From positions 1 through 61,145 of IMG/VR virus record IMGVR_UViG_3300045988_167077: DNA of 61,145 nucleotides, one strand, 5' to 3'. This DNA comes from a virus. The notes beneath the pieces are model-generated. The model made no database searches, was not told the DNA's origin, and saw nothing but the letters and a program-made list of their open reading frames with translations. Below are positions 1-61,145 of the stretch, one piece after another. Both the position numbers and the translations under genes were made by a program. Numbering within the stretch: position 1 is the first letter of the stretch; each line of letters opens with the position of its first letter.

Positions 1-99
1 CCACAATAGCAAAAACGGGGGCGAAAAATTTGCCTCTGTCAATCTATTGTGGGTTTGTACTTTTCTTTAGTGGCTGCGGTAAAGTTAAATAAAAAAAAC
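1..99. repeat. Terminal direct repeat, copy A (identical to 61047-61145)
   Basis: Bases 1-99 recur exactly at 61047-61145. This implies a circular or terminally redundant molecule with 61,046 unique bp. Confidence 0.95.
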
Positions 100-107
100 A
101 TAAAAGC

Positions 108-398
108 ATGAAAAAGTCGGAAATTTTTTCACAAATACTTTCAGATGTCTCTGCTGAGGCCGAAATAGACAGCGACCGGATACTGTCCGATTCACGCGTA
201 GAAGAGGTCGTGGACGCCCGCTACCTGGTTATTTTTCTGTTGCTTGCCAATGGGTTCTATCCTGTTATGATTGCAGAACGGATGAACATGTCACAACGCG
301 CCGTCAGGAGTGCGATATCGAGTTTTGAGTCCAGGCTGGCGAACGCAGTAGGTCTTAGGCTTGTATTTGAAAGGATGTCCAAAAAGTGGTTGACGTAA
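108..398 (+). CDS. Small DNA-binding protein with DnaA domain IV-like helix-turn-helix
   Basis: 96-aa ORF with ATG start. DSRVEEVVDARYLVIFLLLANGFYPVMIAERMNMSQRAVRSAI resembles the DnaA C-terminal (Bac_DnaA_C) HTH pattern. Confidence 0.55.
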   Translation: MKKSEIFSQILSDVSAEAEIDSDRILSDSRVEEVVDARYLVIFLLLANGFYPVMIAERMNMSQRAVRSAISSFESRLANAVGLRLVFERMSKKWLT

Positions 399-548
399 AA
401 GAGAAACAATGTGGAGCCAAATGGGATGCAAGGGAGAAGTAACTGCTTATCATTCAAGTGACAAGATAGTATGTTTGCAGCACGATGTACACGTGCCAAG
501 ACCGCCTAAGGCTCAAGAGGCGGGAGTAACATTAAAACTATAGAAATC

Positions 549-1046
549 ATGGATGACAACATGTTACCTTACATCCTCGACAGGAGAGACGACTGCCGTC
601 ATAGAGGCTCGAAGGGGATGGCTGCGACAGGTATCGGCCTGGCTGCAGGACTCGGTGGAGGCGCATTGCTCTTTGCGATTGCCGGTCTTTGGGGGCTGAA
701 TAAGGCTTCAGAGGCTAGAGCAGCAGGAGCGACCCAGGGACTCGCAGGAATTACCACAGCATTGGCTGCACTCAACGGACACGTCGCCAACGAGCGCGCA
801 TCACGCGAAGCTTGGCAGGCGGCAAACGCGCCTAGCATACGCAATTACGTGGATGTAAGCAATACGCCGGTCGCCGCTTCCACAAGCGTTTCCAGCGCAG
901 TCGCTGATGCTCTCGCATTGGCCGCTGCACTGAACAACAACGGCAACGCGCTCAACAGTGCAATCGGACAGGAAAGCTTCCTGCGCGTGCAGAGATACTC
1001 CGCTCCGCAGCCGTGCGGATGCGACACTTGCGGGTGCGGTAATTAA
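549..1046 (+). CDS. Membrane-anchored Gly/Ala-rich protein, unknown function
   Basis: 165-aa ORF. Hydrophobic GIGLAAGLGGGALLFAIAGLWGL segment, Ala-rich body, C-terminal CGCDTCGCGN. Confidence 0.55.
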   Translation: MDDNMLPYILDRRDDCRHRGSKGMAATGIGLAAGLGGGALLFAIAGLWGLNKASEARAAGATQGLAGITTALAALNGHVANERASREAWQAANAPSIRNYVDVSNTPVAASTSVSSAVADALALAAALNNNGNALNSAIGQESFLRVQRYSAPQPCGCDTCGCGN

Positions 1047-1060
1047 AATACCAGGAGGCC

Positions 1061-1402
1061 ATGTCCCAATTCTTCAATAACAAACCACGCATAGACATCT
1101 CAATGCTGCAGCCTACTTCGAAGCTGTCGCTCAAGCTTACATGCCTCGCAGCTTGCGGGAACGACGTGAAAACTGCAACGGAACTATATGAATTCATTGC
1201 CGGCGACATGTCGCTTCCGGATGTGGATCCGGAGAGGCCGACGACCTTCCAGAGGATTCAGCAGGGCGCTGAGGGCATATTCGGATGGGTCCAGGAGCAT
1301 AGGGATGAACTGCTGCAGGGCTATCAGCTGATCAAGGGGCTGAGGGGTGGAACGGCTGCGGCTACGCCACCGGCTGCCCCACCAATACCTGACATCTCAT
1401 GA
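1061..1402 (+). CDS. Hypothetical protein
   Basis: 113-aa ORF with ATG preceded by AGGAGG, a rare SD-like site in this genome. Stop overlaps the next start. Confidence 0.55.
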   Translation: MSQFFNNKPRIDISMLQPTSKLSLKLTCLAACGNDVKTATELYEFIAGDMSLPDVDPERPTTFQRIQQGAEGIFGWVQEHRDELLQGYQLIKGLRGGTAAATPPAAPPIPDIS

Positions 1403-1587
1403 TACCATACAAGGCACAATTCTACGTCTATGCGGAAAGCGAGCAGGACGTCAAGACTCTGGAAAAGGAGCTGCATGACTTCATTGCCTCGCAATACGCT
1501 AAGGGCGTTCTGGTCACTGCACCGAAACTCACCGACGCGATAAGGAGATTTGGGACCAACCTCCTCATAACCCAATTCCTGAAATGA
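1399..1587 (+). CDS. Hypothetical small protein
   Basis: 62-aa ORF translationally coupled (ATGA overlaps) to both neighbours. Confidence 0.5.
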   Translation: MIPYKAQFYVYAESEQDVKTLEKELHDFIASQYAKGVLVTAPKLTDAIRRFGTNLLITQFLK

Positions 1588-1778
1588 GCGATTCACCGAA
1601 GAACATCTTCGAGCAGATATTATATGGCCTTGAAGTCACGAACAAAAACGTGGTGGACATATCCAAGGACATAGCCATGCTGCTTGATGAAATCGCCGAC
1701 CTCAAGGCGGCGATACATCCGACCACCGCACCGGACGGAACGGATGTACCCTTTTCCGGGAATACAATAAAAGAATGA
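1584..1778 (+). CDS. Hypothetical small protein
   Basis: 64-aa ORF with ATGA overlap to the upstream gene. Confidence 0.5.
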   Translation: MSDSPKNIFEQILYGLEVTNKNVVDISKDIAMLLDEIADLKAAIHPTTAPDGTDVPFSGNTIKE

Positions 1779-1782
1779 CATT

Positions 1783-2193
1783 ATGGCGAAAAATGCTATC
1801 ATAACAACGACCCTTGCGGCGGGTTCGGCCGCATCTCCATATTACTTCATGACAAACCTGACGAAGTCGCTTTGCGCTCCATGTTGCGCGGCAACCCCGC
1901 CCGTATTCGCGCCTAAATTCTCGGTCGTGGGAATTTCGGCCGTAGGTACAGGCCAGTATGTCGCGACTATCAATGTCCAGGGGCTTGTTACTTACGATCC
2001 GTGCGGGACCAGCTGCTGCGCGAAGACGGAGCCGGTAAACCAGAACTTCACCATCCCGTTTGCCTCGACAGCTGCGCCGACATCGGTGTCAGTCACGGCC
2101 GGGACTACGGTCAACGTCATCTCCGTGCAACCTTGCAAGGTATGCGGACGGGTGTTCGTCTCTGAAACGCCTCTTGCATTGACAGTGGCATAG
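1783..2193 (+). CDS. Cys-rich beta-type protein, unknown function
   Basis: 136-aa ORF with paired cysteines CAPCC, CGTSCC and CKVC. Thr/Val/Ala-rich. Confidence 0.55.
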   Translation: MAKNAIITTTLAAGSAASPYYFMTNLTKSLCAPCCAATPPVFAPKFSVVGISAVGTGQYVATINVQGLVTYDPCGTSCCAKTEPVNQNFTIPFASTAAPTSVSVTAGTTVNVISVQPCKVCGRVFVSETPLALTVA

Positions 2194-2197
2194 TGCT

Positions 2198-2500
2198 ATG
2201 GGCTGGGCAGGAATCGCGCTGCTGGTGGCCTTCTCGGTCGCTTTGGCGCATCACCTTGGCCTTGTCGAGAAAGTGGCCGAGACTGTACGGGAAATAGCCG
2301 GATGCGCCCGTTGCTCCGTATTCTGGGTGGTTTTCTGCGTATTACTCCTGGAGGGAGTTCACGCTGTGGTCGCCTTCGGAGCCGCGATTGTCCTGGCTTA
2401 CCTCACCGACTGGCTCGGCCTCTTGTTTTTCAAGGCCGCGAAACTATATGACAAACTATGGCAAAGAATAAACAACCGGCAGAACGGGCTAATGAATTGA
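2198..2500 (+). CDS. Small integral membrane protein
   Basis: 100-aa ORF with 2-3 hydrophobic helices (GWAGIALLVAFSVALA, VFWVVFCVLLL, VVAFGAAIVLAYL). Confidence 0.55.
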   Translation: MGWAGIALLVAFSVALAHHLGLVEKVAETVREIAGCARCSVFWVVFCVLLLEGVHAVVAFGAAIVLAYLTDWLGLLFFKAAKLYDKLWQRINNRQNGLMN

Positions 2501-2588
2501 CACCGCCTGTCAGGCAGGTCAGGACAATCGAATATCGGCCTGTTCCCAAGTTCGGCGGATGCCCGGGATGCCTTAAAACAGGTACGAA

Positions 2589-3062
2589 ATGAAAAACGAA
2601 ATATCAACAAGGTTTATGGCTCTTCTCCGTGAGAGGATAGACAACGAGACGGGTCAGGCAATCATAACCAAAATGGTCGGTGCGATGGACGGTAACCGGT
2701 GCGAGACCATTGTGGAGGAATGCGAAGACATGGTACGGTTCCGCAATTACCTTTCTGAAGACGAAGCAATGGACGTCGTCCGGAAGTTCATGAACTTCGA
2801 CGGTTCACGAGGTCCGCACTGGAGCAAGCCGGAAGACGCTTTCAGGGCTGTCCAATCCCTGGGGCTCCAGTATGAGGCGGACGGCGGGTATAACCGTTGG
2901 GCATTCTTTGTGGTGCTCAATATGGTCTGGTCGGACGAATGGGGCGTGCTTCATAACTACGTTTCTCCGGATCAGGAGGTCCGTGTCTGTGCGGAGCTCG
3001 CGCAGGCCAAGCTGGAGGATGTGGACAAGGTCTTCTCCGTGCGCAAGTATTTTGGAGTATGA
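2589..3062 (+). CDS. Hypothetical protein
   Basis: 157-aa ORF with coding-like composition, followed by a strong hairpin. Confidence 0.6.
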   Translation: MKNEISTRFMALLRERIDNETGQAIITKMVGAMDGNRCETIVEECEDMVRFRNYLSEDEAMDVVRKFMNFDGSRGPHWSKPEDAFRAVQSLGLQYEADGGYNRWAFFVVLNMVWSDEWGVLHNYVSPDQEVRVCAELAQAKLEDVDKVFSVRKYFGV

Positions 3063-3089
3063 TCTTCATGTCCGGAACGGTCACAGTTT

Positions 3090-3122
3090 ACAGCCCGGAG
3101 GTCAAAAGTGCCTCCGGGCTGT
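3090..3122 (+). terminator. Stem-loop, probable intrinsic terminator
   Basis: Perfect 12-bp stem acagcccggagg / cctccgggctgt with a 9-nt loop, 28 nt after the stop at 3062. The T-tract is weak. Confidence 0.5.
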
Positions 3123-3179
3123 CACTTTATATAAACAGATAAAAGGCATTTGTCCGGGCGTTCTAATATATTCGCCATC

Positions 3180-3659
3180 ATGAAGACACTTACGCTTAAA
3201 ATAATCAAGGTCAATGTGTATAATGAAGTGGCGAAGACCACGAGTTATACCGGAGCAAAGAAATTGGATGACGAATCCGCCTATGACAGGATCTTCACGA
3301 CTGACGCAGACCGGCTGATGCTTGAAAGGTTCTGGAATGAGGCGTGCGGCATGGCAAACGATACGCTGAAACCGTTTCTCGTAAAGACAAGTGACAATGC
3401 GCCGGGACATTGCATGGACCTGAGCCTGGACTACGATGTCACATTGTCCATGCCGCAGCGCTTCGACGATTGTCTGCGCCCGGCAATCGAGTCAGACCTG
3501 TTCAGTTTCTTTACCAACTACATCGTCAGCAAATGGTATGGCTTTACCGCAAAGGACGAAGTCCCGGCATATTCGGCCGAGGCGGCTTCTTCATTGAAGT
3601 CGTTCAAAAAGAAAATATATTTCAAGAAGAGGCCTGAGCGGCCTTCCACTAATCTATAA
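3180..3659 (+). CDS. Virion-associated small protein, paralog family member 1 (C-terminal KKRPERP tail)
   Basis: ORF opens at 3150; ATG at 3180 (MKTLTLK) is preferred. Shares architecture and a basic KKRPERP C-terminus with 4160-4645 and 7507-8016. Confidence 0.6.
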   Translation: MKTLTLKIIKVNVYNEVAKTTSYTGAKKLDDESAYDRIFTTDADRLMLERFWNEACGMANDTLKPFLVKTSDNAPGHCMDLSLDYDVTLSMPQRFDDCLRPAIESDLFSFFTNYIVSKWYGFTAKDEVPAYSAEAASSLKSFKKKIYFKKRPERPSTNL

Positions 3660-3670
3660 TCATAACGTAT

Positions 3671-4153
3671 ATGGAGAGAAAAAAGACAATATGTATCGAC
3701 TTCGACGGAGTCATCGCCGACTATTCGGACGGATACCAGGGCGAGGACAAGTTCGGGGATATGGTCGTGAATGCAGACATAGGCACGCAGATCCTCAAGA
3801 AAAAGGGGTGGCGTATCATAATATATACTACACGCCCAGTGACCGAGGCGCTGAAGAAGTATCTTGCCGACAACAAGATTGCCTATGATTATATCAACGA
3901 GAATCCTGACCAGCCTAAGGGCAGCGACATCTCCAAAGGATGCAAGATTGCCGCTGATGTATATCTGGACGACCGTGCCGTATCGTTCCGCGGAAACTGG
4001 GAATGGACTGTCAACGACATAGCATGGTTCCAGCCATGGAGCAAACCGAAGGATGACATGAAGAAGAAAATGGAGAAGTCGTATGACGAGAACGACATCT
4101 GGAAGAGGGGCGGCGAGAAACGCACAAAGGCAGTAGGCTGCAGCAACACATAA
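3671..4153 (+). CDS. HAD-superfamily phosphatase (5'-nucleotidase / Pnkp-phosphatase-like)
   Basis: N-terminal ICIDFDGVIADY (DxDxV motif I), IIIYTTRP (motif II-like) and DVYLDDRA (motif IV). Confidence 0.7.
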   Translation: MERKKTICIDFDGVIADYSDGYQGEDKFGDMVVNADIGTQILKKKGWRIIIYTTRPVTEALKKYLADNKIAYDYINENPDQPKGSDISKGCKIAADVYLDDRAVSFRGNWEWTVNDIAWFQPWSKPKDDMKKKMEKSYDENDIWKRGGEKRTKAVGCSNT

Positions 4154-4159
4154 TAAGAT

Positions 4160-4645
4160 ATGGCAAAGAAGCAGATACCGATAACATTGCGCCTGGATGA
4201 CATCATGTATGACATCCGGAACAAGACATACGTGGTAGGCCGCAGCAAGGACACGGGTGAAAATCCGGAGCAGGTGGCCGGCATCCAGGCAGATGACGAG
4301 CCGGAAAGTCTCAACCAGATATTGAGGAGCATCGGAACTGCCTTTGCGTCAGTCCGCATGCAGCTGTCGAAGTACATTGACACCGTACAGACTTCAGGAG
4401 ACAACGCGCAGTTTGAGGGGGACTCCGACTTGGATCTGGTCCTCAATCTCCCGGACAACTTCGACGAGACGGCCATAGACGTGCTCTCCAGTTCAATGCA
4501 CAACTACATCGTCAACACAGCGATTGCGGGGTGGTTCTCACTGACGAACCAGGAAGAGATGGAGAAATATGTGGAACTCGCAAGAAGCAACAACATCCAG
4601 ATGATGAAGGCGCTTCATACCAGGAAACGACCAGAAAGACCATAA
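4160..4645 (+). CDS. Virion-associated small protein, paralog family member 2 (C-terminal RKRPERP tail)
   Basis: 161-aa ORF. N-terminal LDDIMYDIRN, central acidic region, YIVNTAIAGW motif, C-terminal TRKRPERP. Confidence 0.6.
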   Translation: MAKKQIPITLRLDDIMYDIRNKTYVVGRSKDTGENPEQVAGIQADDEPESLNQILRSIGTAFASVRMQLSKYIDTVQTSGDNAQFEGDSDLDLVLNLPDNFDETAIDVLSSSMHNYIVNTAIAGWFSLTNQEEMEKYVELARSNNIQMMKALHTRKRPERP

Positions 4646-4655
4646 AGGACAGACC

Positions 4656-7427
4656 ATGGACAAAGAAATCAGATATACGGGACAGACCGCCGCTCCGTCC
4701 GACTATGACTGCGCGGACGGGACTCTTGCGCTGTCAATGAACCTGTGGCCCGAGAATGGCGCGCTGAAACCTGTCCTGCAACCAAAGTTCCTTCTCAATA
4801 CCGGTGACCCGGCGCGTGTCGTGCGGTGCGTCCATTCGACCGCTTCGTACAAGCATTACATTGCCACGTATACGGATGATGACGGACTGGAGTTGAGCTA
4901 TTTTTATTTTGACGAAAACGGCACTGCCCAGCGCTCCCTGATTGACTCCGGCCTCAGATATGCCGTCACGGACATCACTGCCGTCGGCAACACCATCGTC
5001 CTGCTTACGGATGAGGGTCTGCAATATTACCTGTGGCAGAATTCCTCGTACAAATATATTGGCGACCATCTTCCTGAGCTGCATCTGGCCTTCGGCCTTA
5101 AAGGCAGAATGGAGGCTTCGGACGAATTCCGGGTCACATTCCCGGAACCTATCTCAGGTCTCAGCCTCTTTTCTGCTGAATTGTCCGACAAAAACTCGAA
5201 TACGCTTACAAGTCGAGTCCTGGCAGAGGTGAACAAGTTCATAGCCGAAAAGGGTACAGACAATGGCAAATTCATAATGCCGTTCTTCGTCAGATATGCT
5301 TATCGGCTATATGATGGATCAGAGACAATGCATTCGGCACCGGTCCTCATGATAACCTCTGCCGGAATCACGCCGCAAGTGAATTGTCTGTATTCCAAGA
5401 AGGCCGTCACCCAGGCAGGGACTGTAATCAGCATTGACAGTGTCCGGGTAAGTGCGCCTGTATATGATCTGATGTTCAAGGCGGTTGAAGGCGGCGAAAC
5501 CAATGAAATCCTGGAACACTGGGGGGATATCATTGACTCGATAGACATCTTCATTTCAAAACCTATCTACTGGTACAACCAGAACGGGAAATGCAAAAAG
5601 CTGTCGAAGAATGCTTTCGTGGGCGAGACATTCGGTTATGACGAATGCGAGGAACAGAAGACGGGAAAATCATCTTACCGATGCCGGAGTGTCAAAGAGA
5701 TGTATTTGACCGCGTATGATTACAGTTACAACACGGAGGTGGATGCGGAAGCGTCCGTCAGACTGCCGGAAAAAGAGGATTACGACAAGGAAGTGGAAGA
5801 CTGTTCCTCATACTACCTTCTCAAGAGCTACAAGCCGTCTAAGCTGAGCACGGAAATTCAGCTGGTGGAAGTCGCAAAAGACTATCTCCAGTCACTTGTG
5901 AACCGTGAACCGCTTCCTGATGACTACGACAGCCACGACACCATTGCCGCGAACTGCGCCTTCGGGTACAATGCCAGGCTGAACCTTGCCAACATAAGCA
6001 AGAAGCTCTTTGACGGATTCACATCCATGACGATGTTCAATCTCTTCACCGGTACTGAGAATTCCGCAGTAATAGATTTCTTCGTCAAGATCAAACAGGA
6101 CGGCAAAGATGTCATTGTGCATTCGGCTGACCGCAACAACCTCTCAAGCGTGGCCTTCAACTCTCCTCTGTTATGGTTCTATTATCCGAACCCGAATGCG
6201 TACAAAGTCATCCTGCGTGTCAAGACCTTCAGGCGGGTGGAGAATACAATCGTGACTACGGTCAACCAATACGGATATGATCTGACGAAGCACGGATTCC
6301 TCAATGGGGCCTATTACTTTTCCGGGGGACTGAATTACTATGACGGAAGAAGCATAACTCATTGGTATTCCGCCACACCGTTGCCCGAATCGGAGCATGT
6401 CACTGAAAGTCAGGTGACAGACAGGATGATAAATCTGCCGAACAAGATATACACCTCGGAAGTCAACAACCCGTTCTATTTCCCGTTGACCGGGATAAAT
6501 ACGGTCGGAGTAGGGGAGATACTGGGCGTGAGCACCTCCACAAAGGCGTTGTCGCAGGGACAGTTCGGACAGTTCCCGCTGTACGCATTCGCGACTGACG
6601 GGATCTGGGCCCTGGAAGTGTCCGAGACCGGAGGATACAAGTCCAAGCAGCCTGTATCACGCGACGTCTGCACCAATGCCGAAAGCATCACCCAGACTGA
6701 TGACGCGGTTCTCTTCTCGTCGGAACGAGGCATAATGCTCATATCCGGTTCGGAGGTGATATGTCTTTCCGACATCATCGATGAAAGGAATGATGCCGTT
6801 TTCGGTATATTCTCTTATAGGGGATGCAGGGTGTTGGTCGGGGACGACGACCGTGACATCTACAGGACGCTCCGCTTCAGGGATTTCATCAGCGGCTGCC
6901 GCTTCCTGTATGACTATACCTCACGGCGGATCATAGCGTTCAACCCGTCATGCCGGTACGCATACATCTATTCGCTCAACGACAAGGCATGGGCGATGAT
7001 GCCGTCCAAAATCAGCCGCGCCGTCCTGTCCTATCCGGAGACATTGGCTATGACATCTGAGGGAGACTTGCTGGACTATTCTAAAAGAATTCCCAATAAG
7101 AAGACGAGTAACTTGTCAAGCATTGTCAATCAAGTCGTTGTGACAAGGCCGTTCAAGATGGACATGCCCGACGTCATGAAGACCATCGACACCATCATCC
7201 AAAGGGGCAATTTCAAACGCGGTCATGTGCAGCAGATATTGTATGGTTCAAGAGACTTGATTAATTGGACGCCAATATATTCTAGTGTTGACCACTATCT
7301 CAGAGGCTTCAGAGGTACACCATACAAGTATTTCCGTATCGCGCTAAAATGCAGCCTGACTGATGACGAAAGCCTGTCGGGAATGTCGGTGCAGTTCACG
7401 CCGCGATATACGAACCAGCCCCGTTGA
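4656..7427 (+). CDS. Large virion structural protein (tail or vertex component, function unknown)
   Basis: Uninterrupted 923-aa ORF on the structural strand. No catalytic motifs recognised. Confidence 0.7.
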   Translation: MDKEIRYTGQTAAPSDYDCADGTLALSMNLWPENGALKPVLQPKFLLNTGDPARVVRCVHSTASYKHYIATYTDDDGLELSYFYFDENGTAQRSLIDSGLRYAVTDITAVGNTIVLLTDEGLQYYLWQNSSYKYIGDHLPELHLAFGLKGRMEASDEFRVTFPEPISGLSLFSAELSDKNSNTLTSRVLAEVNKFIAEKGTDNGKFIMPFFVRYAYRLYDGSETMHSAPVLMITSAGITPQVNCLYSKKAVTQAGTVISIDSVRVSAPVYDLMFKAVEGGETNEILEHWGDIIDSIDIFISKPIYWYNQNGKCKKLSKNAFVGETFGYDECEEQKTGKSSYRCRSVKEMYLTAYDYSYNTEVDAEASVRLPEKEDYDKEVEDCSSYYLLKSYKPSKLSTEIQLVEVAKDYLQSLVNREPLPDDYDSHDTIAANCAFGYNARLNLANISKKLFDGFTSMTMFNLFTGTENSAVIDFFVKIKQDGKDVIVHSADRNNLSSVAFNSPLLWFYYPNPNAYKVILRVKTFRRVENTIVTTVNQYGYDLTKHGFLNGAYYFSGGLNYYDGRSITHWYSATPLPESEHVTESQVTDRMINLPNKIYTSEVNNPFYFPLTGINTVGVGEILGVSTSTKALSQGQFGQFPLYAFATDGIWALEVSETGGYKSKQPVSRDVCTNAESITQTDDAVLFSSERGIMLISGSEVICLSDIIDERNDAVFGIFSYRGCRVLVGDDDRDIYRTLRFRDFISGCRFLYDYTSRRIIAFNPSCRYAYIYSLNDKAWAMMPSKISRAVLSYPETLAMTSEGDLLDYSKRIPNKKTSNLSSIVNQVVVTRPFKMDMPDVMKTIDTIIQRGNFKRGHVQQILYGSRDLINWTPIYSSVDHYLRGFRGTPYKYFRIALKCSLTDDESLSGMSVQFTPRYTNQPR

Positions 7428-7446
7428 CGGGACAGACATAAATCAA

Positions 7447-7480
7447 GCACGGGGAGATGCTTCACAGCGTCTCCCCGTGC
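7447..7480. terminator. Bidirectional intrinsic terminator between convergent genes
   Basis: 14-bp stem gcacggggagatgc / gcgtctccccgtgc (one G:U) with loop ttcaca, between the stops at 7427 (+) and 7507 (-). Confidence 0.6.
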
Positions 7481-7506
7481 CGTTCCAAACACTAAAAACA
7501 TTAAAC

Positions 7507-8016
7507 TTATAATGGTGATATCTTTCTTCTTGTCTTTGTCCTGCGGATGCTCATGGCCTGCTTGATTCTCAGCCTGATGTCCCCAATCCTGTCAAGCCAC
7601 TTGGGAACGATCTCCGGTTTCGTGCTGCCCAGCCAGTCTGCCAGGACCCTGCCGACCACATAGTCATGCAGAAGCCCTTTGAGAAGGTCCGCCGTGGTCT
7701 GCGAGAATGTGTCCGGGAACCGGGCCGTTATATGATACTCTGTCGGTGCTGCAGGCCTGTTGTCAATGTCTCCGGCCTGTATCTCCCTGTTCGTATAAGG
7801 ATATAGCATCTCCTCACATTCGGAAACGGCAATGTTCATTGTCCTGTTTGTCTTGTCAATGTTGCCGTCCTGGGTGAGGTCCTGTAGTATTGCTTTCACC
7901 TTGTCTGCCTCATCCGGCATCAGGTCCCCTTCGATATATGCCTCGTTGGCGATGTCGTACAGGAGATTGTCTCTGCCGAGGATGAAATCCACCGTTATTG
8001 TCTTGTGCTCGTCCAT
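7507..8016 (-). CDS. Paralog family member 3 (basic C-terminal tail), encoded on the opposite strand
   Basis: 169-aa ORF. NLLYDIANEAY, YVVGRVLADW and C-terminal RRTKTRRKISPL parallel the 3180 and 4160 proteins. Confidence 0.6.
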   Translation of the reverse strand: MDEHKTITVDFILGRDNLLYDIANEAYIEGDLMPDEADKVKAILQDLTQDGNIDKTNRTMNIAVSECEEMLYPYTNREIQAGDIDNRPAAPTEYHITARFPDTFSQTTADLLKGLLHDYVVGRVLADWLGSTKPEIVPKWLDRIGDIRLRIKQAMSIRRTKTRRKISPL

Positions 8017-8017
8017 A

Positions 8018-8431
8018 TCATGATTTGTTAGATTGTCTGCCCAAATTGAACTGCGGAATCAGGACAATGGTCTTTCCCAGATTGTCCGTTTCGATGTCGC
8101 CTCCGGCCATTATCCTGGCCGTGTCGCCTCCGGATATCCCAAGTATCGAAGAACATATCTTCTTGCTGTAGGCCCTGAAGTTGCGCGTGCCGCTTTTGCT
8201 CGGGTAGCACTGGGCCTCATGCCGGCCGACGGCCCCGTCAGATCTCCGCAGGCGGACATACAGGTAATATTCTTCCTTCCCTCTGGCGATGTCTATCACG
8301 TCGCCAGCGCGGAGGGAGAGCCTTTCCGCGACTGACGCGGTGATGTCGATTCTTCCGTTCCTGTAGAAGGTGATGTCAGGACGTCTTGTCCTCTCTCCTA
8401 GTAACCTCTCCACAACTTCTATATGCTTCAT
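8018..8431 (-). CDS. Putative AbrB/SpoVT-like DNA-binding protein
   Basis: 137-aa ORF. RIDITASVAERLSLRAGDVIDI resembles the swapped-hairpin AbrB/MazE motif (tentative). Confidence 0.45.
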   Translation of the reverse strand: MKHIEVVERLLGERTRRPDITFYRNGRIDITASVAERLSLRAGDVIDIARGKEEYYLYVRLRRSDGAVGRHEAQCYPSKSGTRNFRAYSKKICSSILGISGGDTARIMAGGDIETDNLGKTIVLIPQFNLGRQSNKS

Positions 8432-8831
8432 ATCTTTTCGGTTTACATATTACATAATATCTTATCCCGTTGTTCTTCCTTCCGACTATGCTCAGCTTGA
8501 CCTTGATTTCAGGCGGAAGGCCGTAATCATAGAAGATCCTGTTCACGGTCGGCACCAGGGACTCGAAGCCCACGCACTTGTATTTGTCGTTATACATGAT
8601 GTCGGCAAGCTGCGTCTCCTGTTCAAGCTCAGGGTTGAACGTGAAGGCGTATTCGCCGCTTTCCGGGATAAGGAAGCACAGGACCTTCACCTTGTCCATC
8701 TTCGAGATCCTTGCCCTGCCGAAAAGTCCCTTTGAGAATGTGATGGAGTTGTCCTTCGCGTCAGCTATCACATAACACGATTTCCACACTATTCTCTCAA
8801 ACCAATCGATTATCGTCTGGAAATGTCTCAT
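8376..8831 (-). CDS. Hypothetical protein
   Basis: 151-aa ORF whose 3' end overlaps the next gene start by 56 nt. Confidence 0.5.
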   Translation of the reverse strand: MRHFQTIIDWFERIVWKSCYVIADAKDNSITFSKGLFGRARISKMDKVKVLCFLIPESGEYAFTFNPELEQETQLADIMYNDKYKCVGFESLVPTVNRIFYDYGLPPEIKVKLSIVGRKNNGIRYYVICKPKRYEAYRSCGEVTRREDKTS

Positions 8832-9064
8832 CTGCCGTATCCGCTTTGATATTCCTTTCTTGAGCGGAATGAAACCGTCTCAATGTATCTGTATGTCCTG
8901 TTGCTCTCCAGCTCTATCCTGTGGCGTTCCGCCTCATCCTTGGACCTGAAGATAAAGCTGCTTATGAGGGACTGGCTTGTCCCGTTCATATACACGATGT
9001 TCGCGTAGTACTTGTTGCCCAGTATGAAAGCGGCAATGTTCCTTATGACTGTCTCCGTAATCAT
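8828..9064 (-). CDS. Hypothetical small protein
   Basis: 78-aa ORF with ATGA-type overlap to the downstream gene. Confidence 0.5.
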   Translation of the reverse strand: MITETVIRNIAAFILGNKYYANIVYMNGTSQSLISSFIFRSKDEAERHRIELESNRTYRYIETVSFRSRKEYQSGYGR

Positions 9065-9113
9065 GTTCCGTTAAGATTTATTATGGTCGCCAATTATAAC
9101 AATTCTGTCCGTG

Positions 9114-9560
9114 TTACTTAATATAAGTATTAACCTCGTCCATGAAGGCGTCCAGGGAGCGGATGACGACATACCTGTATCCCTGTGCTTCGGCAAGCTG
9201 CTGATACTCCTTCTGAGAATCCTGCTGCCGTCCTGTCCTTGTCTTCAGCTCCAGCAGCAGCGCGTGATAACCTTGTGACGCGACCAGAAGAATCAGATCA
9301 GGAAAGCCTGCCTGGGTTCCCATATGCTTGAATCTGGCTCCCTCGCGTGCATCACGTCGTCCTCCGTTAGGGGAGTGGTGCAGCAGCCGAGCCAACTGCG
9401 GGTACTGCAGGCGGAACCACCTGACGCATTGCATCTGGAGATCATCCTCCGCATGCCCCTGGTGTTTCCGCGCTTTCCCCGTCTCGCCTTGCCATTGTCC
9501 CAACGCTTTCAATGCCTCTTCAAAAGCGTTGTCTTGAGTTCCTTGCCTGCGATTCCCCAT
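9114..9560 (-). CDS. VRR-NUC domain nuclease
   Basis: QMQCVRWFRLQYP...GFPDLILLV...LLLELK is a PD-(D/E)xK arrangement typical of VRR-NUC. Confidence 0.8.
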   Translation of the reverse strand: MGNRRQGTQDNAFEEALKALGQWQGETGKARKHQGHAEDDLQMQCVRWFRLQYPQLARLLHHSPNGGRRDAREGARFKHMGTQAGFPDLILLVASQGYHALLLELKTRTGRQQDSQKEYQQLAEAQGYRYVVIRSLDAFMDEVNTYIK

Positions 9561-9563
9561 AAG

Positions 9564-10094
9564 TCAAATGATGCTATCATAAACTATGGTCGGAACGCAC
9601 ACGTAAGAGCCGCTCAGACCGTAATACGCCGCAAAACCGCTGCCGCCGCTCGCAATCCACCAGCTACCCCGGCTGCAGCGAGAACAACTCGAGACGTCCA
9701 CGCCTTCTTCTAACAAATCAGCACCCTCAATAGTTTCAGCGAGTTCGTTAATCTCTTCCAACTGATGCGTAATCTCTAATGCCGCAAGCAACGTAGGAAT
9801 ATTGAACTGCCCATAAACGCCGCTCTTGAACTGACGCACGAACTTTGCGGCAGGCGAGCCAATCCTGAGCAACTCGTCTGTGTCAATAGTGTTCTCTTCT
9901 TCCTTTAGCGCCTCAATCTCCGCCATGGGCTTTGCTTTCCACTCATCGATTTGGGCGGCGCCCAGTAGCGGCAGTCTCGCGTACTTCGGATAAATGAGGG
10001 CACACTGCCCGTTCAACATGTCTATTTCGATACCCTCAATGCAATCAAGACGATTTTGTCCTTCTTGTCCTTCTTTGTAAATGACTTTTGCCAT
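9564..10094 (-). CDS. Hypothetical protein with a DUF1566/Lcl-C-like C-terminal motif
   Basis: C-terminus SSCSRCSRGSWWIASGGSGFAAYYGLSGSYVCVP aligns with the C-terminus of the 57407-58795 protein. Confidence 0.55.
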   Translation of the reverse strand: MAKVIYKEGQEGQNRLDCIEGIEIDMLNGQCALIYPKYARLPLLGAAQIDEWKAKPMAEIEALKEEENTIDTDELLRIGSPAAKFVRQFKSGVYGQFNIPTLLAALEITHQLEEINELAETIEGADLLEEGVDVSSCSRCSRGSWWIASGGSGFAAYYGLSGSYVCVPTIVYDSII

Positions 10095-10108
10095 AACATT
10101 TAGTAATT

Positions 10109-10336
10109 TTATTGACTAACGTCAATGCTTTCATTGTTCATCATTGCATCCCATATTTCATCAAACAATTCAAGACATTCTTCATATTGTTCAAATCTTT
10201 TAGAACGAATGTTATCATCTCTGTTAAGAGAAAACTTTATATAATACGTACCATCATCTCTATCTAGCTCTATTGAAATTTCTTTAACTGCATTCGCGTT
10301 TAAAACATTATGCTCTCCAGTTTTTATCCACGCCAT
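10109..10336 (-). CDS. Hypothetical small protein (first gene of the AT-rich island)
   Basis: 75-aa ORF in AT-rich sequence. Confidence 0.5.
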   Translation of the reverse strand: MAWIKTGEHNVLNANAVKEISIELDRDDGTYYIKFSLNRDDNIRSKRFEQYEECLELFDEIWDAMMNNESIDVSQ

Positions 10337-10364
10337 AATTTATTCCTCCCATAATTCCAATTAT

Positions 10365-10661
10365 TTATATTGCTGTTAGTTGGTCAGGCGTTATACATGT
10401 CACACCCTCTTCAATTAAGTCTAAAATTTGACTTACTGGATAATTTCTGACAAAATTAAACGCCTCTTCAAATACAACAACAAGACCATCTCCATGCGCC
10501 ACATCAATATAACAGGATTCGTCATGAAATTCCTCTGACATATATGGTAACAGCATGTCCCATAGAAGTACCCTTTGGCTGTCAGCTCTTGCCAGCATTG
10601 ATTCCGTCCTTGCAAACTGCTTCTTGATTTTCGTTATATTCATACACATGTTCAATATCAA
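10365..10661 (-). CDS. Hypothetical protein
   Basis: 98-aa ORF in AT-rich sequence. Confidence 0.5.
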   Translation of the reverse strand: MILNMCMNITKIKKQFARTESMLARADSQRVLLWDMLLPYMSEEFHDESCYIDVAHGDGLVVVFEEAFNFVRNYPVSQILDLIEEGVTCITPDQLTAI

Positions 10662-10781
10662 TACAATTACTCGATTTATAAATTACATATAAAAAGGCAA
10701 TCGGGAATGTGCAAATCCGGTTTTAGAGCCTCCTCCAATCGTAAAGTGCCCCTCCCACCCGATTGCCTTAAAATATCAAAG

Positions 10782-10934
10782 CTATTCTTCTTCCGGTTCA
10801 ACATCTACAATGGCGTCGTGACTGACCTGATAGTAAGTCCTGACTGCCTTGGCAGCCTCTTCTGCCGACTCCGCCTCGGCATAAACTACTCTGTTGACGT
10901 ATTCAATTTCCCTAATTATCACTTTGTAATTCAT
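10782..10934 (-). CDS. Possible small acidic protein (50 aa, below the ORF-track cutoff)
   Basis: Hand translation gives MNYKVIIREIEYVNRVVYAEAESAEEAAKAVRTYYQVSHDAIVDVEPEEE. The start lies 2 nt after the upstream stop. Confidence 0.35.
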   Translation of the reverse strand: MNYKVIIREIEYVNRVVYAEAESAEEAAKAVRTYYQVSHDAIVDVEPEEE

Positions 10935-10936
10935 AA

Positions 10937-11770
10937 TTAAATCTTAAAATAATCCTTCATGTAAGCCTCAATATCAAAGTCAAACAGCAGGTTTGTACAT
11001 TTGTCTTTAAACTGGGCAATCGTATCGTAGAAGATTGTCGCGTAGAAGAACACCCAGGCATTCCGACTGCATGCCTCAATCGATGCAGAGGCAACTCCGG
11101 TGGACACCCTTTTGTCATAGTAATCCTGCAACGCCTTAACTTGCGCCAACAGCATTTTAGGGTTCTCCAGATACGCCTCTCTACGTTTTTTCCTGCTGGC
11201 AAGCGGACAACCTATACACCCAAGACGCCTATTGACATCGAATACTCCATTCTCATCGTAATAGACAGGAGCGCACTTGATATTACGCCTATCAATGAAC
11301 TCTTTCACATCATCGTTGGTCCATTCAAGAATCGGCAGATACTGCCTGACTTTCATTCCGTCTGAATAGACTCTACACAGCTCCGGCTCCTTATATCTTT
11401 CAGCCCTCTTGCGGCTTTCATCCCTGCGTGTCCCAAGCACCGCACGCGGCAGAATCGCATATTCTTTCAGGATTTCACAGCAGAACCGACTGAATCGTGA
11501 AGGCATCCCTTTGCGTCTCACGATGCTGAGAAAATTCTCTTTAGGCTGGACAATCTCGACACCCATCTCCCTTACGTGCTGCAAGGTTCCGCGAGGGTCT
11601 ATCGTCGTGTTCTTGTAGATTGCACGATAATTGATTCCTGCCATTTTCGCCAACTCCAAGATGACGTCTGAATCCTTTCCTCCGGAATAACAGACCTCAA
11701 TCGGCCCGTCATCGGTCGGAATGCTTTGCAATAGTTTTATTGCCGCATCAATTTTCTTATCTAAAGTCAT
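10937..11770 (-). CDS. PAPS-reductase-like (PP-loop ATP pyrophosphatase) family protein
   Basis: PP-loop CYSGGKDS, GTRRDES, and C-terminal Cys pair LGCIGCP. Confidence 0.85.
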   Translation of the reverse strand: MTLDKKIDAAIKLLQSIPTDDGPIEVCYSGGKDSDVILELAKMAGINYRAIYKNTTIDPRGTLQHVREMGVEIVQPKENFLSIVRRKGMPSRFSRFCCEILKEYAILPRAVLGTRRDESRKRAERYKEPELCRVYSDGMKVRQYLPILEWTNDDVKEFIDRRNIKCAPVYYDENGVFDVNRRLGCIGCPLASRKKRREAYLENPKMLLAQVKALQDYYDKRVSTGVASASIEACSRNAWVFFYATIFYDTIAQFKDKCTNLLFDFDIEAYMKDYFKI

Positions 11771-12123
11771 AGTCTTTCAAAATAAAATTTACCATCCCAT
11801 TTTTGCTCCGTCAGAATCCCGAGCTTGAGCGCCAGCCGCGTGGCGAATGTCCGCTTGTAGTCAAGTTCCTTTTGCAATCTTCGCCGGAACTGCTCAATCG
11901 TATACATCCCCTTGTAGAAGTTGCACATGCGACAAGAAGGGTTGTAATTCTCGATACTGTCCTTTCCCACACCACCCAAGTGCCTTTCCGCCGTTGTCTC
12001 GTTGTTCCGGCACTTGGGCTTGATGTGGTCAACCTGCATATCCTTATAGTCAATCTCGCAGCCGCAATAGGCGCAATGGCCGTTGTACTTCGCATAGACC
12101 GCCTGACGGATATTCTTGTTCAT
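11767..12123 (-). CDS. HNH endonuclease
   Basis: CAYCGCEI...VDHIKPK...NYNPSCRMCN is the classic HNH zinc/His-Asn-His layout. Overlaps both neighbours by 4 nt. Confidence 0.85.
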   Translation of the reverse strand: MNKNIRQAVYAKYNGHCAYCGCEIDYKDMQVDHIKPKCRNNETTAERHLGGVGKDSIENYNPSCRMCNFYKGMYTIEQFRRRLQKELDYKRTFATRLALKLGILTEQKWDGKFYFERL

Positions 12124-12587
12124 TTGACTTTTAATTTTTTAATTATATCCTTATACATATTGTAAGTTTCAGTAATGACTTTTTCGCCAATCGGATTTTC
12201 TCTCTTTGAATCCCGTTCAATACATTCTTCTAAAGAAACATCAAAGAAGTCCTTAAATTCGAGAGTGTAACGTTTTTTTAGAACTTTACCAAAAACACCT
12301 CGATTAAAGTTATCTATTTTGGCTTGAACAACAGTCCAATTCCAATCATTAAGATTCATATTGTCTATAACAATATTATACCCAAAGAGCATCGCCTTAC
12401 TGAGGAACTCCAACCTTGATTCGGAAACAAGATGCTCTCTTTCTGGCACCCAATAAAGCCCCAACATTCTACGGAAATCATCATTATTCCAACGGACTCT
12501 ATGTGTAGGGTCTTCTTCGACCCATTTCTTGGCCCAGGTAGATTTACCTGAGCCTGGAATTCCTCTCCTTAAAATTATTTTTGGCAT
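12120..12587 (-). CDS. Polynucleotide 5'-kinase (T4 Pnkp kinase-domain-like P-loop protein)
   Basis: MPKIILRRGIPGSGKSTWAKKW...NNDDFRR...VIDNMNLN parallels the T4 Pnkp N-terminus (KIILTIGCPGSGKSTWA..NRDDYR..SDTNLN). The ORF opens at 12602. Confidence 0.8.
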   Translation of the reverse strand: MPKIILRRGIPGSGKSTWAKKWVEEDPTHRVRWNNDDFRRMLGLYWVPEREHLVSESRLEFLSKAMLFGYNIVIDNMNLNDWNWTVVQAKIDNFNRGVFGKVLKKRYTLEFKDFFDVSLEECIERDSKRENPIGEKVITETYNMYKDIIKKLKVK

Positions 12588-13093
12588 AAATCCTCCCACC
12601 ATTTATAATAATCAGGGCAATCCTTTTCAGTATTAACTAGGTGCATGGTCTCATCGTTATATGGTATGCATCTTTGCCAAATATAACTTATGAACCCAAT
12701 TAGTACCACGGCACCAGAACCGTCACTAAATTTTTTAAATTCTTCAAGAAAGCATGGTGTCCATTCCTTAGAATTGCAACCAAGTCCTTTTACTAATACT
12801 TTATCAAACGGCTTAAAGTCTTTCGGGTCAAATCTCTTGACAGGAGTCCTGAACTTGCTCCAATCCAACTGATCTTTAGATGGGAATAATAAACACACCT
12901 TGCAAAATGAAAAATAATTACCCCCTTTATAAAAAGACCACGTGCAACCACCATGTGTTCCTAAAGCTACGACAATTTTTTCATTCGTTTGATCAACCTC
13001 TCTAAGATAGACATCGCCAAGTAGAGTGGAATATAATTTAGTTCCAATCGGGCAATCCTTCAGTATTTTACACAAATCTAAATTTTCATTCAT
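12575..13093 (-). CDS. Hypothetical protein (shares the VLV...CIPYN module with 14001-14663)
   Basis: 172-aa ORF. C-terminal FDKVLVKG...QRCIPYNDETMHL. Confidence 0.55.
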   Translation of the reverse strand: MNENLDLCKILKDCPIGTKLYSTLLGDVYLREVDQTNEKIVVALGTHGGCTWSFYKGGNYFSFCKVCLLFPSKDQLDWSKFRTPVKRFDPKDFKPFDKVLVKGLGCNSKEWTPCFLEEFKKFSDGSGAVVLIGFISYIWQRCIPYNDETMHLVNTEKDCPDYYKWWEDLCQK

Positions 13094-13096
13094 ACT

Positions 13097-13462
13097 CTAT
13101 TTTCCTTTTTTGTCTTCTGCAATGCTATCCAAATATCTATTGAGCGCCTCTATGGCCTTATCAGGGATTTCTTTGACTTTGGAGTCGCCTTCGCAATAAT
13201 CCAAAATGGTTCCTGCTCCGTAGATAAGATATAACTCTTTTTTATTAGGAGTTAGGATAGTACATAAAGCGAAAACCAATGCACAGATCATGTAAAATTT
13301 GCACGTATATGATATACTCTTGGAGTCTTCATCTACATCTCCCTCCCCCAATATTACGAAGGCGAGAAATAAAAGACTAACTCCGATACTTACCCCAAAC
13401 GCTATGTGCAGTTTGCCTACCACACTAATCCAATATAATTCGTTCATGATTATTCCTCCCAT
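13097..13462 (-). CDS. Small membrane protein
   Basis: 121-aa ORF with two hydrophobic helices (ISVVGKLHIAFGVSIGVSLLFLAFVIL and MICALVFALCTIL). Confidence 0.5.
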   Translation of the reverse strand: MGGIIMNELYWISVVGKLHIAFGVSIGVSLLFLAFVILGEGDVDEDSKSISYTCKFYMICALVFALCTILTPNKKELYLIYGAGTILDYCEGDSKVKEIPDKAIEALNRYLDSIAEDKKGK

Positions 13463-13845
13463 TCAATTTTAATTGTAGAAATATAGTTTTCACATCTTTT
13501 ACCCTTAGCTTCTGCTTCTTCTTTTGAATCATAGACTACCACTTCACCAGTTTGCACACACCCAGACTTGGTTTTGTATATGTTTATCCATCCCTCTTTT
13601 GGAGCAAAGAATAAATCTACGTCGCTATCGCTCTTGCGACGTTGTCTACCTTCTGGAGTAAAAGTCAGAACCGCCTCTGTTTTGCCTATTTCGTCATCGC
13701 ATTCAATCAATGCTACAATAGGATAAGGACTATCAACGCCTACACCTTTTCTGTCCGTGCAAATAACTCTTGCATTACGACCCTCGCGCGTTACGATTTT
13801 TCGGTCTGGATTCTTAAGGTATTCCTGCAAATCAAATTGCTTCAT
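13450..13845 (-). CDS. Hypothetical protein
   Basis: 131-aa ORF. Confidence 0.5.
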   Translation of the reverse strand: MKQFDLQEYLKNPDRKIVTREGRNARVICTDRKGVGVDSPYPIVALIECDDEIGKTEAVLTFTPEGRQRRKSDSDVDLFFAPKEGWINIYKTKSGCVQTGEVVVYDSKEEAEAKGKRCENYISTIKIEWEE

Positions 13846-14000
13846 AATCTCTATTTTTACATTTCTTGATTCTCTCTATCCGGATGATTCGCCCAATCCT
13901 CATGTCTTTTGCAGAATGGTTGAACTTCGCAAAGGTGCAGAAATACTCCGCGAGGTTCGGGCTTATCTTCCGGACGTACATCCATCGGCATTTAGCGCAA

Positions 14001-14663
14001 TCAGTGGCTTTCATTGTTGTCGACTGCCTTATAATCATCAGTAGTCATAAGCAGCATCCATGTCTTTTCGTTGTAAGGAATACACTGCAAGTACACAGAA
14101 TCCTTGCACTCGTACTTGTACGTGGCATTTTTGTTGTAGTGGTCAAAGATGCGGACGCGCCATCTTGCGTGAACCTGATTACGAACCAGCACCCTGTCAC
14201 CCCTCGTGAACGGGCACTTCTCCTCTTCTTCTTGCACAGCTAGCAACTCCTGCTCGTAGTCCGTGAGGACGAGCCTTGCTCCACTGCAGGAGAATAGTTT
14301 GTCTGTGCGACCTGTCAAGAAACCACCATCAGTGATTGCGAAGAAAAAGCCATTGTCCTCCACGCGGATTTCGAATACACTGCCGTCTTTCAGGAATCTG
14401 TCACCCACTTTCCAGTCCTGGTATGTTTCCGGATCTCTCGGGATGATTTCAAGGCCCCTTTCATTCAGATAGTAGTCGGCATGCTCTCTGTTTCTGAGTC
14501 CTGTCAATAACTCAAAATGTGGCACAGGTCTATTCAAATCCCATCCTCTCTTTTTGTCTGAATACAAATACAACTCCTTTATAGGACTGACTTTGACAAA
14601 TCCCGTAGTCCCATCTTTCAACCTGAAATTAAGGTTGTCACATTTTTCCAAATCGCACTTCAT
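14001..14663 (-). CDS. Hypothetical protein with internal LKDG repeats and a C-terminal VLV...CIPYN module
   Basis: 220-aa ORF. RLKDGTTGFVKV / FLKDGSVFEIRV duplication; C-terminal GDRVLVRN...LQCIPYNEKTWML. Confidence 0.55.
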   Translation of the reverse strand: MKCDLEKCDNLNFRLKDGTTGFVKVSPIKELYLYSDKKRGWDLNRPVPHFELLTGLRNREHADYYLNERGLEIIPRDPETYQDWKVGDRFLKDGSVFEIRVEDNGFFFAITDGGFLTGRTDKLFSCSGARLVLTDYEQELLAVQEEEEKCPFTRGDRVLVRNQVHARWRVRIFDHYNKNATYKYECKDSVYLQCIPYNEKTWMLLMTTDDYKAVDNNESH

Positions 14664-14754
14664 AATTACTTCCTGTTTTTGTCGTTACTGTCCAATGGCA
14701 GCGAAAACATCGTCAATGCTATCGCCACGATTGCTATTATCAATACTGTTTCCA

Positions 14755-14931
14755 TCATTTGTCGTTTTTAAGAGTCTCAAGGAATCCGAGAACCTCACCG
14801 AAAGCGTTTGCCTTGCCTAGGTAATAGTCCCTTAAAGATTGCCGATTCTGTTTGTTTTCGGACGCTTCCTTGCAACTCTTTTCTCCTCGTTCGATAAAAT
14901 CTATGAGGAGAGATAGCCTTCTGTCTTCCAT
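14755..14931 (-). CDS. Possible small protein (58 aa, below the ORF-track cutoff)
   Basis: Hand translation gives MEDRRLSLLIDFIERGEKSCKEASENKQNRQSLRDYYLGKANAFGEVLGFLETLKNDK. It fills an otherwise empty gap in the operon. Confidence 0.3.
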   Translation of the reverse strand: MEDRRLSLLIDFIERGEKSCKEASENKQNRQSLRDYYLGKANAFGEVLGFLETLKNDK

Positions 14932-15019
14932 AACATCTATTCCTTGAAATCAAACTTTGCAATGTCCTCGTCCCCGAACCTGGAGCCCTTCTTCAGCCTG
15001 CTCCTTTGATATAGTCAAC

Positions 15020-15397
15020 TTATTCTCCACCATCTTCCTTCCTGTCAGCGATTTCCTCCTTCTGCTCAGCATCGACCTTGACTTTGGCCGTAACTTCGGA
15101 CTTTTGAGCCTCGGAGCGCGACAGTCCCCTCAGCCCAGCTATTATCAAGAGAAGGCGTGCCTGAGTGCCTGGAAGGGCAGGGAAAGTCTTCGACTCGTCA
15201 AAAAAGTCCAGAGGGGCATCCAATACCTTCCTGATAAGGTCGAGTGCGTGTTCATTCTCCATACTCTCCACAGCCTCCCTGAAATTGCTTACCACAGTCC
15301 CGTCCTTCAGGACCGCATAGAAAATCTCATCTGATGAGATCATCCTCGTTTCTTTGTTTGTTTCCATGTTTTTGTGTTTTTTAATGATGTCTTTCAT
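15020..15397 (-). CDS. Hypothetical protein
   Basis: 125-aa ORF. Confidence 0.5.
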   Translation of the reverse strand: MKDIIKKHKNMETNKETRMISSDEIFYAVLKDGTVVSNFREAVESMENEHALDLIRKVLDAPLDFFDESKTFPALPGTQARLLLIIAGLRGLSRSEAQKSEVTAKVKVDAEQKEEIADRKEDGGE

Positions 15398-15563
15398 TAT
15401 TCAAGTAGTTCAACAATTCTTCGGCACGGCTGTACGATTCAAATCCTTTCACGTTCACATACTCGCACGTGAACATCTTATCAACACGGACCTGTACCCA
15501 ATACACCGTGATAGGAATGCAGCCGTTATAGCTGCTGCCTTTCACAATCCGGTATCGTTTCAT
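15381..15563 (-). CDS. Hypothetical small protein
   Basis: 60-aa ORF with overlapping gene junctions on both sides. Confidence 0.4.
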   Translation of the reverse strand: MKRYRIVKGSSYNGCIPITVYWVQVRVDKMFTCEYVNVKGFESYSRAEELLNYLNNERHH

Positions 15564-15913
15564 TCAGACCTCCTTTTCAGTTTGATAACGAAATACACTT
15601 TGCCCGGCTCTGCGCCCCATTCTTCTTTGCCGTTGCCGAATGTTATACTGTCAATTTCGAATGTCATTGTGATTTTAGTATAACCACGATGAAAGCGAAC
15701 GTGCGTAAATCCTCGGGGATATTCCAACGTGTCCACAACTTTGCCAACCACGAAGCTGCTAAACAAAAGCATTTCATAATATCGCTTTATGGCTTTATTG
15801 TCGAACAGTCGTTTTTCCCAATATGGCTTAATCTCTCTGTATTCCTCCGTCTTTTCTCCGGAAGCAATCATATCGTACCATTTCCCTTTAAGAACCAAAT
15901 CAAGTGTTTTCAT
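15560..15913 (-). CDS. ASCH (PUA-like) domain protein
   Basis: LVLKGKWYDMIASGEKTEEYREIKPYW...VRFHRGY matches the ASCH-domain pattern common in phages. Confidence 0.65.
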   Translation of the reverse strand: MKTLDLVLKGKWYDMIASGEKTEEYREIKPYWEKRLFDNKAIKRYYEMLLFSSFVVGKVVDTLEYPRGFTHVRFHRGYTKITMTFEIDSITFGNGKEEWGAEPGKVYFVIKLKRRSE

Positions 15914-15917
15914 TGTT

Positions 15918-16454
15918 TCATCCTTTCATAAAACATATCCAATGAGTATTTGACCGTTTCCCGGATATATGTCCGAATATGGGTTTCTCCGGAGTCAGTT
16001 TGAGAATTTCAGATACCTTTATGTCGGTTTCGTTCCATTTGAATATGAGAACTCCACTTTTTTTCAAAACTCTAAAGCACTCCGAAAATCCTTTGGTCAA
16101 CATATCTTTCCAATCAGAATAAAGTGCACCATACTTCACTTGCTGATATCCGGTTGGTTTGGCTTTCGCATTAAGACTTCCATATATTTCAGCAAACTTT
16201 GAGTTTCCAACATTCCTTAAAAGATGAGGCGGGTCGAATACAACCATTTGAAAACTTTCATCTTCGTATGGCATGTTTGTAAAGTCTGCCTGAATATCAG
16301 GCTTTATTTCAAATTTTCGTCCGTCACACAGTGTCGTTTCAAAACTGCGAATGTCTTGAAATAACACTCTGTTATCGTTCTTGTCGAAGTAGAACATTCT
16401 CCCGCCACAACAAGCATCGAGTATCAGTTTGTCTGTTTTCATATTATTGTTCAT
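15918..16454 (-). CDS. SAM-dependent DNA methyltransferase (N6-adenine or N4-cytosine class)
   Basis: SAM motif ILDACCGGR and catalytic-type tetrapeptide VFDPPHL ((D/N)PP(Y/F/H)). Confidence 0.7.
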   Translation of the reverse strand: MNNNMKTDKLILDACCGGRMFYFDKNDNRVLFQDIRSFETTLCDGRKFEIKPDIQADFTNMPYEDESFQMVVFDPPHLLRNVGNSKFAEIYGSLNAKAKPTGYQQVKYGALYSDWKDMLTKGFSECFRVLKKSGVLIFKWNETDIKVSEILKLTPEKPIFGHISGKRSNTHWICFMKG

Positions 16455-16641
16455 TCGTAAATCTTCACCGAACAGATCTGCCGCACCTGCACATTACCTC
16501 TCCGCCCTTCTTGCCGACCTCTTCAGCGTCAATGACATCCTGTCTGTCAGGTTCGTCAGCCGGTTGTCCCGTATCCCCAGTTTCCGGATCCTGTCAATGC
16601 AGCGCCGCATCTCCAGGTGTTCCCTTTCCGTCAATGTTATG

Positions 16642-17151
16642 CTAGAAAGGGAGATCGTCCGTCGGCTGTCCATAACTCATCCCTTGTACTGCCGGCATGT
16701 CCTGCGGCTGTTGCGGACAAAACAGGCTGCCCGCCGCTGCCGGTTGCTGCTGAGGCTGCATCTGCCGCTGGCTCCCGGCCGTCGGCCGCGCGTTCTGGGG
16801 CACGCCTTGCGCCGTCTCCTGTCTGCTGCCGAACAACTGCACCTTCTCCATGACTACCTCGGTCTTGTATGCTCTCTGGCCATTCACCTCCCACGACCTC
16901 GTTCTTATCTTGCCCTCGATGAAAATCTGGGACCCCTTCCTGACGTACTTCTCGACGATGTCCGCAAGCCCCCTCCAGGCAACTATGTTGTGCCATTCCG
17001 TCTGTTCTTGTGCGCTGCCGTCCTTCGACTTGAACCTCTCTGTCGTCGCCAGAGAAAACTGCGCAACCTTCGGCCTCTCGGGTGTTGCCAGGTATTGAAT
17101 CTCCGGATCCTTCCCTGCATGGCCTATCAGAAAAATTTTGTTCAATGACAT
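16642..17151 (-). CDS. ssb: Single-stranded DNA-binding protein
   Basis: OB-fold N-terminus LNKIFLIGHAGKDPE...TEWHNIVAW, Gln/Pro-rich linker and acidic tip DDLPF. Confidence 0.9.
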   Translation of the reverse strand: MSLNKIFLIGHAGKDPEIQYLATPERPKVAQFSLATTERFKSKDGSAQEQTEWHNIVAWRGLADIVEKYVRKGSQIFIEGKIRTRSWEVNGQRAYKTEVVMEKVQLFGSRQETAQGVPQNARPTAGSQRQMQPQQQPAAAGSLFCPQQPQDMPAVQGMSYGQPTDDLPF

Positions 17152-17188
17152 GATTCTCTCTTTTTTTGAAACAATTATGTTACTAAAA

Positions 17189-25118: not shown

Positions 25119-25529
25119 TTGATTGGTTCAATTGCACTTATATGGCTAGGTCGTAAATTAGATGATTTACCGACACGATATATTGAGACCGATTCAATAC
25201 GATGGAGGAAGGGAAAACCTTTACTGGGAACAGGGAATGGAATAGGCGGAGTTTTTATTAAAGGCTATCGCCGTGCAATGGGCGTTGGAGATGTCTATTA
25301 TAATTTTCTCAGCTTCATTGTCCCTATTATCCCTATAGGTTGTTTTCTAGCCGAAGAAGGCGTATATAACTATAAAAGCCACCATAGTTCAACTCAATCA
25401 TATAAGGTATATGGCTCGGTAAAGTGGAATCTAATCGAATTGTTGTCGATTTATTTGAGATATGTATGTATCCTCGGAGGTATATTTGCTCTTATATGCT
25501 CCATCGGCGGAATTATTGACAATTGGTGA
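25119..25529 (+). CDS. Membrane protein, unknown function (TTG start as listed)
   Basis: 136-aa ORF with no in-frame ATG until aa 54. Hydrophobic N-terminus and two C-terminal helices. The sequence is AT-rich. Confidence 0.4.
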   Translation: MIGSIALIWLGRKLDDLPTRYIETDSIRWRKGKPLLGTGNGIGGVFIKGYRRAMGVGDVYYNFLSFIVPIIPIGCFLAEEGVYNYKSHHSSTQSYKVYGSVKWNLIELLSIYLRYVCILGGIFALICSIGGIIDNW

Positions 25530-25847
25530 TGTTGCCTCTATTCATAACGATTGCGGATGCCAAGTAGTCTTAGAATGTAAGTTGTTTTGTTCCTATTTTG
25601 TTTCCCAAGACGAACTAATCAAGAAGTTGGAAAACAAGTAAGGTTCTTGCATATAATTAAAACACAATCAATTAACGCCATTCATCTAAAGCGAAAATGA
25701 GGGACTGAAATCTTAAGTTAATTTTATTTCTTGTAATACTTAGAAATCGCTAATTTATGCTCTGTATTGCGGGTTTTTATCGGATAGGCGTTGTGTATTA
25801 ATGTGTTAGGAGATACTATTGCCATACTTTTGTATTACTTTATACGA

Positions 25848-25913
25848 GTTATTTTTGTTCCTAGTTTGTTTCTTTTGGATTCTTTTTGTTATTTTTGTTC
25901 CTAGTTTGTTTCT
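25848..25913. repeat. Two exact 26-bp direct repeats spaced 40 bp apart, immediately upstream of the integrase start
   Basis: gttatttttgttcctagtttgtttct at 25848-25873 and 25888-25913. A degenerate third copy lies at 25581-25605. Confidence 0.85.
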
Positions 25914-25920
25914 CTGGAGT

Positions 25921-27231
25921 ATGAAGAAAGATGACATTAAACAGCCCGTGAGGCTAAGGGAAAAATCCCTGAAGAACGGAGTGAAGTCACTCTACCTTGA
26001 CATCTATCAGGATGGGCAAAGACGTTATCAGTATCTGAAGCTTTATATTAATCCTGGGACAGATCCGCTTACTAAGATGAAGAACAAGGCTGCTATGGAT
26101 GCCGCACGCGTAATCCAGGCAAGAAAACTTGTGGATCTGCAGTCAAGCATGGCGGACATCATGACTGCCAGCAGTCGCAGAATCAAGTTCGTGGATTATT
26201 ACCGTGAATATTACGAATCGAAGTACGATATCTCCAATAGCAGTAGAAAACGTGCAAATCATGCGCTGAACAGATGGATTGAATTCGCAGGTAAAGATGT
26301 GCTCCTTTGCAAGGTTACTTCTGAAATGCTGAGTGGCTTTGTCAAACATCTAAAGTCGTCGGTCTGCATGCACAAATGCCGAAAGGTGTCGATTTCTGCA
26401 GGTGAAGGGCGAGAGAAAAGTTTCATCCTTACGTCAGATGCAGAAAAACTCATACGGAAAATGGCTTGCGTGCAGAAAAAAACGGTTGAACAGATAGCAA
26501 AGGAAACAGGTATCAGCGAAAGCACCATTAAACATGCATATAAACGAATCATTGCAGGCCAAGAGGATAGGCGTCTGGCAGAAACAACAGTTCATATTTA
26601 CTTTATTACCGTAGCGGCGGTTTTACATAAAGCATACCGCAAAAGGCTGATACCGTCTGATCCTGCAGATATGCTTGACAGAGCGGAGCGCCCGGGTGGG
26701 CGCTCCGCGGAGAGGACTTATCTCACATTTGAGGAAGTCACTAAGATGATAGATACGGCGTGCTGCTATCCTGTGGTGAAGAACATGTTTTTATTCTCTT
26801 GCTTTACAGGCTTGCGCTACTCGGATGTAAAGGCCCTCACATGGGGAAAGATTGACGACAGCATGATAGGCACGACTATGCAGAAAACAAAGGAGCCTGT
26901 ATATGTACCGATCAGCAATAATGCCAGGAGGTGGTTGCCGGATAGAGGAGATGCGCAGGGGTCGGATTTCGTTTTCAGCGGTATGCCTACCGCGTCGGCT
27001 GTAAATAAATGTATCGACAAGTGGACGAAGGAAGCAGGCATCGATAAACATGTCACTTTTCATTGCGCCAGACACACATTCGCTACGCTTTCGTTGGAGT
27101 ACGGCGCTGATTTGTATACCATCAGCAAACTTCTGGGGCATCGAAACATTGCGACCACCCAGATATATGCCAAGATTATGGATGAAAAGAAGGTGGAGGC
27201 GGTGAACCTCATTCCTGATCTAAAAAAATAA
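25921..27231 (+). CDS. int: Tyrosine recombinase / integrase (Bacteroidota phage-integrase type)
   Basis: N-terminal arm-binding pattern VRLREKSLKNGVKSLYLDIYQDGQRRYQYL. Catalytic residues in GLRYSD, HCARHTFATL and LLGHRNIATTQIYA. ATG at 25921 is preferred over TTG at 25819. Confidence 0.9.
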   Translation: MKKDDIKQPVRLREKSLKNGVKSLYLDIYQDGQRRYQYLKLYINPGTDPLTKMKNKAAMDAARVIQARKLVDLQSSMADIMTASSRRIKFVDYYREYYESKYDISNSSRKRANHALNRWIEFAGKDVLLCKVTSEMLSGFVKHLKSSVCMHKCRKVSISAGEGREKSFILTSDAEKLIRKMACVQKKTVEQIAKETGISESTIKHAYKRIIAGQEDRRLAETTVHIYFITVAAVLHKAYRKRLIPSDPADMLDRAERPGGRSAERTYLTFEEVTKMIDTACCYPVVKNMFLFSCFTGLRYSDVKALTWGKIDDSMIGTTMQKTKEPVYVPISNNARRWLPDRGDAQGSDFVFSGMPTASAVNKCIDKWTKEAGIDKHVTFHCARHTFATLSLEYGADLYTISKLLGHRNIATTQIYAKIMDEKKVEAVNLIPDLKK

Positions 27232-27254
27232 GGGGCGCTTCACAGCGGCCCTTA
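27229..27254 (+). terminator. Stem-loop after the integrase gene
   Basis: taaggggcgc-ttcaca-gcggccctta (one mismatch), overlapping the int stop codon. Confidence 0.45.
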
Positions 27255-27477
27255 TCCATAAATACGTTACAAACATTAAAAACATAAGTGTTTTTTTATC
27301 TGACATTCCTTCAATTTCATATAGTCCCGAGGACCCGGAAAGTCCCCGGGATGCTTTTTTATATGGTCTGAGCATCAGGACAGGGACCGGATTATAGGCC
27401 AGGAAATTGGCCGAAAACATGAGGAAAATCATAATCGGCTTAATGTGAGCGACTTATCTATAATAGACACTTATAGA

Positions 27478-27771
27478 TTATTGCTCGGAGTCTCTTGGCT
27501 TTGACAATTCGATGAGGCGTTCCTCTATAGTGAGCTGCTTTCCTTCTTCCGTGCTCAACTCGACCGCCTGAAGTTTCGGTACCGTATATTGCATGAATTT
27601 TTCAGCAATGATGAGCCTGTCCTTGGGCTCCAGCTCCATGAAGTCCCTGACCATGTTCCCGCTGTTGCTGTATGTGTCGAGCAGTTCAGATACCATATCC
27701 TTGACCTTTTTCGTTGCCTTGTTCGGAGTCCCTTTCTTGCGTCCTCCGGTCTTGCGTCCCTTTGCGTCCAT
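27478..27771 (-). CDS. Small basic protein (GRKKGTPNK N-terminus), possible DNA-binding or small-terminase-like protein
   Basis: ATG at 27771 gives MDAKGRKTGGRKKGTPNKATKK followed by a helical acidic domain. It is an isolated minus-strand gene. Confidence 0.45.
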   Translation of the reverse strand: MDAKGRKTGGRKKGTPNKATKKVKDMVSELLDTYSNSGNMVRDFMELEPKDRLIIAEKFMQYTVPKLQAVELSTEEGKQLTIEERLIELSKPRDSEQ

Positions 27772-27870
27772 GATGAATTGTGAAATGATGTTAATACTTA
27801 AACTAATCATGCGAAGATAACTATCTACTTTTAAGCCACCTAATTAAGTATTAACAAATCTGACAGTAAA

Positions 27871-28377
27871 ATGGCACTTCCAGGAATAGGAATAGGCAGC
27901 GTGATAGGCGCAGGCATGAAAGCGGCGTCCATCATCTATGGCGGCGCAAAGAACGCCAAGGCTTACACGGATGTTATAAACAGCATCAAACAACAGCAGC
28001 AGGACAACCAGGACTGGTTTGACAGGCGTTACAATGAAGACTCCACCCAGAGGGCGGACGCCCAGGCGCTTCTCACGGCGACTGAGGAAAGCATCCGCAA
28101 CAGGAACAGGCAGGCCGCAGGAGCCGCGGCGGTCATGGGCGGGACAGACGAGAGCGTGGCGGCGGCAAAGGCCGCGAACAATCAGGCCCTGGTCGACGCG
28201 ACTAGCAAGATAGCGGCAGCCGCGGACCAGCGGAAGGATGCAATCGAGAACCAGTACATGTCTACCAAATCAAACTTGAGTTCCCAGATCAACGACATGA
28301 CGCTCAAGAAGGCGCAGAGCACGGCTGACGCCGTGAAGGGAGTGGCTGATGCGGCCGGCAGTATAGCTTCACTATAA
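27871..28377 (+). CDS. Putative internal virion / ejection protein (small)
   Basis: 168 aa. Gly-rich hydrophobic N-terminus LPGIGIGSVIGAGMKAASIIYGG followed by an Ala/Gln-rich helical region. It heads the operon leading to the portal. Confidence 0.5.
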   Translation: MALPGIGIGSVIGAGMKAASIIYGGAKNAKAYTDVINSIKQQQQDNQDWFDRRYNEDSTQRADAQALLTATEESIRNRNRQAAGAAAVMGGTDESVAAAKAANNQALVDATSKIAAAADQRKDAIENQYMSTKSNLSSQINDMTLKKAQSTADAVKGVADAAGSIASL

Positions 28378-28388
28378 ATCGTCCCGAC

Positions 28389-29738
28389 ATGATAGAAGAA
28401 AACAACAAGCAGAAGAAGGCTGTGCCTGTGCAGGAACAGCCCCAGCCTACAGCAGTCCCGCCGGCCAGCACTTCGACAGTGCAGGCACCGGCGGCGCAAT
28501 CGCAACCGGATGCAGGTGCGGATATGGCTCAGCCTGCCTCAGGTGTGGCCCAACCGGCCCAGACAGGCACGAGGATGTCGACTTTGGACAGAATCATAAA
28601 GCCACGTCTTGCCGACAATATGACGGCCAAGTTTGAACAGCCTCTGGCCCCGCCGGCTGAAATCGCCGACAGGCAGGAAATGGACAACGCGAAGCCGTAC
28701 AGGACTAAAGACGGTTTCACGTATAAGGCCAATACCGGCAAACTCTATGACGACCAGGGCAGGGAACTGTCCCCGTTCACGTATGCGCTGGAACTGTCGG
28801 ACAAGAACAGGATGACGCCGGAGGAGAAGGCGGCGGAGGCCAAGAGGGAACGCAGGGCCAAAATATTCTCGGCCATCGGAGACGGAATCGCCGCATTGGC
28901 CAACGTCTATTTCACTTCCAAGGGCGCTCCGGACATGTATAACCTCAGCACGTCCATGTCTGCCAAGACAAAAGCGTATTGGGACAAGCTCAATGCAGAG
29001 CGCAAGGCGAATGAAGACAAGTACAACGATCTGCTGCTTGGCGCGTATAAGGCGGACAAGGCAGATAAGGACGCCAAGGACAAGTGGCAGCAGCAACTTG
29101 AACAATGGAAGATTGAAATGGAAAGAAAAAATGAAGCTGAGATGTATAAGCGTGGTAAGGATGCGGCTGAGGCCAAGTACCGAAAGGAAAAGGACGACGC
29201 GGACCGTAGTTCCAGAGAAAATATAGCGGCAAGCCAGATAGCGGCTGCCAATAAGCGCGCTGCTGCCGACAGGTCTCAGAGACAGACCCAGTTCGACATC
29301 AGGTATGGAGGCAAGGGCGGAGGCAACAAGAGCAAGTACACATTCTCGCTGGGACGCGGAAAAGGCTCAGTCTCGGTCGATTCTGATGCTGTCAATGACG
29401 CGAATGTCCGGCAGATCTATGACCGGCTCCCTGAGGAGGTGAGGCGGACGGCCCAGGAGAGATACAAAACAGCGAAAATAGACAACGGCTATCCTGTCTA
29501 TGCCAAAGACAAAAACGGCAAACTGATCTATGGCCCGGACGGCAAGCTGGTTCCGGAGTACCAGCAGCTGTCCAAGAATGAGATGCTGGAAGTCATAGGC
29601 GCCAACCTGGAGGACAATCCGGATCTCGAGAATGACATCCGCGAGCTGGCAGGACAGCCCGGGAAGAAGAAACCGAACCCGATGGGCGGCGGACAGGCAC
29701 AGAACGGCAGCGGCAAGAAACCAAATCCAATGAACTAA
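28389..29738 (+). CDS. Putative internal virion / ejection protein (highly charged)
   Basis: 449 aa. Pro/Gln/Ala-rich N-terminus, Lys/Glu/Asp-rich helical core, duplicated KKPNPM at the C-terminus. Confidence 0.5.
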   Translation: MIEENNKQKKAVPVQEQPQPTAVPPASTSTVQAPAAQSQPDAGADMAQPASGVAQPAQTGTRMSTLDRIIKPRLADNMTAKFEQPLAPPAEIADRQEMDNAKPYRTKDGFTYKANTGKLYDDQGRELSPFTYALELSDKNRMTPEEKAAEAKRERRAKIFSAIGDGIAALANVYFTSKGAPDMYNLSTSMSAKTKAYWDKLNAERKANEDKYNDLLLGAYKADKADKDAKDKWQQQLEQWKIEMERKNEAEMYKRGKDAAEAKYRKEKDDADRSSRENIAASQIAAANKRAAADRSQRQTQFDIRYGGKGGGNKSKYTFSLGRGKGSVSVDSDAVNDANVRQIYDRLPEEVRRTAQERYKTAKIDNGYPVYAKDKNGKLIYGPDGKLVPEYQQLSKNEMLEVIGANLEDNPDLENDIRELAGQPGKKKPNPMGGGQAQNGSGKKPNPMN

Positions 29739-29745
29739 GTACGGC

Positions 29746-32700
29746 ATGAACGACAATAAGAGAAAATTATACGATGCCCTGTCGAATGACTATGACATGG
29801 GTACATACGAGCAGTTCAGAAAGGACCTCGAGGACAAGGACAAGAGACGGAAATTGTACGATGCGACCAGCGACGCGTATGATTTCGGCGATTATGACCA
29901 ATTTGAGGCGCAGCTGGGCTATGGTCAGTCTCAGTCCGCTCCAAGTGCAGAGGAAATCAATTCAGGCAGTGCAGGTCCTGTCATGCCGAAGCCGGCCATG
30001 GAAAACAGGAACTGGGAGGTACAGATGGGGAACGGCCACAGCCGTGCGACCGTGGAAAAGCCTGAACCTGTAGATGTGCCCGTTCCGCAGAGACCTGAAG
30101 GCCAGGAGCCGTCTGATGATGGGACCGCGGCTTCTTCTGGTGATGTGAGGTCATATCTGGAGAATGCCAACAGACAGCAGGTAGCCAACCTCAGCAGGGA
30201 CATCAGCTCACGACTGGATGAGGCGCAGACGAAATCCCGTGACATATATATGAAGGAACAGGAAGACGCACGCAAAGGTGGATTCCTGTCGACACTTGCA
30301 CATGCCATTGCCGCGTCCGGCCATAATCCTGAAGGCAGGTCCGGAGGCATGTCCGATGCCCAGCAGAGGTCACTTCAGGGCGCGAACAGCGAACTCCAGA
30401 GCGAAATATCCAAACTGGAGGCTGCAAAGAAGGCGATGAGCAATGCCGAAGAGATTATAGCCGAGGCAGACAAGAGTGTCCAGGAAGGCAAATTCCCCGG
30501 CTTTTTCAAAGGCGTAGCACGCGGCTTCGGAGACAAGCTGTTTGACGTCAACACGTGGGACATGGGAGTGTCAGACACGAAGAACAGCATCGAACTGCTT
30601 AAGGCCCTCAGGAAGTACGATGAGGGAAAGCCGCTTTCGGAATCCGAGCAGATGCTTCTGGACGCGAAGTCGGTGGAACTCGCCACGAATGCCTACTTCG
30701 GTTCATACATAGGCAGGGGATACAAGGCGGGAGCCGTGACGGCACAGAGCCTGCCGTTCATGTTGGAGATGGCGGTCAACCCGGCCAGCACCCTTGGCGA
30801 ATCCACACAGAGCATGCTGGCCAGGTATGCGCTGTCGAGGTTTGCGAAGAAAGGAGCGACCAGGGCCGCCCAGAAGTTCGCTACAAAGGCTGCAGGGGCT
30901 GCAGGACGCGCCTTGGGTGACATAGCCGGTTCAGCTGTCATGGCAGGGACATCCGGCGCTGTCCGTGTGGCCGGTGACGCCATCGACAGGCATGTCGGTG
31001 ACATCAAGACTGATATGGACGGGCAGGGACAGACCGTATTTGCAGGTCATGACCCAGAAAGCCTCGGGAAATCGATTGCAAAGGCATTCACGTCAACTGC
31101 AATAGAGAACCATTCCGAGATGCTGGGCGAATACTTCGCTCCGGCTCTCGGCATCGTTTCCAAACTCGGCAGGAAGGGCATGGAGAAGTTCGGCCTGAAG
31201 AATGTCGTGGATTTCGTTGACGATGTCAGTGCGACTGACGCCGCCAAGCTCATAGCGGATTTCCAGAAGCGCACCAAGTGGCACGGAACCATCGGAGAGT
31301 ATGCGGAAGAGGTCGCAGGCAACATTGAGAATGCCATTCTTGTCGGAGACAACACTTTGGACGCGTCGGATGACACCGGAGTGTTCAATCTGGACCAGAA
31401 CATCGACACGTTCCTGGGCGTGGCCCTTATGGGAGGAGTATTCAGTACGGCCCGTACTATCGGGTGGCGTACTCCAAAATACAGGGCTAGGATGGAGATG
31501 GAGGAGGCCCGTAATAAGGCAAGGACGAAATACGGAAGTGAGGCATGGCAGGAGATTGAGGACAGGATGGCGGAAGCCGGGGACTCCGGCATGTCGGCCG
31601 TATTGTCCACTGTGATTGCCGGCGAGAACAGTCCTGAGAAGGCAAAGGCCCTGCTGGACTATGCGAAGAGCATCAAGAAGTATGAGGGTATGCTGGCGGG
31701 AGATGAGAAGCGCAGGGAGATTGCGAGCCCGGAGGCGACGGATCTGGAGACTTCCTATGAGAACGGCTATACGCTTTCGACGCCGCAGGAAGTGCATGAC
31801 GCGAAACTGATGTTCGAGTATCAGGAGGCCATGCTCCAGAAGGCGCTGGGCACTTCCGACATTGATATCGACACAATTATGCTCGGCAATGAGATGGGAA
31901 CGCTTACGGACGAGCAGAAGTCAGTAGCCATGGACTATCTCAATGCCAAGGCCACATTTGACGGCGTCATTGACAGGGTGAGGGATGACATCGACAGCAG
32001 GATTTCTTCCGTGGAGAATGCCATCGACGCGAGCACGAACAGGGATACCGGAATGCTGCAGCCTGCAAGTCTTGTCGACGACAGGCCTGTCCACATCATT
32101 TCGGGAATCGTCAGGCTCACTCCTGACGGGACGATGGTGGACACCAGGAACTCTGAGAACTTCATAATCGTCCGTGACGACAAGACCGGCAGGATGGAGA
32201 CCATTTCTCCTTCAGACATAAACCGTCTTGAGAATGAGATAGACCCGTCCATGGAGAAACAGGCGGCCAGACAGCAGATCCAGGATGTCTATGGCGGCCG
32301 TGAAGCTGACAGCATCGACGGCGTGCTTGCCTTCAATCCTGGCGACACATACACTCTGACCAATGGGCAGGGGCAGTCTTTCCCTGTTCAGATTGTGGCC
32401 AATGAACAGGGCGTGGCTGACAACGGTGACGGAACCGTCAATGTCATCCTCAATAATGACATTGACACCCAGACCGGGCAGCCTCGTATCACTCAGATGC
32501 CTAAAGAGCAGATCCAGGAGATGGCGGAGGCCACCAACCTGTCAAGACTGCAGCAGTACGAACAGCAGAAGCTTGCCAGGGCAGCGGAACAGGCGGAAAC
32601 GGATGCGACAGGGAGGACACCTGAGAATCCTTTCAGAATCAATGACAGGATCACACTGTCTGATGCGGAGACCGGCAAGGTGGAGAACGGAGTGGTCGGT

Positions 32701-35700
32701 TCGGAACTCACGGATGACGGCAAGTATGAGGTCGTCGTGGAGAAGCAGGACGGCAGCCAGTCCATACTCTATCTGTCTCCAAGTGAACTGGAACAGCTTG
32801 GCGCCAGACTGGAACAGCCGGAGGCCGTGGAAGAACGGAATGCTCCGGTTTTGGAACAGAATCAGCCGGTTTTGGAACAGAATCAGCCGGTTTTGGAACA
32901 GAAGACAGAGAAGGCCGAGCAGGAGTCTGCGATGTCACGCATACCTTTAGACAGGGATGGAGTGCCGCAGTTCGAGCAGGCTCAGCCGTCTGACACGTGG
33001 GAGGCCCTTCTTGAACTCAACAGCGGCAATGCCGTAGAGGCGGAGGATACCGCAAGGCAGATGTATGAAAACGCATCGAAGAATCTTGACAAGGCCCAGA
33101 AGACCAAGCCGAAATCCGGCACTTCAGTGATGGAGATCCAGAGGAACAAGGCTGAGCGCAACGGGCAGATAGACGAACTCCGGAAGTCCGTGGATTTCTG
33201 GGGCAAGGTCCTGTCATTCCCTGAGGCTGTGAGGAAGTCGGCAAGTGCAGCCGCAGAGGCAGAGGTTCGACAGAAAGAGGACGCGAAGAGGGAGGCAGTA
33301 CGACAGGCAAAAGAGAACCTGGCCAAAGGGCGCAAACTGATGCAGCAGAAGGGAACGTATTATAAGGATGACGCCAAACTCGGCGATTATCTGGATTTCC
33401 ATGATTATGCGCTGCGTATGATTGCCAATGGACGCGTGAAGTTCGTCTGGAAGAACGATGCCGACAACAACTCGATAAAGGGGCTTGGCGGACATCTCGG
33501 TCTTGAGGACAGCGAATCGGAGAGAAAGGCTCTCTTCAGTCTCCTGGCAAACCAGGATAAGGGCGGATTGCGTCCTGATGACGCCGCGGAACAGTTGTCG
33601 GAGGAATACAATTCAAGTCTGGGCGCCGAGGTAATCAGTTCTTCTGAGGCCCTTGATGTCATTCTTGACATTATTCGCACTTATGGCGGCAAGACCCGCG
33701 ACATGATGAATGCCGCCATTGACGCACATGCAATGGCCGGTATGGACGAGAGGGGCCATGATGAAGACAACAAGTCTTCTGAGGACAAAGATAATTCAAA
33801 GATTGCTGAAGGCCAAGAATCTCTTCCTGCAGATGCTCCATTGAGCAACGAGATTAATGAGTTCGGGGTTCCTTTCATCGAGTCTTCGGATGGAACAACC
33901 GTTTTTGGCGTATTGACTGACGACAGCGGTTTGTCTCCTGCTCCTATCAAATTAAGCCTCGGAGAGAATGCCGCAGATAAAAATGGCACCAATCATGGTT
34001 ATGGCTTGCTTCATATTGAAGCAGGACATGGGGACCAGATACGTGCAGCAGGTTATTCTTCCATCAAAGATTTCGTTGAAGATGTGGCCCGCAATTATGA
34101 CACAATCCGCGAAGGTGGAATTGTTGCAAATAATCAAACGTATCTGCTGGAACTCTCAGATGAGCACAACAACACATTGTTTATCCAGTTGTCACGGGAT
34201 GGCAGCTATTGGAACATAAACAGCGCGGGTATTTTCAAGAAGAAATACTCGCGCCGTAAGCCGGAAGTCTTTACTCGACCCGCATTGAAGACCGAAACTG
34301 ACACCGATTCCGGTAGAGTTGATAGCAGCCGTTTTAGTGGTGCAACTGCGCCAGCAGGAAACTCTCATCAGACTTCTGAAGGCAAAGATACAAATATTTC
34401 CGAAGAAAGCAACACGGGCTCTGAGAAATCTGTGGCAGAGCAGATTACGGAACAGAGAGAGGTCGTGAATACGGAGCCGACTGAGGCGCAGAAGGAAGCC
34501 GGCAACTACCGCATGGGGCACGTCAAGATAGACGGAATGGATGTCACCATCGAGAACCCTAAGGGCAGCATCCGGAGAGGTACTGATGCGGACGGCAAGA
34601 AGTGGGAGTCTGAGATGCACTATGACTATGGTTATATCCGCGGCACAAAGGCTGTGGATAACGACCACATCGACATATTCCTTTCTGACAACCCGGAGAC
34701 TGGGAACGTCTTTGTCGTCGACCAGGTGAACCCGAAGACGGGAGAGTTTGACGAGTCCAAGGTGATGTATGGTTTCGCTTCTGAGCAGGAGGCCAGGGAC
34801 GCTTATCTTTCGAATTACGAAAAGGGCTGGAAGGGTCTCGGCAAGATTACTGAGGTGACCAGGGAAGAGTTCAAGAAATGGATTGAATCATCCACGAGAA
34901 AGACAAAGCCGTTCTCGGAATATGCAAGTGTGAAAGTTGCTGAGGCGCAGAAGGAGAAATCCATTCAAGGACTTGAAGGATACTCGCGTGACGAGATCAA
35001 AGGCATTGTGACAGATCATATCAACGATGTGATGAGGGACTATGATATTGATGCGGAAATAATCGGCATGGATATTCATGGATCCAGGAACCGTCATGAC
35101 GCCAGACCGGACTCTGACTTGGACGTAGTTGTCGAATATAGTGGCGACATCCGGGAGGACGACATGTTCAATGCGCTTAACGGCGAGGAGGATGCGCTTT
35201 CGATTGAGGGAATCAAGGTCGATATCAACCCTATAAGAAAAGAGGAAACTGGTGACCTCCAGGACTACATGAAGCAGTCGGAAGAGTATGACAGGGAAAA
35301 GAGTTCTGCTGACAACCAGGGCAATCCTGTAAATGAGGACAGCACTCCTGCTGGTCGTGCCGTCAAGGAAGAAGAAAAGCCGGCAGAGGTTTCCGCTCCT
35401 GCTGAAACCGAGACCCCAAAAAACGAGGGTGCATTTGGTCTTGTCAGCGATGATAGAATGGCAGAACTGAAAGAGAGACTGCGCAAGAAGTTGAGCGGTC
35501 AACTCAATATGGGCATTGACCCGGAAATTCTTGCTATCGGTATGGAACTCGCAGTAGGGCACATTGACCGAGGTGTCAAGACCTTTGCGGACTTCTCCAA
35601 GAAGATGATTGAGGATTTGGGCGATGTTATCCGTCCATACCTCAAAGCCTTCTACAATGGCGCACGAGACCTGCCCGAAGTAATAGAGAGTGGTCTTTCT

Positions 35701-38700
35701 GCCGAAATGACCCCTTATGATGAGGTGCGCCGCTTCAACGTTGCAACCATTGGCGAGAATGGCGAGGAAAAGAAGCCTACCATTCTAGAGACAGCCGAGC
35801 AGGTAAGCAACGAACTGACCGTGCAGCGCAATGCTGATGAGGTGGAAGTGGTTGTTTCCGAAACGGAAAACACCACTAACGACGTATATTCAATCGCTCC
35901 TGCCCAGTACACAACCAAGCGCGGCAAGGTGCTAGACATGTTCTTGGTGAAGCCTAACGACGAATTGGGCACATCTGAACAGCGCGCAGCCAATGCACGT
36001 GTACGCGAAATGAAAGGATGGTGGGATAAGAAAGCTGGCGGCTTCATGCTTCGCAGCGAGGAAGATGCACGCCAGTTTGTCGAGCAAACGTTCCGTAATC
36101 CTATCGGCACTACTGCATCGGCTAATGAGGTGCAAGCCGCAAAAACTTCTCTCATGAGCGACACAGGTTCTTCACGTGACGAGCAGGAAGTAAATGCCGC
36201 AGTGGGCAAGACTTTCAAGTCTAAGAAAGGCCTTATCCTGTATGTAGACCGCATCGACGATGGCCGAGTATTCTACGAGATTACCGACATTGACGGCACT
36301 ACGGAGAGATACGACACATCTATCCCTGCAATGGCCGACGCTCTCCAGCGTTGGGAAGAAGTAACTGTAACTGATAACAACAATAACAATGAAACAGACA
36401 GAACAGCAGCAGAGCAAGCTGCTGAAAATAAACAGCCGAAGAATTCAACTAAAAAGAAAAAATCGGTATCTTTGCATACAGAAGTGGATGACTTATTTAG
36501 TGGTCTGTTCGATGAAGAAACATTAAACTCTAAAGACAACGAAAATGGATTACAACGAAATGATGCAGTTCGCTCCGAAGGGCTGTCAGCCGACGGTGGT
36601 AAACACACAGAAAGACTATCAGAAGGCTCTGAAAAAGATAGCGGAAGCGAACCACAAGAAAGAAGCGGACTTAACGCCGGAAGAAAAGGAACAGGCGTTG
36701 AGGCAGATAGGTCTGTGCGACCTCGACTTTCAGACACCGTAGAAGAACTCGCTCCGTCAGAGCACAAGAACACTCACAACAACCATTCAGAACGAGGTGA
36801 GAATCACGCTCCTACCTCGATAGATGCACGCATTGAAGCCAATATAAAGGCTATTGAGTTGGCTCAACAACTTATTGACAGCGGTGAACAGGCAACTGAA
36901 AAGCAGATGCAGGTACTCCGCAAGTTCAGCGGTTGGGGTGGCCTCGGCAAGGCTTTCAGCGACAGCCTGTATTCTGTGCAGTTGCAGAATATCTTAGGTG
37001 CAGAAGCCTATCAGGATGCCGTAATGAGTGCCAATAGTGCGTACTACACACCTGCTTATATCGTAGATACCCTTTGGGATATTGCAGAGCAATTGGGATT
37101 CAAGGGTGGAAACATTCTTGAGGGTTCTGCCGGTATCGGCAATATCTTGGGTCAGATGCCTATAAACATCAGCGAGCGAAGCGACATTCACGCAATCGAG
37201 ATTGACGGCACATCTGGCAATATCCTTTCTCTCCTATATCCGGACGCAAAAGTGGATATACAGGGATTTGAGCAGACACGCATACCTAACGGAAGTGTGG
37301 ACTTGGCAATTACCAATGTTCCTTTCGTTACAGGGCTGCGAGTGAATGATACCACCGGAGACAAGGACCTCTCGAAGAAATTCCACAACATCCACGATTT
37401 CTGCATTGCCAAGAACGTGCGCAAACTGCGTGAGGGCGGTTTGGGCATCTTCATTACATCCAACGGAACACTTGACAACAGCAAGCAACTCCGTGATTGG
37501 ATTGTCAGCGAGGGCGGTGCGGACTTCATCGGTGCGTTCCGTATGAATAACAAGACATTCGGAGGAACAGGCGTAACTTCCGACATCATCGTCATACGCA
37601 AGCGTATGAACGGCAGGAAATCATCCAATGCCATTGATGTAAGCACCATTACCGGTGAGCGTTCGGTAGAATACGATACAGGCGACACTCGCAAGGTAAA
37701 AGGGCAGACTGTCCCCGTCATCAAACACCTTGCTATGGATTACAACCGTTATTTCGTTGAACATCCCGAAAATATGGCAGGTGTAATGCAGTTCGCATTT
37801 GAGCAGGGAGACAACTTCCGGCCTACTGCCAAAGGTCTATATCCGGAAAAAGGAAAGAACCAAGAGCGTATGCTTTCTGATTTCGTTTCCTCTTTCAAAG
37901 AAGAGACCGACACTCCTGCTGCATCTGATGAATCCAACAGGACAGATAATGGTTATGTGTCGGATGCTTCCGCTGACGGAAGGAAACTTGGAGAGCTGTA
38001 TGTAAAGGACAGCAAACTTGTTGTTGCCGGTATTGGTGGTTACTCACCTCTTGCCGTTAATGACAACAAGGTCAAGGGACACACGAAAGTGGAGTGCTTC
38101 AAAGCATACGCAGCAATCAAGGATGCTCTTGCAGAAGTCCTCAAATATCAGACCGAGAACGAAAGCGATAGCGGATTGAAGCCTTTGCTTGCCAAACTCA
38201 ACAAGGCTTACGATGATTTTGTCTCCACCTACGGGCATTTCAACAAGAACACCGCCATTTCTTTCCTCCACAATGATGTGGACTATGCAAACGTATTTTC
38301 TCTTGAAAAATACGAGGAAACCGGAGATAAATCCGGCAAGCGTGTTCAGAAGTTCGACAAAGCCGATGTGTTCAGTCAACGTGTAGTCGAAAAAGAGAAA
38401 GAGCCTAATCCGACAAATGTAAAGGACGGCATCATCGCAAGTGTGTTTAAGTTTGGACGCATTGATGTTCCGTACATCGCAAATCAGCTCGGCAGGAGCG
38501 TTGAGGATGTAAAGAAAGAAATCATTTCAAGCGGATACGGATTTGAGGATCCGACAACAAAGCAAATGGAATTGTCCTATCAGTATCTGAGCGGAAATGT
38601 TCGTGAGAAGTTGCGCCAGGCAGAAGCGAATAACGACAACGGAGAGTATGACGGCAATATCAAGGCATTGCAGAAAGTTATCCCTATGGATATTCCCGCA

Positions 38701-41700
38701 CACTTGATTGACTTTACACTCGGTTCATCTTGGATTACTCCGAAGCTCTACGAGGACTATATCAAGGATAGAACCGACATAGATGTAAAACTGACTGCTG
38801 CCGGTGGCTCTTGGTTTATGGATACCCCTTACTACGTCAATAACGAGAAGAACCGCTCAATGGGCGTATATAGCGAGGTTCTCCATAATACCGTGTTAGG
38901 TCATACACTTATCGAAGCAGCCATACAGAACAAGACCATAACTGTATCCCGTACTTCAAAGAAATGGGACGGTACTACTGAGACCATTACCGACAAGGAT
39001 GCGACACAGGCTTGTGCTGCGAAGATTGACGAGATAAGACAGGACTTCAAGGATTGGGCAAGACAGAAGATGCAGAGCGATTCTGAAATGTCCGATGAAA
39101 TGGAGCGAATCTATAACGACACGTTCAACAACTATGTGCCCATGAGTATTCCGGATGAGTTCGTGCCGGAATACTTCGGAGGTGCCTCCCACAAGTTCAA
39201 AATGCGCCCTCATCAAGGCAAAGCCATTGTAAGAGGAACTATGCAACCACTCCTGCTCGCCCACGAGGTGGGAACAGGAAAGACATTCACCCTCATTTCC
39301 ACCGCTATGGAGATGCGCAGACTTGGTACTGCCCGTAAGCCTATGATTGTTGTGCAAAATGCAACAGTCGGTCAGTTCGTGGCAAGTGCAAAGGAACTGT
39401 ATCCTAATGCCAAGATATTGACCCTCGAAGAAGCCGACCGCACAGCGGACGGAAGAAAGAACTTCTATGCCAAAATCAGACATAACGATTGGGATATGAT
39501 TGTCGTACCTCAATCCACGTTCGAGTTTATCCCGGACAGTGAGGAAAGGCAGATGCAATTCGTGCAGGACAAAATCGAGGAAAAGAAAGCTGTCCTCGAA
39601 AATATGCAGGATGCCGACCCACGTGGAGAGAGTATGATTACCAGACAAGCTAAAAAGGAAATCTCCGACTTGGAAGCGCAGCTCGCAGAGTTGAGTGAGT
39701 CCGCATCGAAGAAGCGTAGCGCATCGGCAGAGAAAAAGCGTGCCGTAACTTTGCAAAACGCAGAGGTAAAGGCTCTTGAAATGCTCGACCGCCGTACTGA
39801 TGATGTGGAGAACTTTGACGATATGGGCATTGATGCCCTGCTCATTGATGAAGCGCACGAGTATAAGCACCTTGGATTCGCCACCGCTATGCAGCGTGGT
39901 GTAAAGGGAGTGGATTCATCATATAGCAAGAAGTCGCAGGGAGTATATCTGAAAACACAGGCTGTGTTGGAGAACAACAACGGCAGGAACGTTATTTTTG
40001 CTACCGGTACTCCTATCAGCAACACGGCAGCAGAGATATGGACATTTATGCGCTACCTTATGCCGGCTGATACGATGAAAGAGTACGGTATCTATTACTT
40101 TGATGATTTCGTGCGCAACTTCGGCAATATTCAGCAGATGCTGGAGTTCAACACAAACGGAAAATTCAAAGAGAGCAACCGCTTTGCCGGATATGTCAAT
40201 CTTCCAGAGTTGGTGCGTATATGGTCCGGTATATCGGATACTGTCCTTACAAAAGAAGCCGGAGATGTAAAGGACAAGATACCCGACATTGAGGGAGGAA
40301 AGGCACAAGACCTTTATCTTCCGCAGACAAAAGCCTTACGCAGTATTATGAAGTTTGTCAAAAGCGAACTTCAGCGATACGAGCAGATGAGTGGTAGGGA
40401 GAAGAAAGAGAACAGCCATATTCCTTTGACGATGTATGGAATAGCCAAATCTGCAGCCGTCGATGCCCGACTTGTCTCCGATGCGGAGGATGACCCTAAC
40501 AGCAAGACCAATGAAGCTGTGCGCCAAACCCTGCGTTCTCTGAAAGAGACCGCTTCATACAAGGGTACGGTCGCTATCTTCTCCGATAACTATCAGAATA
40601 AGAAGACCGGTTTCAACTTGTATGATGACATCAGGAACAAGTTGATTGCACAGGGCGTTCCTGATGATGAGGTTGTAGTTATCCGTCCGGGGATGACCAT
40701 GAAGAAAAAACTTGAAATTTTCGATAAGGTAAACCGTGGAGAAATCCGTGTCATTCTAGGCTCTACCTATACCCTTGGTACAGGAGTTAATATCCAAGAG
40801 AGACTGCACACCCTTATTCACCTCGATGCGCCTAACCGTCCTATGGACTATACACAGCGCAACGGACGTATCTTGAGACAGGGCAACCTGCACAAGGCAA
40901 TGGGCAAGCCTGTGCGCATCCTGCGCTTCGGTGTAGAGGATAGTCTTGATGTGACCGCCTATCAGCGTCTGAAAACAAAGGGCGCTATTGCTGACAGCAT
41001 TATGAACGGCAAGCAGATGATGGCCAACAATATGACCAACCGTGTGCTTGAAGAGGAAGAAGATGTATTTGGAGATACCATTGCGCAACTCTCCGGTAGC
41101 GAGTATGCAATGCTGAAGAATAATGCGGAGAAGAATGTACGCAAGTTCGAGAGCCGTAAGAAGCAATGGGAAGCCGACCAGACTTACATTCATAACGCCA
41201 AGCCGAAATTAAAGGCGCAGATAGCCGAGGCGGAGAAGCGTGCGGAGACAAACCGCAAGTTCCGGAAGGCGGTTGAGCAGGCGTTCCCCGGTGGGAAGTT
41301 CGACAGCATCACCGCAGGAAAGCAAACATTCTCAACGGCTGAGGAAATGGCTGACTTCTTTAAGGAGCATAACAAGGTCATTCTCGACAAGATGAAGCAG
41401 ATGAAAGAGGGTGGCGATGATAGCCATACCCGTGAACTTACGGTGAGAATCGGAGACTACTCTTTCAAGGTTCGCACCGTCTTGAAAAAGGACATCGGCA
41501 GAAACGGAGGCCAGTTGTTCTCCGAGGTTCGTCGCCAAATGACCTATTCTTGTCCGGAACTTGGCTTGGAGGATGTTCCTGTATATCAGAACCTGCTTCG
41601 CAATGCCATTGACGATATAGTTCAGAATGTAATTACAGGAAAGAACTATGCGGAGCGTGTGGAAAAGGCTGAAGCCGATGTCAAGCACTACCAATCTGAA

Positions 41701-44700
41701 CTGAAGCAGGTGGAATCCCGCGAGGGCGTTCCTTTCGAATATGCTGCGGAATTAGAGCAGGCTCGCAATCAGTATGAAGAGTATTCTGAACTGATGAAAA
41801 AGGAAATGGAAGAAAAAGAAGCCAAGTATGCTGAAATGGATAAAGATGTAGAAGCTGCTTCCGACATTTCCACTTCCGAAGAAGATGATGATGACGATTT
41901 AATGAGAGCCAGCGATACTATGTACCGCATCCGTGAAAGTGCTGCTCCCACTATAGGCGTAGGGCTTGATGTCGAAGCTGCAGCGGAAAGGCTTGCGGAA
42001 AGCCTCGGTGAGAGGGTGCGTATTGTCCGCGATGTCAATGAAATTGAGAACCAGAATAAAAATGTCCAGGAGAGCCAGAGGAAATCGAAGGGTTGGTTCA
42101 ATACCAGAACCGGAGAAATCGTCGTCGTCCTTCCGAATGCAACCGGCATTGAAGATGTCCAGGCTACAATCCTGCACGAGGCTGTGGGCCACAAGGGCTT
42201 GCGTGAACTCGTGGGAGATGACAGGTTCGATGACTTCCTGGATAAAGTGTATGCGGCTGCTACGAAGGCTACCAGATTGGAAATCGTCAGTCTCGCAAGA
42301 CGCAACCATTGGGATTTCAGGCTTGCGACTGAAGAGTATATTGCGGGCTTGGCTGAGAAAGGTTTCTCCGGGCGCGAGAACAGGACATTGTTCGGGAAGA
42401 TCAAGGATTTCTTCCTCGATATGTTGAGCAGGGCAAAGATTGCGCTGGGCTTCAATATCGGGGACAACGAACTGCGCTATATGCTGTGGCGGACATATCA
42501 GATGCGGACTTCAAGAGGTATTCTTGCGAAGGCCAATGACATGGCCGTCCAGCAGGAGCTGAAGGTCGGAAACTTCAGGGAGGATAATTCAAGTCCTGTA
42601 TCCTTCCTTAAACAGATGCAGGACAATGCGGAAACGCTGGTGCCTCGTCAGTTGACCAAAGAAATCTGGGACAATGAAATAAAAGGAAAGGTCTTCAGCA
42701 CTCCAATAGGTGTTGTAAAATTGGGCGAGAACCAATATGAAAAGAATATCAAGAAGGGTCGCGAACTTGAATTCGGCATGTTGATTCCTACCATTGAACG
42801 TCCTGATGCAATATTCGAAGAGGATGCTCCGGAGGCTGGCGCAGAAAGACAAACAAAGTATGTCTTTGTGAAATCTTTCGTTGAAAACGGAGTCAAGAAG
42901 ATAAACTACGCATCGGTTTCAGTAAGGAAGGACGGGATGGAGGTCGTTGCCAGCAGCCACTATCTTCGTGACAAACAGATGCTGAATAAAATAGAAAAAG
43001 AGCGAATGCTTTGGAACCGTTTCGCAAGCGGTTCTGAACTTTCGGCACAAGGCGGCTCGACAGCTCAAAGCAATGCTCTTTCTCTTGACGCAAATTTACT
43101 AAAAGGAGTCAAGAAAACAAATTCCGACGAGGAAATATTGTCAGGTGATGATTCAAGACTCCGTTTCAGGACCTCCGGTAATGGCGGAAGCAGCAACACT
43201 GCTCGGGACATTTACGAGGAGAAGACCCGCGTGATAGACAGAAACGGACGGAAGTCAGACACGGCCAACCTTATGCGCCGTCTGAAGGAAGCCTATGTGG
43301 ATAGCATGCAGTCTCTGAAATACCTCCAAGACGCTATTTCGGAAGAAACCGGGAAGCCTGTGGAAGACTTCGAGAACGCATACCTGGCGGAGAACTCAAT
43401 GAGTTCAAAGAACAAGGCCCAGACTGACATTTATCTGAACAGGTTCTTCAATCCTATAAAGGACGCTATCCGTGACCTCCAGAAAGAGGGAGCGGAATAT
43501 GGAGACATTGTCCGCTACCTCATGGCGAAACACGGACTCGAGCGAAACGAGGTCTTCTCAAAGAGGGATGCCGAGAAAGATGGAGGCGTCTGGGACGGTT
43601 CAGTCAGACGGGACTACTCAGGTCTGACCGAACTCACCAGAAGGGATACTGATACCGTCGCGCCTAGAATAGACGAGATCACCTCGCGAGCTGAGGATAT
43701 CGTCCGGAAGTTCGAAATGGACCATGATACGGATGTCCTGTGGGAAAAGATAAATGCCGCCACGAAGGACACCCTCCGGACGTCATATATAACGGGAATG
43801 CTCACGAAGGACAACTATGAGATGGTCCGTTCCATGTTCAGATACTATATCCCGTTGCGGGGATGGAGCGAGAATACGGCTTCGGCGGTGTACGACTATC
43901 TGAGCGATGCGAGACCGAAGACGTCATCCATAGTGAAGGCGGCTACCGGAAGAACCACCATTTCTGATGATCCGATTGCGACCATTGCCTATATGGGACA
44001 GAGTGCCATTATCCAGGGCAACAGGAATCTCATGAAGCAGAAGCTGCTTAATCTGGCTCTCAACCACAAGACTGGCCTCCTCACCGTAAGCAGGCAGTGG
44101 GAAGTGCTGGACCCTGTGACGGGAATGTGGACTCCAAGGGACCCGGATATTCCGGCCGACGCTGCCCCAGAACAGGTGGCTGACATCGTCGCCGACTTTG
44201 AGAAGGACATGAAGGAGGCGGAAAAGAAAGGCGTCGCAAGGCTCTCGAGGGGAAAACTCGATACCGGCAAGCATCTCACTGCCTATGAGGGACAGGAGCA
44301 TATCATAAAGGTCAAGCGTGGCGGGATTGATTACAGTATCTATCTGAACGGCAACCCGCGTGCAGCCCAGGCTGTCAACGGCATGACCAATCCTGATGCT
44401 GTGGACAGCTGGCTGATCCGCAAGGCCAGGGTCATAAAGAATTTTATGGCCAGGATGTTCACGTCCCAGAATCCGGCGTTCATAATATCGAACCTGAGCC
44501 GAGACGTCATTTTCGCAGGAACTGCCGTATATGCCAAAGAGGATGCGAAATATGCCGCAAGGTATGCGAAGAACATTACTGTGGCTCTGGCCAAGGGACA
44601 GCTGATAGGCCTGATCCACAGGTTCGAGACGGACAGGCTTGACAACTCGAAAGACCTGGACAGATATTTCGGAGAGTTCATACGCAATGGAGGAGAGACA

Positions 44701-46107
44701 GGTTTCACGCAACTCAATACCGTCGATGACTTCAAGCGCGACATTGACCGGTTCTCCAGGGAGATGAAGCAGGGACAGGTGATGAAAGTCTCAACTAAAG
44801 TCTGGAACGGCATCTGGGACGGCATCGAATACATGAACAGGTGCGCTGAGGATGCGACAAGGTTTTCAGTGTATATGACATCCCGCCAGATGGGGCGTAG
44901 CGTGGAAAGGAGCATCAGTGACGCAAAGGAGATTACGGTCAACTTCAACAGGAAAGGAAGCGGAGGATTCGGAGCCAGGTTGATGAACTTTGCATATATC
45001 TTCTTCAATGCTGCAGTCCAGTCGCTTGCCAATGCCGGAAAGATAATGTACGAACACCCTATGAAGGCGCTTGCCGCCCTTGGGGCATTCTCGGCTGCCG
45101 GCTTTATGGCTCCGCTTCTGGCGCAGGCGATCATATCCGCATTTGGAGGAGATGACGACGCCTATTGGGATTTGCCGGAGTGGGTACGCAGGAACAATTT
45201 TGTCTTCTATATCCCATGGAGTGAAAACAAGTTCCTTATCATTCCGATTTCCCAGGAGCTCCGTCCTTTCTATGCCATGGGCGAGATTGCGATGTCAGTG
45301 CTGATGGGCAAGGAGGAAGTCCTTGACGGATTGAAGAGCGCTGCCGGAAGTTTTATGGACCTTCTCCCTATAGACTTCATGGGGAATGGCGGAAACCTTG
45401 CGATTAGCCTTACACCTACGGTTGCACAGCCTTTCGCGCAATTGGTCGCCAATACCGATTATTTCGGAAGCCCGATTTACAGACGCAACGACTACAACAA
45501 ATTGGACCCGGCATGGACGAAGGCCTACAAGGGTACCAGTCCGATGCTGGTCAATGCGTCCAAGTGGCTGAATGAAGTGACGGGAGGAGATGATGTCAAG
45601 AGGGGATGGATAGATCCTATAAATAATCCTGCAGTCATCGAACATCTGTTTGAAAGTTATTTGGGTGGAACAGGCAAGACCATTAACAGGGCCGCAAAGA
45701 CATTCTCGATGATATGGAATCCGGACATGCGTGACATCAGGAACGTCCCGATTGCAAGCACCTTCATTCAGGAATCCGATGATGAAAGGGTCGCCGGCAA
45801 TCAGTTGAACCGGGAATACTTCAAGCTCATGGACGAGTTCAAAGAGACTAGCCACACCGTCTCCGGATACAAGAAGAAGGCGAGGATGGGCTCAATGGAA
45901 TATGCGGACAAGTTGAATGAGTTCATGGAGACCCCTGATTTTGAGAGGTACTCAAAGGCCAGAGGCTATGCCAATACGATTTCCAAATTGAGGCAGGCTT
46001 TGAAGAGAGCCCAGGAGAGCGGGGAAGATGTGATGGTCGAAGAAAACCTCCAGCAGATCCTCCATGACCTCAAGCGGCAAATGGTCGAAGAACTCAAGGA
46101 ACAGTGA
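29746..46107 (+). CDS. Giant polyvalent protein (5,453 aa): PPase-like, nucleotidyltransferase, N6-adenine MTase, SNF2 helicase, HExxH metallopeptidase, two nuclease-like modules and a C-terminal TM region
   Basis: Single stop-free 16,362-nt frame with ATG start. Multiple catalytic motif sets were read directly; see the domain sub-features. Confidence 0.9.
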   Translation: MNDNKRKLYDALSNDYDMGTYEQFRKDLEDKDKRRKLYDATSDAYDFGDYDQFEAQLGYGQSQSAPSAEEINSGSAGPVMPKPAMENRNWEVQMGNGHSRATVEKPEPVDVPVPQRPEGQEPSDDGTAASSGDVRSYLENANRQQVANLSRDISSRLDEAQTKSRDIYMKEQEDARKGGFLSTLAHAIAASGHNPEGRSGGMSDAQQRSLQGANSELQSEISKLEAAKKAMSNAEEIIAEADKSVQEGKFPGFFKGVARGFGDKLFDVNTWDMGVSDTKNSIELLKALRKYDEGKPLSESEQMLLDAKSVELATNAYFGSYIGRGYKAGAVTAQSLPFMLEMAVNPASTLGESTQSMLARYALSRFAKKGATRAAQKFATKAAGAAGRALGDIAGSAVMAGTSGAVRVAGDAIDRHVGDIKTDMDGQGQTVFAGHDPESLGKSIAKAFTSTAIENHSEMLGEYFAPALGIVSKLGRKGMEKFGLKNVVDFVDDVSATDAAKLIADFQKRTKWHGTIGEYAEEVAGNIENAILVGDNTLDASDDTGVFNLDQNIDTFLGVALMGGVFSTARTIGWRTPKYRARMEMEEARNKARTKYGSEAWQEIEDRMAEAGDSGMSAVLSTVIAGENSPEKAKALLDYAKSIKKYEGMLAGDEKRREIASPEATDLETSYENGYTLSTPQEVHDAKLMFEYQEAMLQKALGTSDIDIDTIMLGNEMGTLTDEQKSVAMDYLNAKATFDGVIDRVRDDIDSRISSVENAIDASTNRDTGMLQPASLVDDRPVHIISGIVRLTPDGTMVDTRNSENFIIVRDDKTGRMETISPSDINRLENEIDPSMEKQAARQQIQDVYGGREADSIDGVLAFNPGDTYTLTNGQGQSFPVQIVANEQGVADNGDGTVNVILNNDIDTQTGQPRITQMPKEQIQEMAEATNLSRLQQYEQQKLARAAEQAETDATGRTPENPFRINDRITLSDAETGKVENGVVGSELTDDGKYEVVVEKQDGSQSILYLSPSELEQLGARLEQPEAVEERNAPVLEQNQPVLEQNQPVLEQKTEKAEQESAMSRIPLDRDGVPQFEQAQPSDTWEALLELNSGNAVEAEDTARQMYENASKNLDKAQKTKPKSGTSVMEIQRNKAERNGQIDELRKSVDFWGKVLSFPEAVRKSASAAAEAEVRQKEDAKREAVRQAKENLAKGRKLMQQKGTYYKDDAKLGDYLDFHDYALRMIANGRVKFVWKNDADNNSIKGLGGHLGLEDSESERKALFSLLANQDKGGLRPDDAAEQLSEEYNSSLGAEVISSSEALDVILDIIRTYGGKTRDMMNAAIDAHAMAGMDERGHDEDNKSSEDKDNSKIAEGQESLPADAPLSNEINEFGVPFIESSDGTTVFGVLTDDSGLSPAPIKLSLGENAADKNGTNHGYGLLHIEAGHGDQIRAAGYSSIKDFVEDVARNYDTIREGGIVANNQTYLLELSDEHNNTLFIQLSRDGSYWNINSAGIFKKKYSRRKPEVFTRPALKTETDTDSGRVDSSRFSGATAPAGNSHQTSEGKDTNISEESNTGSEKSVAEQITEQREVVNTEPTEAQKEAGNYRMGHVKIDGMDVTIENPKGSIRRGTDADGKKWESEMHYDYGYIRGTKAVDNDHIDIFLSDNPETGNVFVVDQVNPKTGEFDESKVMYGFASEQEARDAYLSNYEKGWKGLGKITEVTREEFKKWIESSTRKTKPFSEYASVKVAEAQKEKSIQGLEGYSRDEIKGIVTDHINDVMRDYDIDAEIIGMDIHGSRNRHDARPDSDLDVVVEYSGDIREDDMFNALNGEEDALSIEGIKVDINPIRKEETGDLQDYMKQSEEYDREKSSADNQGNPVNEDSTPAGRAVKEEEKPAEVSAPAETETPKNEGAFGLVSDDRMAELKERLRKKLSGQLNMGIDPEILAIGMELAVGHIDRGVKTFADFSKKMIEDLGDVIRPYLKAFYNGARDLPEVIESGLSAEMTPYDEVRRFNVATIGENGEEKKPTILETAEQVSNELTVQRNADEVEVVVSETENTTNDVYSIAPAQYTTKRGKVLDMFLVKPNDELGTSEQRAANARVREMKGWWDKKAGGFMLRSEEDARQFVEQTFRNPIGTTASANEVQAAKTSLMSDTGSSRDEQEVNAAVGKTFKSKKGLILYVDRIDDGRVFYEITDIDGTTERYDTSIPAMADALQRWEEVTVTDNNNNNETDRTAAEQAAENKQPKNSTKKKKSVSLHTEVDDLFSGLFDEETLNSKDNENGLQRNDAVRSEGLSADGGKHTERLSEGSEKDSGSEPQERSGLNAGRKGTGVEADRSVRPRLSDTVEELAPSEHKNTHNNHSERGENHAPTSIDARIEANIKAIELAQQLIDSGEQATEKQMQVLRKFSGWGGLGKAFSDSLYSVQLQNILGAEAYQDAVMSANSAYYTPAYIVDTLWDIAEQLGFKGGNILEGSAGIGNILGQMPINISERSDIHAIEIDGTSGNILSLLYPDAKVDIQGFEQTRIPNGSVDLAITNVPFVTGLRVNDTTGDKDLSKKFHNIHDFCIAKNVRKLREGGLGIFITSNGTLDNSKQLRDWIVSEGGADFIGAFRMNNKTFGGTGVTSDIIVIRKRMNGRKSSNAIDVSTITGERSVEYDTGDTRKVKGQTVPVIKHLAMDYNRYFVEHPENMAGVMQFAFEQGDNFRPTAKGLYPEKGKNQERMLSDFVSSFKEETDTPAASDESNRTDNGYVSDASADGRKLGELYVKDSKLVVAGIGGYSPLAVNDNKVKGHTKVECFKAYAAIKDALAEVLKYQTENESDSGLKPLLAKLNKAYDDFVSTYGHFNKNTAISFLHNDVDYANVFSLEKYEETGDKSGKRVQKFDKADVFSQRVVEKEKEPNPTNVKDGIIASVFKFGRIDVPYIANQLGRSVEDVKKEIISSGYGFEDPTTKQMELSYQYLSGNVREKLRQAEANNDNGEYDGNIKALQKVIPMDIPAHLIDFTLGSSWITPKLYEDYIKDRTDIDVKLTAAGGSWFMDTPYYVNNEKNRSMGVYSEVLHNTVLGHTLIEAAIQNKTITVSRTSKKWDGTTETITDKDATQACAAKIDEIRQDFKDWARQKMQSDSEMSDEMERIYNDTFNNYVPMSIPDEFVPEYFGGASHKFKMRPHQGKAIVRGTMQPLLLAHEVGTGKTFTLISTAMEMRRLGTARKPMIVVQNATVGQFVASAKELYPNAKILTLEEADRTADGRKNFYAKIRHNDWDMIVVPQSTFEFIPDSEERQMQFVQDKIEEKKAVLENMQDADPRGESMITRQAKKEISDLEAQLAELSESASKKRSASAEKKRAVTLQNAEVKALEMLDRRTDDVENFDDMGIDALLIDEAHEYKHLGFATAMQRGVKGVDSSYSKKSQGVYLKTQAVLENNNGRNVIFATGTPISNTAAEIWTFMRYLMPADTMKEYGIYYFDDFVRNFGNIQQMLEFNTNGKFKESNRFAGYVNLPELVRIWSGISDTVLTKEAGDVKDKIPDIEGGKAQDLYLPQTKALRSIMKFVKSELQRYEQMSGREKKENSHIPLTMYGIAKSAAVDARLVSDAEDDPNSKTNEAVRQTLRSLKETASYKGTVAIFSDNYQNKKTGFNLYDDIRNKLIAQGVPDDEVVVIRPGMTMKKKLEIFDKVNRGEIRVILGSTYTLGTGVNIQERLHTLIHLDAPNRPMDYTQRNGRILRQGNLHKAMGKPVRILRFGVEDSLDVTAYQRLKTKGAIADSIMNGKQMMANNMTNRVLEEEEDVFGDTIAQLSGSEYAMLKNNAEKNVRKFESRKKQWEADQTYIHNAKPKLKAQIAEAEKRAETNRKFRKAVEQAFPGGKFDSITAGKQTFSTAEEMADFFKEHNKVILDKMKQMKEGGDDSHTRELTVRIGDYSFKVRTVLKKDIGRNGGQLFSEVRRQMTYSCPELGLEDVPVYQNLLRNAIDDIVQNVITGKNYAERVEKAEADVKHYQSELKQVESREGVPFEYAAELEQARNQYEEYSELMKKEMEEKEAKYAEMDKDVEAASDISTSEEDDDDDLMRASDTMYRIRESAAPTIGVGLDVEAAAERLAESLGERVRIVRDVNEIENQNKNVQESQRKSKGWFNTRTGEIVVVLPNATGIEDVQATILHEAVGHKGLRELVGDDRFDDFLDKVYAAATKATRLEIVSLARRNHWDFRLATEEYIAGLAEKGFSGRENRTLFGKIKDFFLDMLSRAKIALGFNIGDNELRYMLWRTYQMRTSRGILAKANDMAVQQELKVGNFREDNSSPVSFLKQMQDNAETLVPRQLTKEIWDNEIKGKVFSTPIGVVKLGENQYEKNIKKGRELEFGMLIPTIERPDAIFEEDAPEAGAERQTKYVFVKSFVENGVKKINYASVSVRKDGMEVVASSHYLRDKQMLNKIEKERMLWNRFASGSELSAQGGSTAQSNALSLDANLLKGVKKTNSDEEILSGDDSRLRFRTSGNGGSSNTARDIYEEKTRVIDRNGRKSDTANLMRRLKEAYVDSMQSLKYLQDAISEETGKPVEDFENAYLAENSMSSKNKAQTDIYLNRFFNPIKDAIRDLQKEGAEYGDIVRYLMAKHGLERNEVFSKRDAEKDGGVWDGSVRRDYSGLTELTRRDTDTVAPRIDEITSRAEDIVRKFEMDHDTDVLWEKINAATKDTLRTSYITGMLTKDNYEMVRSMFRYYIPLRGWSENTASAVYDYLSDARPKTSSIVKAATGRTTISDDPIATIAYMGQSAIIQGNRNLMKQKLLNLALNHKTGLLTVSRQWEVLDPVTGMWTPRDPDIPADAAPEQVADIVADFEKDMKEAEKKGVARLSRGKLDTGKHLTAYEGQEHIIKVKRGGIDYSIYLNGNPRAAQAVNGMTNPDAVDSWLIRKARVIKNFMARMFTSQNPAFIISNLSRDVIFAGTAVYAKEDAKYAARYAKNITVALAKGQLIGLIHRFETDRLDNSKDLDRYFGEFIRNGGETGFTQLNTVDDFKRDIDRFSREMKQGQVMKVSTKVWNGIWDGIEYMNRCAEDATRFSVYMTSRQMGRSVERSISDAKEITVNFNRKGSGGFGARLMNFAYIFFNAAVQSLANAGKIMYEHPMKALAALGAFSAAGFMAPLLAQAIISAFGGDDDAYWDLPEWVRRNNFVFYIPWSENKFLIIPISQELRPFYAMGEIAMSVLMGKEEVLDGLKSAAGSFMDLLPIDFMGNGGNLAISLTPTVAQPFAQLVANTDYFGSPIYRRNDYNKLDPAWTKAYKGTSPMLVNASKWLNEVTGGDDVKRGWIDPINNPAVIEHLFESYLGGTGKTINRAAKTFSMIWNPDMRDIRNVPIASTFIQESDDERVAGNQLNREYFKLMDEFKETSHTVSGYKKKARMGSMEYADKLNEFMETPDFERYSKARGYANTISKLRQALKRAQESGEDVMVEENLQQILHDLKRQMVEELKEQ
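32845..32903 (+). repeat. In-frame 21-bp tandem repeat (2.8 copies) inside the giant ORF
   Basis: ccggttttggaacagaatcag x2 plus a 17-nt partial copy, encoding PVLEQNQ PVLEQNQ PVLEQK. Confidence 0.9.
33850..34260 (+). other. Giant-ORF domain: nuclease/toxin-like module 1 (PBECR-like, tentative)
   Basis: PIKLSLGEN...NHGYGLLHIEAGHGDQI...LFIQLSRDGSYWNINSAG. It is related to the module at 42690-43030. Confidence 0.4.
34483..34890 (+). other. Giant-ORF domain: family I inorganic pyrophosphatase-like
   Basis: VTIENPKGS..., YDYGYIRGT..DNDHIDIFL..., GEFDESKVMYGF and YEKGWKGLGKI parallel the E. coli Ppa blocks IEIPA, NYGYI..DGDPVDVLV, EDAKLVAV and EKGKWVKVEGW. Confidence 0.7.
34960..35250 (+). other. 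Giant-ORF domain: minimal (pol-beta fold) nucleotidyltransferase
   Basis: IHGSRNRHDARPDSDLDVVVEY is a GS...DxD nucleotidyltransferase signature. Confidence 0.7.
36820..37620 (+). other. Giant-ORF domain: N6-adenine DNA methyltransferase
   Basis: SAM motif ILEGSAGIGNILG (37111-37140) and catalytic VDLAITNVPF (37309-37326), an NPPF-type variant. Confidence 0.8.
39200..40960 (+). other. Giant-ORF domain: SNF2/DEAD-like superfamily 2 helicase
   Basis: Motif I HEVGTGKT, motif II LLIDEAHEYK, motif III FATGTPISN, motif V GTGVNIQ and motif VI QRNGRILRQGN. Confidence 0.85.
42050..42450 (+). other. Giant-ORF domain: zincin-like metallopeptidase
   Basis: TILHEAVGHKGLRE is an HExxH motif (42175-42192). 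Confidence 0.6.
42690..43030 (+). other. Giant-ORF domain: nuclease/toxin-like module 2 (paralog of 33850-34260)
   Basis: PIGVVKLGENQYEKN...YVFVKSF...INYASVSVRKDGMEVVASSHY has the same order of blocks as module 1. Confidence 0.4.
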
Positions 46108-46192
46108 CAGGTAAACAGATAAGAGAACAATATGCCCTCACGCCCATATTTTTGCGACAGGGCATATTGCTCATTGACTAAATACAATCACA

Positions 46193-48178
46193 ATGTCTGA
46201 CGATATAAGACGAAAGAGCCGCGTTAAGCCGCGGGATATAAGCGAGATGGATACTGTTGCCTTTTCAAAAAACCTGGGCGACAGCAGGCGTGCCTTTGAC
46301 ATCGTACTCGAGGCACAGCAGCATTACGACAACATGCGGCGTTTCCGCGAGGACAGGGAACGTTGCAAGCGATATACTTACGGTGATCAGTGGAAAGACA
46401 TCATTACGGTCGATGGAAAACAGATGACCGAAGAGGAATATATCAAGGGCGAGGGGCAGGTCCCTTTGAAAAACAATCTCATCAGGAGACTTGTCCGGAG
46501 CGTGCTCGGCGTCTATCGCAGCCAGTCAAAGGAACCGACCTGCAGTACGCGTGACAGGAACGAGCAGAAGCTGGGTGAGATAATGAGTACGGTGCTGCAG
46601 TGCAACATGCAGAGGAACCGTATGAATGAGATATATCCCGAGTCGCTGGAGGAATTTCTTATTAGCGGTCTTGTCGTGCATCATAAGAGCTTCGGATGGA
46701 TATCTGACAAGGGACTTGACTGCTGGACGCGTGTCGTTTCTCCGGATATGTTCTTTATGGATGCTTATTCGAGGGATATCCGCGGCTGGGATATCAGTTT
46801 TGTCGGAGAAATCCATGACATTGACTTCAATACACTTGTCGGACAATTTGCGCATTCGCCTGAAGACTACAGGCGTCTAGCCGATATATACTCTTCAGCT
46901 CATGCGAGAAACAGAGGCTTTGTGGCTACATTCTGCAATGAGTTCGGACATTACAGACGTTCTAACATTGATTTTCTCGTTCCTCAAGACATAACACGTT
47001 GTAGGGTGATAGAGGTCTGGAGAAAAGAGAGTAAACCACGCTATCGGTGCCATGATTATGCGGACGGAAGTTTTTACAAGGTGGAAGTCAATGATTACCA
47101 GGCGATGGTGGAGGACGAGAATACCAGAAGAATACAGAAAGCGACGAGTCTTGGAATCCCGAAAAGTGACGTCGCTCTCATCGAAGGCGAATGGAAGATG
47201 GACGAGTATTGGTATTACTATTACCTGACACCTTTCGGAGATATTCTGCAGGAAGGTGAGACGCCATATGATCATGGAAGTCATCCTTACGTGGTCAAGG
47301 CATATCCGTTCATTGACGGAGAGATACACAGCTTTGTTGCGGACTTCATAGACCAGCAGAGATATGTGAACAGGCTGATCACCATGTATGACTGGATAAT
47401 GCGCGCCAGCGCCAAGGGCCTGCTTATATTCCCGGAAGAGTGCCTTCCTGACGACTGGAACATCGAGGATGTGGCTGAAGAATGGCACAAGTTCAATGGT
47501 GTCATTGTTGTCAAGACTAAGAATAATCCTTCAGGCAAACTGCCTCAGCAGGTTGCCTCAAACAGCACCAACATCGGAATCTCTGAATTGCTAAACCTGC
47601 AACTCAAGTTCTTCGAGGATATCAGCGGTGTTAATGGCGCTCTACAGGGCAAACCGGGATATTCTGGTATCAGTGCGAGCCTATATGCCCAGCAGACTCA
47701 GAACTCCACAACCTCGCTGCTGGACTTGATGGAGAGGTTCAGTTCATTTGTTATCGATGCCGCATATAAGGACGTGAAGAACATCCAGCAGTTCTATGAT
47801 ACCAAGAGGTATGTGAACATAGCCGGAAAGGGCGGCGCGGAAGTGGTGTATGATCCTGACAAATTTGGTGGAGTTGAATTTAACCTCAGCATTGTTGAGA
47901 GCACTACATCACCGGTATACCGTGATCTGGCAAATGATTTCCTCATGGAGATATGGAAGTCCGGACAGATCAGTCTTGAACAGCTTCTTGAGCATGGAGA
48001 TTTCCGGTTTGCGGACAATCTCCTTCAGGATATCAAGGTCCAGAAGGAAGAACTTGCCAAAGGAAATGTCCCGGAGGGACTGTCCCCTCAGATGCAGAAA
48101 CAGGTGCAGGAAGGCGCCAACATGGGTGCCGTCAATACTTTGCATGATGCGATAAGTTCTGAGGCCATGAGAAGGTAG
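46193..48178 (+). CDS. Portal protein
   Basis: 661 aa. N-terminal RFREDRERCKRYTYGDQWKD (portal-type YxGxQW block). Its size and position beside the terminase operon fit a portal. Confidence 0.75.
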   Translation: MSDDIRRKSRVKPRDISEMDTVAFSKNLGDSRRAFDIVLEAQQHYDNMRRFREDRERCKRYTYGDQWKDIITVDGKQMTEEEYIKGEGQVPLKNNLIRRLVRSVLGVYRSQSKEPTCSTRDRNEQKLGEIMSTVLQCNMQRNRMNEIYPESLEEFLISGLVVHHKSFGWISDKGLDCWTRVVSPDMFFMDAYSRDIRGWDISFVGEIHDIDFNTLVGQFAHSPEDYRRLADIYSSAHARNRGFVATFCNEFGHYRRSNIDFLVPQDITRCRVIEVWRKESKPRYRCHDYADGSFYKVEVNDYQAMVEDENTRRIQKATSLGIPKSDVALIEGEWKMDEYWYYYYLTPFGDILQEGETPYDHGSHPYVVKAYPFIDGEIHSFVADFIDQQRYVNRLITMYDWIMRASAKGLLIFPEECLPDDWNIEDVAEEWHKFNGVIVVKTKNNPSGKLPQQVASNSTNIGISELLNLQLKFFEDISGVNGALQGKPGYSGISASLYAQQTQNSTTSLLDLMERFSSFVIDAAYKDVKNIQQFYDTKRYVNIAGKGGAEVVYDPDKFGGVEFNLSIVESTTSPVYRDLANDFLMEIWKSGQISLEQLLEHGDFRFADNLLQDIKVQKEELAKGNVPEGLSPQMQKQVQEGANMGAVNTLHDAISSEAMRR

Positions 48179-48191
48179 ATTAGTTATAAAC

Positions 48192-48232
48192 GCAATAGGC
48201 CGCATTAGCCAGAAACTAATGCGGCCTATTGC
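48192..48232. terminator. Bidirectional intrinsic terminator between portal and the convergent gene
   Basis: Perfect 17-bp stem gcaataggccgcattag / ctaatgcggcctattgc with loop ccagaaa, followed by tatttt. Confidence 0.75.
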
Positions 48233-48651
48233 TATTTTATAATTGTATTGGTGTTCCTCCTGACCTTGGAACTGGAGGATATTCTTCGTAGCCAGGCACT
48301 GCGCTTCCTTTTCCTGTCCCTGATGTCCCTGGCCCTACGTTTCTCGTACCACTCGTAGTACATGCGCAATTTGATGTCGCGCATGAAATCGTCAATCGCG
48401 TTCTTCTCCTGTCTGTCCGGCGTGAAATAGAAGCATTTCATTGTGACGTCATCCATTTTGACACTGGAGTCGATGTAGTGCTTTAGCCTCATCTGTCTGA
48501 AGTTCTTTCTGTCCGTGACAATGAGCCTGATTTTCCCACCTGCGTTGGGCATTACATAATAGCGGTTTCCGCATTCTGCATGAGCCTTGTCTGCTCTCCT
48601 GACTGCTTCGCGGTATTGCAGCCATGCATAAAAACTGACAAAAATGTTCAT
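48232..48651 (-). CDS. Hypothetical protein with a basic C-terminus
   Basis: 139-aa ORF downstream of the large terminase. C-terminal RRARDIRDRKRKRSAWLRR. Confidence 0.5.
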   Translation of the reverse strand: MNIFVSFYAWLQYREAVRRADKAHAECGNRYYVMPNAGGKIRLIVTDRKNFRQMRLKHYIDSSVKMDDVTMKCFYFTPDRQEKNAIDDFMRDIKLRMYYEWYEKRRARDIRDRKRKRSAWLRRISSSSKVRRNTNTIIK

Positions 48652-48663
48652 AATATAAAGTTA

Positions 48664-50787
48664 TTAAGCAATTACCGCCTCTGTTGGGCTGTCCCACTTT
48701 GAGGCACTGTGATTCATCTTCTTTTCAATGTCAATAATCTTCGGAAGTTCCATTTCAGTGAAGCTGATCAGGAGACCGATGCCTCGCGTCATCAGGAGGT
48801 CGTCGTGCATTCCGATGATTGCTCCCCAGGCGCCGTTTGGCTTTTTCTCGTAAGTGAGGTATTCGTCAAGACACCTTTCGTCCCGTTCCGTGTATAGCCC
48901 CTTCCTGACAACCTTGACCAGCATTGACACGATCTTCGGCTTCGTGGACACGTTGGTATGGAATCCGTATTTCTTCGGCATCTGGTTCATTATGTCCTCG
49001 TCGCTTTGCGGTCGGGCATACAGGTTAGGATAGACTTCCTTTATGAGGTTCAATATGTATGAAGACTGGTCTCCGTCGACCTGTCTTTCCTTGTCATGAG
49101 TCTCGAGGGTGTTGCTCTCTATCACCAACAGCGCATTGTCATAATATGACGCTATCTGTGCGGCCTTCCATGCCAGGATATCCATGTCAATGTGGCCATA
49201 CCACTGGGCTACGACCGTAGGCTTGCCACCCTCCATTTGATATATGCGGTCGAACACGACGATACAGGACCAGTCTGATTTCTTTGCGCGTCCTCCGATG
49301 TCGACGACGACCAGATACCTGTTGACGACTCTGATCTTCGGGTCGATTTCCGGTTTGCTCCATATCCACAGGCGGCCCTGCCTGTCTTCATCAAAGCGCA
49401 GGTCGATGAACGCGTCCTTTCCTTCGTCTCCTCTTGCGCATACTTCGCCGATGAATTTAGGCGGCCTGCAGCTGCCCCTCAGGTTCTCCACCTTATATCT
49501 GTCGAATACTCTTGCGCCGCTGTGTGAGAATGCCTCAATGTCATCGGAAGGATATTCGGAAGCCATGTCTTCATCTGAGTCATGTCCGGCACGCTCGATG
49601 ATATACCAATTTATGGCATCCAGTGATGCTCCTATCGTCCATAGGTACCACAGGTACTGGCCGGATACCTCCCTGTCTGAGTTGACGTTGGCATTGTCCC
49701 TGTTGGCCCACAGCTTATAGGCGAATTCATGGAGGGCCTTTTCATCAGGGATGCGGATTGAATACTGCTCGATCTGCCACCATGCTATGAACATTGCTTC
49801 AAATTGGGACTTGCCCGTCTTCGCGGCTTCATATTCCCTATGGAAAAAGTTGCCGGCACCATTGGCAGTGGACTCATAGACTATCATGGTCAATGGCTTG
49901 TAAAGGACACCGGCACATGCGGAACGGACAATGTCCTGCGGGCGTTTTCCGTCAGTCCTCTTCCAGAGGCCGACCTCGGAGCAATGGACCAGGTTGTAAT
50001 CTCCACCTCTGGCGGAATCCGGGCGCTCGGCAGTTCCTATCTTGATCTTACATTTCCTCTGAGGTACGCGATGGATGTTGCCGCTCTTGCCGACAGCCTT
50101 GAACTTCGGCTCAGTCTCTTTATATGATTCGGATATGCTATGTAGGTATTTGACCGGGTACATGTTAATCATCCTGTTGAACATGTCCAGAATCTCATCC
50201 GAAGCCGTGCCTTGGTGTGCGACGATAAGGGAGTTGAGACCGACCTTGTGCACGAGCTGGAGCCAGGCCATATAGAGCTGTATGCATGTGGAGCCTCCCC
50301 ACTGTCTTGCTTTCAGGAGTATGAGCCTGATTGGCTTCCCGGCCAGCCTGTCACGCTCCAGGCGCTCAATGAGCCGCCTCTGCGCACGGTTCAGCCAGAA
50401 GAGCCTGTCCTCTCCTCCTCCCTTGTTCTTGATATAGACTAGAGTTGCGGCCCAGAACGGGAAATCATGCTGGAACCTGATGCGGATGAACTGCTCGATG
50501 ACCTTCTCTTTTTCCCTGTTGTTGTATTCGGACTTGAGTACATCCGTAATGAACTTCTTTATGGAACCGGCCTTCACAAGTTTCTTTACGAGAGGAACGG
50601 TGCACATCTTCTCGGGGAGCCATTGCTCTTTGAACGGAAAGTCCTCAATGACGATATGCTTTCGTGATTCGCTGAAAGTCGAACCTTCGCCGGTGACCGG
50701 ATTGAATTTCTTTTCAATCTCGGCACGGCGTTTCATGTTTTCGTCCAGAATGGCCGCGACAGCCATGCGCTCTTCTTCTGTCAGCAT
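48664..50787 (-). CDS. terL: Terminase large subunit
   Basis: 707 aa. ATPase block IRLILLKARQWGGST (Walker A-like). A C-terminal RNase H-like nuclease region of typical length follows. Confidence 0.85.
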   Translation of the reverse strand: MLTEEERMAVAAILDENMKRRAEIEKKFNPVTGEGSTFSESRKHIVIEDFPFKEQWLPEKMCTVPLVKKLVKAGSIKKFITDVLKSEYNNREKEKVIEQFIRIRFQHDFPFWAATLVYIKNKGGGEDRLFWLNRAQRRLIERLERDRLAGKPIRLILLKARQWGGSTCIQLYMAWLQLVHKVGLNSLIVAHQGTASDEILDMFNRMINMYPVKYLHSISESYKETEPKFKAVGKSGNIHRVPQRKCKIKIGTAERPDSARGGDYNLVHCSEVGLWKRTDGKRPQDIVRSACAGVLYKPLTMIVYESTANGAGNFFHREYEAAKTGKSQFEAMFIAWWQIEQYSIRIPDEKALHEFAYKLWANRDNANVNSDREVSGQYLWYLWTIGASLDAINWYIIERAGHDSDEDMASEYPSDDIEAFSHSGARVFDRYKVENLRGSCRPPKFIGEVCARGDEGKDAFIDLRFDEDRQGRLWIWSKPEIDPKIRVVNRYLVVVDIGGRAKKSDWSCIVVFDRIYQMEGGKPTVVAQWYGHIDMDILAWKAAQIASYYDNALLVIESNTLETHDKERQVDGDQSSYILNLIKEVYPNLYARPQSDEDIMNQMPKKYGFHTNVSTKPKIVSMLVKVVRKGLYTERDERCLDEYLTYEKKPNGAWGAIIGMHDDLLMTRGIGLLISFTEMELPKIIDIEKKMNHSASKWDSPTEAVIA

Positions 50788-51317
50788 GGCTTCTCGTTCA
50801 ATTTATTGACGCAGGCGGCAATGACTCCCCAGATATAGCAATAGAGGTGCAGCCAGCCGTCCACACTTCTTGGAAACAGGAATCCGGACAGGAGTGTGAT
50901 GCAGATGCATACCTGCCAGTACAGTCTTCTCTTTACGGAAAACGACAGGCTTCCCAACAGGTAATAGCAGACACCTGAAAGCCCGACCGTCATCTGGCTT
51001 GCTGGATAAAGGAAAGAAAGCAGTCCTGATGGATACGTGACGGCTATGAGATAGGCCTCAAGCAGGGTCCACGCTGAGACCTTATAGATGAATATGATGG
51101 AGAGCAGACACCAGCAGTTCATTGCGGCATGTATCAATGAAGCATGGAAGAACGGATACAACATGCGGTTTCTTATCCCGGCTCCAGGACACATTGCAAT
51201 TCCGGAAAGGTCAGGATGGAGAATACATAAGCATAGGGCTATGGCAGAATACAATAGCCCTATAATCAAGACCTTTCTCGTACTTCTGCCCAAAATTGTT
51301 CCCGTGCTTTGTACCAT
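50781..51317 (-). CDS. Rhomboid-family intramembrane serine protease
   Basis: Six hydrophobic helices. TM2 FFHASLIHAAMNCW (HxxxxHxxxN), TM4 VGLSGVCYYLLG (GxSG) and TM6 WLHLYCYIWG (catalytic His) parallel GlpG. Confidence 0.8.
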   Translation of the reverse strand: MVQSTGTILGRSTRKVLIIGLLYSAIALCLCILHPDLSGIAMCPGAGIRNRMLYPFFHASLIHAAMNCWCLLSIIFIYKVSAWTLLEAYLIAVTYPSGLLSFLYPASQMTVGLSGVCYYLLGSLSFSVKRRLYWQVCICITLLSGFLFPRSVDGWLHLYCYIWGVIAACVNKLNEKPC

Positions 51318-51712
51318 TTTCTTTTGATTTTTGAAATGATTACATGAGCGGAGCTCGGAGTGAGGTAGAACCGCGGGGCATGAGAGTTGACCACGTCAAA
51401 TGTTATATCATAGACTGAATCCATTGGACGTGTCTTTTTCAATTCAAGGAATCTTCTATATATTTCATTGAACATGGCCCGCTTGTTTGGGCGCATCGTG
51501 TCGAGTTTGTCTCCTTTCATCATTTCGAGAACCACACCTGCGGCCCGCTGCTCGCTTACCCAAAATCTTTCGGACGGCATCTCGACGGTTTTGGCGAAAA
51601 CCTCTTCCATGGTCATCCCGCACCTATGCGACATCACATATTTGAAAGCACGCATCAAGTCACGATTGCGTTCTTTCTCGTATTCGAAGTATGAACCAAA
51701 GTGCTTCATCAT
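51266..51712 (-). CDS. Hypothetical protein (candidate small terminase by position only)
   Basis: 148-aa ORF, first gene of the packaging operon. No motif recognised. Confidence 0.45.
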   Translation of the reverse strand: MMKHFGSYFEYEKERNRDLMRAFKYVMSHRCGMTMEEVFAKTVEMPSERFWVSEQRAAGVVLEMMKGDKLDTMRPNKRAMFNEIYRRFLELKKTRPMDSVYDITFDVVNSHAPRFYLTPSSAHVIISKIKRKWYKAREQFWAEVRERS

Positions 51713-51770
51713 TCCGCTCTGTTTCTATACAAATTTACCCCTTGAGATAAACAGATATGATTAGCATTCT

Positions 51771-52631
51771 TTGGGTATGGGTTATTTTAGCGACAGGAAT
51801 GAACGAATTAAATCCCTATTGTATATGGAAAATACAGGTAAAGAAACAGTTACCTCTAAAAGAGAGTTGGCCCTGCAGAGGCTGAAATCAAAATATCCGG
51901 AGGATAATTTTGACGATGATGAGGCTGTTTTTGGTCGAATTAACGGAGATTACGATGATTTCGACAGGCAGATAAAGGAACGTGACGACAGAATCGCCGG
52001 CTATGAGGCTGACGAGAAGGCTCTGGGCGAGATGTTCTCAAGCGATCCGAGGTCTGCCATGTTCATGTCAAAGTGGTCAAAAGGCGGAGACCCTTCAATA
52101 GCCCTCATCCAGGAATTCGGCAACGACATCATTGACATTATCAATGACCCCAAGAGACAGCAGGAAGTTGCTGAGGCGAACAAGGCATTTGCTGCGAGAG
52201 TCGCAAAGAACAAGGAGTATGAGGAAGAGTACAAGAAGAACCTTGACCGGTCGCTGCAGACCATTGAAGACATGAAGGCAAAAGGCGTTTCCGATGATGA
52301 GATTGACGCTATAATGTCTGCTACGATAGCTATCGTAAGTGATGGGCTCAGAGGAATCTTCTCTCCAGAGACCTTGGACATGGTACGTAAAGCAATCAGT
52401 CATGACAGGGATGTCAGCGCAGCTTCTGAAGAGGGCGAGATCAGGGGACGAAACGCAAAGATAGAAGAGAGGCTCAGGCGTCCGGCAAAAGGCGACGGGA
52501 CCCCAACTCTCGGCGGAGGGAATGGAGGAAACGCACCTGCAGGCAAACCAATGGGAGCATTGGAGCGGTTCGGTGAAGGAAATACTTCAATCTGGGACAA
52601 GGGCGGCGAGAAGCGAATTCAACATAGATAA
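51771..52631 (+). CDS. Scaffolding-like protein
   Basis: Acidic helical 286-aa ORF immediately upstream of the capsid gene. The listed start is TTG; ATGs at 51777 and 51825 are alternatives. Confidence 0.6.
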   Translation: MGMGYFSDRNERIKSLLYMENTGKETVTSKRELALQRLKSKYPEDNFDDDEAVFGRINGDYDDFDRQIKERDDRIAGYEADEKALGEMFSSDPRSAMFMSKWSKGGDPSIALIQEFGNDIIDIINDPKRQQEVAEANKAFAARVAKNKEYEEEYKKNLDRSLQTIEDMKAKGVSDDEIDAIMSATIAIVSDGLRGIFSPETLDMVRKAISHDRDVSAASEEGEIRGRNAKIEERLRRPAKGDGTPTLGGGNGGNAPAGKPMGALERFGEGNTSIWDKGGEKRIQHR

Positions 52632-52661
52632 TATTATCAACCATCTAAAAATTTAGTTAAA

Positions 52662-54086
52662 ATGAAGAAATTCAAAATTGGAAAAGTAATCCTATCGACG
52701 TTGCTGTCAGTGCTTTGCTTTATGCTTGGCGCTCAGTCAGGCGTCATGATGGCAGCGGCCAGCGAACTTCCTGATGCAGGAGTCACAGCTTCAGGTAATC
52801 CTGGTGATGGCGGCGGAGCAGGTATCGCAACGGAATCCGAAGGGCGCGAGGCTGGCGATCCGGAATTCTACTCAAAGGAAATCGACAAGCGAATCACGAA
52901 GATCCGCCCTATGGCGACACCTGTAGACCAGATTAGCCGTTATGCGAAATCTGTATCTACCAACAGCTTTGAAGTGAAATACTATTCAGTCGGTACCAGA
53001 CCTATCGTATGTACCACTTCAGGCGAGATTGCAAAGCAGACCCAGGGAGAATCAGTCTCACTGCCTGTCGATGACGCCAACATGTTTACTCTCGATGATA
53101 CCATCAGGGTAGTGGGCGTGAAGGGTGAGTTCGACTACACTGGTGCTGCCTACAACAAGAGTGACGAGAATACTCCTGACCTTGTGCTGAAGGTTTGCGG
53201 CAGGGATGCCAGCACTTCAATGCCGACCGTGTACGCGGTGAACGGTCTGAAGGATTCAACCGGCAGGACAATCTGGCTTCCGGCCATTCCTAACGGGACC
53301 AAGCTCGTGCGAATGGGCAAGGCATGTGCCGAGCTCAGCGTGCAGACCGGACGCTTCAACAACATTCCTACATCCGAGGTTCAGTACTGCCAGAACTTCA
53401 TGATTCAGGTTGAGCAGTCGACATTCGACAAGATTGCCAAGAAGGAAGTGGACTGGACATTCTCTGACCTCGAGGAGGACGGAATCTATGACATGAAGTT
53501 GGCTCAGGAGAATACCTATCTCTGGGGCGTCAAGAACGTCATCTCACACTCTACCAGCGACTCCATGAAGACATGGTTCACCGGAGGTATCTGGTGGATG
53601 GCAGGAAAGGATATCGAAGTCGGAACTTACGACGCCCAGACCAAGACGACTACAATCTCCGATGACAATCTTGTGGACATCGCAAAGGATCTGTTTGTCG
53701 GCACAGGTATCGGAAACAAGAAGAAGGTGCTTCTTGTCGGTTCTGACATGCTTGCCGCTTTCTCTAAGATCAAGAGTGAGAAATTCAGGCTCAAGGATAC
53801 TGTGGAGGTATGGAACCTCAAGTTCAAGTCCTGGGATACCGACTTCGGCGAGCTGCTCACAATCCATCACGAGCTGTTTGATGCGAACGGAATGAGCGAC
53901 TGCGGCTTTGCCCTGGATCCGGAGTATTTGACGAAGGCCGTACACGTGTCATGGTCAAGAAACATCCTCGACCTGAAGAAGGCAGGTGTCAGGAACACCA
54001 ATGCCGTAGTCATGCAGGAGGTTGCCTGTCTCTATCTGAGATATGCCAAGGCACATGCCAGAATGAGACTTGCACATGCAGCCTAG
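52662..54086 (+). CDS. Major capsid protein (HK97-fold type)
   Basis: 474 aa, following the scaffold gene. Contains the EFYSKEIDKRITKIRPMATPVDQISRYAKS block and is followed by a terminator. The N-terminal 30 aa look like a signal peptide, so the start is uncertain (alternatives at 52722, 52746 and 52749). Confidence 0.75.
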   Translation: MKKFKIGKVILSTLLSVLCFMLGAQSGVMMAAASELPDAGVTASGNPGDGGGAGIATESEGREAGDPEFYSKEIDKRITKIRPMATPVDQISRYAKSVSTNSFEVKYYSVGTRPIVCTTSGEIAKQTQGESVSLPVDDANMFTLDDTIRVVGVKGEFDYTGAAYNKSDENTPDLVLKVCGRDASTSMPTVYAVNGLKDSTGRTIWLPAIPNGTKLVRMGKACAELSVQTGRFNNIPTSEVQYCQNFMIQVEQSTFDKIAKKEVDWTFSDLEEDGIYDMKLAQENTYLWGVKNVISHSTSDSMKTWFTGGIWWMAGKDIEVGTYDAQTKTTTISDDNLVDIAKDLFVGTGIGNKKKVLLVGSDMLAAFSKIKSEKFRLKDTVEVWNLKFKSWDTDFGELLTIHHELFDANGMSDCGFALDPEYLTKAVHVSWSRNILDLKKAGVRNTNAVVMQEVACLYLRYAKAHARMRLAHAA

Positions 54087-54112
54087 TCGGGCACATCCAA
54101 ATATCATATTCT

Positions 54113-54143
54113 AACGGGGCGGGCGGGAAACGCCCACTCCGTT
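54113..54143 (+). terminator. Stem-loop after the capsid gene
   Basis: aacgg-ggc-gggcg-ggaaa-cgccc-act-ccgtt followed by tcatcattttt. Confidence 0.5.
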
Positions 54144-54166
54144 TCATCATTTTTATCAAAGGCACT

Positions 54167-54556
54167 ATGAAGAGATATATAGCCAATTCTCAGTTGAGCA
54201 TAAATGTGAACCTGAAGTCAGGCAGCAGCCTGCACATCAGATTTGCTTCGCTTACTGGAGGCAAGAGCGTTTATTATACGGACGATAAGGATATTCAGGA
54301 CGCGCTCGAGCGGCATCCCAAGTTCAACAGGCTGTTCGAGGTGGATAAATACTACGTTGAAAATCCTGTAAGCAAACCGGCGAAGGATTCCCCGTCTGAT
54401 GAGACTTCAAGTTTCAAGAAGATAAAAGTCTCGTGCGCAGATGACGCGAAGGATTATCTTGCCGAGAAGTTCGGTACCAGCAGGACACAGATGAGGACCA
54501 TATCCGGCATTAAGGCTGCGGCTGCGGAGAAGGGAATCGAGTTCGAAGGAATTTAA
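54167..54556 (+). CDS. Hypothetical virion protein
   Basis: The ORF opens at 53951 inside the capsid gene. ATG at 54167 (MKRYIANSQL) lies after the terminator and gives 129 aa. Confidence 0.5.
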   Translation: MKRYIANSQLSINVNLKSGSSLHIRFASLTGGKSVYYTDDKDIQDALERHPKFNRLFEVDKYYVENPVSKPAKDSPSDETSSFKKIKVSCADDAKDYLAEKFGTSRTQMRTISGIKAAAAEKGIEFEGI

Positions 54557-54571
54557 CAAGAAGATCGCTCC

Positions 54572-55231
54572 ATGTTCTATTTGCTTGACAATTTGAAGAA
54601 GAGCATCCGCATAGCTCTGGACCAGAATAATAGTAGTGACCTTCTTGTCGGTATAGGTGACATTGATACGCTTACGCTTGAAGAAATCATTGCCAGCAAG
54701 ATTGTCGATGCCGTCAGGATTGTCACTGCGGAGGCGCCGTCATATCTTCTTGACGGAGGCAAACCTTTCGCAGAAAGTATAGCATGGGAGAGTCAACCGG
54801 GCTACGGGTGCGGCTGGACCTTGTTGCCGGATGATTTTCTTAGGCTTGTTTGCTTCAAGATGAGTGATTGGTCCTATGCAGTTACTGATGCGGTGACTGA
54901 AGACAGCCAGGCATATCGTATGCAGCGCAGCCGTTTTCCTGGCATCAGGGGGAATCCGGAGAGGCCTGTCGTTGCCATAACGTCACAGCCGGCCGGGCAG
55001 GTCCTGGAATTCTTTTCTTGCGCTTCTGGCGAGGAAGCGTATGTCACCAGGGCCAGATATATACCGCTTCCGGCTGTTTCCACTGACGGAGCGGACAGGG
55101 AAGGTATCGAGATCTGTGAAAAGCTGGAGCCTGCCGTGATTTATTATGCGGCTTATCTTACCGCATTGAGCACAGGCGCGAATGATCTTGCCGTAGTCAT
55201 GTTGCAGATCAGCAAAGAACTAATCAAGTAA
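54572..55231 (+). CDS. Hypothetical virion protein (possible head-tail adaptor)
   Basis: 219-aa ORF in the head-to-tail gene order. Function is inferred from position only. Confidence 0.5.
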   Translation: MFYLLDNLKKSIRIALDQNNSSDLLVGIGDIDTLTLEEIIASKIVDAVRIVTAEAPSYLLDGGKPFAESIAWESQPGYGCGWTLLPDDFLRLVCFKMSDWSYAVTDAVTEDSQAYRMQRSRFPGIRGNPERPVVAITSQPAGQVLEFFSCASGEEAYVTRARYIPLPAVSTDGADREGIEICEKLEPAVIYYAAYLTALSTGANDLAVVMLQISKELIK

Positions 55232-55235
55232 AAGT

Positions 55236-56798
55236 ATGGACAAGAATAATCTGGGCGAATATAGCAGCCTGCAGGAACTATGGCAGGCTCATCCGGAAGG
55301 CGGACATGAGGGCGATTATGCTATTGTCAATGGTGTCACATACCGTTGGGACAAGTATAACAGGATCTGGAACGGTTCCGCTTCCCCGGTGGAGTCTTAC
55401 GGAAGAAGGACTGAGATCCATGATGGAGACGTCATCGTCAACAATGATCTTACGGTTGCCGGGATGCTGAGGGCAAAAGGTGTAAAACAGCCGAACAAAG
55501 GTCTGTTCAAGGACCTCGATGCTCTTCAGAAGAGATATCCCTTGCCAGAAATCGGATGGTGGGCTACCGTGGGTGATACTGTCCCGGGACTCATCTACAG
55601 GTGCGACAAAACCGGAGTGTGGTCTGCGACAGGAGAAACTGGAGGGCTTGACGCCATCGACTACGAGAAAATAGACACGGCTGTAAGAAACGCGCAAACA
55701 GCAGCTGACAAGGCCGACAAGATGGCGAATCGCGCCAACGCGGAGGCCGGGAATGCCAACACTATGGCAGCATTGGCGCAGCAGGCCGCAGATTCGGCAA
55801 ATGAATCTGCCGGCAATGCGGATATTGCCGCAAGTAATGCCAATTCAAAAGCCGAGGCAGCGAATACTGCTGCTGTCAATGCCGCATCGGCAGGCGCATT
55901 TGCCAAAGATCAGGGTGATTACGCCAAGGAACAAGGGGCGATATTGCAGCAACGTGTTGAAGCCGTCGAGCAATTCTCTGAGACGGTTAGAACAGAGGAA
56001 CAGGCTAGAGCAGATTCTGAGAAGCTGAGGATTGCCGAAGAGGAAAAGCGCAAGTCTGCTGAACAGGTCCGCGCTGACAATGAATCTGGACGAGTCTCGG
56101 CGGAACAGCAACGGGCTTCTGAGTTTGCAACACTGAAGGAAGCATCTGAAGAAGCAACGTCTGCCGCGAATACGGCCGCTTCAGAGGCGACTTCTGCCGC
56201 GGCAACAGCCAATGCTACGACCTCGGCTGCGAATAAGATCAATGAAGACATGGTCAAGGCAGAACAGTCTCGAGTTTCTGCCGAATCCCTGAGAGCAAAG
56301 GCTGAATCAACCAGAGTCGAATCGGAGAATACCCGTCAGCAGAATGAGAGTACCAGGGTCGGAAGGGAATATATCCGTGAAGCTAATGAGACAAAGCGAA
56401 AGTCTGTAGAAGCTGAGCGGGTAAAGGCTGAATCGGATAGAGAGAGTGAGGAGACTTTGCGCAGGAATGCAGAGACAACCAGAAAGTCCAATGAATCCGC
56501 AAGAGCTTCGGCGGAGTCCTCACGAACTGCAGCTGAATCCAAAAGGGTTGCTGCAGAGACTGCCAGGGCGGATGCTGAGATAAAGAGAACGTCAGCAGAG
56601 AGCGGCCGTGTGACTGCGGAGGAGCAGCGCGTGACGGAGTTCTCGCGTCTCAAGTCTGAATCCGAGACCGCAACGGACAACGCCGTAAAGGCCGCAGACA
56701 GGGCTGTCAAGGCCGCCGCCGCTGCGGAGAAGAAGGCTACCCTCGAAATTGAGGTTGACGCGAAGAGCGGCATCATAAGCGTAACGTATGACGAATAA
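55236..56798 (+). CDS. Fibre protein with long arrays of [A/N]E[S/T]xRxx heptads
   Basis: 520 aa. Globular N-terminus, Ala/Asn-rich region, then 6 heptads and about 18 heptads. Each array ends in EFxxLK. Confidence 0.6.
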   Translation: MDKNNLGEYSSLQELWQAHPEGGHEGDYAIVNGVTYRWDKYNRIWNGSASPVESYGRRTEIHDGDVIVNNDLTVAGMLRAKGVKQPNKGLFKDLDALQKRYPLPEIGWWATVGDTVPGLIYRCDKTGVWSATGETGGLDAIDYEKIDTAVRNAQTAADKADKMANRANAEAGNANTMAALAQQAADSANESAGNADIAASNANSKAEAANTAAVNAASAGAFAKDQGDYAKEQGAILQQRVEAVEQFSETVRTEEQARADSEKLRIAEEEKRKSAEQVRADNESGRVSAEQQRASEFATLKEASEEATSAANTAASEATSAAATANATTSAANKINEDMVKAEQSRVSAESLRAKAESTRVESENTRQQNESTRVGREYIREANETKRKSVEAERVKAESDRESEETLRRNAETTRKSNESARASAESSRTAAESKRVAAETARADAEIKRTSAESGRVTAEEQRVTEFSRLKSESETATDNAVKAADRAVKAAAAAEKKATLEIEVDAKSGIISVTYDE

Positions 56799-56810
56799 AA
56801 AAACAACAAT

Positions 56811-57392
56811 ATGGCAAAAGTCAAGAAAACCATCGGGCGCGTGCCGACCGCCCGCTTCGAATACACTGACGGCGAGACATACTATTCAGGCAACATTGTG
56901 ACGCGCTACGGCTCCTCATTCCAATGCGTTGTGGAATCTACGACCACGCCTCCGGCGACACTGGACGCTTCAGGCAGGGTGGTCATCGGAGAAGGCTGGA
57001 TTTTCTTCGCGGATGCTACCGGCGTGGCGGAGGTGAAGAATGCAGTCGAGGCCCTCAAGTCCGGCAAGGTGACAGACAACAGGGTGCTGGCGGAGGCTCT
57101 CGTGAGTCTTGAGGCCCGCATCTCAGCTCTTGAAGGCGGCAAGCCGTATCTCGGCAATGCGACTGCAGGCGTCATCGACGTGAACGGAATCACGCGGGCA
57201 CGCTATCCGCTCGTGATGGTTGCTCACGGCGTTCCTGCGGAGGCAAATGTGCCGGACAACCTCCCTGCGGGGCTTCCGTGGGATGGAGTTCCCGCCTTCA
57301 TCGGGCAACAGTACATCAACCTTGACGCACCTTCAGGCGGCCTTTACTATGCGACGGGAAACGAAAAGGTAAGTGATTGGAAACAGGCTTAA
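56811..57392 (+). CDS. Tail-fibre-associated protein (CBM5/12-like N-terminal motif, tentative)
   Basis: 193 aa. FEYTDGETYYSGNIVTRYGSSFQCV resembles carbohydrate-binding YxxGDxVxYxGxxY modules. Confidence 0.45.
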   Translation: MAKVKKTIGRVPTARFEYTDGETYYSGNIVTRYGSSFQCVVESTTTPPATLDASGRVVIGEGWIFFADATGVAEVKNAVEALKSGKVTDNRVLAEALVSLEARISALEGGKPYLGNATAGVIDVNGITRARYPLVMVAHGVPAEANVPDNLPAGLPWDGVPAFIGQQYINLDAPSGGLYYATGNEKVSDWKQA

Positions 57393-57406
57393 AAAATGAT
57401 TGAATT

Positions 57407-61145: not shown

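Follow-up and report, generated by a model that had tools for sequence, protein, structure and literature searches.

A 5,453-residue putative polyvalent virion protein of a Bacteroides-type phage with a constrained C-terminal module and exchangeable enzyme cargo

Phage-type polyvalent proteins, as described by Iyer, Burroughs, Anand, de Souza and Aravind (2017, J Bacteriol; PMC5512222), are hosted by phages with a portal-terminase system, and the InPase, PBECR2 and LPD38 domains have been reported only in proteins of this type. Within the class, an adenine methylase/SWI2/SNF2 ATPase module is coupled with LPD36, and a zincin-like MPTase hub domain, of which HEXXXH variants have been described, is common but not obligatory (PMC5512222). 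P1 DarB (YP_006479.1, 2,255 aa), which comes from a myovirus and is essentially a methyltransferase-SNF2 dyad alone, is non-essential, travels inside the capsid and confers protection from type I restriction (PMC5512222; PMC9144972), and its packaging requires Hdf, DarA, DdrA and Ulx (PMC9144972). Larger proteins occur in the Bcep22-like podophages, including Burkholderia phage JC1 gp69 (4,515 aa) and Bcep22 gp75, where the giant gene takes up 22% of a temperate genome of ~61 kb and is preceded by the genes of two smaller virion proteins; JC1 gp69 was identified in purified virions by mass spectrometry with 51 unique peptides (PMC9144972). Two LPD38-bearing giants of E. coli podophages are smaller than the protein described here. 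Of these, phi24B gp47 (2,811 aa) is abundant in virions, is missing from the cryo-EM map and has been put forward as an ejection protein (bioRxiv 10.64898/2026.04.10.717836), and PTXU04_00025 (2,198 aa), whose sole annotation is LPD38, is required for efficient infection (10.1101/2023.09.18.558157). The closest isolate relative is gp55 of the ~65-kb temperate Bacteroides phage BKO1-TP3 (XPO94969.1, 'DarB-like antirestriction'; PQ571269), a protein of 5,553 aa that is not discussed in the paper describing that phage.

The window analysed here is the whole 61,145-nt stretch of IMG/VR record IMGVR_UViG_3300045988_167077. Its first 99 nt are identical to its last 99 nt, indicating that the assembly closes into a circle of 61,046 bp. 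It carries one giant ORF.

29746..46107, + strand: giant ORF, from the ORF list and its translation; putative polyvalent virion protein

The ORF list and translation bear out the original prediction of one stop-free frame of 16,362 nt. The frame runs from ATG to stop with no internal stop, encodes 5,453 aa (608 kDa, pI 5.1) and occupies 26.8% of the genome, in agreement with the ~27% predicted, and its product matches PHROG 10089 'DarB-like antirestriction' with E = 0. Comparison with L002, an independent assembly that is ~97% identical, gave dN/dS values of 0.04–0.23 along the ORF. An assembly artefact, in which a chimeric join or a hidden frameshift conceals a locus of at least two genes, was suggested by the relatives of the C-terminus, which first turned up in databases as proteins of 1,000–1,650 aa with a separate gene for 3,800–4,800 aa upstream. 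However, the homologue search returned matches only up to ~1.75 times the query length and therefore favours fragments, the splits in L002 and the metagenomic relative L003 are 10-N scaffold gaps, and that in a further relative, L005, is a single in-frame TAG within a conserved motif, so that a two-gene locus in these relatives is ruled out. Moreover, in the cultured phage BKO1-TP3 one ORF encodes all 5,553 aa, proteins of at least 3,000 aa make up 66 of 150 cluster representatives sharing one common domain, and protein homology persists in the same frame over most of the length of the giant protein, together with purifying selection. An artefact is thus extremely unlikely, and the giant ORF is a genuine, uninterrupted gene subject to purifying selection. 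The size relative to the genome and the domain combination had been considered unusual; for size and layout, the relatives contradict this: gp55 accounts for 25.7% of the BKO1-TP3 genome in the same synteny, and 22 of the 150 representatives exceed 5,000 aa, the largest having 6,565 aa.

The giant protein is assigned, from its domain content, to the phage-type polyvalent proteins sensu Iyer et al. 2017. This class membership had been proposed and is upheld by four class-defined families, LPD14 (PF18827), InPase (PF18823), PBECR2 (PF18810) and LPD38 (PF18857), all of which score above the Pfam cut-offs. Unrelated domains are combined in a single polypeptide, with the InPase, methyltransferase, SNF2 ATPase and PBECR2 confirmed and a nucleotidyltransferase probable. 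LPD36 was not detected in the window protein, in contrast to the coupling typical of the class. The N-terminal part contains the following features.

29761..29904, + strand: tandem N-terminal motif RKLYDAxSxxYDxGxYxQF (aa 6–24 and 35–53; regex match)
31096..31458, + strand: LPD14 domain (aa 451–571; Pfam PF18827, E 3e-24)
33823..34335, + strand: conserved ~170-aa domain without a Pfam family (aa ~1360–1530)
34483..34887, + strand: predicted polyvalent-type inorganic pyrophosphatase, InPase (aa 1580–1714; PF18823)
35056..35262, + strand: probable Pol-beta/MNT-type nucleotidyltransferase (aa 1771–1839, GSRNRHDARPDSDLD)

The duplicated N-terminal motif that had been noticed by eye was recovered in both copies by a regular expression, and in a six-frame translation of the window it is confined to these two sites. 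phrog_24532 matches aa 5–57 (E 3.6e-11), and BKO1-TP3 gp55 has a comparable N-terminal doublet. The domain at aa ~1360–1530 has 668 cluster representatives at E ≤ 1e-3, mostly within proteins of 2,000–6,565 aa; three of ten short members show sub-threshold matches to PBECR3, and the domain is possibly distantly PBECR3-like. The family I pyrophosphatase-like domain of the original prediction is identified as InPase by a full-length match (E 3.3e-59, 199 bits, profile positions 1–135 of 135). In the PDB, its sequence matches the portal protein gp19 of Pseudomonas phage Pa193 (9b41_L, residues 634–763, E 1e-28) in a C-terminal, capsid-internal extension that is not resolved in the cryo-EM structure (PMC11042391); InPase as a capsid-internal portal extension is also described in PMC5512222. 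For the proposed GS...DxD nucleotidyltransferase, the motif is present as GS-x11-DxD and the family assignment is probable, since Polbeta (20.9 bits, cut-off 26.9) and NTP_transf_2 (20.3 bits, cut-off 21) fall just short of their thresholds and a sequence search of the PDB with aa 1771–1839 gave no match.

The central part of the giant protein carries the enzymes for which the family is named.

35302..41967, + strand: exchangeable cargo cassette with the methyltransferase-SNF2 dyad (aa ~1853–4074; from comparison with L002)
36793..37845, + strand: predicted gamma-class N6-adenine DNA methyltransferase (aa ~2350–2700; motif I ILEGSAGIG, motif IV TNVPF)
39196..41145, + strand: predicted SNF2-family ATPase/translocase (aa ~3151–3800; GTGKT at 3176, DEAH at 3368, QRNGR at 3704)

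Pfam was silent on the window's own methyltransferase sequence. A profile built from its homologues matched CamA (3e-12), M.TaqI (1e-10), BseCI and HsdM in the PDB, more distant homologues carry PF07669 (Eco57I) and PF02384 (N6_Mtase), and BLASTP aligned the domain with the P1 DarB methyltransferase at 30% identity (E 2e-22), placing LEGSAGIG against LEPSAGTG and TNVPF against GNVPF with a shared NVPF in motif IV. The prediction of an N6-adenine methyltransferase is therefore well supported, as is that of a complete SNF2-type helicase, in which the GTGKT, DEAH and QRNGR motifs are accompanied by Pfam matches to SNF2-rel_dom (1.1e-8) and Helicase_C (1.1e-10); NCBIfam returned helicase matches only far below threshold, such as DISARM DrmD. 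Profile searches recovered all three of the methyltransferase, helicase and pyrophosphatase domains. The ATPase aligns with P1 DarB in ordered, collinear HSPs at motif II (E 5e-16) and motif VI (QRNGR). The predicted relation to P1 DarB holds: in these alignments, the N6-adenine methyltransferase and SF2/SNF2 helicase form a dyad homologous to and collinear with that of DarB. The comparison concerns the dyad region only, and no match of P1 DarB to the C-terminal module, InPase, PBECR2 or N-terminus of the window protein was seen.

Comparison of close relatives revealed that this region is mobile. The flanks of the cassette are 95.9–99.1% identical to L002 at the DNA level, whereas in place of the 6.7-kb cassette L002 has a 4.1-kb stretch that codes for MuF_C, LPD23 and a weakly SprT-like HExxH module. 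Conversely, the cassette is 70% identical to BKO1-TP3 in amino acids and 78.6% in nucleotides, while its flanks reach merely 27–35% amino acid identity. From these alignments, the DarB-like cassette is swappable cargo. BKO1-TP3 gp55 has in common with the window protein the methyltransferase-SNF2-HExxxH core (70% identical), the N-terminal tandem motif, InPase and the C-terminal module. It differs in the N-terminal ~1,200 aa (27% identical) and in the C-terminal module (35%), and of the window protein's features it lacks the region at aa 1190–1560, the nucleotidyltransferase and the PBECR2 insert.

Two further modules lie between the dyad and the C-terminus.

41953..42615, + strand: HExxxH module, candidate variant metallopeptidase (aa ~4070–4290; HEAVGH at 4142–4147)
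42685..43014, + strand: PBECR2 (Barnase-EndoU-ColicinE5/D-RelE-like) predicted nuclease (aa 4314–4423; PF18810)

The HExxH zincin that had been proposed is not found as such. The motif is HEAVGH, that is, HExxxH, and the sole HExxH string overlaps the DEAH box of the helicase. HExxxH is retained in 67 of 72 instances among relatives, with HExxH in none of the remaining five, and a conserved ATEEY helix lies downstream of it. The AF2 model of the module (pLDDT 80) has a helix/three-strand/helix layout. An assignment as a zincin was not adopted, as Pfam tiles gave no match, a profile search of the PDB (alignment A3, hmmsearch) gave none at E ≤ 10 and Foldseek against PDB folds gave none (best E 0.88). 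The module is kept as a candidate peptidase because its motif is conserved and the HEXXXH variants of the class hub module offer a precedent. Adjacent to it, PBECR2 matches PF18810 over profile positions 14–119 of 120 (29.9 bits, cut-off 27.1; E 7e-7). This domain, which is absent from BKO1-TP3 gp55, sits at a variable position, with the HExxxH module on one side and the C-terminal module on the other; relatives have MuF_C, PBECR3 or PF18798 on fragments that also carry the HExxxH module. Two related nuclease-like modules had been predicted, of which this one stands and the second is not detectable. A tiled, self-masked internal-repeat BLAST found nothing at E ≤ 0.05, self-BLAST of the giant protein returned the self-match only, and profile-profile alignment (hhalign) of PBECR2 with aa 1360–1530, the best candidate partner, gave a probability of 0.04%; the tiled BLAST and hhalign results speak against a related pair. 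A Smith-Waterman comparison of aa 1370–1512 with aa 4296–4430 gave z = 4.1, a score as high being reached in 1 of 300 shuffles.

The remainder of the protein forms a module that we refer to as the chassis.

43243..46104, + strand: conserved C-terminal chassis of ~950 aa (aa ~4500–5453)
45067-45123, + strand: hydrophobic helix within the chassis (aa 5108–5126)
45154-45750, + strand: LPD38 (PF18857) within the chassis (aa 5137–5335; Pfam above cut-off)

The chassis is the most conserved and most constrained part of the giant protein. It was found in 336 phage records by tblastn, and its dN/dS against L002 is 0.042, compared with 0.17–0.23 elsewhere in the ORF. The Pfam LPD38 model (~190 aa) covers a fifth of it, so that the chassis is far larger than that model. 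Its AF2 model (pLDDT 85, pTM 0.81) has no match among PDB folds (best E 0.3, TM < 0.1), whereas in BFVD it aligns with terminal segments from numerous giant phage proteins at TM 0.6–0.85. One of these is a PTXU04 LPD-domain protein, presumably PTXU04_00025 (TM 0.62, E 7e-24), and the Stx phages show homology to the chassis by tblastn (E 1e-28 to 4e-35). JC1 gp69 shares both the chassis (24% identity with its C-terminus, E 3e-43) and the methyltransferase-helicase core (26% identity over ~1,900 aa). Its N-terminal cargo and that of the other Bcep22-like giants differs from the window's, and database annotations for DC1 and CSP3 read soluble lytic transglycosylase. phi24B gp47 and PTXU04_00025 lack the DarB-like dyad and carry LPD5, LPD1, MuF_C or unrecognised cargo. 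Concerning the hydrophobic helices predicted for the C-terminal region, the giant protein has one strongly hydrophobic segment, at aa 5108–5126; a single segment may weigh slightly against a membrane conduit.

These distributions bear on the proposal that the giant protein is a packaged and injected counter-defence effector. In its strict form, the protein would be purely an accessory anti-restriction effector, delivered only against host defences and dispensable without them. The homology of the dyad to P1 DarB and the documented properties of that protein are in keeping with this explanation, as are the conflict-type enzymes that make up most of the recognisable modules and the PHROG label 'DarB-like antirestriction'. 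However, no part of the family is less conserved than the dyad: the methyltransferase/SNF2 cassette occurs in 3 of the 66 large relatives, the chassis in 41, and a phage of ~97% identity has replaced the cassette. The strong constraint on a chassis spread over so many phage records, the need of an LPD38-only homologue (PTXU04_00025) for efficient infection and the restriction of the P1 DarB match to the dyad region compared also argue against it, and we consider this explanation unlikely. Comparison across relatives points to the chassis, not the DarB-like cassette, as the invariant part of the family, and a role as 'counter-defence effector' alone is therefore probably too narrow; the packaging component of the proposal is plausible, given the homologues found in virions.

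The giant gene lies inside the morphogenesis block.

27871..28377, + strand: 168-aa ORF, candidate small internal/ejection protein with a Gly/Ala-rich hydrophobic N-terminus
28389..29738, + strand: 449-aa ORF, candidate internal protein, charged and Ala/Lys-rich
46193..48178, + strand: P22-like portal gene directly downstream of the giant ORF (PF16510 E 2.6e-38; phrog_156 E 2e-85)
48192..48232, + strand: strong terminator-like hairpin with a 17-bp stem (pattern scan, consensus match only)
48664-50787, - strand: terminase-like ORF
52662-54086: capsid protein gene

The predicted position of the giant ORF directly upstream of the portal gene is confirmed, with 85 nt between the two on the same strand. 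The gaps between the 168-aa and 449-aa ORFs and between the latter and the giant ORF are 11 and 7 nt, and the hairpin would close a putative transcription unit at 27871-48178. A sigma-70 promoter scan was uninformative (counts at shuffle level; Bacteroides promoters lie outside the consensus scanned), and no tRNA genes were found in the window. The order of small, mid-sized, giant and portal genes is kept in BKO1-TP3, which also has the integrase upstream, and in the metagenomic relatives L002, L003 and L005. The window phage has a portal-terminase system, as do the other hosts of the polyvalent class. [quoted passage not shown] Two putative internal proteins had been predicted upstream, a claim that holds for position and for conservation in BKO1-TP3 (168-aa ORF, 56% identity to gp57 at the same position; 449-aa ORF, 42% identity to gp56 over 120 aa) and not for identity. 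The 168-aa ORF matches Pfam T7_gp14 (PF24072) over its full length at a sub-threshold score (E 8.6e-4, 19.7 bits, cut-off 27), and a two-sequence profile searched against the PDB gave no gp14 and nothing relevant; an assignment as T7 gp14 was not adopted. The 449-aa ORF matched no family in PHROG/Pfam-type searches. Neither ORF shows BLAST similarity to JC1 gp67/gp68, and no sequence similarity to the small upstream proteins of Bcep22-like phages was detectable.

The integrase at 25819-27231, just upstream of this block, marks the phage, which is of Bacteroides type, as temperate. Together with the dependence of the packaging argument on homologues, this leaves some room for a cytoplasmic multi-enzyme protein that is never packaged and serves as a replication/modification factory or as a prophage superinfection-exclusion factor. 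Such a role is quite improbable, as the giant gene shares its strand with the adjacent portal gene inside the morphogenesis block and homologues (JC1 gp69, phi24B gp47) were detected in virions by proteomics.

Taken together, these observations are probably best explained by a phage-type polyvalent protein that is packaged in the capsid and ejected with the DNA, and that consists of an invariant chassis and interchangeable cargo. For the window phage we infer packaging and ejection, proteolytic processing and every enzymatic target, while presence in virions and need in infection come from the literature on homologues. The protein would be produced late, along with the portal and the two small proteins encoded upstream, incorporated into the capsid interior and released from the particle with the DNA at infection. 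The LPD38-containing chassis would provide encapsidation and ejection and possibly help to form an envelope conduit, and the remainder would act as interchangeable cargo in the first minutes of infection. The methyltransferase and SNF2 translocase could protect the entering phage DNA against restriction (type I, by the precedent of P1), the pyrophosphatase and the neighbouring nucleotidyltransferase may act on nucleotides or pyrophosphate, PBECR2 is a predicted RNase, and the HExxxH module may process the 608-kDa chain into functional fragments. Passage of a chain of this mass through a podovirus tail channel is a difficulty for an ejection model. No T7 gp14/15/16-type ejection protein was among the PDB fold matches of the chassis and a search of PDB sequences with the giant protein gave no ejection-protein match; an interpretation of the chassis as a homologue of T7 gp16 or of the P22 ejection proteins was set aside as lacking fold or sequence support. 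With neither a solved structural relative nor a T7-type match, its ejection role is assigned by association rather than by a recognised mechanism.

The giant protein is a good further example of the already well-described proteins that travel in virions, a kind that is not itself new, and it does not overturn current understanding. It provides a well-annotated Bacteroides-phage member of a widespread class with little experimental study, in which the invariant, constrained part is a large C-terminal module without a solved structural relative and not the name-giving 'DarB-like' enzymes. That near-identical gut phages exchange enzyme cargo in cassettes of several kilobases bears on host range, restriction evasion in the gut microbiome and the design of Bacteroides phage therapy. 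As a more tentative reading, possible though short of probable, the chassis may be a structurally new, all-purpose encapsidation and ejection module, a delivery vehicle of ~60-kb podophages onto which effector cassettes are swapped N-terminally by recombination. This reading would cover a large group of phages (Bacteroides, Stx-converting, Bcep22-like, Ralstonia and Vibrio podophages). If true, the giants would correspond, in phages, to polymorphic toxin systems and would offer a tractable model of the storage of a >0.5-MDa protein in a capsid and its expulsion, with multi-kilobase cassettes such as the DarB-like dyad being swapped even between genomes that are ~97% identical.

The giant open reading frame (window 29746..46107, + strand) runs from ATG to stop as one frame of 5,453 codons with 0 internal stops, and its product has a molecular weight of 608 kDa and a pI of 5.1. 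A frame of this length cannot have arisen by chance, and the giant ORF is a real gene. The first 99 nt of the window (1–99) are identical to the last 99 nt (61047–61145); the window therefore represents an assembly closed into a circle of 61,046 bp rather than a linear genome of 61,145 bp. The giant ORF accounts for 26.8% of these 61,046 bp, in agreement with the original prediction of a single stop-free frame of 5,453 aa spanning ~27% of the genome. Comparison with L002, an independent metagenomic scaffold with a DNA identity of 95.9–99.1% in the shared parts, revealed that synonymous changes prevail in the giant gene, with purifying-type dN/dS values of 0.23 in the N-terminal part, 0.17 in the part holding the HExxxH module and PBECR2, and 0.042 in the C-terminal part. 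Most of the length of the giant protein is matched, in the same frame, by homologous protein sequence from L002 or from BKO1-TP3, a Bacteroides phage and the nearest isolate relative.

With the C-terminal 953 aa as the query, a search for homologues returned only proteins of 1,000–1,650 aa, including one of 100% identity, and the contigs of these matches carry a separate gene of 3,761–4,807 aa upstream of each, as if the locus were divided into two genes. Matches in this search reach at most ~1.75 times the query length (maximum 1,666 aa with the 953-aa query; a query of 380 aa gave at most 663 aa), and the search therefore favours fragments. Reading the DNA ruled out a two-gene locus in L002 and in L003, another metagenomic relative, where the breaks are ten-N runs marking scaffold gaps; in the further relative L005, the break is one in-frame TAG within a conserved motif. 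In BKO1-TP3, a cultured phage, the giant gene (gp55) is one ORF of 5,553 aa. The split relatives are thus a false alarm and no argument against a continuous giant gene. The TAG of L005 lies at ~9842–9844 in the HExxxH module of the giant homologue (LHEVVAHHGLRELFG*KFDNFLD) on a 179-kb contig (ENA ERZ13632044 NODE_41) that is probably a prophage, and the same protein downstream of the TAG occurs on 13 contigs. This codon could be a prophage nonsense mutation or a site of TAG read-through or recoding.

Modules of the giant protein (aa positions; encoded on the + strand)
aa 6–24 and 35–53, N-terminal tandem motif, confirmed and found nowhere else in the window
aa 451–571, LPD14 (Pfam, over cut-off)
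aa ~1360–1530, conserved ~170-aa domain without a Pfam family (668 cluster representatives, chiefly within giant proteins)
aa 1580–1714, InPase (Pfam E 3e-59)
aa 1771–1839, probable Pol-beta/MNT NTase (GS-x11-DxD motif; Pfam 20.9 and 20.3 bits, slightly under cut-off)
aa ~2350–2700, N6-adenine MTase, confirmed by profile and by a match to P1 DarB
aa ~3151–3800, SNF2 ATPase (SNF2-rel_dom, Helicase_C; GTGKT at 3176, DEAH at 3368, QRNGR at 3704)
aa ~4070–4290, HExxxH module, a candidate peptidase only
aa 4314–4423, PBECR2 (Pfam 29.9 bits, cut-off 27.1)
aa 5137–5335, LPD38, within the C-terminal chassis (Pfam, over cut-off)

The MTase, SNF2 helicase and pyrophosphatase anticipated from the sequence were all recovered, the last as Pfam InPase, the helicase as SNF2-rel_dom and Helicase_C, and the MTase by a homologue profile. 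The MTase region of the window itself gave no Pfam match; the Eco57I and N6_Mtase families were found in its more distant homologues, and a profile of these homologues matches CamA (3e-12), M.TaqI (1e-10), BseCI and type I HsdM subunits. For the predicted GS...DxD nucleotidyltransferase the motif is present, but the Pfam scores fall under cut-off and the region (window 35056–35262) had no match in the PDB, leaving the NTase as probable. This Pol-beta NTase lies within a phage-type polyvalent protein, and a few relatives, P0260 among them, likewise have it beside InPase. At window 32842–32901 (aa 1033–1052), the short peptide PVLEQNQ is repeated three times in tandem within a low-complexity linker of the giant protein.

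Direct BLASTP of window aa 2202–4040 against P1 DarB gave ordered matches over the MTase (E 2e-22, 30% identity), the helicase motif II region (E 5e-16) and helicase motif VI (QRNGR; E 1e-6). Motif I reads LEGSAGIG in the window and LEPSAGTG in P1 DarB, and both proteins have the unusual motif IV NVPF. These matches and shared motifs identify the MTase–SNF2 dyad as a true DarB homologue, which bears out the kinship with DarB originally proposed. In phage P1 (L007, 10469–19021), darB adjoins the portal gene prt and is divergently transcribed, echoing the adjacency of giant gene and portal gene in the Bacteroides phages.

The block containing the dyad is exchangeable. Window nt 35302–41967 (aa ~1853–4074), the whole MTase–SNF2 block, is absent from L002, which in its place has 4.1 kb (4825–8958) encoding MuF_C, LPD23 and a weak SprT-like HExxH module, with flanks that are 95.9–99.1% identical to those of the window. 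BKO1-TP3 has the same cassette as the window (70% identity in amino acids, 78.6% in nucleotides), whereas outside the cassette the two giant proteins are only 27% (N-terminal part) and 35% (C-terminal part) identical. What lies between the HExxxH module and the chassis also varies, with PBECR2 in the window and nothing in BKO1-TP3; fragments from other relatives have MuF_C, PBECR3 or PF18798 together with the HExxxH module.

Two of the eight modules originally read do not stand as described. The supposed HExxH zincin has the sequence HEAVGH, that is HExxxH, and the module had no match in Pfam, in a PDB profile search or in Foldseek against the PDB. HExxxH is retained in 67 of the 72 instances of the module among relatives and is followed by a conserved ATEEY helix; an AF2 model (pLDDT 80) shows a helix/three-strand/helix layout. 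Since HEXXXH variants of the metallopeptidase hub have been described in polyvalent proteins (Iyer et al., PMC5512222), it is reasonable by analogy to regard the module as a candidate metallopeptidase. As to the two related nuclease-like modules, PBECR2 is the only one detectable, and tiled, self-masked BLAST found no internal repeats in the giant protein at E ≤ 0.05. The sole candidate partner was the aa 1360–1530 domain, which has weak PBECR3 matches from a few short family members; profile–profile comparison revealed no relation between this domain and PBECR2 (hhalign probability 0.04%).

The C-terminal chassis (aa 4501–5453) was modelled by AF2 from a 77-sequence alignment as a confident, mostly helical structure (pLDDT 85, pTM 0.81) with one strongly hydrophobic stretch of 19 residues (aa 5108–5126). 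The model had no match in the PDB (best E 0.3, TM <0.1); in BFVD, many giant phage proteins matched it in their terminal segments (TM 0.6–0.85), among them proteins from Ralstonia phage Alix and from Escherichia phage PTXU04 and others with LT_GEWL or RelA/SpoT annotations. By tblastn, the chassis was found in 336 phage records; among the matches listed, nearly all genomes are ~57–66 kb and belong to Stx-converting, Bcep22-like, Ralstonia, Vibrio and Bacteroides phages.

When aa 1190–1530 served as the query of a sensitive search, 668 cluster representatives were returned; of the best 150, 66 have lengths of 3,000 aa or more and 22 exceed 5,000 aa, the largest being 6,565 aa. A length of 5,453 aa is therefore ordinary within the family, contrary to the suggestion that it was unusual. 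Over the 66 large relatives, the HExxxH module occurs in 45, the chassis in 41 and InPase in 34, with NTase in 4/66 and the MTase–SNF2 dyad in 3/66. The DarB-like dyad, from which these genes take their database label, is thus minority cargo. The assignment to the polyvalent proteins was right, and the giant protein adds a member to this already known class.

A tyrosine integrase encoded at 25819–27231 marks the phage as temperate. Two ORFs, of 168 and 449 aa, lie upstream of the giant gene, the successive intergenic gaps being 11 and 7 nt; downstream of it, 85 nt separate it from a P22-like portal gene followed by a hairpin with a 17-bp stem, and a terminase-like ORF and an SU10-type capsid gene are nearby. 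Gene order is the same in BKO1-TP3, where gp57 shares 56% identity with the 168-aa product and gp56 shares 42% with the 449-aa product. Over its full length, the 168-aa ORF matched the T7 gp14 family below threshold, a hit that a PDB profile search did not corroborate.

Homologues indicate how such a protein might be used. Burkholderia phage JC1 gp69 (4,515 aa) has the MTase–helicase core and the chassis in common with the window protein; gp69 and a 510-aa protein encoded just 5′ of its gene were found in virions by mass spectrometry, and the 196-aa protein next upstream is also annotated as virion-associated (PMC9144972). Phage phi24B gp47, with LPD5, LPD1, LPD38 and MuF-C domains, is plentiful in virions, unseen in the cryo-EM map and a proposed ejection protein (bioRxiv 10.64898/2026.04.10.717836), and PTXU04_00025, annotated only with LPD38, is required for efficient infection (bioRxiv 10.1101/2023.09.18.558157). 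Portal proteins, too, can carry InPase at a C-terminus that lies inside the capsid, as in Pa193 and likewise in BcepF1 (PMC5512222). By analogy with these homologues, the giant protein may be packaged and essential. It would be synthesized late and enter the capsid probably via the chassis, perhaps also via the N-terminal motif, and would be expelled together with the DNA at infection, its cargo acting at once. In this scheme, incoming DNA would be methylated or shielded by the DarB-like dyad, the substrates of InPase and NTase would be nucleotides or pyrophosphate, PBECR2 would serve as an RNase, and the HExxxH module may release individual pieces.

Other features of the genome were also observed. 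Beside the terminase-like gene, a 178-aa ORF (50781–51317, − strand) encodes a rhomboid intramembrane-protease domain (PF01694, E 3.8e-7), which is unusual for a phage morphogenesis region and also appears in L002 and is annotated in BKO1-TP3. A 671-aa fusion of an N-terminal PD-(D/E)XK nuclease and an FtsK/HerA-type ATPase (18029–20044, − strand) directly adjoins a RecT recombinase gene (20048–20980, − strand), an uncommon architecture for a recombination module. A PAPS-reductase-domain protein (PF01507, E 3.7e-15) is encoded at 10937–11770 (− strand); JC1 has a PAPS reductase too, there just 5′ of its block of small-protein and giant-protein genes. The G+C content is 0.39–0.45 at ~10000–16000 and 22000–28000 and 0.55–0.56 at 18000–22000 and 28000–32000, and within the giant ORF it falls from 0.56 at the 5′ end to 0.47 in the MTase–helicase cassette; these swings suggest that the genome is mosaic in origin.

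Follow-up and report, generated by a model that had tools for sequence, protein, structure and literature searches.

A pyrophosphatase-like domain and a minimal nucleotidyltransferase recur side by side in giant phage-type polyvalent proteins

Background

Does a pyrophosphatase-like domain that directly precedes a minimal nucleotidyltransferase (NTase) in a giant phage protein serve that NTase, or do the two enzymes only share a polypeptide? The enzymes of polyvalent proteins are believed to be the earliest that an incoming phage or plasmid puts to use in its host, and hardly any of their domains has been tested. The two domains at issue here, InPase and the Pol-beta NTase of polyvalent proteins, were both described by Iyer et al. 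2017 (PMC5512222), who proposed that InPase removes pyrophosphate (PPi) for NTases or polymerases, or else destroys nucleotide signals. In that survey InPase, like LPD38 and PBECR2, was classed as phage-type only and the NTase was found in conjugative-element proteins only (PMC5512222); the domains were assigned to different element classes, and their combination is absent from the survey.

The locus lies in a window of 61,145 nucleotides, positions 1 to 61,145 of the IMG/VR virus record IMGVR_UViG_3300045988_167077. A sequence-only reading of this DNA had proposed a functional link between the two domains and had named no precedent for it. As regards the pairing, the 2017 survey bears that out; InPase as a family (PF18823) and the idea of PPi clearance were, on the other hand, already published there (PMC5512222). 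In our literature search on the pairing, on phage pyrophosphatases (PPases) in anti-defence and on DarB or polyvalent proteins of Bacteroides phages, Iyer et al. 2017 was the only relevant report. What is new here is the presence of InPase and NTase together in phage-type polyvalent proteins, each domain being already known.

Results

Genomic setting of the giant ORF

Positions 34483-35250 (+) translate as residues 1580-1835 of a 5453-aa ORF, a single uninterrupted frame directly upstream of the portal gene (Table 1). Pfam places LPD14, InPase, Polbeta/NTP_transf_2, SNF2/Helicase_C, PBECR2 and LPD38 in this one ORF, and portal, terminase and capsid genes adjoin it according to PHROGs, a combination of domains and virion-gene neighbours that identifies a polyvalent protein of the phage type. 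Because the portal gene lies directly downstream, the ORF belongs to the virion module, and the presence of a tyrosine integrase indicates a temperate phage or prophage. The gene layout is syntenic with that of Bacteroides phage BF1-TP2, as annotated for the latter, which carries InPase and lacks the NTase, and we regard the source of the ORF as a Bacteroidales prophage-like region; a megablast search of GenBank phages with the region gave no match. Two minus-strand ORFs (34192-34668 and 34888-35562) are read as spurious, since they fall inside the strongly supported plus-strand frame.

The protein resembles the head-packaged antirestriction proteins of the phage P1 DarB type in its very large size, its place in the virion module, its SNF2 helicase and a methyltransferase predicted by motif only (NVPF). 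Its relatives are labelled 'DarB-like antirestriction' in PHROGs and RefSeq, and the InPase stretch itself matches PHROG 10089, which carries this label. Parts of the giant ORF are common to cluster representatives of 4,000-7,500 aa, among them a block at about aa 4080-4280, shared by many representatives, which contains the sequence HEAVGH and is probably a zincin-like processing peptidase of polyvalent proteins. Pfam searches of aa 1340-1580, 1850-2330 and ~2331-3065 and of the HExxH block returned no match, so that the methyltransferase and peptidase assignments are both motif-based. To our knowledge, P1 DarB carries neither InPase nor NTase. A further difference from DarB-type proteins is that packaging is here deduced from gene position and from the analogy with the portal-InPase protein of phage Pa193: the giant protein is probably packaged in the phage head and would enter the cell together with the DNA.

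Table 1. Position of the features discussed, in window coordinates
Feature	Position	Strand	Basis
Tyrosine integrase	25819..27231	+	PHROG 1, E 3e-55
Giant ORF, phage-type polyvalent protein, 5453 aa	29746..46107	+	Open frame, Pfam, PHROGs
InPase domain, aa 1580-1714; family-I-PPase-like OB fold, polyvalent-protein type	34483..34887	+	PF18823, AF2, Foldseek
InPase catalytic cluster	34552..34761	+	Alignment and conservation
Cluster residues E1603, Y1628/Y1630, D1638, D1640, D1643, D1659	E1603, 34552; D1638, 34657; D1643, 34672; D1659, 34720	+	
Cluster residues, continued: D1669/E1670, K1672	D1669/E1670, 34750; K1672, 34759	+	
InPase C-terminal tail (RKTKPFSEY) and short linker (ASVKVAEAQKEKS)	34888..34962	+	Family conservation
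Minimal Pol-beta-fold NTase domain, aa 1740-1850, IQGLEGYS to YDR	34963..35295	+	Pfam, AF2, Foldseek
NTase catalytic residues G1779-S1780, D1791 and D1793, D1826, N1828	G1779-S1780, 35080-35085; D1791 and D1793, 35116-35124; D1826, 35221-35223	+	
HEAVGH (HExxH) motif in block conserved among relatives	42175..42192	+	Motif position
Portal gene, directly 3' of giant ORF	46193..48178	+	PHROG 156, E 2e-85

The InPase domain

Residues 1580-1714 match the whole of the PF18823 'InPase' model (positions 1-135 of 135) with E values of 1e-58 to 1e-60 and 197-204 bits, where the curated cut-off is 26.8 bits; the match is far above chance level. The blocks from which the sequence-only reading had recognised a family I PPase (IENPKGS, YDYGYIRGT..DNDHIDIFL, EFDESKVMYGF and YEKGWKGLGKI) are all found in this translation. 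The setting, a multi-domain ORF with an adjoining portal gene and an integrase nearby, is that of PF18823 as well. The AF2 model (pLDDT 92.4) has the OB-fold architecture of PPases, and Foldseek retrieves with it family I PPases, including the M. tuberculosis and E. coli enzymes, at probability 1.0 and an E value of 3e-4, with a TM score of just ~0.45 over ~158 aligned columns. The sequence falls short of the PF00719 cut-off (15.1 against 23.5 bits), the match being confined to a 26-residue core block. An hhalign comparison of the InPase family with E. coli Ppa, using an approximate Ppa sequence, aligned just 24 columns and hence left D97, D102, K104 and Y141 of Ppa unmapped.

Cellular family I PPases (PF00719, EC 3.6.1.1), such as E. 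coli Ppa and M. tuberculosis Rv3628, have the OB-fold core in common with the domain, and also its YGYI-x6-D-x-D-xx-D block and remaining metal ligands. D1638, D1640, D1643 and Y1628 align with D65, D67, D70 and Y55 of the E. coli enzyme, and E1603 aligns with the glutamate of TIEIPKG in the M. leprae PPase, which corresponds to E. coli E20; by strand position we infer that D1659 corresponds to D97 and D1669/E1670 to D102. The acidic metal-binding set of the E. coli enzyme (E20, D65, D67, D70, D97, D102) is accordingly represented in InPase, and the aspartates on which the sequence-only reading had staked its PPase assignment are present and invariant. K1672, the equivalent of K104, is invariant too, and the invariant R1610 may substitute for K29. 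Across 62 proteins that contain both InPase and NTase the cluster residues do not vary, apart from one alignment gap, and in 222 proteins that have InPase alone they hardly vary.

InPase differs from the cellular enzymes in its length (135 aa against 160-175 aa) and in the loss of about ten residues that include E. coli R43 and Y51. In the profile alignment this appears as a 10-residue insertion in the M. leprae sequence, after the third strand and before YGYI, which all cellular type I PPases possess and in which the segment carrying R43 is found. Position 1693, near E. coli K142, is occupied by K, E or D, and a K142 equivalent is thus not conserved. With the R43 segment missing and the K142 equivalent variable, PPi is possibly not the preferred substrate. 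We consider InPase a putative trimmed family-I pyrophosphatase.

The domain belongs to the family of the InPases of phage polyvalent and portal fusions (PF18823; BcepF1 gp124; Pa193/E217 portal gp19, PDB 9b41), with whose members it shares the trimmed fold, the acidic cluster and a virion-associated context; it matches the C-terminal domain of the Pa193 portal with E 2e-30 (phmmer) and E 4e-49 (family profile). Density for the Pa193 portal C-terminus is absent, which leaves InPase without an experimental structure. Unlike the PF18823 members of the 2017 survey, the InPase described here has a Pol-beta NTase fused directly to it.

The NTase domain

The predicted GS-(x10)-DLD signature of an NTase, expected ~60 aa after the PPase, is present as HGS-x10-DLD with its GS motif 65 residues past the end of the InPase model, and is followed by D1826 within VDINP, completing the Pol-beta motif. 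Scanned as an isolated fragment, the domain scores 27.6 bits with PF18765 (cut-off 26.9) and 26.6 bits with PF01909 (cut-off 21); within a 2500-aa piece both fall just under their cut-offs. A threshold of E<=1e-3 yields 122 homologues; in the 30 that were aligned, GS, SDLD, F, D and N are invariant, and the catalytic residues are likewise unchanged in 62/62 two-domain proteins. The AF2 model (pLDDT 93.5) has the order a-b-b-a-b-b-a of a Pol-beta alpha/beta fold, and the best 50 PDB matches of Foldseek are all Pol-beta NTases (E at least 0.016, TM ~0.4); the closest viral fold is that of Gp642 from Bacillus phage G (TM 0.72/0.83). Judged from the two alignments, the catalytic acidic residues of InPase and NTase are all present.

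With ~110 aa and no second lobe, the domain is of the minimal, MNT-like kind. Among sequences of solved structure and NCBIfam models it matches MNT-type proteins best, and its alignment profile matches the MNT proteins 2rff and 1wot. MntA/MNT of the HEPN-MNT (type VII toxin-antitoxin) systems is similar in size and has the same GSxxRG-x5-SDxD signature; it differs in its strand and helix decoration, and the Foldseek TM score is just ~0.4. The domain is not an MntA antitoxin as such: it scores 20.5 bits with NF047752, for which the cut-off is 60, and a HEPN partner is absent both from the giant ORF (Pfam) and from the vicinity of five solo NTase homologues.

The NTase of Firmicute conjugative elements (PF18765) belongs to this sequence family as well; it is 40-46% identical and has the same GSRxRG...SDLDVVVEY...VDINP motifs. 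That NTase stands in the architecture ArdC-N-MPTase-YodL-LPD16-NTase-DUF4316, whereas ours is part of a Bacteroidales phage-type protein (LPD38, PBECR2, portal adjoining), follows InPase and not LPD16, and has no ArdC-N in the same protein.

Synthesis of CBASS- or Pycsar-type messengers, which the sequence-only reading had envisaged, did not gain support. CD-NTases are two-lobed proteins of ~300 aa with an acceptor-nucleotide pocket; CdnE, CdnC and CdnG match the shared core alone (TM relative to target ~0.2, E at least 0.04), and PADLOC applied to the NTase returned a weak candidate family, PDC-S09, and no CBASS-type match.

Linker and recurrence of the pair

Some 12-25 residues separate InPase from the NTase; counted with the InPase tail, whose motif RKTKPFSEY is conserved in the family, this stretch is aa 1715-1739. 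As the linker is short, both domains would probably stay on one fragment after any processing of the polyprotein. In the 11 proteins of the order InPase->NTase that were measured, FDExK and GS lie 109-121 aa apart. Close relatives diverge directly after 'EAQ', which marks this point as a recombination boundary.

A word-indexed protein search with the two-domain query retrieved fragments of <500 aa alone and suggested that the pairing was unique but for one fragment of 97% identity; an exhaustive search for two-domain matches among 1.84 billion cluster representatives overturned this, so that the suggestion of the sequence-only reading to look for the didomain elsewhere has been answered by many giant phage proteins in which the pair is adjacent in both orders. 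Both domains are carried by at least 45 representatives (45 of the best 147), giant proteins mostly of 4,000-7,500 aa, and by 16 viral contigs. NTase-seeded viral-contig loci (n=42) contain 35 NTase-bearing giant ORFs (>1,000 aa); InPase is present in 16 of these 35, directly abutting the NTase in 14 and separated from it by 13-14 and ~150 residues in the other two. Among the 62 two-domain proteins the domains are adjacent as InPase->NTase in 29 and as NTase->InPase in 19. When the domains are collapsed at 70% identity, the pair is still adjacent in 26-27 of the 39 lineages, the adjacency counts not being phylogenetically independent and the NJ tree being poorly resolved; by our own estimate, random placement over ~25 domain slots would give roughly 8%. 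The 62 proteins have just 40-60% overall identity and differ outside the pair, and many representatives resemble the giant ORF in the InPase-NTase pair alone. By these comparisons InPase and NTase behave as a mobile two-domain cassette, and the fact that related phage proteins repeatedly contain the pair, in one order or the other, suggests, short of proof, that the two enzymes work together.

Discussion

Our preferred reading, to which we assign a probability of roughly 0.45 and which is for this reason tentative, is that of an MNT-like nucleotidylating effector whose reaction a fused PPase renders irreversible. The NTase would transfer an NMP, probably AMP, from an NTP to a macromolecule, in all likelihood a protein of the host, and would release PPi; the fused InPase would hydrolyse this PPi on the spot. 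Removal of PPi would lift product inhibition and block the reverse reaction, thereby making the modification effectively irreversible. The mechanistic model is protein AMPylation by MntA, a protein adenylyltransferase, in which PPi is released. Delivery in the virion, the substrate of the NTase, PPi as the substrate of InPase and the coupling itself are what we infer in this scheme. Among the points that speak for this reading are the catalytic residues, intact in InPase and NTase alike, the adjacency of the domains whichever comes first and their tight spacing, together with the PPi clearance proposed by Iyer et al. 2017, the MNT/MntA-type relatives of the NTase, the abutting portal gene and the presence of InPase in the Pa193 portal; against it, host cells already contain a cytoplasmic PPase, and the need for a fused one is not obvious.

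The functional link advanced by the sequence-only reading thus receives some comparative support from recurrence and is at the same time qualified by the finding that the pairing is facultative. Some 473 GenBank phage records contain InPase, none of them with the NTase alongside, and viral ORFs often have the NTase without InPase, next to ddrB-ParB, ART, PBECR or LPD3. In Lachnospiraceae conjugative proteins the NTase follows LPD16 and InPase is absent. In the Pbunavirus Pa193, the portal protein ends in an InPase domain, without the NTase, which places InPase physically in the Pa193 virion. Since each domain is widespread without the other, coupling would be an optional enhancement.

These same observations lend themselves to the main competing explanation, which we find rather unlikely though worth weighing: that the domains are independent effectors inherited together, InPase having a role of its own (for example general PPi clearance favouring early phage nucleic-acid synthesis) and the NTase an unrelated target, with recombination at the linker having copied a two-module block around. 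Both domains are far commoner apart than together, and in close relatives the boundary lies exactly at the linker: proteins with an 81-88% identical InPase and the same linker have other, unrelated modules in place of the NTase. Portal-InPase fusions without NTase agree with separate roles, as do the other InPase neighbours (LPD13, PBECR1/2/3, ART and kinase domains), which release no PPi. Co-inheritance of a single block, however, predicts something other than an adjacency that is kept despite inverted order and otherwise unrelated backbones, and the direct abutment that prevails in the viral two-domain ORFs, with its two exceptions, also counts against it.

The pair might instead be a nucleotide-signal or metabolite module, in which InPase cuts the phosphoanhydride of a nucleotide-like molecule (an alarmone, an ADPR-type immune signal or an NTP-derived product) and not free PPi, while the NTase acts on the same pool. 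The sequence-only reading had raised this in its idea of a signal made or destroyed, and Iyer et al. 2017 as their first alternative. We know of no signal-degrading activity of family I PPases, and we hold this version to be improbable. The missing R43 loop and the variable K142 equivalent could open the pocket to larger substrates, and solo NTase genes lie beside ThyX (twice), dUTPase and a 5-hmdU DNA kinase-like gene; related InPases, moreover, adjoin NUDIX, GNAT and TmrB genes (Iyer et al. 2017, PMC5512222). Set against this are the metal cluster of a true PPase and the K104 equivalent, both fully kept in InPase, and an NTase that lacks the nucleotide-acceptor lobe of CD-NTases, matches them weakly and gives no CBASS-type match with PADLOC.

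A DNA-directed anti-restriction role, in which the NTase, assisted by InPase and alongside the predicted methyltransferase and DarB-like SNF2 helicase (Pfam) of the same polyprotein, would nucleotidylate either the ends or modified bases of the phage DNA as it enters or a protein bound to DNA, is very improbable: the co-occurrence of that helicase with the NVPF motif in the same ORF and solo homologues adjoining DpnI and N6-MTase as well as ThyX and the 5-hmdU DNA kinase-like gene are in keeping with it, but the NTase has no attached nucleic-acid-binding domain, its sequence affinity is to MNT-type NTases (MntA adenylylates proteins) and not to polymerases or CCA-adding enzymes, and the support from neighbouring genes is anecdotal, five contexts all different.

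Within the preferred reading of a nucleotidylating effector with a fused PPase, a more specific and quite improbable version can be formulated, a dedicated, kinetically coupled 'irreversible AMPylation' weapon, injected with the phage DNA, whose MNT-like domain would adenylylate host defence proteins, InPase locking the modification in. The targets might include HEPN-family abortive-infection RNases, modified at their catalytic sites, by comparison with the silencing of the HepT toxin by MntA. If this were true, phages and conjugative elements would have in common an injected broad-spectrum antitoxin or anti-defence module.

Conclusions

That the pair recurs in both orders is comparative evidence for the PPi-clearance hypothesis, which has been speculation since 2017, and the NTase, hitherto classed as exclusive to conjugative elements, is widespread in Bacteroidales phage proteins. 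Should the domains prove independent, the pair would be one further architecture within a known, highly shuffled class of proteins; should the target of the NTase be a host defence protein, it would represent a new anti-defence strategy. With its ~280 residues the cassette is a compact, expressible candidate with a proposed mechanism that is concrete and falsifiable, in which a fused pyrophosphatase would drive nucleotidylation.

Domain identities and phage context

Translation of positions 34483-35250 (+) recovered, with no stops, the peptide quoted in the sequence-only reading and placed it within one ORF of 5453 aa, whose numbering is used throughout, at residues 1580-1835. Pfam analysis of this giant ORF (Table) identified, among other domains, the pyrophosphatase-like InPase and a minimal Pol-beta nucleotidyltransferase (NTase); two further motifs, NVPF (methylase-like) and HEAVGH (HExxH), lie in regions without a Pfam call. 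The portal gene starts 86 bp past the end of the ORF, and genes for an integrase, a terminase-like protein and a major-capsid-like protein are close by. The gene layout is that of the temperate Bacteroides phage BF1-TP2, in which the ORF at the same position (3633 aa) carries InPase, ART, PBECR5 and LPD38 but, unlike the window protein, no NTase. The closest named fragments to the two-domain query in a word-indexed protein search came from Prevotella and Alloprevotella. Its Pfam domains, virion-gene neighbours, shared layout and nearest relatives therefore identify the giant ORF as a phage-type polyvalent protein, of the class defined by Iyer et al. 2017 (PMC5512222), from a Bacteroidales prophage or phage. 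The NTase region is 97% identical in one IMG/VR viral contig.

Features of the giant ORF and of the surrounding window
Feature	Nucleotides (strand)	Residues	Basis or remark
Giant ORF	29746-46107 (+)	5453 aa
(K/R)RKLYDA.S..YD.G.Y.QF, twice	29758-29916	5-28, 34-57	N-terminal motif
LPD14		451-571	Pfam
NAPVLEQ, then two NQPVLEQ	32839-32901	~1032-1052	short peptide repeats
Unannotated module	33763-34485	~1340-1580	no Pfam match
InPase (PF18823)		1580-1714	Pfam, E 1e-58, full model
InPase tail and linker	34888-34962
Polbeta/NTP_transf_2		~1771-1839	Pfam
SNF2 + Helicase_C			Pfam
PBECR2			Pfam
LPD38		C-terminus	Pfam
ORF	4656-7427 (+)		phrog_32516, E 7e-252
Low-GC segment	12001-15000		GC down to 0.41 (0.50-0.56 elsewhere)
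ORF, 671 aa	18029-20044 (-)		N-terminal exonuclease-like (PHROG 1218/69), C-terminal FtsK/SpoIIIE-like ATPase (PHROG 1358)
ORF	52662-54086 (+)		phrog_26635, E 3.5e-257

Elsewhere in the window, the two ORFs matching function-unknown PHROGs do so over their full length and with very high scores, and close phage relatives are therefore already present in PHROGs v4; the second is also weakly similar to major head proteins. The exonuclease/ATPase ORF lies on the strand opposite to the virion module. GC skew is strongly negative over 9-18 kb, and the low-GC segment may be mosaic or recently acquired.

Active sites of the two domains

In the InPase family alignment, the invariant or near-invariant positions are E1603, R1610, Y1628-G-Y1630, D1638, D1640, D1643, D1659, Q1660, D1669, E1670, K1672, Y1687 and Y1691. 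Profile searches against PDB sequences aligned YGYIRGTKAVDNDHIDIF with the E. coli PPase block, mapping Y55, D65, D67 and D70, and TIENPKG with TIEIPKG of M. leprae PPase, mapping E20. The AF2 model (pLDDT 92.4) matched family I PPases only (probability 1.0, E 3e-4), with a modest TM of ~0.45. Compared with cellular PPases, the domain lacks ~10 residues, a segment that in the E. coli enzyme holds R43 and Y51, and does not conserve an equivalent of K142; it is the trimmed, monophyletic form described by Iyer et al. (PMC5512222). The PPase-like assignment proposed from sequence thus withstood inspection of the metal ligands, which are present, and we infer PPi to be a substrate, perhaps not the only one. 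The only PDB entry whose sequence includes InPase, the Pa193 portal (9b41), has no density for residues 529-765, InPase among them, and so provides no InPase structure; this portal shows, nevertheless, that an InPase domain is carried in a virion.

The NTase spans residues ~1740-1850, with motifs HG1779S1780-x10-D1791LD1793 and VD1826IN1828P. Its family comprised 122 matches in the word-indexed search, chiefly solo proteins of 90-200 aa, and GS, R, SDLD, F, D and N were invariant across 30 aligned members. The AF2 model (pLDDT 93.5; helix-strand-strand-helix-strand-strand-helix) had Pol-beta NTases as all 50 of its best PDB matches, all weak (E>=0.016), including kanamycin NTase, AadA, poly(A) polymerase, CdnE/CdnC and MNT. 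Among viral folds, Gp642 of Bacillus phage G, an uncharacterised protein of 101 aa, came closest (TM 0.72/0.83), and the nearest relatives by sequence profile were minimal NTases (2rff, 1wot, MNT antitoxins). The earlier nucleotidyltransferase call is borne out. Assignment as an MntA equivalog was rejected (20.5 bits against a cut-off of 60; no HEPN partner).

Solo NTase homologues were viewed at L001-L003, L004-L006, L130-L131, L133-L135 and L136, loci in which the gene lies directly downstream of its neighbours or overlaps them; none of these loci has a HEPN partner. The neighbour is DpnI in three contigs. In a phage-like contig of 298 kb it is an N6-MTase together with ThyX, and in another of 155 kb a 5-hmdU DNA kinase-like gene (PF18723). 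The other two settings are a Phd antitoxin with a 105-aa gene of unknown function, and a relaxase of a Herbinix conjugative element, which encodes ThyX and dUTPase as well. Solo homologues may be recurrently linked to DNA and nucleotide modification genes.

The pairing is recurrent and independent of order

The word-indexed search returned proteins of at most ~480 aa for either the two-domain or the NTase query and missed all giant homologues, including one at 89% identity. The apparent uniqueness of the pairing was an artefact of these short fragments, overturned by phmmer on cluster representatives; judging co-occurrence from the word-indexed search alone gives the wrong answer. Against 1.84 billion representatives, phmmer retrieved 12,326 proteins at E<=1e-3, headed by giant proteins, mostly of 4,000-7,500 aa, matching both domains. 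All of the best 147 contained InPase and 45 of them the NTase as well; for many representatives, similarity to the window protein is confined to the two-domain block. Scanning IMG/VR with the NTase as seed yielded 42 loci, 35 within giant ORFs (>1,000 aa). InPase was also present in 16 of these 35, abutting in the order InPase-NTase in seven and NTase-InPase in seven, with a 13-14-residue gap in one (two near-identical loci, counted together in the pooled classes) and ~150 residues apart in one.

Among 62 pooled two-domain proteins, 29 have the InPase-NTase order, 19 the reverse and 14 are separated, and, apart from one alignment gap in InPase, every one of the 62 retains the catalytic residues of both domains unchanged. 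Adjacency is kept in 26-27 of 39 lineages (single-linkage collapse at 70% domain identity), as against ~8% by chance for ~25 domain-sized slots, our own estimate and not a computed null. Spacing in the InPase-NTase order is tight (FDExK to GS, 109-121 residues in the 11 proteins measured). In a neighbour-joining tree of NTase domains, which is short and carries no support values, both orders, InPase-less and solo forms interleave, suggesting repeated rearrangement.

Each domain also occurs alone. InPase is found in 473 GenBank phage records (~294 from Pseudomonas phages, including Pa193-type portal fusions), none with an NTase beside it, and at least 45 of at least 3,722 strong InPase clusters, roughly one to a few per cent, carry the NTase. 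Conversely, ~19 giant viral ORFs carry the NTase without InPase, next to ddrB-ParB, ART-PolyVal, PBECR3, PBECR5 or LPD3. Across 80 species-representative genomes, Lachnospiraceae ORFs of 1,100-1,850 aa account for most of the NTases; the three ORFs analysed with Pfam have YodL, LPD16, NTase and DUF4316, with ArdC-N in two and a metallopeptidase in one. These NTases represent the conjugative-element family of the 2017 survey (PMC5512222) and are 40-46% identical to the window domain. The sole InPase-NTase locus in these genomes is a 4551-aa ORF with a MuF_C domain in a Prevotellaceae MAG. Neither domain therefore depends on the other to work, and the pairing is enriched but optional; the instances we saw come mainly from Bacteroidales-associated sequences and from viral contigs of uncultured origin.

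In all three Firmicute conjugative polyvalent proteins examined (Lachnospiraceae loci L101, L104 and L077), LPD16 precedes the NTase, with ~60 residues between Pfam matches; it holds the place that InPase has in phage proteins and may be the usual partner or substrate-binding module of the NTase. In the close relatives P0252 and P0258, InPase is 81-88% identical to that of the window protein and the tail ...RKTKPFSEYASVK.TEAQ is identical. Just past the 'EAQ' of this tail (...SSTRKTKPFSEYASVK.TEAQ) both diverge fully into unrelated modules, and the linker therefore acts as a module-exchange (recombination) boundary in these polyproteins. The module directly before InPase (...NHGYGLLHIEAGHGDQIRAAGY...) is 53-55% identical to segments at differing positions in the giant proteins P0245, P0260, P0262 and P0271, which makes it a further uncharacterised domain that moves among polyvalent proteins.

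Proposed function

The best-supported reading, to which we assign a probability of about 0.45, is that the NTase nucleotidylates a macromolecular target and the fused InPase removes PPi locally. The MNT-like domain, presumably packaged with the virion, would act soon after entry; hydrolysis of the PPi released would make the transfer irreversible and relieve product inhibition, and the short linker would hold the two domains together on a single fragment should the putative embedded HExxH peptidase cleave the polyprotein. The analysis establishes the identities of the domains, their intact active sites, the recurrence of the pair, its adjacency in either order and the phage setting, while packaging, both substrates and the coupling are our inference. 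That they are instead independent effectors, co-inherited as one block, is a weaker but real contender: each domain also occurs alone, but the persistence of adjacency in both orders counts against it. A module directed at small molecules or signals, with the trimmed PPase cleaving a phosphoanhydride of a nucleotide-like compound, seems improbable; the synthesis of CBASS- or Pycsar-type messengers finds no support, and a CD-NTase-like synthase is essentially excluded, the NTase being far too small and its fold unlike. A DNA-directed anti-restriction role, with the DarB-like helicase and predicted methylase, is the least probable.

Conclusion

Both domains were defined by Iyer et al. 2017 (PMC5512222), with InPase limited to phage-type proteins and the Pol-beta NTase to conjugative-element proteins, chiefly Firmicute and fused to ArdC-N. 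InPase was proposed there to degrade infection-induced nucleotides or to clear PPi inhibiting NTases and polymerases; the PPi-removal mechanism of the sequence-only reading was therefore already published in general form, and what stands as new is the pairing, mentioned nowhere in the later literature searched. Our data extend the 2017 picture in that the two-domain cassette recurs, in either order, and that phage-type proteins also carry the 'conjugative-only' NTase. Being small, the InPase-NTase cassette lends itself well to biochemistry.

Follow-up and report, generated by a model that had tools for sequence, protein, structure and literature searches.

A giant gene beside the portal gene

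The window, the whole stretch of 61,145 nucleotides analyzed here, is the complete genome of a temperate Bacteroidales phage of ~61 kb. Its plus strand contains a giant polyvalent-protein gene (29746..46107), which encodes 5,453 aa without internal stops in the ORF list and translation and makes up 26.8% of the 61,046-bp genome. The portal protein gene (46193..48178, plus strand; phrog_156 portal, E 2e-85) lies 86 nt 3' of this ORF. A portal homologue is found downstream on the same strand in 79 of 84 relatives, with a gap of mostly 60-150 nt. Location of the giant gene within the morphogenesis module, adjoining the portal gene, provides a context for virion association. Against PHROG, the giant ORF matches phrog_10089, 'DarB-like antirestriction' (E=0, 1944.6 bits). 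LPD14, InPase, PBECR2, and LPD38 score above threshold in Pfam, and a Pol-beta-NTase-like segment is also among the accessory domains. InPase, PBECR2, and LPD38 are phage-type polyvalent-protein domains (domain types: PMC5512222), which argues for a polyvalent virion protein. On the C-terminal side are a hydrophobic segment and a domain resembling LPD38/PLxRFG, as is typical of ejection proteins. Stand-alone DNA methyltransferases are encoded elsewhere in the phage genome, and therefore the giant protein is not its sole route of DNA modification.

A first-pass annotation, made from the sequence, had placed a DarB-like N6-adenine methyltransferase (MTase) and an SNF2 helicase core at 36820-40960 (aa 2359-3738). 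This stretch is wholly within the uninterrupted ORF and agrees with that common to conjugative-element homologues, aa 2366-3756. The quoted motifs of both enzymes were all found in one reading frame, confirming that the observation is real. Downstream of the two enzymes, the core has a conserved C-terminal extension (aa 3761-4285; 41026..42600, plus strand), a coiled-coil-rich stretch with a HEAVGH motif (aa 4144-4149, nt 42175-42192). It belongs to a block with 70% identity, aa 2222-4285, common to gp55 of Bacteroides phage BKO1-TP3, and ~93-100% of relatives match up to ~aa 4200. The motif raises the possibility of a putative zincin-type processing peptidase; Pfam and PDB searches gave zero matches for a peptidase in the HEAVGH region.

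Methyltransferase, linker and motor

The module begins with an LPD36-like N-terminal helical domain (aa 2360-2430; 36823..37035, plus strand), recognized from its SGWGGLG motif (aa 2395-2401), the alignment, and the AF2 model, which has helices at 2-20, 26-33, 43-58, and 60-70 before the MTase core. The motif aligns to TGEGGIG of P1 DarB, and alignment A1 shows no variation at G37, W38, or G39. An LPD36-like domain with a GWGG motif agrees with the description by Iyer et al. (PMC5512222). The domain that follows (aa 2431-2704; 37036..37857, plus strand) is a gamma-class N6-adenine DNA methyltransferase domain with a beta-rich subdomain after motif IV. It contains YYTP (aa 2433-2436), motif I, ILEGSAGIGNILG (ILEGSAGIG; aa 2457-2469, nt 37114-37152, plus strand), and motif IV, ITNVPF (aa 2522-2527, nt 37309-37326, plus strand). 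Searching the PDB with profile A1 matched M.TaqI (E 3.7e-4), with TP, motif I, and NPPY aligned. The AF2 model of the MTase has a mean pLDDT of 85.8, and its best Foldseek matches are lmo1582, type I HsdM, BsaXI, TaqI, CamA, and BseCI (E 1e-8 to 1e-11). PADLOC returned MTase_II (E 5e-8). In Pfam nothing on this domain scored above threshold, the sole match being a sub-threshold Eco57I (E 0.019). These results support an EcoKI/TaqI gamma N6-adenine type. No target-recognition domain was recognized in the fold search, in which the catalytic core alone aligns (query TM ~0.4). Motif IV reads NVPF, departing from the canonical NPPY. The Erm/KsgA adenine N6 methylases are catalytically competent with N-[ILV]-P-[YF].

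A family-specific linker of ~410 aa (aa 2741-3149; 37966..39192, plus strand) lies between MTase and motor and probably includes a winged-helix subdomain. On homologues, the equivalent stretch is covered by two new Pfam families, WH_1 (PF28553) and DUF8437 (PF28554). The AF2 model of the linker (mean pLDDT 89.4) had no significant fold match in the PDB, the weak ones being of wHTH type (MntR, MarR, ScpB). In BFVD its matches are confined to other giant phage MTase/helicase proteins (TM 0.67-0.74). A profile of the linker region found 5,779 cluster representatives at E<=1e-30.

The SWI2/SNF2-type SF2 ATPase/translocase (aa 3150-3760; 39193..41025, plus strand) was assigned by Pfam, PDB phmmer, and motifs. 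A Q-like motif, RPHQ (aa 3154-3157), precedes motifs I (VGTGKT; aa 3175-3180, nt 39268-39285), II (DEAH; aa 3368-3371, nt 39847-39858), III (ATGTP; aa 3419-3423), V (TGVN; aa 3679-3682), and VI (QRNGR, within QRNGRILRQGN; aa 3704-3708, nt 40855-40869). Motifs I, II, III, V, and VI follow the canonical order, as had been noted. The Pfam families SNF2-rel_dom (36.5 bits, cut-off 24.9), ResIII (28.2 bits, cut-off 22.5), and Helicase_C (44.5 bits, cut-off 23.5) are all above their cut-offs, and by PDB phmmer the motor matches the motif III region of INO80. Sequence comparison thus supports an SNF2-type ATPase, and with the M.TaqI profile match both enzyme identities given by the first-pass annotation hold. 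Its sole inaccuracy was to put the helicase motifs about 530 aa downstream of those of the methyltransferase. That distance fits if counted from where the catalytic core of the MTase ends (~aa 2620) to RPHQ, but between motifs it is 653 aa from MTase motif IV to helicase motif I, and 718 aa from motif I to motif I.

Conservation and possible roles of the module

The proposed kinship with DarB is borne out by the PHROG profile and by BLASTP to P1 DarB, which gave three colinear segments with E-values of 7e-22 (LPD36 and MTase), 2e-15 (helicase motifs II-III), and 4e-6 (motifs V-VI). Utilizing tblastn with the region, 135 phage records were matched, 79 of which cover at least 80% of it. An alignment across the family, P1 DarB included, shows conservation of every motif. 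Among related loci, NVPF is present in 124 of 128 and all seven motifs in 118 of 128; loci short of seven are mostly truncated contigs or spelling variants of helicase motif I. Relative to BKO1-TP3 gp55, the module has 82-83% amino acid and 78% nucleotide identity, while the gene flanks have 34-54%. The corresponding dN/dS is 0.054 for the module, 0.036 for the helicase part, and 0.068 for the MTase. No other part of the gene is as conserved as the MTase-helicase module, which is under strong purifying selection, and the match to the DarB-type family is far beyond chance. As a family assignment, the earlier interpretation is supported. It is also already known, in that the gene of the nearest relative is labeled 'DarB-like antirestriction' in PHROGs and GenBank.

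We lean toward the interpretation that a polyvalent virion protein of the phage has its conserved enzymatic core in this region, that this core is the P1 DarB module, and that it protects entering DNA in cis. Such a role during injection, which the first-pass annotation also suggested, is a hypothesis already published for the module: in-cis protection by a methylase and a translocase was proposed by Iyer et al. (2017), who described the pair as a 'methylase-helicase dyad' (PMC5512222). It is consistent with the position of the gene beside the portal gene. Made late from a gene directly 5' of the portal gene, the giant protein would be loaded into the capsid and would exit the virion along with the genome, and the module would load onto the incoming double-stranded DNA. 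The SNF2 motor may then track the DNA, consuming ATP, while the tethered methylase would mark adenines and the complex would occupy the DNA. Type I (and possibly BREX-like) restriction complexes of the new Bacteroidales host would spare that DNA molecule, and protection would be in cis. That the giant protein is packaged and ejected, that it methylates DNA, that motor and methylase are coupled, and that it counters restriction are inferences. In the literature we found no biochemical proof of in-cis modification or protection of incoming DNA for any family member, and in that on DarB no demonstration of DarB-dependent methylation or ATPase activity. Counting against this interpretation, a protein of ~600 kDa must pass the tail and so needs unfolding or processing, motif IV is NVPF instead of NPPY, P1 DarB relies on helper proteins to be packaged, and the phage has other, stand-alone MTases.

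It is possible, though unlikely, that the module acts as a motor or roadblock without productive methylation. Translocation would displace or stall type I complexes, or the DNA would be coated, and the methylase-like domain would serve as an adenine-flipping clamp. Protection from type I R-M by the Dar system is strictly in cis (PMC12707154, PMC12810830), and a 2025 review still has physical shielding as the working hypothesis (PMC12707154). The greater constraint on the helicase part than on the MTase, the departure of motif IV from the NPPY consensus, and the failure of the fold search to recognize a target-recognition domain point the same way. However, neither the SAM-binding motif I nor N-x-P-F varies across more than 120 loci or among Bacteroidales phages, P1, and Firmicutes ICEs, which argues for selection on catalysis, and the MTase too is under strong purifying selection (dN/dS 0.068). 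A motor for genome entry or early processing seems improbable. Here, the SNF2 ATPase would pull or remodel the incoming genome, comparable with virion RNA polymerase-driven internalization, and methylation would be a secondary mark of phage versus host DNA. The module does share one polypeptide with the C-terminal hydrophobic segment and LPD38/PLxRFG-like domain, the portal gene adjoins the giant gene in most relatives (79/84), and discrimination of invasive from host DNA is an option in Iyer et al. (PMC5512222). According to literature as cited in PMC12810830 and PMC12707154, however, P1 remains viable when darB is mutated, with a defect on restricting hosts only, and the module is also found in conjugative elements, which transfer ssDNA via a type IV secretion system and do not need pulling.

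Less probable again is a modification enzyme that methylates progeny genomes late in the producer cell, no later than packaging, and stays behind. The MTase fold is that of a bona fide DNA MTase, and the portal and terminase genes nearby would suit packaging-coupled action, but the phage already has separate soluble MTases for this purpose. In work by Iida et al. from 1987, P1 virion DNA was reportedly a good type I substrate in vitro, thus P1 DNA is not pre-protected. Moreover, homologues are physically in virions (PMC9144972, PMC9024508). Pairs of MTase and SF2 helicase are also known from type I, type III, and type ISP R-M and from DISARM, and weak matches to DrmD and a PLD-helicase anti-phage protein were seen. 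A prophage-borne defense or restriction enzyme (type ISP, type III, or DISARM-like) excluding other phages is nevertheless disfavored and very improbable. The DrmD matches are limited to the C-terminal helicase lobe (31.5 bits against a 610-bit cut-off), no nuclease domain lies next to the module, the order is MTase then helicase within a virion-type polyvalent protein (InPase, LPD38, PBECR2), and the giant gene sits in a structural operon.

Comparison with known systems

P1 DarB (2,255 aa; defense against restriction) has the same module order of LPD36, N6A-MTase, linker, and SNF2 ATPase. The common signatures are GxGG, YYTP, and the unusual NVPF motif IV, and a portal gene adjoins both genes. 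Identity is only ~27-30% over ~30% of the query by tblastn. DarB is a stand-alone 250-kDa protein, whereas here the module is mid-way in a 5,453-aa multi-domain protein of a temperate Bacteroidales phage. DarB is a head protein that is present at ~40 copies and is targeted to the capsid by an N-terminal signal (PMC9024508), and its packaging needs the helpers DarA, Hdf, DdrB, and Ulx (PMC12810830, PMC9024508). Dar helper proteins are reported absent from Bcep22-like phages (PMC9144972).

The closest cultured relative is BKO1-TP3 gp55 (5,553 aa, annotated 'DarB-like antirestriction'), with the same gene order of integrase, two small ORFs, giant gene, and portal. Capsid, portal, and terminase genes are in common with our phage. 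Outside the core (aa 2222-4285), gp55 is 27-60% identical to the giant protein and its segments are rearranged. At the nucleotide level, nothing aligns beyond the core except a few structural genes. BKO1-TP3 also has a reverse transcriptase gene beside a 2,638-aa ORF, a genome part matched by no ORF of the window. Bcep22 gp75, JC1 gp69 (4,515 aa), Atu_ph08 gp21 (4,877 aa), and the SopranoGao 'PLxRFG protein' contain the full-length module at 28-31% identity (E 1e-150 to 1e-179). These Bcep22-like and related podophage proteins are likewise very large, multi-domain, and encoded in morphogenesis modules, with a C-terminal PLxRFG/LPD38-type region in common with the giant protein. Mass spectrometry of purified virions identified JC1 gp69 by 51 unique peptides (PMC9144972). 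The host phyla differ, and so do the accessory domains: lytic transglycosylase or peptidase N-termini in that group, LPD14, InPase, the Pol-beta-NTase-like segment, and PBECR2 here.

The same pairing had been claimed for conjugative elements, and full-module homologues were indeed found in Firmicutes ICEs. These LPD25-MTase-SNF2 proteins (~2,000-2,400 aa; e.g. P0104; Clostridioides, Roseburia, Streptococcus) are ~31% identical over 99% of the region (E ~1e-167), with the same motifs and the same WH_1, DUF8437, Helicase_dom Pfam architecture. Their N-terminal partner is LPD25 instead of phage-type domains. Because their genes adjoin those for a relaxase, TraG/VirD4 coupling protein, VirB4-like protein, and PrgI, they would be delivered or expressed early in ssDNA conjugation, not from a capsid. 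Type III and type ISP R-M and DISARM DrmD/DrmMI also combine an adenine MTase with a DNA-tracking SF2 translocase, an analogy drawn by Iyer et al. (PMC5512222), but the module here is without a nuclease partner and the HMM matches are partial and sub-threshold. Compared with those systems the direction of conflict is reversed, the module being a putative invader-borne counter-defense.

A methylase and a helicase within one giant frame

Positions 29746-46107 (+) of the window form one open frame of 5,453 codons, seen without interruption both in the ORF list and in the translation. An exact 99-nt direct repeat stands at the window termini (1-99 and 61047-61145) and is most likely the overlap from circular assembly. 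We therefore regard the genome, at about 61,046 bp, as complete; the giant gene makes up 26.8% of it. The remaining gene content includes an integrase, RecT, an FtsK-like/exonuclease protein, stand-alone DNA methyltransferases, portal, large terminase, major capsid protein and endolysin. The giant ORF is followed after 86 nt by the portal gene, and the terminase and capsid genes adjoin. Neither tRNA genes nor Rfam families were found in the window. Because a stand-alone DNA methyltransferase (15918-16454, minus strand; phrog_954, E 6e-71) and a PAPS-reductase-like protein (10937-11770, minus strand; phrog_424, E 1.5e-31) are also encoded, the giant protein is not the sole potential DNA-modification function of this phage. 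GATC, GTAC and CTAG occur 108, 131 and 27 times in the window, each against 238 expected from a simple mononucleotide expectation; since that expectation is not a proper background model, their rarity gives no more than a hint that restriction sites are avoided.

The region 36820-40960 corresponds to aa 2359-3738 of the giant ORF. In the published description of the methylase-helicase dyad (Iyer et al. 2017, PMC5512222), the N-terminal LPD36 domain is alpha-helical, with conserved helices on either side of a GxGU motif. The giant protein has these features: SGWGGLG lies at aa 2395-2401, its G37, W38 and G39 do not vary in A1, our family alignment of the LPD36 and methyltransferase part, and a helical bundle precedes the methyltransferase core in the AlphaFold2 model. 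The P1 DarB counterpart in the alignment reads TGEGGIG. The dyad methyltransferase is described as EcoKI/TaqI-like and gamma-class, with a TP-capped N-terminal helix, motif I before motif IV and a motif IV of the NPP(Y/F) type (PMC5512222). The giant protein agrees with this class of adenine methyltransferase, with YYTP at aa 2433-2436, motif I (ILEGSAGIGNILG, aa 2457-2469, with ILEGSAGIG from aa 2457) and motif IV (ITNVPF, aa 2522-2527, with NVPF at aa 2524-2527). Both numbered motifs had been picked out from the sequence alone in the first-pass annotation, and both lie in the frame of the giant ORF. The one deviation is the second residue of motif IV, which is V, not P. This V is common to the whole family, DarB included, and because NVPF is conserved from Bacteroidales phages to Firmicutes element proteins and DarB, we regard it as a family signature in place of NPPY and no defect.

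On the methyltransferase segment, Pfam returned just one match, Eco57I, below threshold (E 0.019). As Pfam alone does not recognize the domain, it was assigned by PDB profile, fold search and PADLOC. A profile of A1 (16 sequences, aa 2360-2760) matched M.TaqI in the PDB with E 3.7e-4, and the alignment pairs YYTP with the TP motif, motif I with motif I and NVPF with NPPY. The AlphaFold2 model built from A1 has a mean pLDDT of 85.8 and a pTM of 0.82. Foldseek matched it to lmo1582, type I HsdM subunits, BsaXI, M.TaqI, CamA and M.BseCI (E 1e-8 to 1e-11), so that the modelled fold groups with N6-adenine DNA methyltransferases. PADLOC type II and orphan methyltransferase models cover aa 2428-2676, with E 5e-8 and 1e-7.

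A linker of about 410 aa separates the methylase from the helicase and is confidently folded in the AlphaFold2 model (pLDDT 89.4). It has no sequence relative and no significant fold match in the PDB. Weak PDB matches of the winged-helix type agree with the Pfam name WH_1 on homologues, where the region is spanned by two recent families, WH_1 (PF28553) and DUF8437 (PF28554); elsewhere, fold matches are confined to other giant phage methyltransferase/helicase proteins. A linker profile retrieved 5,779 clusters (50% identity) at E<=1e-30 among 1.84 billion representatives, and many of its top matches are proteins of 5,000-7,000 aa.

The helicase motifs follow in canonical order, as had been claimed: VGTGKT at aa 3175, DEAH at 3368, ATGTP at 3419, TGVN at 3679 and QRNGR at 3704. 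Their reported distance of about 530 aa from the methyltransferase holds when counted from the end of the catalytic core (~aa 2620) to RPHQ (aa 3154-3157), but not from motif IV to helicase motif I, which are 653 aa apart. Pfam scores exceed their cut-offs for SNF2-rel_dom (36.5 vs 24.9 bits), ResIII (28.2 vs 22.5) and Helicase_C (44.5 vs 23.5). A single-sequence PDB search with the whole region gave short matches to the INO80 and DbpA helicases and nothing else; the INO80 match is the SNF2 motif III region, reading TGTPIxNT. In the dyad, the C-terminal part is an SF2 ATPase of the SWI2/SNF2 clade, both of whose lobes carry long inserts (Iyer et al. 2017, PMC5512222). The giant protein contains an ATPase of this clade, and the distances from motif I to motif II (193 aa) and from motif III to motif V (260 aa) would be consistent with inserts. 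With the catalytic motifs intact and conserved, m6A methyltransferase and DNA-dependent ATPase/translocase activities are predicted.

Conserved core and divergent flanks

Compared with gp55, the giant homologue in the cultured Bacteroides phage BKO1-TP3, aa 2222-4285 are 70% identical, against 27-60% in the flanks, and the nucleotide alignment of the two genomes comprises the core and a few structural genes, nothing else. With synonymous sites near saturation, dN/dS (Nei-Gojobori) is lowest for the helicase (0.036), against 0.068 for LPD36 and the methyltransferase and 0.067 for the linker. Related loci number 48 in species-representative genomes and at least 210 in IMG/VR, almost all of them Bacteroidales or gut viral contigs; among the matches listed, identity does not exceed 86%. 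Of 128 loci, 124 keep NVPF and 118 keep all seven motifs. Complete giant ORFs, available for 84 loci, span 3,796-7,474 aa measured stop-to-stop; a same-strand portal homologue lies 3' of the ORF in 79 of them, mostly 60-150 nt away. Mean identity of the relatives to the window is ~69% in the core vs 28-45% in the flanks, and some N- and C-terminal parts are unmatched. The core itself served to retrieve the loci, so its presence in 100% of relatives is by construction, and the identity contrast alone is informative. This contrast, among relatives L004-L131, suggests that accessory domains turn over like cassettes around a fixed core.

The same ORF carries LPD14, InPase (34483-34887, +), PBECR2 and LPD38 by Pfam, along with a segment resembling Pol-beta nucleotidyltransferases. 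With these multiple domains and its portal, terminase and capsid neighbours, which give a late-gene context, it belongs to the phage-type polyvalent proteins as defined by Iyer et al. 2017 (PMC5512222). The nucleotidyltransferase-like segment (35056-35262, +; aa 1771-1839) closely follows InPase and reads GSRNRH...DSDLDVVV, with Pfam scores at threshold or slightly under it for Polbeta (21.9 vs 26.9) and NTP_transf_2 (20.9 vs 21). As Iyer et al. (PMC5512222) list the Pol-beta nucleotidyltransferase solely for conjugative-element polyvalent proteins, its presence in a phage-type protein would, if real, be an exception.

At the N-terminus (29758-29916, aa 5-57), a motif of ~20 aa is duplicated, KRKLYDALSNDYDMGTYEQF and RRKLYDATSDAYDFGDYDQF, and matches phrog_24532 (E 2e-11). 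By analogy with the N-terminal 30 residues of DarB, it could be a capsid-targeting signal. Further in, 2.8 perfect copies of a 21-nt tandem repeat (32845-32903) encode PVLEQNQ three times, possibly a linker of variable length. HEAVGH at aa 4144-4149 (42175-42192) falls within 41026-42600, a block conserved in relatives, and in a position where polyvalent proteins often bear a processing metallopeptidase. The region gave no Pfam match at E<=1 and no PDB sequence match. Since it fits no peptidase family, self-processing of the giant protein is speculative. The sole strongly hydrophobic segment of the protein (45067-45144, aa 5108-5133) stands directly ahead of LPD38 (45154-45750), inside which a PLxRFG-like motif, ELRPFY, occurs at aa 5172; segment and domain together are reminiscent of membrane-active ejection proteins. 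Pfam scans of the other unannotated segments gave nothing.

Proposed protection in cis and competing explanations

By analogy with its homologues, the published reading of a methylase coupled to a translocase (PMC5512222) fits best and is the best-supported account of a function that is still hypothetical. The giant protein would go into the capsid and exit along with the DNA, and its SNF2 motor would move along the incoming duplex. The tethered methylase would then modify adenines, or the complex would occupy the DNA, and type I, and perhaps BREX-like, systems would be overcome in cis. Virion packaging and ejection with DNA are known from homologues only, JC1 gp69 and P1 DarB, and are presumed here. 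The DarB-like protein of JC1 (4,515 aa) ranks second by MS score in purified virions (PMC9144972), and P1 DarB is a head protein of about 40 copies whose N-terminal 30 residues form a capsid-targeting signal (PMC9024508). The Dar system is effective only on co-packaged DNA (PMC12707154; PMC12810830). In these two sources, genetics shows in-cis protection of co-injected DNA from type I restriction for P1 only.

Several rivals to the methylase and translocase reading are considered, in falling order of likelihood. Translocation, or a roadblock on the DNA, might protect without productive methylation; the core might serve as a genome-entry motor; or modification might take place in the producer cell. 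The literature searched holds no biochemical demonstration of methylation, ATPase or translocation for any family member. That the giant protein is a defence enzyme is disfavoured. Matches to DISARM DrmD do exist, but they are partial and sub-threshold (NCBIfam DrmD 31.5 bits vs a cut-off of 610, C-terminal helicase lobe only; PADLOC DrmD partial, E about 1e-8), and the genomic context of the giant gene also argues against defence. Membership in the anti-phage PLD-helicases was likewise rejected (phospholipD_antiphage 47 bits vs a cut-off of 1100, again in the C-terminal helicase lobe only).

A more specific form of the methylase and translocase reading strikes us as rather unlikely: the core, aa ~2222-4285, made up of LPD36, methyltransferase, winged-helix linker, SNF2 part and C-terminal extension, would be driven by ATP along the entering genome, methylate its adenines processively with low sequence specificity and so paint it with m6A in seconds, and in this Bacteroidales lineage it would be the sole fixed element of a virion protein of 3.8-7.5 kaa that shuffles effector cassettes. 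A methylating translocase, if true, would account for the passage of phages and conjugative elements across restriction barriers in gut communities. The annotation as such is routine. The family is very large, as the number of linker clusters shows, and pervasive in temperate gut Bacteroidales phages, and the DarB-type protection mechanism is still a hypothesis. Because a constrained core contrasts so sharply with fast-diverging flanks, the lineage offers a clean natural system for core function and effector-domain exchange. The main residual value lies in BKO1-TP3, a phage cultured on Bacteroides koreensis, in which the DarB mechanism could be put directly to the test within a gut-microbiome system.

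Homologues in P1, other phages and conjugative elements

The similarity to P1 DarB proposed in the first-pass annotation is borne out by three colinear BLASTP segments against the protein translated from AF234173 (LPD36 and methyltransferase, E 7e-22; helicase motifs II-III, 2e-15; V-VI, 4e-6) and by PHROGs, where the giant protein is phrog_10089, 'DarB-like antirestriction' (E=0, 1944.6 bits). With tblastn, the P1 darB locus was matched at E 1e-16, and phage records with the region numbered 135, of which 79 have it at full length. Among them are the giant virion proteins encoded by Bcep22-like, Ralstonia, Klebsiella (SopranoGao), Agrobacterium and cyanophage genomes, which are 28-31% identical to the region.

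The pairing was also said to occur in conjugative elements, and it does. Clostridia and streptococci encode proteins of ~2,000-2,400 aa, labelled 'LPD25 domain-containing' or 'N-6 DNA methylase', that match with 31% identity over 99% of the query. One of this type, the Firmicutes protein P0104, is encoded beside ParA/ParB, a relaxase, a TraG/VirD4 coupling protein, a VirB4-like ATPase, PrgI and TrbL; these neighbours identify its locus as a conjugative element. GWGG, YYTP, motif I, N-V-P-F and the SNF2 motifs are kept across Bacteroidales phages, Firmicutes element proteins and DarB in the family-wide alignment.

Among cultured relatives, the temperate Bacteroides phage BKO1-TP3 (PQ571269) comes closest, at 78% nucleotide identity across the region. 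There gp55, a protein of 5,553 aa with the annotation 'DarB-like antirestriction', precedes the portal gene, as the giant gene does in the window. Elsewhere in BKO1-TP3, a reverse transcriptase gene (gp43, 23818-25308) adjoins a 2,638-aa ORF (gp44, 25402-33318), possibly forming a diversity-generating retroelement. When the window ORFs were compared with this interval, the reverse transcriptase gene was unmatched and gp44 gave one short match only.

We conclude that the module is a member of the DarB-like LPD36-methyltransferase-SNF2 family, and the first family assignment was right. At most 86% identical to the matches retrieved, the window protein joins a very large family that is already well described. 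The kind of module, its DarB archetype and the proposal of in-cis protection were published in 2017, and databases already label its relatives DarB-like.

What the first reader, a model, noticed from the sequence alone, without database searches (positions are those of the whole stretch)
50781..51317. Phage-encoded rhomboid intramembrane protease inside the packaging operon
The sequence shows a 178-aa protein with six hydrophobic helices. They carry the three rhomboid hallmarks in the right helices: FFHASLIHAAMN (TM2 HxxxxHxxxN), GLSGVCYYLLG (TM4 catalytic Ser) and WLHLYCYIWG (TM6 catalytic His). The gene overlaps terL by 7 nt. From established knowledge, rhomboids cleave TM substrates; Providencia AarA activates TatA, for example. 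By inference, a rhomboid co-transcribed with the terminase is unexpected. It could process a phage membrane protein (holin, spanin-like lipoprotein or the TM end of the giant protein). Alternatively it could remodel a host envelope or defence protein late in infection. I am not aware of a functionally characterised phage rhomboid.
Basis: partly seen in the sequence, partly recalled or inferred. Interest (0 to 1): 0.75.

Follow-up and report, generated by a model that had tools for sequence, protein, structure and literature searches.

The report
Phage rhomboid protease beside capsid genes
A temperate gut Bacteroidales phage keeps an apparently active membrane-embedded (rhomboid) protease as a fixed part of its head-and-packaging genes, and its most likely, still untested, job is to cut off the membrane-anchor-like leader on the phage's own capsid protein, a kind of capsid maturation not described before.

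Summary
Window 50781..51317 (-) encodes a 178-aa, six-helix protein. It passes Pfam's Rhomboid threshold, models confidently onto GlpG, and keeps the catalytic Ser/His and the TM2 HxxxxHxxxN motif in all 64 diverse phage homologues compared. It sits in one late transcription unit (148-aa gene, rhomboid, TerL, 139-aa gene) and overlaps both neighbours. It is not a sporadic passenger: every informative locus of a large clade of Bacteroidales phages has it but one rearranged contig, always right after the 148-aa gene and divergent from scaffold plus major capsid protein (MCP), even where TerL has moved away. The MCP of every rhomboid-carrying phage (307/307) starts with a Lys-rich, hydrophobic, signal-anchor-like leader followed by a nearly invariant GAxSGVxMAxA[ST]xLPDAG motif. 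No conventional prohead protease was found. My best explanation (about 0.4) is that the rhomboid removes this leader. Against it: the predicted topology is awkward, and related phages with similar leaders lack a rhomboid. Rivals are lysis proteins or host membrane proteins as substrates. The gene is already auto-annotated as "rhomboid" in three 2025 Bacteroides phage records, but nothing is published on its function.

The parts
50781..51317 (-). Rhomboid intramembrane serine protease gene (178 aa, minimal 6-TM core). Codons: catalytic Ser114 at 50976-50978; catalytic His157 at 50847-50849; TM2 His58 at 51144-51146, His63 at 51129-51131, Asn67 at 51117-51119.
   Evidence: Pfam PF01694 above cut-off. 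AF2 model pLDDT 90 and GlpG as top fold match. Catalytic residues invariant in 64 homologues. Codon positions.
51266..51712 (-). 148-aa all-helical protein (phrog_27246), first gene of the operon. Its end overlaps the rhomboid start by 52 nt. It is the constant upstream partner of the rhomboid and is probably a small-terminase-like DNA-binding protein (inference).
   Evidence: It precedes the rhomboid in every rhomboid-positive locus. Homologues also occur without a rhomboid, upstream of TerL in L167 and in satellite-like islands. AF2 pLDDT 90.9 but no PDB sequence or fold match.
48664..50787 (-). Large terminase subunit (707 aa). Its start overlaps the rhomboid stop by 7 nt.
   Evidence: PHROG terminase families. 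Overlap read from the sequence.
48232..48651 (-). 139-aa protein of unknown function (phrog_22658), last gene of the operon.
   Evidence: conserved downstream of TerL.
51730..51737 (-). Bacteroides-type -7 promoter motif TAAATTTG (consensus TAnnTTTG, from my own knowledge), 17 nt upstream of the ATG of the 148-aa gene. It lies in the 58-nt divergent intergenic region shared with the scaffold/MCP operon.
   Evidence: Read directly from the sequence. Function is inferred.
48192..48232 (.). 17-bp-stem hairpin between the convergent portal gene and the end of the rhomboid operon: a likely bidirectional terminator that closes the transcription unit.
51771..52631 (+). Scaffold-like acidic protein (284-286 aa, phrog_22323), divergent from the rhomboid operon.
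   Evidence: conserved position in all loci.
52662..54086 (+). Major capsid protein (474 aa, SU10-type HK97 fold from residue 71).
   Evidence: Pfam SU10_MCP E 1.2e-30; phrog_26635.
52662..52871 (+). MCP N-terminal leader, the proposed rhomboid substrate. It has a Lys-rich tail MKKFKIGK (52662-52685), a hydrophobic stretch VILSTLLSVLCFML (52686-52727), the nearly invariant motif GAQSGVMMAAASELPDAG (52728-52781), and then a variable Gly/acidic linker.
   Evidence: The leader is present in 307/307 rhomboid-positive loci.
46193..48178 (+). Portal protein (P22-like), convergent with the rhomboid operon.
   Evidence: Pfam P22_portal E 2.6e-38.
59372..60968 (+). Lysis cassette holding alternative candidate substrates: a 125-aa protein with an N-terminal TM and a coiled coil (59372-59749), the endolysin (59730-60365), and a 166-aa lipobox protein with a C-terminal TM, u-spanin-like (60468-60968).

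Best explanation
Shown: the gene encodes a minimal six-helix rhomboid serine protease with an intact catalytic apparatus. By the positive-inside rule its N- and C-termini are cytoplasmic and its active site opens to the periplasm, as in GlpG. It is transcribed late in one unit with the 148-aa gene, TerL and a 139-aa gene. It is a fixed core gene of a large clade of Bacteroidales phages.

Inferred: its substrate is the phage's own major capsid protein. That protein is made with a Lys-rich, hydrophobic, signal-anchor-like leader, which would tether it to the inner membrane. The rhomboid would cut in the conserved small-residue motif just after the hydrophobic stretch. A candidate site is V-x-M-A | D/A/E-A: small P1, often acidic P1', hydrophobic P4. 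Cutting there would free the capsid protein for assembly. In this reading the rhomboid takes the place of a prohead maturation protease, and its co-expression with terminase couples capsid-protein release to packaging.

A hairpin arrangement would reconcile the topology: the leader runs in to out, turns at GAxSG, and the motif runs back out to in. That keeps the capsid body in the cytoplasm and presents the motif to the protease in the usual N-out to C-in polarity. This arrangement is conjecture.
For: Identity and activity features.

Topology: 9 Lys/Arg in the N-tail, TM2-3 loop, TM4-5 loop and C-tail, against 3 in L1, L3 and L5 (sequence with helices).

Operon: overlaps of 52 nt and 7 nt, no internal terminator, a promoter motif and a terminal hairpin.

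Core-gene status:
- 82/82 rhomboid-selected loci share the synteny.
- 78/78 informative MCP-selected loci carry the rhomboid.
- 336 of the 487 loci fetched carry it. Within the rhomboid clade, every locus that lacks it is missing the upstream DNA, apart from one rearranged contig.

Linkage to capsid genes rather than to terminase: in L240-L244 and L249 TerL lies elsewhere, but the 148-aa gene and the rhomboid still sit divergent from scaffold plus MCP.

Substrate candidate:
- The MCP is the only structural protein in the window with a predicted TM segment.
- The leader is present in 307/307 rhomboid-positive loci. In rhomboid-negative relatives it is present in 76 and absent in 43.
- In the satellite-like clade nested inside the rhomboid clade, which has no rhomboid, the leader was lost in 45/80.
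- The motif after the hydrophobic stretch (G23 A24 S26 G27 V28 M30 A31 A33 L36 P37 D38 A39 G40) is nearly as invariant as the capsid core, while the hydrophobic stretch and the linker vary.
- Small-residue, helix-breaking motifs at the outer-leaflet end of a TM, small P1 and acidic P1' are known rhomboid determinants. A type II substrate (Star) and 'looping back' of a motif into the active site have been discussed (PMC2941825).

No peptidase family was found in the 37 window proteins or segments scanned with Pfam, which cover the head module but not every ORF, or by PHROGs on the 17 head, lysis and integrase-region proteins scanned. MCPs with predicted signal peptides have been noticed in Porphyromonas phages and were assumed to be cut by a prohead protease (PMC10367356).
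Against: No experiment exists, and the mature N-terminus of the capsid protein is unknown.

Topology: a Lys-rich N-tail and an acidic downstream flank predict N-in/C-out. That would place the capsid body in the periplasm and present the motif in reverse polarity to a periplasm-facing rhomboid. The hairpin solution is conjecture, and the return arm (VMMADASxLPDAG) carries charges.

The leader is older and wider than the rhomboid. About 48 environmental phage loci have hydrophobic MCP leaders with a similar GAxGVxMA-like stretch, but no rhomboid or other multi-TM protein within 6-10 kb. Thirty-five satellite-like islands also have a leader without a rhomboid. So a phage rhomboid is not generally needed for this capsid design, and a host signal peptidase (the AxA pattern fits) or a host rhomboid could do the cutting.

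The 307/0 versus 76/43 contrast is not phylogenetically independent, because the rhomboid clade is essentially one lineage. The match to the published rhomboid recognition motif is loose and would often occur by chance.
Confidence: 0.4

Rival explanations
1. The rhomboid acts on host inner-membrane proteins late in infection. It could remodel the envelope, block superinfection, or destroy a membrane-anchored defence effector or quality-control factor. The capsid leader would be unrelated.
For: Known bacterial rhomboids act on cellular membrane proteins, for example TatA by AarA and orphan respiratory subunits by GlpG (PMC2941825; PMC7232013 listed). Other phages carry rhomboid genes in accessory regions next to envelope-modifying genes, such as Stenotrophomonas phages DLP3/DLP5 gp93. 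The rhomboid diverges faster (40-61% identity) than MCP (71-92%) and TerL (57-83%), as host-interaction genes often do.
Against: It is translationally overlapped with morphogenesis genes inside a late operon and is never lost in the clade. Takeover and anti-defence genes are usually early, patchy and mobile. Its position next to scaffold/MCP is kept across MCP divergence down to about 30% identity. No PADLOC or defence context was examined.
Confidence: 0.2
2. The rhomboid processes a lysis protein and so sets lysis timing. Candidates are the 166-aa lipoprotein with a C-terminal TM (u-spanin-like, canonical N-out/C-in substrate topology) and the 125-aa N-terminal-TM coiled-coil protein.
For: Both candidates exist in the window, and their TM segments contain Gly/Ser. 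The u-spanin-like protein has the classical type I orientation. Similar lipobox plus C-terminal-TM proteins occur in distant rhomboid-positive loci. Expression is late.
Against: The lysis cassette is about 8 kb away, separated by structural genes, and shows no conserved linkage with the rhomboid. Such spanins and holins are common in phages without rhomboids. Cutting the spanin anchor would inactivate it.
Confidence: 0.15
3. The capsid leader is removed by the host signal peptidase or another host enzyme. The phage rhomboid only clears the thousands of leftover leader peptides, or membrane-stuck capsid precursors, to keep the membrane intact until lysis (a signal-peptide-peptidase-like role).
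For: A conserved small-x-small pattern (A31-x-A33) fits signal peptidase I. Relatives with similar leaders manage without a rhomboid. E. coli uses intramembrane proteases (RseP) to remove signal peptides (abstract of PMC8144685). The leader's short hydrophobic core with a GAxSG stretch would be a typical rhomboid substrate.
Against: Signal peptidase cleavage needs the site to be exposed to the periplasm, which raises the same topology problem. The motif is far more conserved than ordinary signal-peptide c-regions. There is no direct evidence.
Confidence: 0.12
4. The substrate is the hydrophobic segment near the C-terminus of the 5453-aa polyvalent protein (aa 5108-5126), or the gene is a domesticated passenger with no protease role in the lytic cycle.
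For: The hydrophobic stretch exists, and the giant protein gene lies next to the portal gene.
Against: Equivalent large proteins with the same kind of hydrophobic stretch occur in rhomboid-negative relatives L252/L253. Invariant catalytic residues over deep divergence argue against a non-catalytic passenger.
Confidence: 0.05

Closest known systems
GlpG (E. coli, H. influenzae), the structural archetype of bacterial rhomboid proteases
   Same: Six-TM core and the same predicted N-in/C-in topology. TM2 HxxxxHxxxN, TM4 GxSG with the catalytic Ser, TM6 catalytic His. Best fold match, TM-score up to 0.68.
   Different: Only 14-20% identity. No cytoplasmic N-terminal domain. A short L1 loop with xR (N50-R51) instead of WR. 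Encoded by a phage inside head/packaging genes. GlpG's known role is quality control of orphan membrane proteins.
AarA-TatA of Providencia stuartii
   Same: A small bacterial rhomboid that matures one specific protein by removing a short N-terminal piece next to a TM segment. Cleavage is guided by a small-P1 motif and helix-breaking residues (PMC2941825).
   Different: TatA is N-out/C-in and stays in the membrane after cleavage. Here the candidate substrate is predicted N-in and must end up soluble in the cytoplasm. There is no sequence relationship beyond the family.
Rhombosortase with its GlyGly-CTERM sorting signal (TIGR03902)
   Same: A minimal-size rhomboid paired with a dedicated, conserved signal made of a Gly-rich motif, a TM helix and a basic cluster. 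It is the only NCBIfam hit. The MCP leader looks like a mirror image of that signal (basic cluster, TM, GAxSG motif).
   Different: The score of 21 bits is far below the 84-bit cut-off, so it is not a member. The signal here is N-terminal, not C-terminal, and no GlyGly-CTERM proteins are involved.
Prohead (capsid maturation) proteases of tailed phages (HK97 gp4, T4 gp21, lambda gpC)
   Same: Proposed function: removal of an N-terminal propeptide from the major capsid protein. The gene is located in the head module and expressed late.
   Different: Those are soluble, packaged inside the prohead, and belong to unrelated folds (herpesvirus-assemblin-like, ClpP/S49). This one is an integral membrane protease and could act only before assembly. 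The analogy is functional and unproven.
Rhomboid genes already annotated in viruses (Bacteroides phages BS-TP4 gp8 and BF1-TP2 gp59; Stenotrophomonas phages DLP3/DLP5 gp93; a few metagenomic phages and giant viruses in BFVD)
   Same: BS-TP4, BKO1-TP3 and BF1-TP2 carry true orthologues in the same position. About seven viral rhomboid folds are in BFVD.
   Different: None is characterised. The paper describing the Bacteroides isolates never mentions the gene. BKO1-TP3's copy is mislabelled 'glycoside hydrolase'. DLP3/DLP5 gp93 sits in an accessory region, not in the head module.

Membership tests
Rhomboid intramembrane serine proteases (Pfam PF01694, MEROPS S54) | Profile match above the curated threshold | tested here: met
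   30.9 bits against 22.6, E 3.6e-7. Seven distant phage homologues score 24.9-58.6 bits.
Rhomboid intramembrane serine proteases (Pfam PF01694, MEROPS S54) | Six-transmembrane-helix core fold | tested here: met
   AF2 model pLDDT 90, pTM 0.87, helices 14-33, 61-77, 82-103, 114-123, 131-146 and 151-173 plus an L1 helix at 48-56. The top 31 PDB fold hits are GlpG.
Rhomboid intramembrane serine proteases (Pfam PF01694, MEROPS S54) | Catalytic Ser in GxSG at the start of TM4 and catalytic His in TM6 | tested here: met
   G112-L-S114-G115 and H157. G112, S114 and H157 are invariant in 64/64 homologues.
Rhomboid intramembrane serine proteases (Pfam PF01694, MEROPS S54) | TM2 HxxxxHxxxN (oxyanion-hole residues) | tested here: met
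   H58, H63 and N67 are invariant in 64/64.
Rhomboid intramembrane serine proteases (Pfam PF01694, MEROPS S54) | WR motif in loop L1 | tested here: inconclusive
   R51 lies 7 residues before H58 (GlpG R137 to H145 is 8). It is conserved as R in 46 and H in 17 of 64, and is preceded by N rather than W. The 'xR' form is accepted for some classes (PMC12615303).
Rhomboid intramembrane serine proteases (Pfam PF01694, MEROPS S54) | Proteolytic activity on a TM substrate | not testable with these tools
   Needs a cleavage assay with S114A/H157A controls.
Rhombosortase (TIGR03902) | Equivalog-level profile score, with GlyGly-CTERM partner proteins | tested here: not met
   21.1 bits against a cut-off of 84. 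No C-terminal GlyGly-CTERM signal was seen in the window proteins inspected.
Prohead/capsid maturation proteases (S78, U9/U35, S49/ClpP-like) | Homology to one of the known prohead protease folds | tested here: not met
   The protein is a rhomboid. No peptidase family other than Rhomboid was found in the head module. Only the proposed function resembles this family.
Prohead/capsid maturation proteases (S78, U9/U35, S49/ClpP-like) | Removes an N-terminal propeptide of the major capsid protein | not testable with these tools
   Needs the mature N-terminus of the virion MCP and a protease mutant.

The most novel reading that the evidence does not exclude
In a whole clade of abundant gut Bacteroidales phages, the major capsid protein is synthesised as a membrane-tethered precursor. 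A phage-encoded rhomboid, made together with the terminase, releases it for assembly. Intramembrane proteolysis would then be the capsid-maturation or assembly-licensing step of a tailed phage, and the rhomboid would be the first one with a viral structural protein as its natural substrate.
Probability: 0.3. Interest if true: 0.9.

Novelty: new variant of a known kind. Interest (0 to 1): 0.65.

Why it matters
Natural substrates are known for only a handful of bacterial rhomboids. Here the genome context points to one specific, testable candidate. If the link holds, it would add a new way for tailed phages to mature or license capsid assembly. It would also explain why many Bacteroidota phage capsid proteins look like secreted proteins, and give rhomboid research a simple enzyme-substrate pair with a clear read-out. 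The phages are prevalent in human guts: the isolate BS-TP4 was found in 31% of 930 viromes (PMC12694917). Three cultured lysogens exist, so the experiment can be done. Even if the capsid link fails, a strictly conserved intramembrane protease in a phage head/packaging block still needs explaining.

Tried and rejected
- PHROGs has no family for the rhomboid.
- Megablast of the 5-kb region against 50,697 phage records found nothing.
- The 148-aa partner gave no Pfam, NCBIfam, PDB-sequence or PDB-fold match despite a confident model. Its role (TerS-like) rests only on position and on its presence in satellite-like islands.
- An 11-sequence alignment of distant MCPs was too divergent for a locus scan and was replaced by smaller alignments.
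- I expected MCP homologues without a leader to be rhomboid-less sister phages. They turned out to be small satellite-like islands in Muribaculaceae/Porphyromonadaceae genomes, half of which still have a leader. The hoped-for strict co-occurrence test therefore failed. The leader implies nothing about a rhomboid; only the reverse holds.
- I looked for an alternative membrane protease next to the MCP in rhomboid-less environmental phages and found none.
- Apparent exceptions (L121, L041, four 'no leader' MCPs) were artefacts of ATG-only ORF calling or of my regular expression. L384 is a rearranged contig.
- One literature search on 'phage-encoded' and 'prophage' was uninformative.
- The sigma-70 promoter scan is not appropriate for Bacteroides and was not used. 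The -7 motif was read by eye instead.
- A fusion or complex structure prediction of the rhomboid with the MCP leader could not be run with the tools allowed.
Full report
**What is there.** Window 50781..51317 (minus strand) is a 178-aa ORF. Its TGA overlaps the ATG of the 707-aa large terminase gene (48664..50787) by 7 nt. Its ATG lies 52 nt inside the preceding 148-aa ORF (51266..51712). A 139-aa ORF (48232..48651) follows TerL after 12 nt.

No terminator-like hairpin lies inside this block. A 17-bp-stem hairpin at 48192..48232 closes it against the convergent portal gene. A Bacteroides-type -7 motif, TAAATTTG (minus strand, 51737-51730; the TAnnTTTG consensus is from my own knowledge), lies 17 nt upstream of the first ATG. 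The four genes therefore form one transcription unit. It is divergent, across only 58 nt, from the scaffold-like gene (51771..52631) and the major capsid protein gene (52662..54086).

The window is most of a roughly 64-kb temperate phage. It carries an integrase, RecT, a P22-like portal, an SU10-type capsid protein, an endolysin and a 5453-aa polyvalent protein.

**Is it a rhomboid?** Yes.
- Pfam Rhomboid scores 30.9 bits against a cut-off of 22.6.
- A profile of 46 homologues finds H. influenzae GlpG among all PDB sequences.
- The AlphaFold2 model is confident (pLDDT 90.0, pTM 0.87). It shows six membrane helices plus the L1 helix.
- The 31 best structural matches in the PDB are all GlpG (TM-score 0.54-0.68), followed by iRhom and Der1.
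- In 64 diverse phage homologues, H58, H63 and N67 (TM2), G112 and S114 (TM4) and H157 (TM6) never change.
- Seven of the most distant homologues each pass the Pfam threshold on their own.
- Lys/Arg counts are 9 in the N-tail, TM2-3 loop, TM4-5 loop and C-tail, against 3 in the other loops. This gives the GlpG orientation, with the active site open to the periplasm.
- The only NCBIfam hit is rhombosortase, far below its cut-off. The protein is therefore a minimal rhomboid of its own subfamily.

**How widespread and how fixed?**
- Among 50,697 deposited phage genomes only three carry relatives, all Bacteroides temperate phages published in December 2025: BS-TP4, BKO1-TP3 and BF1-TP2. The gene sits in the same place in each. 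It is auto-annotated 'rhomboid' in two of them and 'glycoside hydrolase' in one. The paper itself never mentions it.
- The 5.8-billion protein collection holds 45 clusters of 152-222 aa, on contigs up to about 72 kb.
- In IMG/VR, 184 stretches encode it. All 82 loci examined share the order MCP, scaffold | 148-aa gene, rhomboid, TerL, 139-aa gene | portal.
- A sample chosen by the capsid protein avoids selection bias. In it, 78 of 78 loci that include the flanking genes have the rhomboid.
- Four further locus scans added more lineages, one starting from leaderless capsid proteins and three from distant leader-bearing ones. Their capsid proteins are only 26-45% identical, and they still carry a 151-179-aa rhomboid.
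- On a capsid-protein tree the rhomboid-carrying loci form one large clade.
- Of 487 loci fetched, 336 carry the gene. Inside that clade, the loci without it lack the upstream DNA, except one rearranged contig.
- The rhomboid diverges faster (40-61% identity) than MCP (71-92%) or TerL (57-83%), yet it is never lost.

**What is it linked to?** Not primarily to the terminase. In six loci of a distant sub-lineage (L240-L244, L249) TerL lies 8-10 kb away. The 148-aa gene and the rhomboid still overlap there and still face the scaffold and capsid genes.

The 148-aa protein models confidently as an all-helical protein but matches nothing solved. Its homologues also occur without a rhomboid. One lies directly upstream of TerL in L167, and others lie in small satellite-like islands that carry capsid, portal-like and scaffold-like genes. 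Rhomboid-less environmental relatives have a 71-aa gene at the same place that resembles one of its two repeats. I infer a small-terminase-like role for it. On that reading, the ancestor had TerS-like plus TerL, and the rhomboid was inserted between them once.

**The candidate substrate.** A scan of all window proteins for hydrophobic segments flagged the major capsid protein. Before the Pfam capsid domain (from residue 71) it has four parts:
- MKKFKIGK, a Lys-rich tail;
- VILSTLLSVLCFML, a hydrophobic stretch;
- GAQSGVMMAAASELPDAG, a conserved motif;
- a Gly/acidic linker.

The leader is real. It is kept in 39 distinct sequences from the first loci, in 120 protein clusters, and in 307 of 307 rhomboid-positive loci.

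Column by column, the hydrophobic core and the linker vary. G23, A24, S26, G27, V28, M30, A31, A33, L36, P37, D38, A39 and G40 are as invariant as the capsid core. That is unlike an ordinary signal-peptide c-region and suggests recognition by a specific partner.

Small, helix-breaking residues at the outer-leaflet end of a TM segment, a small P1 and an acidic P1' are established rhomboid determinants (PMC2941825). V28-x-M30-A31 | D/A/E32-A33 fits them loosely.

The Pfam and PHROG scans run on the window found no conventional prohead protease. They covered the head module but not every ORF. Signal peptides predicted on capsid proteins of Porphyromonas phages have been noted before and attributed, without evidence, to prohead proteases (PMC10367356).

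**Why I am not more confident.**
1. Topology. The charge distribution predicts N-in/C-out for the leader. That would export the capsid body and present the motif to the protease in reverse polarity. A hairpin, with the GAxSG turn at the periplasmic face and the motif running back inward, would solve both problems. It would also let the freed capsid protein slip back into the cytoplasm after a cut near the turn. But the return arm is short and charged, and this is conjecture.
2. The leader is wider than the rhomboid. About 48 environmental phage loci have hydrophobic capsid leaders, often longer or double, with a similar GAxGVxMA stretch. They have no rhomboid and no other multi-TM protein within 6 kb of the capsid gene. 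Thirty-five of the 80 satellite-like islands keep a leader without a rhomboid. A host enzyme can evidently serve, or the leader need not be cut.
3. The asymmetry is suggestive but phylogenetically non-independent. The leader is never lost in the rhomboid clade, and is lost in 45/80 of the rhomboid-less satellite clade nested within it.

**Alternatives.**
- The lysis cassette (59372..60968) encodes a u-spanin-like lipoprotein with a C-terminal TM, the classical substrate topology. It also encodes an N-terminal-TM coiled-coil protein. They are unlinked to the rhomboid and are common in phages without one.
- Host membrane proteins are the default for bacterial rhomboids, and faster evolution would fit host interaction. 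But the late, overlapped, never-lost position in a morphogenesis block does not look like a takeover or anti-defence gene.
- A clearing role for leftover leader peptides is a variant of the main idea.
- The hydrophobic stretch of the giant polyvalent protein also exists in rhomboid-less relatives.

**Comparison with what is known, and novelty.** It is a member of the rhomboid family. It is not a rhombosortase and is not homologous to any prohead protease. Rhomboid folds are rare in viral protein sets, about seven in BFVD, all uncharacterised. A 2025 review of the superfamily does not mention phages or viruses at all. Full-text searches found only genome-annotation mentions.

The enzyme class is therefore known and the gene is already labelled in databases. 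Three things are new. It is a strictly conserved core gene of a large, prevalent phage clade. It has a fixed place beside the capsid genes. It is paired with a capsid protein that carries a membrane-anchor-like leader with a conserved motif.

I rate it a new variant of a known kind, of fairly high interest. I put about 0.4 on the capsid-leader substrate in any form, and about 0.3 on the stronger reading that this cut releases a membrane-tethered precursor and licenses capsid assembly.

Noticed in passing
window 52662-52871 (and MCPs of L001-L487): The major capsid protein carries a signal-peptide/TM-like N-terminal leader with a nearly invariant GAxSGVxMAxA[ST]xLPDAG motif. Most SU10-type MCP homologues found in a 1.84-billion-protein search (down to 28% identity) also start with a Lys-rich hydrophobic leader.
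   Followed up: yes
window 29746-46107: A 5453-aa ORF just upstream of the portal gene is a 'large polyvalent protein' with LPD14, inorganic pyrophosphatase, nucleotidyltransferase, SNF2 helicase, PBECR2 nuclease and LPD38 domains. It has one hydrophobic stretch at aa 5108-5126. Shorter equivalents (1100-1900 aa) sit at the same place in relatives.
   Followed up: partly
L255-L334 (Muribaculaceae, Porphyromonadaceae, Bacteroides MAGs): These are small islands flanked by host metabolic genes. They carry a scaffold-like gene, an SU10-type MCP (with or without leader), a portal-like gene and a homologue of the 148-aa protein, but no TerL or rhomboid nearby. They look like capsid-forming phage satellites derived from the rhomboid-phage clade.
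   Followed up: partly
window 59372-60968: The lysis cassette holds a 125-aa N-terminal-TM coiled-coil protein (holin or i-spanin-like), an endolysin (phrog_181), and a 166-aa protein with a lipobox (LLASC) and a C-terminal TM helix, i.e. a unimolecular-spanin-like protein.
   Followed up: partly
window 51266-51712: The 148-aa protein contains two copies of a motif (PSERFWVSEERAA..VV and APRFYLTPSSAHVII). Rhomboid-less relatives have a 71-aa gene with one copy at the same position upstream of TerL. The confident AF2 model has no PDB fold match.
   Followed up: partly
L240-L244, L249: In a distant sub-lineage the large terminase gene has moved 8-10 kb away from the 148-aa gene and the rhomboid, which remain next to scaffold/MCP.
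   Followed up: yes
L384 (IMGVR_UViG_3300045988_149086): Homology to near-identical relatives begins exactly at the divergent promoter region (position 9161). The rhomboid operon is replaced by unrelated sequence, through either a rearrangement or a chimeric assembly.
   Followed up: partly
PQ571269.1 (L002 8013-8531) and PQ571277.1/PQ571263.1 TerL genes: There are annotation errors in the deposited isolates. The BKO1-TP3 rhomboid orthologue is labelled 'glycoside hydrolase', and the large terminase genes of all three phages are labelled 'tail spike protein'.
   Followed up: no
window 18029-20980 and 10937-11770: The replication/recombination module holds RecT, a PD-(D/E)XK nuclease fused to an FtsK/HerA-like ATPase, and a PAPS-reductase-like protein. 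An integrase at 25921-27231 confirms a temperate lifestyle.
   Followed up: no
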